Below the pieces are notes generated by a model, which was given only the letters and a program-made list of their open reading frames with translations, was not told the origin of the DNA and did no database searches. From IMG/VR virus record IMGVR_UViG_3300005764_000074, positions 1 to 26,133 of that record: a stretch of 26,133 nucleotides of DNA. The stretch is one strand, 5' to 3'. Shown here piece after piece: positions 1 through 26,133 of the stretch; the first letter of the stretch is position 1, and each line of letters begins with the position of its first letter. This DNA comes from a virus (lineage: Duplodnaviria; Caudoviricetes). The translations under genes and the position numbers were made by a program.

Positions 1-61
1 ACAGGACTACAGGACTACAGACTACAGGACCACAGGACCACAGGACTACAGGACTACAGGA
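1..61. repeat. 8-nt tandem repeat ACAGGAC(T/C), about 7.5 copies, probably truncated by the window edge
   Basis: Units at 1-8, 9-16, 17-23 (one G missing), 24-31, 32-39, 40-47, 48-55 and partial 56-61, read directly. Confidence 0.95.
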
Positions 62-88
62 GCGCAGTTCCGTAGCCGGGGGTGATGC

Positions 89-1147
89 ATGACCACCGCG
101 CCCGTACCCACCTACTTCCGCAAGGTTGTTCGTATCCGTGCCACGGACAGCCCGAATGTACGCTACGCTCTCGCGGAGCGTGCCGCCGGCCGTACCCCCA
201 CGGGTCGTACCATCATCCCGGGCGTCCTGCCGTGGGACGAGTACCTAGCCCGCCTGGCCCTGTGGGACGAGGTGATGATCTGCATCGGCATCGAGGCCCA
301 GTTCTACAAGGGCGCGACGGTCCTCCTCTACCCGCCCCAGTGGCTGGACCGGGCCCACGCCTACTGGACGAAGGTCCACGGTACCACCCGCAGGGGCCTG
401 GCCCTTGGCATTGACACCGGCGAGGGCGTCGCCAACACGTCCCTGTGCGTGGTCGATAACTACGGCATCATCGAGATGCTCTCGCAGCGGACACCCGACA
501 CCTCCGACATCGTGGGCCTGGTTATCGGCATCGGTACCCGCCACGGCGTCGATCCGTCCCGTTGGGTGTTCGACCGCGGTGGTGGCGGCAAGCAGATCGC
601 CGACCAGATGCGTGCCGGCGTGGGCCGGGACGGTAAGCGCTACCCCGTGCAGACCGTCGGCTTCGGCGAGTCCGTCCTCGCGGATCTCAAGCGTGGCCTT
701 AAGCGCATCGAGGAACGCATGGACGAACGCGAGGATCGCTACACCTACAAGACACGGCGCTCCGAGATGTACGGCACCCTGCGCCTGCTGCTGGACCCGG
801 CCCGCCTCTCCGACCCCACGGCCGGCGGCCTGCTGCCGGAGCGGAGCCCCGGTGCCTTCGCCATGCCGCCCCCGACGGCCGGCCCCGTCTACGCGGAGCT
901 GCGGCGGCAGCTGGCGAAGATCCCGCTGCTCTACGACAAGGAGGGGCAGCTGTACCTACCGCCCAAGAACCCGCCGGCCGGCAGCGCCCGCCCCGGCGAG
1001 ATCGTGGGGATGGGGACGCAGCGGGAGACGCGCGTCACCATGACCTCCCTCCTCGGTCACAGCCCGGACGAGGCCGACGCCCTGGTGCTGGCGGTGCATG
1101 GGCTGACGCACACGCCACGGCAGGCAACCGCCGGCGCTGCCCACTAG
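89..1147 (+). CDS. terL: Terminase large subunit, C-terminal part (end of ATPase region plus RNase H-like nuclease domain)
   Basis: Motifs ATDSPNV, LALGIDTGEG (first catalytic Asp), WVFDRGGGG and C-terminal HSPDEADAL are typical of TerL nuclease domains. Lies upstream of the portal. No Walker A/B motifs; in-frame TGA at 83-85. Confidence 0.85.
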   Translation: MTTAPVPTYFRKVVRIRATDSPNVRYALAERAAGRTPTGRTIIPGVLPWDEYLARLALWDEVMICIGIEAQFYKGATVLLYPPQWLDRAHAYWTKVHGTTRRGLALGIDTGEGVANTSLCVVDNYGIIEMLSQRTPDTSDIVGLVIGIGTRHGVDPSRWVFDRGGGGKQIADQMRAGVGRDGKRYPVQTVGFGESVLADLKRGLKRIEERMDEREDRYTYKTRRSEMYGTLRLLLDPARLSDPTAGGLLPERSPGAFAMPPPTAGPVYAELRRQLAKIPLLYDKEGQLYLPPKNPPAGSARPGEIVGMGTQRETRVTMTSLLGHSPDEADALVLAVHGLTHTPRQATAGAAH

Positions 1148-1294
1148 GAGCGGGCGGGACCGCCCCCAAGGAGCTATCAGGGCGCCAGCGGGAGATAAGA
1201 CGGCACACGATCTACAATGGCTGCCAACACCGGCCTCCCCCGTACGTGGGGGTACCCGTACGGATTACGGAGGCCCCCCTGTGGGGGCCCAGCA

Positions 1295-1306
1295 CGGGGT
1301 ATAATC
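1295..1306 (+). promoter_or_regulatory. Candidate -10 promoter element GGGGTATAATC
   Basis: Perfect TATAAT (1300-1305) in an intergenic gap of GC-rich DNA; the same GGGGTATAATC recurs at 26106-26116. No canonical -35 seen. Confidence 0.45.
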
Positions 1307-1422
1307 ACATGCTCGGAAAAGACGCGCGGGACTGGTACGCGATGCTGGCGCGGTCGTTCGCCCCGGCCGATTGGTTCAGGGACGGTGATCGTCCCCAAGG
1401 GGGCGACAAGGAGGAGCGACTC

Positions 1423-1587
1423 ATGTGGGTGTACCGTGAGGCGGGCGGCCGCTGGGAGGTTGGCTTCTACGACCCGGAGGGTGAATGGCATGAGGACAGC
1501 TGGCATCGGACCCGGCAGGAGGCCGCCGCTCGGGTCCACTACCTGAACGGCGGCAACGTCCCTCTACAGGGGGAGGGGCGGGAATGA
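1423..1587 (+). CDS. Small phage hypothetical protein (MWVY...VGFYDP.G.W...AAARVHYLNGG)
   Basis: Strong SD (AAGGAGGAG) before ATG 1423, preferred over the 1246 start in the track. Stop overlaps the next start (ATGA). Confidence 0.75.
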   Translation: MWVYREAGGRWEVGFYDPEGEWHEDSWHRTRQEAAARVHYLNGGNVPLQGEGRE

Positions 1588-1913
1588 GGAAGGGAACCAC
1601 GGTTCGTCTCGTCAACACCGGCTCGCCCGTTCTCGAAGGCACCCTTGCCGTGGTGGAGGAGACAACCCCCTGGGGCGCCCACGTGTCTACCTCCGCCACG
1701 GCCAGCGGCCGCTACCGCGCCCACCACTCGGAGATGGTGCCCCTGGCTAATACGAACGGGCACGCCGGCGCCGACGTCCCGGCAGCCCGGGCACCGTCCC
1801 AGCTGCCTGAGTACACGGGCGACGAGTGCGACCAGTGCGGCTCCCTGCGGATGCGATGGGCCGGCGCCTGTAAAGTATGTGAGGACTGCGGCGCTTCGGG
1901 TGGCTGCTCCTAA
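1584..1913 (+). CDS. Hypothetical protein with C-terminal Zn ribbon (CDQC...CKVCEDCG...GCS)
   Basis: ATGA coupling with the upstream gene and a GGAGG SD. The C-terminus resembles the terminal Zn ribbon of class II ribonucleotide reductases. Confidence 0.75.
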   Translation: MRKGTTVRLVNTGSPVLEGTLAVVEETTPWGAHVSTSATASGRYRAHHSEMVPLANTNGHAGADVPAARAPSQLPEYTGDECDQCGSLRMRWAGACKVCEDCGASGGCS

Positions 1914-2038
1914 TAGGCAGCCGCCCTTAAAGCTAGGATTGTGAGTGGTCGTCCGTGCGGTTCGGGCGGCTGCAGCTAGGATAGGCAGCACCCTCTCCGG
2001 GAGGGAGGGGCAGTACGCCACGCCACGGAGGACAACCC

Positions 2039-2527
2039 ATGATCGGCGCCTGGGGCACGTGCCGGCACTGCAATCGGCACATCCGCATCCGCTGCCGCGG
2101 CCTGTGCTACACCTGCTGGCGGCACAAGGACATCCGCCGCCTCTACCCGCTGGAGCCCAGCGACTCGATCGTGAGTCGCTACGGTAGCGTGATCGCCATC
2201 CTGATCAAGGAGGGGGCCACCGACAGCGACGTGGCGTCCGAGCTGGAGGTGACGCGCGGTGTCATCAGTCTCTGGCGGCGGGCTCATGGCATTCCTCCCA
2301 GGGGCCGGCGCGGTCGCTGCCTGGCGGGACACACCTGGCACTACGACGCCATCCGCCTCCACGAGACCGGCCGGACCGTCAAGGAGATCGCGGGGCACCT
2401 GCAGCGGACTCAGGATGCCGTGAAGCAGGTGCTACTGCGAAAGTGCGGCACCAGCGCAGTGCCGCAACCGCCGCTGCCGGCCCCGCCACCGGGCAGCGGC
2501 CGCCTGACCCTGGACGGGCTGATCTAG
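2039..2527 (+). CDS. Putative DNA-binding protein: N-terminal CxxC...CxxC plus two helix-turn-helix motifs
   Basis: GGAGG SD; CRHC/CYTC; HTH-like segments GATDSDVASELEVTRGVISLWRR and GRTVKEIAGHLQRTQDAVKQVL. Confidence 0.75.
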   Translation: MIGAWGTCRHCNRHIRIRCRGLCYTCWRHKDIRRLYPLEPSDSIVSRYGSVIAILIKEGATDSDVASELEVTRGVISLWRRAHGIPPRGRRGRCLAGHTWHYDAIRLHETGRTVKEIAGHLQRTQDAVKQVLLRKCGTSAVPQPPLPAPPPGSGRLTLDGLI

Positions 2528-2582
2528 GGCGGACGGACGGGGACACGGGGACGGCGCCGGCGGAGGCCACGATCCACGGAGG

Positions 2583-2886
2583 GTGTGCGATGATGTCGTC
2601 CATGACGCCAGTTGCCATCGCCCTGCGCGGCAGCGCCTGCTAACCGGGAGATGTACCCGCTGCGGGAGCCAGCCCGTCCCTGACTCTCGCCTCTGTAAGC
2701 GCTGCCGGATCGACACGAAACGGGACCGCCGCCGCCGCTACAACGTCCGCAAGTCCGCCGGCCTCTGCGTGAGCTGCGGCAGACAACTTGGTCCGCTGCA
2801 GCAGCTGCCTGATAAAGAGCGCCGCCGCGCTGCGTCGCTGCGTCTCCTGCAAGAAGGAGGGGAGCCATCATGGCCAGGACCTCTAA
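2583..2886 (+). pseudogene. Frameshifted CxxC-repeat (Zn-finger) gene
   Basis: One frame gives GRCTRCG, LCKRC and GLCVSCG. The +1 frame from about 2788 continues RCSSC...RCVSC and stops at 2884-2886, overlapping the portal start. Confidence 0.5.
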
Positions 2887-5800
2887 TGCCGGGGCCTCCA
2901 AGACCGAGACCCCGACCCCGACCCCGAACGGCTCTCCTGTCGATAACGCCGTCGACCCCGCCACCGCCTCCCGCTACTTCGACATGGTGGCGAACATCAC
3001 GTCCGTTCGGTCGAACCTCTTCCAGAAGCTGTTCGACCCGCGCCGCAACATCGACGACGAGTGCGGCTACCCGCAAACGGAGCAGACGGCCTGGGGCGCG
3101 ACCGCCATCGACCCGGACTTCTACCGCAACCTTTACGACCGGGAGGCCATCGCGACCCGTGTCGTCGAGGTCATGCCGCGGGAGTGCTGGCAGATGACGC
3201 CCATGGTCTACGAGGACGAGGACCCGGATAACGTCACGGCCTTCGAGGAGGCCTGGGACGTGCTGGGGCAGCAGCTGCGCGGCGAGCAGTGCTGGTACCA
3301 GGACGAGGAGGGCTCGCCGGTCTGGGAGGTGCTGCGCCGCGCCGACATCCTTAGCGGCATCGGCCACTTCGGCATCATCCTCCTCGGCCTCGATGACGGC
3401 CTGCCCCTCGACCAGCCAGCTGCCGGCGTCTCGACCCGGAAGCCGTTCGGCGGTGGTCCGCTCGGTGCTGGCGTGGACACCCCAGCGGCCGCCGGCACCG
3501 GCGACGGCAGGCAGCCGTACCCTTACCAGCCCGACACCGCCTCCAGCCCCTACGGCAGCATGGACCTCTACGGACCGGCCAAGTACCCGGCCGAACGGAC
3601 CGGCCACTCCCCCGGCAGCGCTGCCGCCGCCAACGCCTACCACGATCACGACCACGGTGCCTTCCACGACGAGGACCGCTCCCTTACTTCCCCCGTGGGC
3701 AACGCTACCCTGCCCGCCCCTCCGCCCGGCGCCGCCTACTTCGACCTGACCTCGAACACCTGGAGCGTGCCGGGCAAGGAGCGCACGAGCCGGCCCGTCT
3801 ACCACCTGGACCCGAAGACCGGCCTGCCGCGCTTGGAGCGCTGGGAACCCTACGCCACTGACCTCTCCCTCAACTCCCTGCAAGCCGAGGCCGTGGCGAA
3901 CGGCATGCCCGTCGGGGACGTGATGGATGAGTACACGGCCTCGGCCATCGACAACGCCCATGCTAGCGTGGTGCCGATGGGGCACGGCCCGGCCGATCTG
4001 CACCCCGGCTTCGTCCGCACCACGCCCCTGCCCGACGACGCAGGCGACCACGGACCGGACGACCACGGCAGTCGGGGACTACCCCACGGCCAGGGAGGTT
4101 CCCACGGCGATCAAGGACCACACGGCAACGGCACCACCGCCAACACAGGCACACCTATTTCTCCCAGGGAGCCGACCGGGGCCGGGCCAACGGCCAACGC
4201 CCCTGGCGATGCCTATACGCCACCGAACCCCTACGGCGATGCACCTGGCGGCTTCTGGCAGTCACCGGTCCCGGCCTACGGAGCCGCCATCGGCCAGGGT
4301 GCCGCCCTTGGCACCGACGCCCAGTACCTGAGCCCGCAGCTGTCGCCGCCGGTTGCCCCGAAGCCCCTGCCGGCCGGCACGCTTCGCAAGCTGCTGTTCG
4401 TACGTGCCTTCGACGAGGCCCTCGTGCAGATCGTCCAGTACGAGGCGAACCCGCTCAACCCACGTTACGGGCAGCCGATCATGTACCGGGTCACGCTTAA
4501 CGACCCGCGCGAGCTGCATAGCGGCGTCGGCCTGCCGATGGCGACGATTCGGGTGCACTGGTCGCGTATCATCCACCTTGCCGACAACCACCACACGGCC
4601 GGCAGCAGTGTCGTGTTCGCCGCCCCCCGCATGCGGCCCGTCCTCAACCGCCTGCTCGACCTCCGAAAGCTCTACTCCGGTTCGGCCGAGGGCTACTGGC
4701 GTAGCGGCTGCATGCCGATGACCGTCTTCAGCACGGTCCCTCAACTCGGTGGCGACGTCCGTATCGACCTTGGCTCGATCCGCGACATGATGGAGCAGGC
4801 GGAGAACGGTCTGCAGAGGTGGATCGCCCTCATGGGCATGTCTGCCTCGCAGCTGGCCCCGCAGATCGTGGACCCCGGTGGGCAGATCCAGGTCCAGCTG
4901 GAGGCCATCTGCATCAAGATCGGCTGCCCCGTGCGGGTCTTTAAGGGCTCCGAGCGCGGCGAACTGGCGTCCTCGCAGGACGACTCAGCTTGGAACGACC
5001 GACTGCGGGAACGCAACCTCGGCTACACCACGCCCAAGATCGTCGTCCCCTTCATCGACCGCCTCATCTCCCTCGGCGTCCTCCCGGAGCCGGGCAAGGG
5101 CAAGGCAGCGCCGACGAAGGAGCGGAAGTGGCTACCGAAAGCGCAGGCAGCGGCCGGCGCCGAGGGCGCTCCCGGTGCCGAAGGCGGACCCGGAGGCGGC
5201 CCCGGTGGTGGTAAGGGCAGTGAGGGCGGCCCCGGAGGCGGCCCGCTGGGGGCGGAGGGCGTCGGTATTGGTGCTACGGAGGGCGCCTCCACGCCCGCCG
5301 GCAACCGCCGAGCACAGGCCCGGCACACCGTCGCCCCCAACGTCTACGGCCCCGACGGCCGCGGTCGCTACCGTACCGTCACCTCCTTCGGCCGCGTTCT
5401 CATCCTCAACGCGGCCGGCAAGCCCGTCGGCGTCCAGACCAAGGGCGGCTACAGTATCGAGTGGCCGAGCCTGGATTCCCTCGGGGAGAAGGACAAGGCT
5501 GCCGTTGCCTTGCAGGCCACCCAGGCCATCGGCGCCTACGTGTCCGGCAACGTCGAGTCGATGATGACACCGATGGACTTCTACACACGCATCCTGCGGA
5601 TGGATGAGGAGGAGGCCCGCTCCATTATCGACAACATCACGGCGGCGCACGAGGAGGAGGAGACCATGACGATGCCCGCCCAGATCGGTGGCCGGCCGGC
5701 CGCCCCGCAGGAGGGTACCCAGGCCTTCGAGGACCGCGCCCGCAGGGACGCGCAGGCGCAAGCGCAGCAGGCGGAGGGTGCCCGTCGCTTCGATCGCACC

Positions 5801-6073
5801 GCCGGCTTGAAGGAGAAGTCGCTGGATAAAGGCCTGGCGGCATTCGGCGGCGGTGGCGGCGGCGGCGAGGGCGGTGGCGGCGGCGCGGGAGAGGGAGGGG
5901 CCGCCACCGCCACGACCCCCAAGGGCGGCGCCGCTCCGTGGGGGCGGGCACCGAACTTCGGCAAGCCGGCGCCGCCCGGCATGGAGCCGGAGGAGGAGCC
6001 CGCCACCAACGAGCGCCCCTCCACCACCACCGAGGACTTGCTGGCGAACGAGATGAGGAGGGCCATGAGGTGA
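2870..6073 (+). CDS. Portal protein, DUF1073-like, with large low-complexity insertions
   Basis: AAGGAGG SD. Conserved blocks LYDREAIATRVVEVMPRECW, RRADILSGIGHFGIILLG, NPRYGQP, VHWSRIIH, GSERGELASSQD and IEWPSL. Sits between terminase and MuF. Confidence 0.85.
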   Translation: MARTSNAGASKTETPTPTPNGSPVDNAVDPATASRYFDMVANITSVRSNLFQKLFDPRRNIDDECGYPQTEQTAWGATAIDPDFYRNLYDREAIATRVVEVMPRECWQMTPMVYEDEDPDNVTAFEEAWDVLGQQLRGEQCWYQDEEGSPVWEVLRRADILSGIGHFGIILLGLDDGLPLDQPAAGVSTRKPFGGGPLGAGVDTPAAAGTGDGRQPYPYQPDTASSPYGSMDLYGPAKYPAERTGHSPGSAAAANAYHDHDHGAFHDEDRSLTSPVGNATLPAPPPGAAYFDLTSNTWSVPGKERTSRPVYHLDPKTGLPRLERWEPYATDLSLNSLQAEAVANGMPVGDVMDEYTASAIDNAHASVVPMGHGPADLHPGFVRTTPLPDDAGDHGPDDHGSRGLPHGQGGSHGDQGPHGNGTTANTGTPISPREPTGAGPTANAPGDAYTPPNPYGDAPGGFWQSPVPAYGAAIGQGAALGTDAQYLSPQLSPPVAPKPLPAGTLRKLLFVRAFDEALVQIVQYEANPLNPRYGQPIMYRVTLNDPRELHSGVGLPMATIRVHWSRIIHLADNHHTAGSSVVFAAPRMRPVLNRLLDLRKLYSGSAEGYWRSGCMPMTVFSTVPQLGGDVRIDLGSIRDMMEQAENGLQRWIALMGMSASQLAPQIVDPGGQIQVQLEAICIKIGCPVRVFKGSERGELASSQDDSAWNDRLRERNLGYTTPKIVVPFIDRLISLGVLPEPGKGKAAPTKERKWLPKAQAAAGAEGAPGAEGGPGGGPGGGKGSEGGPGGGPLGAEGVGIGATEGASTPAGNRRAQARHTVAPNVYGPDGRGRYRTVTSFGRVLILNAAGKPVGVQTKGGYSIEWPSLDSLGEKDKAAVALQATQAIGAYVSGNVESMMTPMDFYTRILRMDEEEARSIIDNITAAHEEEETMTMPAQIGGRPAAPQEGTQAFEDRARRDAQAQAQQAEGARRFDRTAGLKEKSLDKGLAAFGGGGGGGEGGGGGAGEGGAATATTPKGGAAPWGRAPNFGKPAPPGMEPEEEPATNERPSTTTEDLLANEMRRAMR

Positions 6074-6375
6074 CCCGACACGAAGCACCGATGACCACTG
6101 ACCAGCAGCGTGCCGTCATGCGGGCGGCCGGCCGCGTGCTGAGGGAGCAGGTGGATGCCCTGAGAAACCAGCTCCGCGCCGAGCTCGTCGTCAACGCGGC
6201 CACGCTCGACCTGACGCCACTGGTCGACGCCCTCGAGCGCGGCCTGGGCCGGCTGGCGGCCGCCGTCGAGGCGCTCGTCGATGCCGAGCACGCCGAGGCC
6301 GACCAGCGTGCCACTCTGGCCCGCGCTGTCGCCGGGGAGGCCCGCACTGTTACCGAGACCGAGGGAAATCAATGA
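6070..6375 (+). CDS. Hypothetical helical/coiled-coil protein
   Basis: GTG overlapping the portal stop (GTGA) with GAGGAG upstream; alternative ATG at 6091. High GC3 codon usage. Confidence 0.65.
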   Translation: MTRHEAPMTTDQQRAVMRAAGRVLREQVDALRNQLRAELVVNAATLDLTPLVDALERGLGRLAAAVEALVDAEHAEADQRATLARAVAGEARTVTETEGNQ

Positions 6376-6431
6376 TCCGGCTGTCCATCGGCCAGCCCCG
6401 TTCGAGGCACCACCCGCAGGAGACCCTACAC

Positions 6432-6764
6432 ATGGCGTTCACACTCACCGCTGACCAGCAGGTTGACGTGTCGCTGGTCATCACCGACGCGCACGGCAAC
6501 CCCGCCCCCGTCGATGGCACCCCTACCTGGGAGGCGACCGACGTGACGAAGGTCACCCTCAACCCGTCCCCGGACGGCCTGTCCGCCGTTATCGCCGCCA
6601 AGGGGCCGGTCGGCACCAGCCAGGTCCGGGTCACGGCCGACGCCGACCTGGGGGCCGGTGTCACCAACATCATCGGCCTCCTGGATGTGCAGGTGGTTGG
6701 CGGCCAGGCGACCGTCATCCAACTGCAGCCCGGCACGCCCGGCCCGAAGCCGGCGCCGCTCTAA
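6432..6764 (+). CDS. Ig-like beta-sandwich protein, possible virion surface protein
   Basis: AGGAG SD before ATG 6432 (track start 6372 also possible). DAHGNP turn, a conserved W and alternating beta-strand pattern are typical of bacterial Ig-like domains. Confidence 0.65.
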   Translation: MAFTLTADQQVDVSLVITDAHGNPAPVDGTPTWEATDVTKVTLNPSPDGLSAVIAAKGPVGTSQVRVTADADLGAGVTNIIGLLDVQVVGGQATVIQLQPGTPGPKPAPL

Positions 6765-6779
6765 GGACGAGACCCAGCC

Positions 6780-9700
6780 ATGGACGACCTGACCGACCCG
6801 CTGACCATCACCGTCAACCCCTTCGTGAGTGAGGCCCAGCGCCGCGCCTGCTACGCGGCCCACGACCCGAACTGGGACTGCGCCGAGTGGGAGCGCCACA
6901 CGAAGGGGCGCTCCCTCCCCTCCCGCAAAGGGGGTAAGGGCGGTGGTCGTGGTCGCCGTCGTCGGATCGCCGCTAACAAGCGTCGTCTCACCGCCAACCG
7001 TGGCCCGCGCCGTGGCATCTCCCCGAACAAGTACGACCCGACCCGCACCTCGACGCTCCGGCGTGCCTTCGTCGCCCGCCTGCGTAAACGCTTCGCCCTG
7101 CTAAAGGGCCGCATCGTCAAGCACATCGGCGAAGGCGACGCACTGGGGCTAAAGGACCAGCCCCGACCGGAGCCCACCGTTCTCACGACCCCGACGACGA
7201 ACAACCCCGGGCAGATCCGCGACGAGACCGGTCTCTACGGCCCCGGCATCGGTATCGAGATCCCGCGCGAGCAGATGCCACAGATCGCCGCCTCCGACCT
7301 GCCGCGCCTGGAGACGTGGCTGCGGGGGCGGGGCGTCCCTGCCGCCCACGCTACCGCAGCGGCCGACTCCCTCGCCCCGACGCAGTCCCGCTTCAAGCAG
7401 TCGAAGGTCGATGCCATGGGGGACGGGGTCCTCGATGACCCTATCATCGTCAGCCAGGACAACTACGTCCTTGACGGCACGCACCGGTGGGTGCGGGCCT
7501 GGCAATCGGACCCCACCACCCCACTCCCCGTCCTACGTGTCGGCCTCCCCGTGCGCGACGCCGTCAGCCTACTCCGCTCCTTCCCTCTTGCGGACTATGC
7601 CACGAACGCAGGTCAGGGAGCCCGCGCTGGTACCGCCGTCTACCGCTCCTTCCTCCACGACGGCCGCCTTGCCTACCTCGCCGTCAACGCCCTGGTCGAG
7701 GTACCGGACGTCCGTCAGCACGACTCCTACAGCTGCGGGGCCGCTGCCGCCATGAGCGTCGGCCGTTACTTCGGTGTCGGCCCGGAGTCGATCACCGAGT
7801 GGAAGTCCCTGCTGGACACGGACAAGAGGGACGGCACCGACGTCGTCCCGCTCGTCGCCTACCTGCGCTCCCTGGGCCTCGGCGTCCGGGCCGGCACCGG
7901 CATGACCCTGGACGATCTGAAGCGGCACACGAGCGCCGGTCTCCCGGTCATCGTTGCCGTGCAGGACTGGGGCCCTAGCGTCCCGACGCCCTCCTCCGTC
8001 TCCAACGGCCACTACCTGGTCGTCATCGGCGTCGACCACGGCTACGTGTTCGTGCAGGACCCCGCCGTGCACCCGCCTGCCGGCGGCATCCAGGCCCCTG
8101 GAAGAAAGATGATCGAGGAGGACCGCTTCGACAGCCTCTGGCACGACACCGACGCTGACGGTAGCATTCTCGACCACTGGGGCGCCGTCGTCTCCGCGCC
8201 CGAGCCCATGGGAAATTACGACCCGTCCCAGCCTCGTGGTCACGGCGGCCGCTGGACGAAGGGCAGCGGCGCCGCCCTGGCCCCGCTTCCGCCCTCGCCC
8301 CCACCCGTGCCGGCCATCCCCCGTGCCCGCCAGGCCCCGAACGTCGAGAAGGACAGCGACGGCGACGGCATCACTGACACGGCCCGCGTGGGCGTGCCCG
8401 GCAACGCCGTGCCACCGCCGCCGCCAATCCCGGCCCTGCCTAACCTCTCCCCTAGGGAGCGGGAGGTGGAGCAGTCCTTCATCCGCGCCTACGAGGCAGA
8501 CCCGGATAAGGTGGCGGCCAACTACCGCTCCCTTGTAACCTCCCAGAAGCCGCCGCCGACCTTCGCCACCGACGATAGCAAGGTCCTGACCGAGGAGTGG
8601 TCCCACCCGGACCCAGCCGAGCGCAGCGTCAACCGGGCCACGCTCAACAACGCCCTCCATCAGACCGCCAACGCCATCGCGAAGCGGGCCTTCCTCCAGC
8701 ACCTGGATACCATGGAGCCGGGCCAGGAGATCCTGGTGACCGTCGGTGGCTGCGGGGCCGGCAAGGGCTTCGCACTCAAGAACGTCCCGGAGGCCCTGGC
8801 CCTCAAGTCCCGCTCCCATGCCGTCTGGGACAGCGCCGGTGACCAGAACGCGACGGAGAATCCCTGGATCCAGCGGGAGGCCGAAGCCCGCGGCCTGCGC
8901 GTCAACTACGTCTACGTGGACGCCGACCCGGTGACGCAGTGGGGTCACCCGGACCGCGGTGTCCTCAAGAGGGCGCAGGACCCGAATGACGGCCGCATGG
9001 TCGACGCCTCCGTGTTCGCCGACAGCTACGTGATCGGTGCTAGCAACATGCGGACCTTCCACGACCAGCATAAGGACAACCCCAACGCCTCCTTCGTCTT
9101 CCTGGAGAACCGCGGCACGCCACGGCAGATCGACCACATCCCCGACCCCGGCATCGACCGGCACGAGCTGCGCGACTACGCGGCATCGGTCGCCGCCATG
9201 TGTATGGCCTGCCCGCCGCACGTCAAGGCCGGTGCCACGCAGGGTGCCCGCATCTGGACGGCGAACGCGGACACGGGGACGACGAACGCCCGGACGTCCC
9301 ACATCCCTGCCGCCGCCCTGGCCGCTGCCGCCCTCAGCGCCGCAGCAGGCAGGCCACCCGACCCGGACGACCCGGAGCTGGCGTGGTGGCGGGAGGACGC
9401 CGACCGCCTCAATGCCCTGGGGGAGGAGACCCGCCGCCGCCAGCTGACGGTGAACTACCACCCCGACCAGCCGCGTGACCGCCGAGGTCGCTTCGGCAGC
9501 GGCAGCGGCGACACCGCCCCTACTGCCGTAGCGCAGACCTCGACGCCGGCCTTCAGGGCCTGGTTCAAGGACAGCACCGTCACCCACGAGGACGGCAGCC
9601 CGCGCGTCGTCTACCACGGCACGACCGCCGACTTCGACACCTTCAAGTTCGGCCACGAGGTCGACCCGCACAGCAACCTGGACGAGATGCTGGGGGCTCA

Positions 9701-12700
9701 CTTCGCCGAGGACCCGACCCTTGCCGAGTCCTTCGTGCAGGAGCGCGGCGGTTGGGACCGTGACCCGGGCGTCGCCGAGGGTGGCCGCCTCCTGCCGGTC
9801 TACCTGTCCCTGCAGAATCCGCGTGTTGCCCCGCAGCGCATCGTCCCCGCCACCGGCGAGCTAGAGCACGATGCCACGGCCATCAACCGTGACATCATGA
9901 ACACGGTGATGCCGCATGACAAGGAACTCTTCACCGCCTGGGCTCAGCGCTCCCGCATGCTGACCGCCGGGCAGGCAGGCGAGATCTTCGACCGCCTCGG
10001 CAGGGGTGAGTCGATCGGCGGTCACGAGTACAACGGCCTGGCGGCACACGACGTTCACTCCAAGTACGCGGTCCCCGGCGAGCACCCGGTCGCCGGCTTC
10101 ATGCGCAACTACGACAGCGCCGGTATGATGCTCAAGCCGCACGAGAAGCAGCATTTAGTCGACCGCTACAAGGAGATCCTCCAGTCCCAGGGCTACGACG
10201 GTATCGTCTACACCGACACGGCCCCGATGGAGAAGGGCAAGACTTCGCAAACAGCTTACATCGCCTTCCGGCCGCAGCAGGTCAAGTCCGCCTCCGGCAA
10301 CAAGGGCACCTTCGACCCGACCTCCCCCAGTATCCTCAACTGGGACCCGGACCAGCCACGGGACGAACACGGTCGCTTCGGTAGTGGAGGCGGCGGTTCC
10401 ACGGCACCATCATCTATTTCCTCCAGGGAGCCGGCCGGGGGGGAGGACACGGAGGAGCGTCACTCTGATGCCGAGCTGTCTGGGGCCGGCGTCCCGCGCT
10501 CCCTATTCGGCAAGATCGCCTCCGCCGTCGGTGCCGTTCGGGACGCCCTCCACCGTACCGGCGTGCGATTGCACGTGGCGGCCCTGGCCCCTGATATCCT
10601 GGACACCATCGAGGATACGCAGCGGATCTACTACGCCGGCGGCAAGTCGCAGGCCCAGCCCCTCGCTCAGTTCGGCATCCCCCTCAGTGCCGGCCAGCTG
10701 ACCTTCATCGGCTCCCACGTTCTGGCCCTGGCCTTCCGCGGTGCCCGCGCCGCCGTTCGCAAGATGCGTGGCACGACCAACGCTGCCCTTACAAGCGACC
10801 AGTTGGTCGAACTGGCCGACGCCTACTTCCGTGCCCTGCATAAGGCCGTGCCGGAGCTGGGCACCCCTCCAACCTACGACTGGCTGGCGGGACACCTGCA
10901 GGCCCCGGCCGCCAATGCCGCGGAGTGGACGGACCTGTACGACCACGAGAAGCTGGAGGCGTTCCAGAAGTGGCTGGCCGGGCAGATGAGCGAACTGCTC
11001 ACCTCCGATGACGAGGAGGAGGCCTGGGATGCCTACATCCGGTCCGGCTTCGCGAAGGGCGCCGGCCGGGCCTTCGACGATGTTAGCAAGTCGAAGGCAT
11101 TCCAGGCCGCCCTCGCCGATAAGCTGGACTTCTACGACGGCACCCGCGAGCAGTTCCTGCGTGACTCCTTCGCCCAGCCCGTTGCTAAGGAGAAGGTCAA
11201 GCTCCTGGCGGCCCGCTCCTTCGACGAGATGGAGAACGTCACCGACGACATGTCCAACCGCATGAGCCGCACCCTCGTGGACGGCCTTGTCCGTGGTGCC
11301 TCCCCCCATGACATCGCCGACGACCTGGAGGGGAACCTGGACTTCTCTCAGGCCAGGGCTGAGACCGTGGCCCGCACGGAGATCATCCGTGCCCACTCGG
11401 AGGGCCAGCTGCAGGCGCTGGAGAATCTCGGCGTCGAGGAAGTCGGCGTGGCCGTGGAGTGGAGCACGGCGGGCGACGGCAAGGTCTGCGAGCTGTGCGC
11501 TTCCCTTGAGGGCGTGGTCCTCAAGCTAGACGAGGCCAAGGGGCTGCTGCCGCGGCATCCGAACTGCCGATGTGCATGGCTGCCGGCCAACGTCGGGGAG
11601 GACGACGAGGACCAGGTCTCTACCAAGACCGGCATCGACGCTGCCCTCAAGGACGCCGACCTGGACCCGGGCGACGTGGGCGTCTCCCCGAAACGCCCCA
11701 AGTCTATCCTTAATGCCCTCTACCCGGCCCGTGCCTACCCGTGGCCTATCACGCGTCGCCTCGGCACCGCCGCGGTCCTGGCGAACTACAACCCGGACCA
11801 GCCGCGCGACAGCTGGGGTCGGTGGGCCGGTGCCGGTGCCGGCGGACCTGGCACGCTCCCCGCTCCCCCGCCGGGCTTCAAGGGTGTCAGGGTCAAGGTC
11901 CACGGCGGCAGCCCGGCCTCTGCCGCAAAGCGACTTCGTGCCGTCCACGGCATCCTTGACCGACTGCCGCCGGCCGCCCGTAGGGCCGTCCGCGCCGAGA
12001 TGCCGAAGGTCAACTTCTACCAGGACCCCAAGGCCGTGACGGGGGCCTGGGAGAACGTCAACGGCGCGAGGGCACCGAAGGGCTATCTGGTTGCGGGCTT
12101 CTACGACCCCAACGACGGGCACATGCACCTGGACGGTGCCACGGAGAAACACGGCGAGACCCTGGAAGGGGTGTTTGCCCACGAGCTGGGACACGCCATC
12201 GACGGTAAGGACTCCGTGCACTCGGACAGCAAGGCATGGAGGGCGGCCTGGAAGTCTGAGATAGACACCACCGCCCCCGACGGTAGCGGCGCCCTTTCCA
12301 ACTACGCCCGTACGGACCCTTCCGAGGGGTTCGCCGAGTTCCACCGCTTCCTCATGACCGGCGACCACGACACCGTCCGCATTGTATTCCCCAAGTGCTG
12401 GGCCTACTGGGAGAAGCGGAATCTAATCGGCACCACCTCCGGCAGCCAGTTCCGCGGTCCTGCCGCCAGGGCTGCCGCCACCGGTGGGGACTTCGGCACG
12501 GCCGGTGGTAAAGGCGGCACGGCCGGCCGCCCCGGAGTTAGCGCTCCCGCCCGTAAGAGGACCAGGGGGCCCAAGGCTACCACGAACGTAGGCGCTACCA
12601 TGGGACTGCTACCGGACATCTTCCACCGCAAGCTGGTCGGCAAGGACGGTCGGCATGCCGACCTCATCCGTGACCCGGACGCGCCGGCGGATGACGAACC

Positions 12701-13655
12701 TGCCACCAACGCCTTCTGCCCCACCGGCCCTGGCGGTGGCGTCAAGCCGGACTGCCCGAAAGGAGGTGCCGCTACTGCAACGCCCGGGGGGACCGAGAGC
12801 AGGCAGCCAGCTAGGCAAGGGACAAGAGGTACAAAACGGGCTGCCAGGCCCCCGGTCCCCTCGGTCAAGCCCGGCCCCAACGGCCCTGCCATCTCCCTGC
12901 TGCGCCCGGAGGAGGTCAAGGCGGCCAAGGCCCAGGGCATGATAACGGGGAGCCTCCACGTTATCAGTACCGCCCGGGCAGCGGAGATCCGCGATACCTT
13001 GGCCGGTAAGTCTCCTGGGGGGAAGGGGGCAGCGGCAGCGCCGACGCCGACGCCCACTGCCAAGCCGGGGCAGGTGAACCCCACGGTCTACGCCAGGTCG
13101 GAGGACCGACCTGGCAACCCGGATCTGCCCGCCTCGACCTGGCCTGCTACTCTGACCCCCGCCGAAAAGGGCGCCGTCGCCGTTTACACCTCCACCGAAT
13201 ACAAGGAGCTGAACTCCACCTTGCGCTCGACCGGCTCGCCGCCGCCGCGCCTGGCCGCTGTCCACGACGCCCTCGATTCGGCCTTCTCCAAGGTCCCTGT
13301 GCACTCTCCTATCACCGTGCACCGGGGGTTGAACCTGTCCGGCGACAAGCTCCACGGCTTCTTGCAGTCGGTCGTCAGTGCCGGCAAGGCCGGTGAGCCC
13401 CTCAAGATGGGCGGGTGGCTGTCTACCGTGCCCGGACCAAAGCCCTCTCAAATGTCAATGTTCAACGTGCACCTAACGGTCAACGCTACTCACCTGCTCG
13501 ACACGATACCTGCCTCACGCACGCCCTTTGAAAAGGAGGCGCTTCTGCACCACGAGGCGACCTTCCGCCCCCGGTCGATCCGCAAGGAAGGCGACACCTA
13601 CCACATCGAGCTAGACCAGCTGCCTCCTACTTACTTGCGAGGTCCTCATGCCTGA
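6780..13655 (+). CDS. Giant MuF (SPP1 gp7-like) minor head protein carrying multiple enzyme/effector domains
   Basis: MuF core at about 10920-11590 (RAETVARTE, WSTAGDGKVCELC, PRHPNCRC). Added domains: ParB/Srx-like, C39 peptidase, zeta-like P-loop, ART-PolyVal-like, HELGH zincin and C-terminal R-S-ExE ART. Canonical position just after the portal. Confidence 0.9.
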   Translation: MDDLTDPLTITVNPFVSEAQRRACYAAHDPNWDCAEWERHTKGRSLPSRKGGKGGGRGRRRRIAANKRRLTANRGPRRGISPNKYDPTRTSTLRRAFVARLRKRFALLKGRIVKHIGEGDALGLKDQPRPEPTVLTTPTTNNPGQIRDETGLYGPGIGIEIPREQMPQIAASDLPRLETWLRGRGVPAAHATAAADSLAPTQSRFKQSKVDAMGDGVLDDPIIVSQDNYVLDGTHRWVRAWQSDPTTPLPVLRVGLPVRDAVSLLRSFPLADYATNAGQGARAGTAVYRSFLHDGRLAYLAVNALVEVPDVRQHDSYSCGAAAAMSVGRYFGVGPESITEWKSLLDTDKRDGTDVVPLVAYLRSLGLGVRAGTGMTLDDLKRHTSAGLPVIVAVQDWGPSVPTPSSVSNGHYLVVIGVDHGYVFVQDPAVHPPAGGIQAPGRKMIEEDRFDSLWHDTDADGSILDHWGAVVSAPEPMGNYDPSQPRGHGGRWTKGSGAALAPLPPSPPPVPAIPRARQAPNVEKDSDGDGITDTARVGVPGNAVPPPPPIPALPNLSPREREVEQSFIRAYEADPDKVAANYRSLVTSQKPPPTFATDDSKVLTEEWSHPDPAERSVNRATLNNALHQTANAIAKRAFLQHLDTMEPGQEILVTVGGCGAGKGFALKNVPEALALKSRSHAVWDSAGDQNATENPWIQREAEARGLRVNYVYVDADPVTQWGHPDRGVLKRAQDPNDGRMVDASVFADSYVIGASNMRTFHDQHKDNPNASFVFLENRGTPRQIDHIPDPGIDRHELRDYAASVAAMCMACPPHVKAGATQGARIWTANADTGTTNARTSHIPAAALAAAALSAAAGRPPDPDDPELAWWREDADRLNALGEETRRRQLTVNYHPDQPRDRRGRFGSGSGDTAPTAVAQTSTPAFRAWFKDSTVTHEDGSPRVVYHGTTADFDTFKFGHEVDPHSNLDEMLGAHFAEDPTLAESFVQERGGWDRDPGVAEGGRLLPVYLSLQNPRVAPQRIVPATGELEHDATAINRDIMNTVMPHDKELFTAWAQRSRMLTAGQAGEIFDRLGRGESIGGHEYNGLAAHDVHSKYAVPGEHPVAGFMRNYDSAGMMLKPHEKQHLVDRYKEILQSQGYDGIVYTDTAPMEKGKTSQTAYIAFRPQQVKSASGNKGTFDPTSPSILNWDPDQPRDEHGRFGSGGGGSTAPSSISSREPAGGEDTEERHSDAELSGAGVPRSLFGKIASAVGAVRDALHRTGVRLHVAALAPDILDTIEDTQRIYYAGGKSQAQPLAQFGIPLSAGQLTFIGSHVLALAFRGARAAVRKMRGTTNAALTSDQLVELADAYFRALHKAVPELGTPPTYDWLAGHLQAPAANAAEWTDLYDHEKLEAFQKWLAGQMSELLTSDDEEEAWDAYIRSGFAKGAGRAFDDVSKSKAFQAALADKLDFYDGTREQFLRDSFAQPVAKEKVKLLAARSFDEMENVTDDMSNRMSRTLVDGLVRGASPHDIADDLEGNLDFSQARAETVARTEIIRAHSEGQLQALENLGVEEVGVAVEWSTAGDGKVCELCASLEGVVLKLDEAKGLLPRHPNCRCAWLPANVGEDDEDQVSTKTGIDAALKDADLDPGDVGVSPKRPKSILNALYPARAYPWPITRRLGTAAVLANYNPDQPRDSWGRWAGAGAGGPGTLPAPPPGFKGVRVKVHGGSPASAAKRLRAVHGILDRLPPAARRAVRAEMPKVNFYQDPKAVTGAWENVNGARAPKGYLVAGFYDPNDGHMHLDGATEKHGETLEGVFAHELGHAIDGKDSVHSDSKAWRAAWKSEIDTTAPDGSGALSNYARTDPSEGFAEFHRFLMTGDHDTVRIVFPKCWAYWEKRNLIGTTSGSQFRGPAARAAATGGDFGTAGGKGGTAGRPGVSAPARKRTRGPKATTNVGATMGLLPDIFHRKLVGKDGRHADLIRDPDAPADDEPATNAFCPTGPGGGVKPDCPKGGAATATPGGTESRQPARQGTRGTKRAARPPVPSVKPGPNGPAISLLRPEEVKAAKAQGMITGSLHVISTARAAEIRDTLAGKSPGGKGAAAAPTPTPTAKPGQVNPTVYARSEDRPGNPDLPASTWPATLTPAEKGAVAVYTSTEYKELNSTLRSTGSPPPRLAAVHDALDSAFSKVPVHSPITVHRGLNLSGDKLHGFLQSVVSAGKAGEPLKMGGWLSTVPGPKPSQMSMFNVHLTVNATHLLDTIPASRTPFEKEALLHHEATFRPRSIRKEGDTYHIELDQLPPTYLRGPHA
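7260..7595 (+). other. ParB/Sulfiredoxin-like domain within the MuF protein
   Basis: LAPTQ ... PIIVSQDNYVLDGTHRW (DGxHR motif). Confidence 0.7.
7689..8200 (+). other. C39-like cysteine peptidase domain within the MuF protein
   Basis: Q(7716)..SC(7734)GAAA, GH(8010)YLVVIG and VQD(8058)P give a complete Q-C-H-D set. Confidence 0.85.
8440..9260 (+). other. Zeta-toxin-like P-loop kinase domain within the MuF protein
   Basis: GGCGAGKG at 8745-8768, VWDSAG, and lid-like KRAQDPNDGRMV. Confidence 0.65.
9540..10337 (+). other. ART-PolyVal-like ADP-ribosyltransferase domain within the MuF protein
   Basis: TPAFRAWF..S...DGSPRVVYHGT, GAHFAED, VYLSLQNP, GYDGIVY and AFRPQQVKSASGNKGTFDP match the pattern of the ART of polyvalent proteins. 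Confidence 0.75.
11890..12425 (+). other. Zincin metallopeptidase domain (lethal-factor/MPTase-like) within the MuF protein
   Basis: AGFYDP, HELGH (12180-12194), SNYARTDPSEGFAE. Confidence 0.8.
13150..13640 (+). other. VIP2/C2-like mono-ADP-ribosyltransferase domain at the MuF C-terminus
   Basis: LT..EK.AV..YT...YKELN..LR, ITVHRG (R), WLST (S) and EKE (13530-13538): R-S-ExE clade. Confidence 0.8.
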
Positions 13656-15690
13656 GACGACCTACCCGACCTCCGAGCGCTTCACCGACGACCCGGGCTT
13701 CACTACCGACGCCCCTCCCGTCTCCGCCGCCGAACTGTGGATGGCGATCAGCGACCCGAGCCTTGTCGACTCTACCACCAACGCCTTCTGCCCCACCGGA
13801 CCGGGCGGGGGACGGGTCAACACCTGTCCGCCGCAGGCCGGGGCCGGGGCCGCTGCGGGCGCAGGCAGGAAACCGCTTAAGGCGGCACCCGCCGTCACCG
13901 CCTCCGGTGCCCCCATCCACGACCTCGGCACCCTCGACGGCCTGATGGCGTACATCGAGGGGCACATGTACGGGTCCAAGATGACGCTCCTGGACCTGCA
14001 GAAAATCGCCTTCCTGAATCCGAACGGCCTGCAGGGCGGCAGGCTGCTGGTACCGTTCACGCCCCATCCGACGGCGCCGCCGAAGCTAGCCAAGATGGCG
14101 GCCATTTTGCCTCCTGGCACCCAAATCGTGGCCAAGGCCGTGTCCGGCGCCCAGGGCCGCTCCGTGACCTACGCCCCCGCAATCACCTTCAAGGGCAAGT
14201 CGGTACCAGACACGCCGCCGCCGGGTCACGTCCTGCCGGTGGCGAAGGGCAGTGCGGCCGCTGCCGCTGCCGCTGCGGGCGCCGCTGCCGCTGCGGGCGC
14301 TGGTACCGCTGCGGGCGCTGGTACCGCTGCGGGCGCTGGTACCGCTGCCCCCGGGGCACCGGGACCCGCCGCCTCCAAGCTGCCTGTCGTTCCCATGCAG
14401 GCCAACACGGAGTGGGAGACCGGCAAGGCCCAGCCCGGCACCCTCAACGGCGTGGACTTCGGTACCGCACCGAAAAAGTTCTGGGAGCATACCAAGGACG
14501 TCGACGTCGGCGAGCCGCCCCCTGTCAAGCCTATCGGCCGGGTCGGTGTCCTTATCCAGGAGGACGACGGGCGTGTCTGGATCGCCCAGCCCACCAACGC
14601 CTACGGCAACCGCAGGTACACCATGCCCGGTGGCACCGTCGAGCCGGGCCTCACGAACCAGCAGAATGCCCTGAAGGAGGTGTGGGAGGAGACCGGTCTC
14701 CAGGTCGAGATCACCGGCCACGTCGGGGACTTCAGGGACTCTAACAACGGCGTTAACGGCCGCCTCTACGTCGGCCGCCGTATCGGTGGTGCGCCGTGGG
14801 GCGCCAAGGTCGAGCCGCATATCATCAGCCAGGCGACGGGCAAGCCGGCGGCGGAGTCGGACAGGGTCAATCTCGTTACCCCCGAGGAGGCGGCGAAGCT
14901 CCTGCACCGCACCGACGACCTGGCCCAGCTGATGACCGTGCACCCGCCCAAGCTCGACACGCCGGCCACCGGTACCGGCAGTGAGCCCCTCAAGAAGTTC
15001 CTGGAAGCGATGGGGCCGGCCGAGGCCGCCCACAACGCCAGGCACGCAGCCGCCGGCACGACGCCGGGGTGCTCCACGCTCCAGGCCGTGCAGAATCTCC
15101 GTGGCTTCAACGACCAGCCGAAGGTCGTGACGAAGGCCGCCTTCGACGCACTCATGGCGCAGGGCACTCATACCGAGGTGCTGCGGGGGGTGAAGGACGT
15201 TGGCTGGGGACGTGGTGCCCGGACCGCCGCTCAGCTGGCCGACGAGTTCAGGACCGGCGAGCACTACAGCGGCTGGGGGATCTTCGGCGCGGGGACCTAC
15301 ACCGACAGTACCACCAAGGCCGATGTAGCGAGGGACCCTATGCGTACCGCCAACGTGGCGTCTAGCTACGCGGGCCAGTACGGGAGCGCGGGCGGCGGCG
15401 AGGTGATACGCATAGCCCTCCCCAAGACGGCCAAGGTCATCAACGTGTCGGACCTGGAGAGAATGGTGCCGAGGTGCCCGCCCGACTTCAAGCCGAACGT
15501 ACAGGGTAGCGGTACCCGCGAGGAGCAGTGGCGCGGCGTGCAGGCGGCCCTGGCGGGGTACGATGCCATCTACCAGGACGGCAAGTCGATGATCCACGGC
15601 TCCTACGGCAAGGGGTTCTACGTCATCCTGAACCGCAGCATCTGCACCGTCCAGAACAAGGCACCGGCGCGGGGGTACACCATCCCGTGA
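13648..15690 (+). CDS. Nudix hydrolase domain plus C-terminal putative ART-like domain
   Basis: 8-nt overlap with the MuF stop and GAGG SD. Variant Nudix box GGTVEPGLTNQQNALKEVWEETGL (14629-14700). C-terminal LRG..GWGIFGAGTY..ASSYA..AGYDAI..YVILNR. Confidence 0.8.
   Translation: MPETTYPTSERFTDDPGFTTDAPPVSAAELWMAISDPSLVDSTTNAFCPTGPGGGRVNTCPPQAGAGAAAGAGRKPLKAAPAVTASGAPIHDLGTLDGLMAYIEGHMYGSKMTLLDLQKIAFLNPNGLQGGRLLVPFTPHPTAPPKLAKMAAILPPGTQIVAKAVSGAQGRSVTYAPAITFKGKSVPDTPPPGHVLPVAKGSAAAAAAAAGAAAAAGAGTAAGAGTAAGAGTAAPGAPGPAASKLPVVPMQANTEWETGKAQPGTLNGVDFGTAPKKFWEHTKDVDVGEPPPVKPIGRVGVLIQEDDGRVWIAQPTNAYGNRRYTMPGGTVEPGLTNQQNALKEVWEETGLQVEITGHVGDFRDSNNGVNGRLYVGRRIGGAPWGAKVEPHIISQATGKPAAESDRVNLVTPEEAAKLLHRTDDLAQLMTVHPPKLDTPATGTGSEPLKKFLEAMGPAEAAHNARHAAAGTTPGCSTLQAVQNLRGFNDQPKVVTKAAFDALMAQGTHTEVLRGVKDVGWGRGARTAAQLADEFRTGEHYSGWGIFGAGTYTDSTTKADVARDPMRTANVASSYAGQYGSAGGGEVIRIALPKTAKVINVSDLERMVPRCPPDFKPNVQGSGTREEQWRGVQAALAGYDAIYQDGKSMIHGSYGKGFYVILNRSICTVQNKAPARGYTIP
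14272..14343 (+). repeat. In-frame 18-nt tandem repeat (AAGAGT linker)
   Basis: GCTGCGGGCGCTGGTACC three times at 14290-14343, plus a degenerate copy at 14272-14289. Confidence 0.9.
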
Positions 15691-15720
15691 GAGTGGCTTA
15701 GCTAACTGCGAGGTACACCG

Positions 15721-16422
15721 ATGACCATCTACTACAGTAAGTTCGGCCTGAACACCTATAGCCACACGCCCTACTTCCAGGAGAACCTCCCGCCGGACCG
15801 GAGGCAGACCGGCGACCGGCCCCTCAGCCTCACCCTCTTAAGGAGCCGTGCCTTCCGGCGCCTGCCGCCGAACGTCCGCCAGCTGGCGGCGCGGGCGAAG
15901 GAGTGGGCGCTTCGCAACGATCAGAAGCCGACCGACATCGACCGGTACTACGACGACAGCGGCCATGAACTCAACCCGGCCACCGGCAAGCGCCTGACTG
16001 ATGCAGAGATCGACGCTGCCTGGGGCGGACCGGCCGCCGTGCCGGGCCTGGTGGTCGAGGACATCCCCCGGCCGCGGGGCGGGTTCCCGGACCCGGACAC
16101 CTGGGAGCCGGAGGCGCCGGAGCCAGCGACGGTGGACCGCAGTGAGATCACCGAGGCCGACGTTATCCGCGACGTTGCCTCCCGCGGCATCCAGGCTACG
16201 GCCACGGCGTACGGGGTTCCCCCGTCCCGGATACGTGGTGTCACCACTGCCGAGGAGCTCGCGAAGGTTGTCCTCGGCATGCACGGCGAGCCGGCCTCGC
16301 TGAGGGAGAGCGAGATAAATGCCGAGAGGCTGGCGGCGTTCAACCGTGGCGAGGAGGTCTACCTGGCGACCGCCCACGGCTCGGATTACGAGGAGGGGAC
16401 GCCGGCGAAGGGTAAGGAATAG
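15721..16422 (+). CDS. Hypothetical protein
   Basis: GAGGT SD, high GC3, fills the gap on the coding strand; no recognisable motif. Confidence 0.75.
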   Translation: MTIYYSKFGLNTYSHTPYFQENLPPDRRQTGDRPLSLTLLRSRAFRRLPPNVRQLAARAKEWALRNDQKPTDIDRYYDDSGHELNPATGKRLTDAEIDAAWGGPAAVPGLVVEDIPRPRGGFPDPDTWEPEAPEPATVDRSEITEADVIRDVASRGIQATATAYGVPPSRIRGVTTAEELAKVVLGMHGEPASLRESEINAERLAAFNRGEEVYLATAHGSDYEEGTPAKGKE

Positions 16423-16498
16423 CCGGGAGAGGCACGGAGCAGCCGGGGGGAAGTCAGGGGAGATGGCGGGGGGAATTCTCAGATCGGGGGGCCTAACC

Positions 16499-16747
16499 AT
16501 GCCTGTGATAGACGGACTGACTCCGTCCCAGCAGAGGCTCTACGACAAGCTGTCGGACTGGCTGCCGCACACCCTGGGGGAGCTGCGGGGATGCCTCTGG
16601 GACGAGCTGAGCAACGACGCCGCACTGCACATGCTAATCAGCCGCACCAGGACGAGGATACGCCGCCAGGGTCTCGACGTGATCTCCATCCGCAGGAACG
16701 GGACCTGCTACTATCAGATGGAGCGCCTGATCAACCGCGGCGAATGA
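16499..16747 (+). CDS. Small winged-helix DNA-binding protein (OmpR C-terminal-like)
   Basis: LTPSQQRLY..L......L...LW......ALHMLISRTRTRI......I..RNG..Y pattern. Start could also be ATG 16463. Confidence 0.65.
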   Translation: MPVIDGLTPSQQRLYDKLSDWLPHTLGELRGCLWDELSNDAALHMLISRTRTRIRRQGLDVISIRRNGTCYYQMERLINRGE

Positions 16748-16925
16748 AGGCGGGCGCGGCTGGTGCACGATTATGGGTGATGCACGGCGTCACCGCCATT
16801 GCCATCGCCAGACCCGGTGCTGAGTTGATGGTCTAACCCTCGTCCGGCCGGCTCTAGACCAGGCACCCCGCTTTCCGGTATGGTATGTGGACGTTACAGC
16901 CTCAGCCAAGGGCACGGCGTTCCCG

Positions 16926-18314
16926 ATGTCTTACCTCGAGCTGGTCGCTAACCTGGTCGGGCGCGTTCGTCGTGAATCCCACGACGGCAAGACCTTTCTC
17001 GTCGCACCGGCCGTCAGCATCGTCCCTGGCGTTCTCAGCGGCTCGAAGGGGGCGCTCTACTACCCGCCCGACGAGATCGCCCGGAACGTCACCGCCTGGG
17101 ACGGCACGCCCATCGTCGTCTACCACCCGATGCAGGATGGCCTGCACGTCTCCGCCTCCGACCCTGGCATCTACGACCAGCAGGGGGTCGGCTACCTTCG
17201 TCAGTCACGCATCCTCAACGGCGGCCGCCTCGGCCACGAGTTGTGGTTCGACGAGGCCAAGCTCAGCGCCGTCGACAATGCCCTCCCCTCCATCGCCCGC
17301 ATCCTTCCCCGCCTCCTCAAAGGTCGCCCTATCGAGCTGAGCACCGGCCTCTTCACCGACAACGAGGAAGCCCCGATGAACGCTCACTTCAATGGCCGTG
17401 GTTACACGCATATCGCCAGGAACTACCGGCCGGACCACCTGGCAATCCTTCCCGACCAGGTCGGTGCCTGCTCGATACGCGACGGCTGTGGCGTGCTGGT
17501 GAACAAGGGCGGCCCTACCGCTAACGTCTGGTCTGATGCCGCCCGGGAGGCCGCCAAGAGGGCCAGGCAAGCCTCCGCCAAGGCGAACAAGCACCCTACA
17601 CCGGGCTTCAACCCGTTCCGGTCCGAGGCCGACAAGAAGAAACTCGCCCGGATGAGCGGGGACGATCATCTTGAGGCCGCGGCCTTGCACAAGGCGGCAG
17701 CCAGGGCGAATGACGCGGCCGCCAACGCTATTATCCACAAGAATACGGGCAGGCTCAGCGTCGAGGAACTGGCCCGGGTACGCGACCACGAGGGTCAGGC
17801 AGGGACGCACAGGACGGCGGCTAAAGAGCACAAGAAAGCTGCCCGTCTGAAAGGAGCCACGGAGAACTCTTCCACGACCAACTGCGCCTGCGGCGGCACC
17901 TGCGGGAAGTGCCAGGCCGCCAACGCCGCTGACCGGGACGAGCGCGGCCGCTTCGCCGGTGGTGACCCTGCCCTCGCCTCCGCCTCCAAGGCATCTGCTT
18001 ACGCTGCCTCCGCCTCCTCCAAGAGCAACCCGGACTCCCAATCCGTTGCCGACGCCGCCCGCACTTCCTCCGCCCGCGCCGAGAAAGCGTCCATGGCGTC
18101 GTTCGCTGCCGCCGGCGGTCACGGACGGGCGATGCTCTCTCATCAGAACGCCGTTGCCTCTCACCGGGAAGCCAGCGTCGCTGCCGGGGAGACGGGCAAC
18201 CCGGACGCCCAGAGCGACCACCTGGAGGCGATGCGACAGCACCTGGCGGCAGCCGCCTCACACCGCTCTCGGGTGGGCGTGCGCAACGCCGACGACCCGC
18301 AATGCCCGACCTGA
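16926..18314 (+). CDS. Prohead maturation protease, DUF2213-like, with Ala/His-rich C-terminal extension
   Basis: VRRE..DGK..LV, GVL.GS.G.LYYP..EI, WDGTPIVVYHP, IELSTG and PDHLAILPDQVGACS..DGCG. Lies upstream of scaffold and capsid genes. Start 16887 (GTG) also possible. Confidence 0.8.
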   Translation: MSYLELVANLVGRVRRESHDGKTFLVAPAVSIVPGVLSGSKGALYYPPDEIARNVTAWDGTPIVVYHPMQDGLHVSASDPGIYDQQGVGYLRQSRILNGGRLGHELWFDEAKLSAVDNALPSIARILPRLLKGRPIELSTGLFTDNEEAPMNAHFNGRGYTHIARNYRPDHLAILPDQVGACSIRDGCGVLVNKGGPTANVWSDAAREAAKRARQASAKANKHPTPGFNPFRSEADKKKLARMSGDDHLEAAALHKAAARANDAAANAIIHKNTGRLSVEELARVRDHEGQAGTHRTAAKEHKKAARLKGATENSSTTNCACGGTCGKCQAANAADRDERGRFAGGDPALASASKASAYAASASSKSNPDSQSVADAARTSSARAEKASMASFAAAGGHGRAMLSHQNAVASHREASVAAGETGNPDAQSDHLEAMRQHLAAAASHRSRVGVRNADDPQCPT

Positions 18315-18401
18315 CCCAAGGGACGCCCCAAGGGCGGCCGTGCGCCGTCGATGAACCGTGCCCGCCGCACCACTCATCCCCCGGGACAAGGAGTACCACC
18401 G

Positions 18402-21188
18402 ATGCAATGTCCCGCTTGCGGGGCTCAGCTCGCCGAAGCTCATATCGAGGACGGTCGCTGCCCCAACTGTGGCGCCAACGTCAAGACACCGCTGTCGGTG
18501 CCCTCCGCGCAGCCGCCCGGCGCCCCCGTCCGGCCCTTCGGCCGCAACGACATGGAGGTCACCGGTGGCGTCGCCGAACCACTGCAGGCCGGTGGCACTA
18601 GATTTCCTCCAGGAGCTGCCCCGCGGGGGCCTACAGGCAACGTCTTCAGCCGCTTCTTCCACTCCCTCGGCGGCCTGCTCGGACTGGGGGGCCACACGGC
18701 CAACGCCACCTCTAGCCGTGCCGATGCCGCTGCCGCCTGCCCCGAGTGTGGTGGCAGTATGAGGAACGGCACCTGCCAGGACTGTGGCTACAACGATGGT
18801 AATGGCGACGGTAGCGGCAGGAACGGCCGTGGCGGTGGCGGTAAGGGCGGCCGCAAGGGCAGGGGTGGCAAGGGGAGCGACTGCCCCACCTCGAACCAGG
18901 ACTGCGATGAGGAGTGCGAGGACGACCTCTACAGCGAGGAGTGCGAGGAGTGCGAGGAGGGGGTGGGGAACGCCCGCCACTGTCCTGGCTGCAACATGGT
19001 CGTGTCCCCCTCGGCTACGAAGTGCCCGCACTGCGGCGAGGCAGTCGAAAACGCGGCGCCGTTCCAGTCCCGGCATGTAGAGACGGGCCAGTTCCTTCCT
19101 ACCAAGGGCTCCTCCCCCCGGCAGACCGGCGCTGCCGCTGCCGCCGGCCACGCCGCAGGCCAGCCACAGGGAGGCACCTCCGGGCAGCCGGAGGATGTGG
19201 GGTCGATATCCAGCCCGGACGAGGCCATCGAGGAGGAGGCCGCGAAACGTGGCATGTCGGCCGACGAGCTGAAGTCGCAGCTGGGCCTGCCGACGGGCAA
19301 AGGCCCGGCGCACAACTGCTACTGGGACTGGACCCCGATCCACAACGTCTTCGTCCTCCGCTCCCCGGCCGGTGCGGCCGTCGCCAACGAGGAGGGTAAC
19401 CACTGCTACGTTGTCAACCCCTTCGTCTCCGAACAGCAGCGCCGCTACCTGTGGGTGCACGAGCCGGAGATCGCTCACGCCTGGGCCCACGGCCAGCACA
19501 CCGGGGGAGGGGCTCGCCACACCATGCCGGCGACAACGGGTAAGGACGTCGCCGGCCCCCTGGCGGCGGCCGAGAGGAAGGCGCAAAAGAAGAAGGGCAA
19601 GGGCAAGAAACCGAAGGCCGCCGAGGCTGCCACGGGGAACGCCAGGATCGCGAACCAGGACGAGGAGGACGGCGAGGAGGACGGTGAGGGGGAGGGCGAG
19701 GAGGTGACCAACGCCGATTTCCGGCAGTGGAGGAGGCAACTCGTGACTATCGCACGTCGATCAAGCATGACGGACTTCGAGGCGGAGTGGTGGTCACGGA
19801 TGCCACCTCCCGCTCTGTCCCGTCTCATCACTGCCAATTGCGGCGGCCCCGGATCGAAGGTGCCTGGCCCCTGTAAAGGAGGTGCCGTCAGCCGTGCCGC
19901 CGCGGCTGCCTCCGGTAAGGCCAACGACTACAACTCTCATGCGGACGCGGTCCAGGCCCACTCGACCGCGGCCCAGACCCACGAGGCCCACGCCAAGGCC
20001 GCCCGGGAGGCCGGCAACGAGAAGGTGGCGGCGGCACACGACAAGCTGGCGGCGGCCCACCGGGACCGGCAGAGCGAACACGCCAGGGCGGCCGAAGCGC
20101 ACGGGGGTGTCGACTTCGATCTTGGAGATCACGGCGATCATGGCGCCGGCGACCACGGCGGCGAGGGCATCGACCTGGTCAAGGACAGTGGGCACGCAGA
20201 CACGCCGCAGGGTCACGATGCGTTCTGGGCCGGCGTGAAGGCTGACTCTCCTCACCATGCGGTCGATGCCGATACTCAGCATGCCGCCGGCAAGGCGCAC
20301 TGGGCGGCGATGAAGTCCACGGACGACAAGACGGAGAAAGCTTTTCATCAGGGCGAGGCCAAGCGCTACTTCGATAGGGCCAAGCAACTGGGTGGCGGCA
20401 AGAAATCGAAGCCTACGGGCAACCGTGGGCGTGTCACCAACAGAGGAGCAGTGAGAATGTCCCGGTTCAACCGCGACACCACGATCGAGTTCCTCGTCAC
20501 CAACTGCTCCTGCTGGGAGAACTCGCGGGATCAGTTGGAGGCGATGAGCAACGGACAACTACGGTTCCTGGCCGGTATGGCCCGGAACGCCAAGGCCGAG
20601 GGCAGCAACGCCGACACGGTCGACGGTGGTCCCGGCGACCTCCGCGCCGGCGGTGTCGAGGGGGAGAACTACGACCCCTCCGAGTCCTCGAGCGACTACC
20701 AGGACGACGATGACGACTTTCCGGAGAAAGCGCAGCGCGGCGTGCCCGCCAAGCGGAACCCGGCCAGCGCCACGCCGACCGGGAACCTGTCCCTGGTGGA
20801 CATGCTGCGCCGCTCCGACCACCCGGAGGACCAGGCCGCCGTTGCCAACATCGAGTACGCCGGCCGCCTGGTGGCGGAGAAGCGGCAGGCCCTCATCCAG
20901 CGTCTCACCTCCCGTATCGAAGACCCGCGCCTGCGACGGGCCATGGTGCAGAACTACGCCGCCAAGTCCACAGACGAGCTTGAGCTATTCGCCCGCACCC
21001 TGCCGTCGGAGGCGAGCGCGGGTCGCCCGCCGCGGCCCCTCTTCAGCGGCGTCGGGGCACGGGACCCGCTCTACTTCGGCGGCTCCGGTGGTGCCATCTT
21101 CAACCGACAGACGCCGGAGGACCGCGCCGACTTCCTCGACCTGCCACGGATGGAGTACGGCAAGGAGGCTGACGCTGCCTCCGGCTGA
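18402..21188 (+). CDS. Large scaffold-like head protein with Zn ribbons, His-rich helices and a C-terminal scaffold core
   Basis: AAGGAG SD 8 nt before ATG 18402 (track start 18351). Six CxxC(G) motifs, low-complexity linkers, helical C-terminus. Lies between protease and decoration/MCP genes. Confidence 0.7.
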   Translation: MQCPACGAQLAEAHIEDGRCPNCGANVKTPLSVPSAQPPGAPVRPFGRNDMEVTGGVAEPLQAGGTRFPPGAAPRGPTGNVFSRFFHSLGGLLGLGGHTANATSSRADAAAACPECGGSMRNGTCQDCGYNDGNGDGSGRNGRGGGGKGGRKGRGGKGSDCPTSNQDCDEECEDDLYSEECEECEEGVGNARHCPGCNMVVSPSATKCPHCGEAVENAAPFQSRHVETGQFLPTKGSSPRQTGAAAAAGHAAGQPQGGTSGQPEDVGSISSPDEAIEEEAAKRGMSADELKSQLGLPTGKGPAHNCYWDWTPIHNVFVLRSPAGAAVANEEGNHCYVVNPFVSEQQRRYLWVHEPEIAHAWAHGQHTGGGARHTMPATTGKDVAGPLAAAERKAQKKKGKGKKPKAAEAATGNARIANQDEEDGEEDGEGEGEEVTNADFRQWRRQLVTIARRSSMTDFEAEWWSRMPPPALSRLITANCGGPGSKVPGPCKGGAVSRAAAAASGKANDYNSHADAVQAHSTAAQTHEAHAKAAREAGNEKVAAAHDKLAAAHRDRQSEHARAAEAHGGVDFDLGDHGDHGAGDHGGEGIDLVKDSGHADTPQGHDAFWAGVKADSPHHAVDADTQHAAGKAHWAAMKSTDDKTEKAFHQGEAKRYFDRAKQLGGGKKSKPTGNRGRVTNRGAVRMSRFNRDTTIEFLVTNCSCWENSRDQLEAMSNGQLRFLAGMARNAKAEGSNADTVDGGPGDLRAGGVEGENYDPSESSSDYQDDDDDFPEKAQRGVPAKRNPASATPTGNLSLVDMLRRSDHPEDQAAVANIEYAGRLVAEKRQALIQRLTSRIEDPRLRRAMVQNYAAKSTDELELFARTLPSEASAGRPPRPLFSGVGARDPLYFGGSGGAIFNRQTPEDRADFLDLPRMEYGKEADAASG

Positions 21189-21322
21189 GGCGGGCGTTGC
21201 TAGTACCCGCCGCGTGCGCATTGGGACGGGCTCGGCCTGCCTTCGAGTGCATGGTGTGGTTGGTCGATGCCCGTCCCTCGAACCCAACCCCCGCCTGGGA
21301 CGGGGACAATCAAGGAGACAAC

Positions 21323-21805
21323 ATGAAGGGGACTGAGATCATTGTCAGCGCCTACCCGCGCGGGGTGAGGGAGGAGTGCGTCATCTCCGGCACCCCCAAG
21401 CCCGGAACCTGCCTGGAGATCGTGCCGGCAACGCTTCCGATCAACGGCCGCTTCACCTACCGCCTGGTGACGAGGGCCAACGGTAGCAAGGGTCCGGTGG
21501 TCATCGCCGAGAAGGACCGGCTCCAGGGCAAGACCGAGCTGGACGCCTACGTCTCTGGCACGCAGGGATTCATCTACTGGCCCCAGGCCGGCGAGGAGTT
21601 CAACATGGTCATCCGGGAGACGGTGGGCACCGGCACCGCCGGCATCGTCAACATCGGCGACCTGCTGGCGATCGAGGCCGGCACCGGCGAACTGATGGCG
21701 GCCGGTGCCCTCGCCTCGGCACCGTTCCAGCTGCTGGAGCACCCGTCGGAGCCGATCAAGGCCGACACCCTGCACTGGGTGAAGTACCTCGGCAACCAGG
21801 CGTGA
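21323..21805 (+). CDS. Head decoration/cement protein (putative)
   Basis: AAGGAG SD before ATG 21323; 160-aa beta-rich protein (PKPG..L, IGDLL....GTG.L) immediately before the MCP. Confidence 0.65.
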   Translation: MKGTEIIVSAYPRGVREECVISGTPKPGTCLEIVPATLPINGRFTYRLVTRANGSKGPVVIAEKDRLQGKTELDAYVSGTQGFIYWPQAGEEFNMVIRETVGTGTAGIVNIGDLLAIEAGTGELMAAGALASAPFQLLEHPSEPIKADTLHWVKYLGNQA

Positions 21806-21818
21806 CGCCGTCCCAGGT

Positions 21819-21881
21819 CCGGAGGTACGGCCCTCCGGGCTGTGGCCCCCCGCTTCCCTACTAAGGGGCGGGGGGCCATTT
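21819..21881 (+). promoter_or_regulatory. Tandem stem-loops between decoration and MCP genes
   Basis: CCGGAGG/CCTCCGG (21819-21838) and TGGCCCCCCGC/GCGGGGGGCCA (21843-21878, 11 perfect bp), followed by TTT. Confidence 0.55.
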
Positions 21882-21920
21882 CCCTCTAGAACTGCACTCC
21901 TGCTAAGGAGACCCTCACAG

Positions 21921-23162
21921 ATGTTCGTTCAGGACTACATCATCAACGGGATGGCGAGCGGCGAGGTGGCGGAGCGGATGAGTGGCGTCCGCTACGACCC
22001 CGGCCTGATGCGGCCCTACGTCGACGACCGCGGCATCCCCTGTGTGACCGTCAACACCGGCCAGGTCCGTGTGGACCCGAAGACCCGGCGCGCCGTCCCG
22101 GTCCTCGAGAAGCGACGCATCAGCGACCTGCAGGCCAACGGCATCAACGCCCCCGTCTTCAACGCCACCTCCCTGCGCAAGGAGGAGTGGATCGAGCTGG
22201 ACCGCGTCGTCCTGCGGGCGGCCCGCTTCCGCATGCGGGCCTGGGCCGACCTTGCCTCGACCAACTCCTTCGGTGGCTTCAACGCCATGGCGAAGATGAT
22301 CCTCGAATACGAGACCATGTCCGACCCCGGCGAGGCGATCGTCGATATGGACGGCCTCTCCGAGGGCCGCCGGGACGCGCCGAAGTTCCAACTCGAGGGT
22401 CTGCCGCTGCCCATCACGCACTCCGACTTCTCCTTCGCCTCCCGCCAGCTGGCCGCCTCCCGCAACTCCGGTACCCCGCTGGACACGACCATGGCGGAGG
22501 CGGCCGGCCGCCGTGTCGCCGAGACTATCGAGCGCACCCTCATCGGCGTCGACACCGGTGTCACCTACGGCGGCAACTCGACCCAGGTCGGTGGCTACGG
22601 CCGCACCTCCGCCGTCTACGGCTACACGAACTTCCCGGCCCGCCTCACGAAAACCAACGCCTACCGTCCCACCGGCACCGGCCGCAGCGGCACCGGCTGG
22701 GTCGCAGCCGACACGCTCAAGGACGTGCTGGCGATGCGCGACCAGCTCTACCTCGGCAAGTTCTACGGTCCCTTCATACTCTACCACAGCAACGACTGGG
22801 ACCAGTACATGGACAACGACTACATCCTGACCGGCGGCAACGTCGCGACGCAGACGCTGCGCGAACGCCTCCGGGCCATCGAGGGCGTCACCGACGTAAG
22901 ACGCCTCGACTTCCTCTCCTCGCGCGCGTCGGCAACCGGCGACCCCGCCAACATCCTGACGGCGTTCCCGTTCCGCCTCATCATGGTGCAGATGACCGCC
23001 GACGTCTGCCGGGCCGTTAACGGCATGGACATCACGACGGTGCAGTGGGAGACGATGGGCGGCATGCAGTTGAACTTCAAGGTGATGGCGATTCAGGTCC
23101 CCCAACTGCGCGCCGACTTCTACGGCAACTGTGGCATACTGGACTGCCAGGCTACCCTGTGA
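21921..23162 (+). CDS. Major capsid protein, HK97 fold (linocin/encapsulin-like phage MCP family)
   Basis: TAAGGAG SD. NATSLRKEEWIELDRVV, LPLPITHSDF, R.L.ASR..G.PLD, YGYTNFP, YGPFILY and FKVMAIQVPQLRAD..GNCGI. Strongly biased codon usage; expected position. Confidence 0.88.
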   Translation: MFVQDYIINGMASGEVAERMSGVRYDPGLMRPYVDDRGIPCVTVNTGQVRVDPKTRRAVPVLEKRRISDLQANGINAPVFNATSLRKEEWIELDRVVLRAARFRMRAWADLASTNSFGGFNAMAKMILEYETMSDPGEAIVDMDGLSEGRRDAPKFQLEGLPLPITHSDFSFASRQLAASRNSGTPLDTTMAEAAGRRVAETIERTLIGVDTGVTYGGNSTQVGGYGRTSAVYGYTNFPARLTKTNAYRPTGTGRSGTGWVAADTLKDVLAMRDQLYLGKFYGPFILYHSNDWDQYMDNDYILTGGNVATQTLRERLRAIEGVTDVRRLDFLSSRASATGDPANILTAFPFRLIMVQMTADVCRAVNGMDITTVQWETMGGMQLNFKVMAIQVPQLRADFYGNCGILDCQATL

Positions 23163-23193
23163 CAGGTACGGCGCTACACCGGGAGACTACCTC

Positions 23194-23568
23194 ATGGCGG
23201 CAACAACCTTCGCGGACTTGAAGGAGGCGCTGGGCGCTCTCCACTCCGCCCTGGACGCCGAGGTCCACGCCCGCATGCAGGCCCTCGAGGCCGGACGGGC
23301 CTTCGTCGGCGCCCACGACCGCTACTACGCCACGTCGGAGGGTCCTTCGCCAACGGAGGCCGCCCTGCTCGTGCAGGTACTCCGACAGACGGCCGACCGG
23401 CTGGAGCGGGTCCACGAGGAGACCCAGGCCAAGGCCCAGGTCAGGGAGAAGGAGAAGGCCAGGGAGGACAGGGAGAAGGAGAAGACCAAGGACAAGGAAG
23501 AGGAGAGGGAGGTCCACCCCGAGGCGCCGCCGCTCCCCCGGGGGCACGGCCGGGGCAGGAAAGAGTGA
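23194..23568 (+). CDS. Hypothetical protein with E/K/R-rich C-terminus
   Basis: GGGAG SD before ATG 23194; helical N-terminal half and charged tail. Confidence 0.7.
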   Translation: MAATTFADLKEALGALHSALDAEVHARMQALEAGRAFVGAHDRYYATSEGPSPTEAALLVQVLRQTADRLERVHEETQAKAQVREKEKAREDREKEKTKDKEEEREVHPEAPPLPRGHGRGRKE

Positions 23569-23600
23569 TTACCCCTCAAGAGTTCCAAGGGGACAACACC

Positions 23601-23972
23601 ATGTTCACGTTCACCCGCACCTACGTCCACACCGTCTGCGTGGTACTGCTCCTGGCCCTGGCCCCCCCTGCCTCGGCCCAGTTCCGCGGCGGCTTTCGTG
23701 GTCGCGGCCCACAGATCGACATCCGCTTCGGTAACCCCTGGGGCTTCCCCGGTTGGGGATCACCGTGGGGCTGGGGCCGGGGCTGGTCACCGGGCTTCGT
23801 CGGTCCGCAGTTCCCGACCTTCCCGCCCTGGGGATGGTCGGGGGGCTTCAACCCCTGGCAGTTTCAACAGTTCCCGCCGTGGTGGTCCCCGGGCTTCGGC
23901 CCCGGCTTCTCTCCCTTCGGCTCGCAGTTCGAGATTGATATTCGCACCGGCCGCCGCTTTCGGAGATGGTAG
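23601..23972 (+). CDS. Secreted G/P/W/F-rich low-complexity protein
   Basis: AAGGGG SD; hydrophobic signal peptide ending PASA|Q; repeated PWG/PGF units. GTG 23565 is an alternative start. Confidence 0.7.
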   Translation: MFTFTRTYVHTVCVVLLLALAPPASAQFRGGFRGRGPQIDIRFGNPWGFPGWGSPWGWGRGWSPGFVGPQFPTFPPWGWSGGFNPWQFQQFPPWWSPGFGPGFSPFGSQFEIDIRTGRRFRRW

Positions 23973-24014
23973 CCTCTCGTCGTCGTGACCTTCACTCCGT
24001 GGGAGGTACTCGCC

Positions 24015-24203
24015 ATGACCGTCTGGGTCACCATCTGGGTCGTGCTGATGATGTTCTGGTTGTTCGGCTACGGTATGTGGCACTACTCCGTCAAGACCGG
24101 CTCGGCTGCCGAGTTCGGTCTCAACTGTCTCATCCCCTGGATGGCCGTGCTGATCCTGGGCCTTGTCGTGTTCGGCGCCGTCGGCGGGGGCACCCTGCGG
24201 TGA
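24015..24203 (+). CDS. Small two-TM membrane protein (holin-like topology)
   Basis: GGGAGG SD before ATG 24015; two hydrophobic segments; stop overlaps the next start (GTGA). Confidence 0.7.
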   Translation: MTVWVTIWVVLMMFWLFGYGMWHYSVKTGSAAEFGLNCLIPWMAVLILGLVVFGAVGGGTLR

Positions 24204-25258
24204 GTGACGTTCCTACCATCACCCTGAGCGGTGCGGGCGCGACCGGCATTGTCATTGCCGAGAATCACGCTGCCCTCGTCCGCGCCCTCTCCCCCACCGT
24301 CCGCCTCGGCTGCCTGCCGCCGCGGCCCTTGATGTCCAAGTACCTCGTCTGGCTCGATGACCACTTCGAGCCGTCCCGTGCCCCGGCGCCGCCCGCCTCG
24401 ACGAACTGGCGGGAGGCCGCAGCCGTCCCGCTCGCTCGCATGTACTGCAACGACCGCCTCGGGTGCTGCGTCATGAGTGGCAAGGCGCACAACCTCGGGG
24501 TGTGGAGCGCCAACGACCCGGACAGCGGGGGCACTGTCGAGTGTACCGACCAGGAGATCGAGTCCCAGTACGGCTCCGTCTGCGGCCCCGGCGACCGCGG
24601 CTGTGTCATCACGGACGTGCTCGGCTGGATGGTCCGCACCGGCATGCAGGCCGGCGGCCAGCGCTACAAGCTCGATGGCTACGCGGCTGTTGACCACACC
24701 AACGAGCTGCTCATCAAGACGTTGCAAGCCATCGGCGGGGCCGCCACGATAGGGATAAACTTCCCCGCGGCCTGGCAGTCCTCCGATGTCTGGGACGTGA
24801 CGAGTAGCAAAATTGTCGGAGGCCATGACGTTTCGGCCCTGGACTTCGACGAGACCGGCGTCTACGTCTCCTCGTGGGGCCGCATCTACCGGATGACCTG
24901 GCCGGCCTTCACCTCCTCGAGGTGGGTGCGAGAGTACTACTACCTCCTCTCCCCCCTGTGGTACGGCCCCGACGAGATGGCCCCGAGCGGGTTCAATGCG
25001 GCTCAACTGAAGCAGGCCCTACAGGTCTTCAAGTCCGGTGGCATCCCCGACTACCCGCCCCCGGACGGCCCACCGCCGCTGCCCGACGTAGAATTCCAGA
25101 AGCTATACGACGTCGACTTCACGGCGATGGGCGGCCGCAAGCGCGGGCAGTGGTGGCAGAGTCAGGCCAAGGCCGACATTCCCGCCGGCAAGTGCTCGCT
25201 CGTCTACCCGGCGTTGCCCGACGCCGTGTCCGTCGCCCTGCCACGGGAGGCACCGTGA
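24200..25258 (+). CDS. Papain-like cysteine peptidase family protein
   Basis: GTG at 24200 coupled to the upstream stop. NDRLGCC (catalytic Cys region), DRGC, GGHDV (His) and SSWG follow papain-fold motif order. Confidence 0.7.
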   Translation: MSDVPTITLSGAGATGIVIAENHAALVRALSPTVRLGCLPPRPLMSKYLVWLDDHFEPSRAPAPPASTNWREAAAVPLARMYCNDRLGCCVMSGKAHNLGVWSANDPDSGGTVECTDQEIESQYGSVCGPGDRGCVITDVLGWMVRTGMQAGGQRYKLDGYAAVDHTNELLIKTLQAIGGAATIGINFPAAWQSSDVWDVTSSKIVGGHDVSALDFDETGVYVSSWGRIYRMTWPAFTSSRWVREYYYLLSPLWYGPDEMAPSGFNAAQLKQALQVFKSGGIPDYPPPDGPPPLPDVEFQKLYDVDFTAMGGRKRGQWWQSQAKADIPAGKCSLVYPALPDAVSVALPREAP

Positions 25259-25464
25259 ACCAATGCCGTCGTAACTGGTTCCGGGAGGCGCTCGTGGCCC
25301 TGGCTGCCCTCGTTGGCCTGGGCCCCCGTGCTGCCCGAGGGGCCGGCTACCACCCGACCCACAACTGCCCGCGCTGTGGCCGCCTGCAGCTAGTCGTCTA
25401 CTGTCGCGGCCCTGGCCGCTATCACACGCACCGTTGCGGCACAACGACCTACTGGTACCACTGA
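25255..25464 (+). CDS. Small protein with twin-arginine-like signal and Cys/His-rich mature part
   Basis: GGAGG SD and GTGA overlap; MNQCRRNWF + hydrophobic stretch + AARG; then H..H.CPRC...HTHRC...WYH. Confidence 0.65.
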   Translation: MNQCRRNWFREALVALAALVGLGPRAARGAGYHPTHNCPRCGRLQLVVYCRGPGRYHTHRCGTTTYWYH

Positions 25465-25513
25465 TCTCCTGGTTGACCTACTGGTATCATTAACCCTCAC
25501 CCAAGGAGGCGCC

Positions 25514-26035
25514 ATGAAACGTATTCTCCCGCTCCTGCTCGCCCTGTTCCTCCTGCTGCCCTGCGTCCCCACCGCGCACGCTCAGGGCTGGCAGATCGTC
25601 CCCTGCCCGTCCTGCCCCGGCGGCTTCGCGGCGATCCCGCCCTGGGCTGGCCAGCAAGGTCTCGGGGGAGGCTACCAAGGCTTCCAGACGCTGCCTTACG
25701 GCGGCTTCAACGGCGGGCAGTTCCAGGGAGGGCAGTTCTCTAGCCCTTTTGGGGGAGGCGGGTATCCCGCGGTTGGGGAGCAAGTCAGTTTCGGCGCTCC
25801 GCCCGCGTCTCCGTTCGCGGCTCCTCCTTCGGGTGCCCTTCCTGCTTTCGGAGGTAGTCCCGCCTTCGGCAGCCCTACTTTCGGTTGCAACGGTGGCACG
25901 CAGTGGGCGATGCCGCAGATGTACTTCATGCCGCAGGTCCCGCAGTTCGCCCAGCCGCAGTTCTTCGCCCTGCCGCAGCGGCGCGATCGTCGCCAGCTTG
26001 ACTTCGATCTGAACCTGCGCAGCCGCCTGCGCTAA
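25514..26035 (+). CDS. Secreted G/F/P/Q-rich low-complexity protein
   Basis: AAGGAGG SD; classical signal peptide MKRILPLLLALFLLL...AHA|Q; CPSC motif near the mature N-terminus. Confidence 0.8.
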   Translation: MKRILPLLLALFLLLPCVPTAHAQGWQIVPCPSCPGGFAAIPPWAGQQGLGGGYQGFQTLPYGGFNGGQFQGGQFSSPFGGGGYPAVGEQVSFGAPPASPFAAPPSGALPAFGGSPAFGSPTFGCNGGTQWAMPQMYFMPQVPQFAQPQFFALPQRRDRRQLDFDLNLRSRLR

Positions 26036-26046
26036 GGAGCGCGCGA

Positions 26047-26092
26047 CCCTCTGCAGCTCCACGGTCCGGAACTCCCCGTGGAGTGAAGAGGG
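26047..26092 (+). terminator. Stem-loop after the last gene (possible terminator or processing site)
   Basis: CTCCACGG/CCGTGGAG (26057-26083) extended by CCCTCT/AGAGGG; no U-tract. Confidence 0.35.
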
Positions 26093-26105
26093 CGGGGTGG
26101 GGTCG

Positions 26106-26116
26106 GGGGTATAATC
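26106..26116 (+). promoter_or_regulatory. Candidate -10 promoter element GGGGTATAATC
   Basis: TATAAT at 26110-26115 in the same 11-nt context as 1296-1306. Confidence 0.45.
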
Positions 26117-26133
26117 CCCCGGCTCCCTCCCCC

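Follow-up and report, generated by a model that had tools for sequence, protein, structure and literature searches.

Candidate asparagine-directed processing of head proteins and fused cargo enzymes by a predicted prohead protease in an uncultured phage

Prohead proteases cut at short motifs. The phage T4 enzyme gp21 recognizes L/I-x-E and cuts gp23, the scaffold core, and internal proteins; the jumbo-phage prohead proteases phiKZ gp175 and SPN3US gp245 also cut after Glu, and herpesvirus assemblin cuts after Ala, at V/L/I-x-A followed by S. To our knowledge few specificities have been mapped in this class, namely Glu for T4 and jumbo phages and Ala for herpesviruses, and no Asn-specific protease of the gp21/assemblin fold was found in the literature searched. 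For SPN3US, one report describes a short defined motif that is reused, with several copies in propeptides, and the processing of many head-internal or ejected proteins (PMC10052503). Polyvalent proteins, as presented in two reports, carry unrelated effector domains (ART, C39, MuF, zincin-like) on one virion-module polypeptide, and their proteolytic release has been proposed (Iyer et al., 2017, PMC5512222; Jamet et al., 2017, PMC5576092).

The stretch of DNA analyzed here, hereafter the window, comprises 26,133 nt (positions 1 to 26,133 of IMG/VR record IMGVR_UViG_3300005764_000074) of an uncultured phage (Duplodnaviria; Caudoviricetes). Its head genes, which like all features located below lie on the plus strand, are ordered portal, MuF, Nudix, protease, scaffold, and major capsid protein (MCP), and this order is kept in relatives. 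The 1067-aa portal protein (2870..6073; PF06381, E=1.1e-11; phrog_146, E=2.6e-41) has a Phage_portal_3 core at residues 478-741, flanked on both sides by long extensions of low complexity. It is followed by a 2291-aa MuF polyvalent protein recognized by Pfam matches (6780..13655), a 680-aa protein with a NUDIX domain at residues 298-366 (13648..15690; PF00293, E=1.9e-11), a 475-aa predicted prohead protease with a scaffold-like tail (16887..18314; phrog_760, E=6.9e-27), a scaffold-like protein of 945 aa that has zinc-ribbon motifs close to its N-terminus (18351..21188), and a 413-aa MCP of the DUF6260 family (21921..23162; PF19774, E=1.7e-12; phrog_771). The protease gene is located inside the head module, between portal and MCP, in the window and in the relatives. 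The patterns described below suggest that this predicted protease probably cuts after the Asn of [V/T/I/L/A]-x-Asn in head proteins, releasing fused cargo enzymes.

The motif [TVAILM]-x-N was scored as the fraction of all Asn residues that fit it, with 2000 whole-protein shuffles as controls. The observed counts in the portal (23 of 34 Asn; shuffle mean 11.9), the MuF protein (39 of 67; 24.7), and the scaffold (24 of 40; 12.3) were reached in 0 of 2000 shuffles each, and that in the protease (14 of 22; 8.4) has P=0.012. Shuffling within 20-residue blocks reached the observed values in 1, 1, 0, and 44 of 3000 trials for portal, MuF, scaffold, and protease, respectively. When these four proteins are pooled, 100 of 162 Asn have T/V/A/I/L/M at -2 (background 0.35, p=8e-12); none of the other 19 residues stands out in this respect, Ala being next at 0.41, and Glu has no aliphatic excess at -2 in the window head proteins or the database homologues. 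The Asn signal is confined to position -2, with 31 Thr against 9.3 expected and 18 Val against 9.0. Overall enrichment is absent from the Nudix protein (9 of 22), the MCP (5 of 18), the ORF g233 (2 of 7), and the small flanking ORFs. The individual sites named in the earlier note are confirmed: its 15 Asn coordinates in the MuF protein are all in frame with the tripeptides it gave, its sites in the portal, Nudix protein (N45, 13780), protease tail (17502, 17523, 17880, 17922), and MCP (N81, 22161) are all present, and its count of more than 20 in the scaffold corresponds to the 24 found here.

The same scoring was applied to relatives comprising 67 non-redundant viral contigs. The motif fraction is 0.642 vs 0.353 in protease-scaffold ORFs (p=2e-176), 0.512 vs 0.414 in ORFs between protease and MCP, 0.488 vs 0.402 in MCPs, 0.441 vs 0.347 in portals, and 0.412 vs 0.352, just 1.17-fold, in MuF-class proteins. 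Control genes of these contigs give 0.407 vs 0.398 after the MCP, which is not significant, and 0.385 vs 0.364 before the portal; the enrichment is restricted to head proteins. The C-terminal tails of database protease homologues show it as well, with 1478 of 2251 Asn fitting (0.66 vs 0.36; 117 of 119 homologues, two without the landmark being left out) and with Val 3.4-fold and Thr 3.3-fold above background at -2. The protease family has more than 1219 database homologues and ∼640 viral-contig stretches, and includes cultured Klebsiella and Citrobacter phages. Repetition on related phages, as proposed earlier, is thus positive in the 67 relatives and negative in the more distant SPN3UB (10 of 23) and Brevundimonas phage StAshley (10 of 32) and in phage TLS, which has no V/T-x-N enrichment; at its widest, the Asn code characterizes a subfamily. 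The GC-rich genome (0.67-0.70) and the rarity of Asn might raise the suspicion of an artefact at the level of composition or codons, but the enrichment exceeds both whole-protein and local shuffles, is present in relatives of GC 0.50 to 0.64, and is missing from the tail genes of the same contigs, which are at background, so that the comparison with shuffled and non-head sequences suggested in the earlier note favors a genuine signal. The artefact was rejected on these three tests; moreover, no bases are common to the Val, Thr, Ile, and Leu codons, and its probability is considered negligible.

The proposal that almost every domain boundary of the MuF protein falls on the motif stands for a subset of sites linked to conserved cassettes and fails for the bare tripeptide, which is equally frequent inside (12 of 21) and outside (27 of 46) Pfam/PHROG envelopes; with 39 sites in 2291 residues, chance alone puts a site close to any point. 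In the portal core, 5 of 8 Asn fit. Many matches are not cleavable while the protein is folded, and the enrichment may in part be of some other origin. The true domain delimiters are conserved junction cassettes rather than the bare tripeptide, and the MuF-protein boundaries are marked by six cassette-linked sites, each segment between cassettes holding one recognizable domain. At the start of the protein, a PFVS cassette (T-V-N13 then PFVSEAQRR; 6810..6845) leads into residues 14-479, which contain a C39-like peptidase (Peptidase_C39_2, E=5.8e-10; C39-like domain 307-431). A QPRD-type cassette after this domain (M-G-N479 then YDPSQPRGHGGRW; 8208..8255) opens residues 480-892, a P-loop domain with a weak Zeta_toxin match (E=0.012) below the curated cut-off. 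Residues 893-1187 hold ART-PolyVal (937-1178), with one QPRD cassette before it (T-V-N892 then YHPDQPRDRRGRF; 9447..9494) and one after it (I-L-N1187 then WDPDQPRDEHGRF; 10332..10379), and the MuF domain (1188-1669) is followed by another (L-A-N1669 then YNPDQPRDSWGRW; 11778..11825). Next come a HELGH zincin-like domain (1670-1977, the motif near residue 1810; ATLF, E=8.5e-4, below the curated cut-off) and a CPTG cassette (A-T-N1977 then AFCPTGPGGGVKPDC; 12702..12755) that precedes the C-terminal ADP-ribosyltransferase (1978-2291; ADPrib_exo_Tox). The Nudix protein starts with a leader, residues 1-45, with a CPTG cassette at its end (T-T-N45 then AFCPTGPGGGRVNTC; 13774..13827), and the scaffold has a PFVS cassette (V-V-N356 then PFVSEQQRR; 19410-19445) as well as V-T-N718 followed by CSCW. 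The QPRD consensus is Y-x-P-x-QPRD-x-x-GRF-GSGGG and the CPTG consensus, with two conserved Cys, is A-F-C-P-T-G-x-GGG-x-D-x-x-C. The PFVS module occurs in 7 copies in 68 sources, six of them after Asn and the seventh in a protein beginning M-PFVS.

Among relatives, 25 proteins bear cassettes; in these, QPRD lies ahead of or between domains of the ART, NUDIX, topoisomerase IB, Zeta-toxin, and MuF types. Both QPRD and CPTG cassettes are shared with phages whose portal is of the PF04860 type, and the residue before them differs between the two head types. Before QPRD, it is Asn in 14 of 22 cassettes of the head type described here vs 0 of 30 in PF04860-portal loci (K 16, R 4); before CPTG, Asn is found in 48 of 54 vs 0 of 43 (R 31, K 12). 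Counted by contig group, Asn precedes CPTG in 15 of 19 groups of this head type, two others of which have Lys/Arg, vs 0 of 12 for PF04860 portals. Where Asn precedes a cassette, the residue at -2 is one of T, V, L, A, and I in 85 of 91 cases, and Leu precedes a cassette in at least one further contig. The same enrichment method applied to the PF04860-portal lineage returns Lys as the top residue (0.423 vs 0.371, p=9e-6), and two protease-like ORFs of that lineage have 34 of 49 and 36 of 52 Lys fitting. Because cassettes within one lineage share descent, the split between Asn and Lys/Arg could partly be inheritance. Asn-Ala and Asn-Phe are the self-cleaving bonds in nodavirus and tetravirus capsid proteins, and Asn here is directly before the predicted break point; the cut could in principle be autocatalytic, with Asn cyclizing to succinimide as in those proteins and in inteins and no protease needed, but folded catalytic surroundings cannot be available at every one of more than 100 short linear sites, which lie in disordered tails and linkers, and Lys/Arg, unable to cyclize in this way, occupies the same place in the PF04860-portal lineage, which makes self-cleavage very improbable. 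Alternatively, the C39-like and zincin-like peptidases embedded in the MuF protein might cut it at the cassettes, the Asn being incidental; both domains are present, and release of polyvalent domains by in-built peptidases is proposed in PMC5512222. Against this, an embedded non-prohead peptidase is found in only 1 of the 25 cassette-bearing proteins, the MCP, portal, scaffold, and protease share the motif without such peptidases, the P1 residue follows head type rather than cargo content, and the ATLF match is under the cut-off; we consider this reading quite unlikely. The junction cassettes could tentatively be viewed as portable capsid-cargo cut tags that move with the enzymes between unrelated head lineages, with only the 1-3 leading residues re-tuned to the resident prohead protease: V/T-x-Asn here, Lys/Arg where the portal is PF04860, and Leu in one further contig or more.

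The predicted protease has the fold of T4 gp21 and the herpesvirus capsid protease, at ∼9% sequence identity to T4 gp21 (PDB 5JBL). Counted from the GTG start of the 475-aa form (in the database copy, 462 aa long, M14 is the first residue), the predicted catalytic domain covers residues 27-206 (16965..17504) and is bounded by V-A-N22 (16950) and L-V-N206 (17502), which are Asn in 61 of 68 and 60 of 68 aligned sequences, respectively; gp21-type enzymes trim themselves at places like these two ends. H80 (17124), S152 (17340), and H184 (17436), in the order His-Ser-His, are invariant in 34 protease sequences. The earlier designation of this protein as DUF2213-like is justified through its relatives, since PF09979 (DUF2213) has a precomputed match in 8 of 120 homologues among those listed and one scanned relative matches at 25.9 bits vs a cut-off of 22, but the window protein itself matches neither PF09979 nor any other Pfam model even at E<=10, and is treated here as belonging to a divergent sister group of DUF2213 rather than as a member.

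Two further candidate sites are found in the portal and the MCP. In the portal, V-A-N42 followed by I (2987..2998) is a candidate N-terminal cut site that is conserved in relatives: of 55 aligned portals, 47 have the Asn, in each case with V/I/L/T at -2. In the MCP, V-F-N81 followed by A (22155..22166) is the predicted maturation cut, by which an 81-residue leader would be lost; the Asn is present in 56 of 56 aligned MCPs, with V (43), T (11), or I (2) at -2 and Ala at +1 in 51 of 56, and it aligns to T-G-N46 followed by AS in the MCP of cultured Klebsiella virus KpV2811 (hhalign probability 99.8%). The AF2 model of the MCP (pLDDT 78) places N81 in a low-confidence loop, residues 77-83 (pLDDT <50), with an N-terminal mini-domain on one side and helix 87-102 on the other. 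The invariance of N81 is by itself no proof of cutting, and the V/T-x-Asn motif and cassettes might be uncut structural or docking elements of a polyprotein that remains whole, such as scaffold, capsid-interior, or DNA contacts or folded knuckles. The equal frequency of the motif in and out of domain envelopes fits such a role, and the two Cys of CPTG allow a metal- or disulfide-stabilized unit with a structural Asn. Nevertheless, the residue before both cassettes varies with head type while the cassettes are constant, the residues preferred at -2, a single fixed position, are the beta-branched Val and Thr, N81 is in a low-confidence loop, and the sites bracket the protease domain where, from general knowledge of gp21, self-trimming is expected. 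An uncut role is thus judged unlikely.

Cutting after Asn by the predicted prohead protease, with release of fused enzymes, was the core reading of the earlier note and is supported by all the comparative tests run. In the procapsid, the protease would process itself as well as degrading the scaffold; by its action the MCP would lose an 81-residue leader, the portal a leader of its own, and the Nudix protein one of 45 residues. Cuts in the MuF polyprotein at N13, N479, N892, N1187, N1669, and N1977 would free the C39-like peptidase, P-loop, MuF, and zincin-like modules and two ADP-ribosyltransferases. By analogy with MuF-fused and polyvalent proteins, as treated in PMC5512222, the freed enzymes may exit the head together with the DNA. 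More generally, the cassettes suggest a rule by which injected enzymes are loaded as portal, MuF, or protease-scaffold fusions and, if this is true, would then be released at tags with a leading residue that suits the local protease. Such a rule would explain how polyvalent proteins come apart and would make prohead-protease specificity readable from genomes alone, and the cassettes, as general capsid-cargo tags, would supply a design rule for packaging chosen foreign proteins in phage heads.

Among described systems, T4 gp21 is likewise encoded in the head module, trims itself, and has numerous target sites in the scaffold and in internal proteins, and its motif has the same shape of aliphatic residue, any residue, and cut residue. 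As in T4 and phiKZ, a short motif is repeated across scaffold, capsid leader, and internal proteins, but the predicted cut residue is Asn and not Glu, the protease differs from gp21 in its long scaffold-like tail, and the cargo, unlike that of T4, is a multi-enzyme fusion with conserved cassettes between the enzymes. For jumbo phages, no junction cassettes are described in the literature consulted, and, to judge from its 26-kb contig, the window phage is not one of them. Herpesvirus assemblin differs in coming from eukaryotic viruses and in being without cargo polyproteins. Phage TLS, an example of the T1-like phages, has a canonical DUF2213 (PF09979) capsid maturation protease (gp33, E=4e-23) and a Phage_portal_3 portal, and in both TLS and the window a PF06381 portal is followed by the protease; the profile comparison of the window protease with gp33 is not significant (probability ∼1%). 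One report gives the N-terminus of the mature TLS MCP as ASDMGIW by Edman sequencing (PMC11447400). This begins at residue 28, after ...A-K-N-D, so that the cut follows Asp, and a DUF2213 phage head therefore removes an MCP leader to leave a new N-terminal Ala; the TLS MCP (PF09950) cannot be aligned to the window MCP (DUF6260), and the equivalence of the sites is thus positional only. The cassettes are not described in PMC5512222 or PMC5576092, as judged by a word search of both. As in polyvalent proteins, C39, ART-PolyVal, MuF, and ADPrib_exo_Tox are joined in one 2291-aa ORF beside the portal, and an embedded peptidase (Peptidase_C39_2) is among them. In the proposal of Iyer et al. embedded peptidases release the domains, whereas here the sites between them match the specificity predicted for the prohead protease.

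The genome record is the window in full, a viral contig of 26.1 kb with a GC content of 0.67-0.70, and Pfam and PHROG matches place its head module on the + strand. An HNH/HTH protein (2039-2527, +) is followed by a portal protein of 1067 aa (2870-6073, +; Phage_portal_3 core at residues 478-741), a MuF polyvalent protein of 2291 aa (6780-13655, +; Peptidase_C39_2 at residues 307-429, ART-PolyVal at 937-1178, Phage_Mu_F at 1497-1599, and ADPrib_exo_Tox at 2120-2267), a NUDIX protein of 680 aa (13648-15690, +), a 475-aa protein (16887-18314, +), a scaffold-like protein of 945 aa with zinc-ribbon motifs (18351-21188, +), and the major capsid protein (MCP) of 413 aa (21921-23162, +; DUF6260). No family matches were obtained for an ORF of 352 aa that precedes the portal (89-1147) or for one of 202 aa lying between the scaffold and MCP genes (21197-21805); the former is possibly part of a terminase, and the latter occupies the place of the head-decoration genes in Klebsiella virus KpV2811 and phage TLS. 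The N-terminal third of the scaffold-like protein contains several Cys-pair zinc-ribbon motifs (DZR 19-45, Zn_ribbon_3 211-230) as well as Gly/Arg/Lys-rich runs, unusual for a scaffold. In the MuF protein, residues 480-892 (window 8217-9455) form a P-loop GGCGAGKG module with a weak Zeta-toxin-like match (E=0.012), and residues 1670-1977 (window 11787-12710) form a HELGH zincin-like module with a sub-threshold ATLF metallopeptidase match (E=8.5e-4, 19.5 bits, cut-off 27.4), a possible second embedded peptidase.

The sole profile match of the 475-aa protein is phrog_760, of unknown function; a Pfam search at E<=10 returned a chance GON match only, and a sequence search of solved structures gave no significant match. 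PF09979 (DUF2213) is carried by 8 of its 120 listed homologues, with a score above the cut-off in one relative, and residues H80, S152, and H184 are invariant among aligned homologues, in the His-Ser-His order of assemblin. On these two grounds the fold of the protein is predicted to be that of a capsid-maturation protease, and its sequence makes it a divergent sister of DUF2213.

The earlier note had proposed that this protease cuts head proteins after the Asn of a [TVAILM]-x-N motif. All 15 motif coordinates claimed for the MuF protein are correct, and the sites claimed in other head proteins are present as quoted. The motif accounts for 23 of 34 Asn in the portal (shuffle mean 11.9), 39 of 67 in the MuF protein (24.7), 14 of 22 in the protease (8.4), and 24 of 40 in the scaffold (12.3), counts reached in 1, 1, 44, and 0, respectively, of 3000 shuffles made inside 20-residue blocks so that local composition was kept. 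Taken together, these four proteins have 162 Asn, of which 100 fit (background 0.35, p=8e-12), and among the 20 residues tested at the motif end Asn alone is enriched. A purely compositional origin of the enrichment has a negligible probability. The signal is carried by position -2 (Thr 31 vs 9.3 expected, Val 18 vs 9.0); Pro at -3 and Ala or Tyr at +1 are preferred more weakly. No overall enrichment was found in the Nudix protein (9/22), the MCP (5/18), or small neighbouring ORFs.

The same bias recurs in related phages. In the protease-scaffold ORFs of five relatives found by the protease domain, 26/34, 25/39, 21/29, 17/21, and 13/17 Asn lie in the motif. The protein database holds >1219 protease homologues; in the non-conserved C-terminal tails of 117 of the 119 listed non-self homologues, two without the DGCG landmark used as splitting point being left out, 1478 of 2251 Asn fit (0.66 vs 0.36; per-protein median 0.67), with Val and Thr at -2 raised 3.4-fold and 3.3-fold over background. 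A profile scan of viral contigs added 80 loci, and clustering at 85% identity yielded 67 non-redundant relatives. Among these, the fraction of Asn fitting is 0.642 against a background of 0.353 in protease-scaffold ORFs (p=2e-176), 0.441 against 0.347 in the portal, 0.512 against 0.414 in ORFs between protease and MCP, 0.488 against 0.402 in the MCP, and 0.412 against 0.352 in MuF, compared with 0.407 against 0.398 in the 410 tail ORFs after the MCP and 0.385 against 0.364 in genes before the portal. The enrichment thus replicates in head proteins only, the pattern to expect of a motif whose role is confined to proteins that a protease encounters inside the procapsid. Repetition in related phages held for these 67 relatives and failed in TLS and in the distant cultured relatives SPN3UB (10/23) and StAshley (10/32), where [TVAILM]-x-N is not enriched; the Asn rule is therefore a trait of the window's subfamily. 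In the protease-scaffold ORF of Brevundimonas phage StAshley (L085, 5950-7656) most Asn have an aliphatic residue at -1, often with Lys/Arg at -2 (PKAN, MKAN, IKAN, PKVN), possibly the Asn code in a shifted form.

The further claim that the tripeptide marks domain boundaries in the MuF protein survives only in altered form. The motif is as common inside domain envelopes (12/21) as outside (27/46), and in the portal likewise (5/8 in the core vs 18/26 outside it), so that the bare tripeptide is by itself no boundary marker. The delimiters are longer conserved cassettes that begin with the motif. The QPRD cassette, [V/T/A]-x-N|[Y/F/W]-x-P-x-Q-P-R-D-x-x-G-[R/K]-[F/W]-G-S-G-G-G (| denoting the proposed cut), follows MuF N479, N892, N1187, and N1669, and a degenerate version of it follows protease N346; the CPTG cassette, [V/T/L/I/A]-x-N|[A/V]-F-C-P-T-G-x-G-G-G-x-D-x-x-C, follows MuF N1977 and Nudix N45; and a third, N|P-F-V-S-E-A-Q-R-R, follows MuF N13 and scaffold N356. 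The six inter-cassette segments of the MuF protein each hold one recognisable domain. All 68 CPTG copies, from 68 sources, are preceded by Asn, and their hosts are head-interior proteins or ORFs of unplaced kind, with none in the MCP or downstream genes; Asn precedes six of seven PFVSEAQRR copies, the seventh being a protein start (M-PFVS). In 25 proteins of relatives the QPRD cassette stands between or before ADP-ribosyltransferase, NUDIX, topoisomerase IB, Zeta-toxin, 2H/Acb1-like, and MuF domains, the cargo being fused to MuF, the portal C-terminus, or the protease tail. Cutting could instead be the work of embedded peptidases such as the C39 domain or the zincin-like module of the window's MuF protein; an embedded non-prohead peptidase occurs in one of these 25 proteins, and we regard this reading as quite unlikely.

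Several fusions among relatives deserve mention in their own right. Topoisomerase IB lies behind a QPRD cassette both in a portal fusion (locus L062:1535-4063) and ahead of a MuF domain (locus L017:6126-8069), which suggests that a topoisomerase is packaged into the capsid as cargo. Stand-alone Zeta-toxin modules follow the cassette in two further relatives (L063 and L113), and the MuF-class polyvalent protein of another (L040:2447-5743) has a match below the cut-off to the intein splicing domain PF14890 (E=5.6e-8).

QPRD and CPTG cassettes are both found far outside the window's phage group, and the residue leading them follows head type. Loci were sorted by tblastn with the portals and proteases of both types, the counts covering loci with enough flanking DNA (many with little remain unclassified); the PF04860 portal was confirmed by Pfam in 7/7 loci examined, two matches being below cut-off. 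In the window's head type Asn precedes QPRD in 14 of 22 cases (18 of 22 if one position earlier is included) and CPTG in 48 of 54, whereas in PF04860-portal phages QPRD is preceded by K in 16, R in 4, and Asn in none of 30, and CPTG by R in 31, K in 12, and Asn in none of 43. By contig group the Asn counts are 15/19 against 0/12 for CPTG and 4/8 against 0/18 for QPRD. Asn-led CPTG cassettes have T/V/L/A/I at -2 in 85 of 91. Two contig groups of the window's head type depart from the split by head type, with Lys/Arg before the CPTG cassette. The enrichment test applied to PF04860-type loci picked Lys (0.423 vs 0.371, p=9e-6), and in two of their ORFs with weak head-maturation-protease PHROG matches Lys lies in the motif in 34/49 and 36/52 cases, while Asn is not enriched in either by this test. 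The leading residue of the same tag thus differs with the resident head machinery, as one would predict for a cut site matched to the protease of each phage; common ancestry of the cassettes inside a lineage could account for part of the split. Autocatalytic cleavage at Asn, set beside tags led by Lys or Arg, is a very improbable explanation.

In PF04860-type loci such as L225, L227, and L236 the Arg-type sites before CPTG are mostly E-x-R, with Glu at -2, and position -2 of the Lys-type sites before QPRD is V, L, or I; subsite preference may thus vary within that lineage. The viral contig L224, of unclassified head type, has six CPTG cassettes, all led by Leu in the pattern G-L-x-L|A-F-C, neither Asn nor Lys/Arg, a hint that protease specificity may have a third class.

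Individual candidate sites are also conserved. MCP N81 is Asn in 56/56 aligned MCPs, with V/T/I at -2 in 56/56 and Ala at +1 in 51/56. In the MCP model (pLDDT 78) residues 77-83, one of five stretches with pLDDT <50, separate an N-terminal mini-domain from the first long helix, and the alignment of shorter cultured-phage capsid proteins starts exactly at the N81 region. In KpV2811, whose protease homologue has 18/28 Asn in the motif, T-G-N46|ASTLPKDVW of the MCP aligns with V-F-N81|ATSLRKEEW (probability 99.8%). The protease catalytic domain is flanked by V-A-N22 (Asn in 61/68) and L-V-N206 (60/68), with further conserved tail sites at N332 (48/68) and N438 (49/68), and portal N42 is Asn in 47/55, with V/I/L/T at -2 every time. 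The motifs might alternatively be docking or structural elements that are left uncut, a reading compatible with their occurrence inside domain envelopes and, in our assessment, unlikely.

The established part of the case consists of motif statistics, fold, site conservation, cassette positions, and covariation; Asn-directed cutting by the window's protease, judged from these sequence patterns, is probable, and release and ejection of the freed enzymes is about an even proposition. Inside the procapsid, the protease would bind an extended [V/T/I/L/A]-x-N stretch and cleave after Asn, trimming its own ends, digesting the scaffold and its own tail, shortening the MCP by 81 residues and the portal by about 42, and cutting the MuF polyprotein and Nudix protein at their cassettes. 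The released enzymes would accompany the DNA on ejection, as described for MuF-type and polyvalent proteins in the available text of PMC5512222.

Both polyvalent cargo proteins and prohead proteases that use short repeated motifs have been described before. Searches of the openly accessible literature (main texts and abstracts) on DUF2213, prohead protease cleavage, and polyvalent proteins turned up no Asn-ending code for a gp21/assemblin-fold protease and no junction cassettes with lineage-tuned leading residues. Titles and abstracts on DUF2213 hold nothing on cleavage, the asparagine passage encountered in the prohead-cleavage texts concerns deamidation settings, searches pairing QPRD with phage and CPTG with phage capsid gave unrelated papers only, and terms describing such cassettes are absent from the available text of the two papers that deal with polyvalent proteins and MuF fusions.

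Experimental evidence from the wider family comes from phage TLS, whose portal is of the Phage_portal_3 type and whose protease is a bona fide DUF2213 member (E=4e-23). No residue, V/T-x-N included, is enriched there, and hhalign found no usable match between the protease alignment and TLS gp33 or between the MCP alignment and its TLS counterpart (probability about 1% each), so that the TLS cut site is a positional analogy only. In the accessible text of the TLS paper, mature MCP begins with ASDMGIW by Edman sequencing and removal of a 45-residue leader is surmised (PMC11447400). The first residue of ASDMGIW is number 28 in the deposited TLS gp36 (L415, AY308796, 15087-16061) and comes after ...G-A-K-N-D, and therefore 27 residues are removed. 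In TLS, then, an MCP leader is cut off and Ala becomes the new N-terminus, the cut falling after Asp (K-N-D|A), unlike the Asn proposed here.
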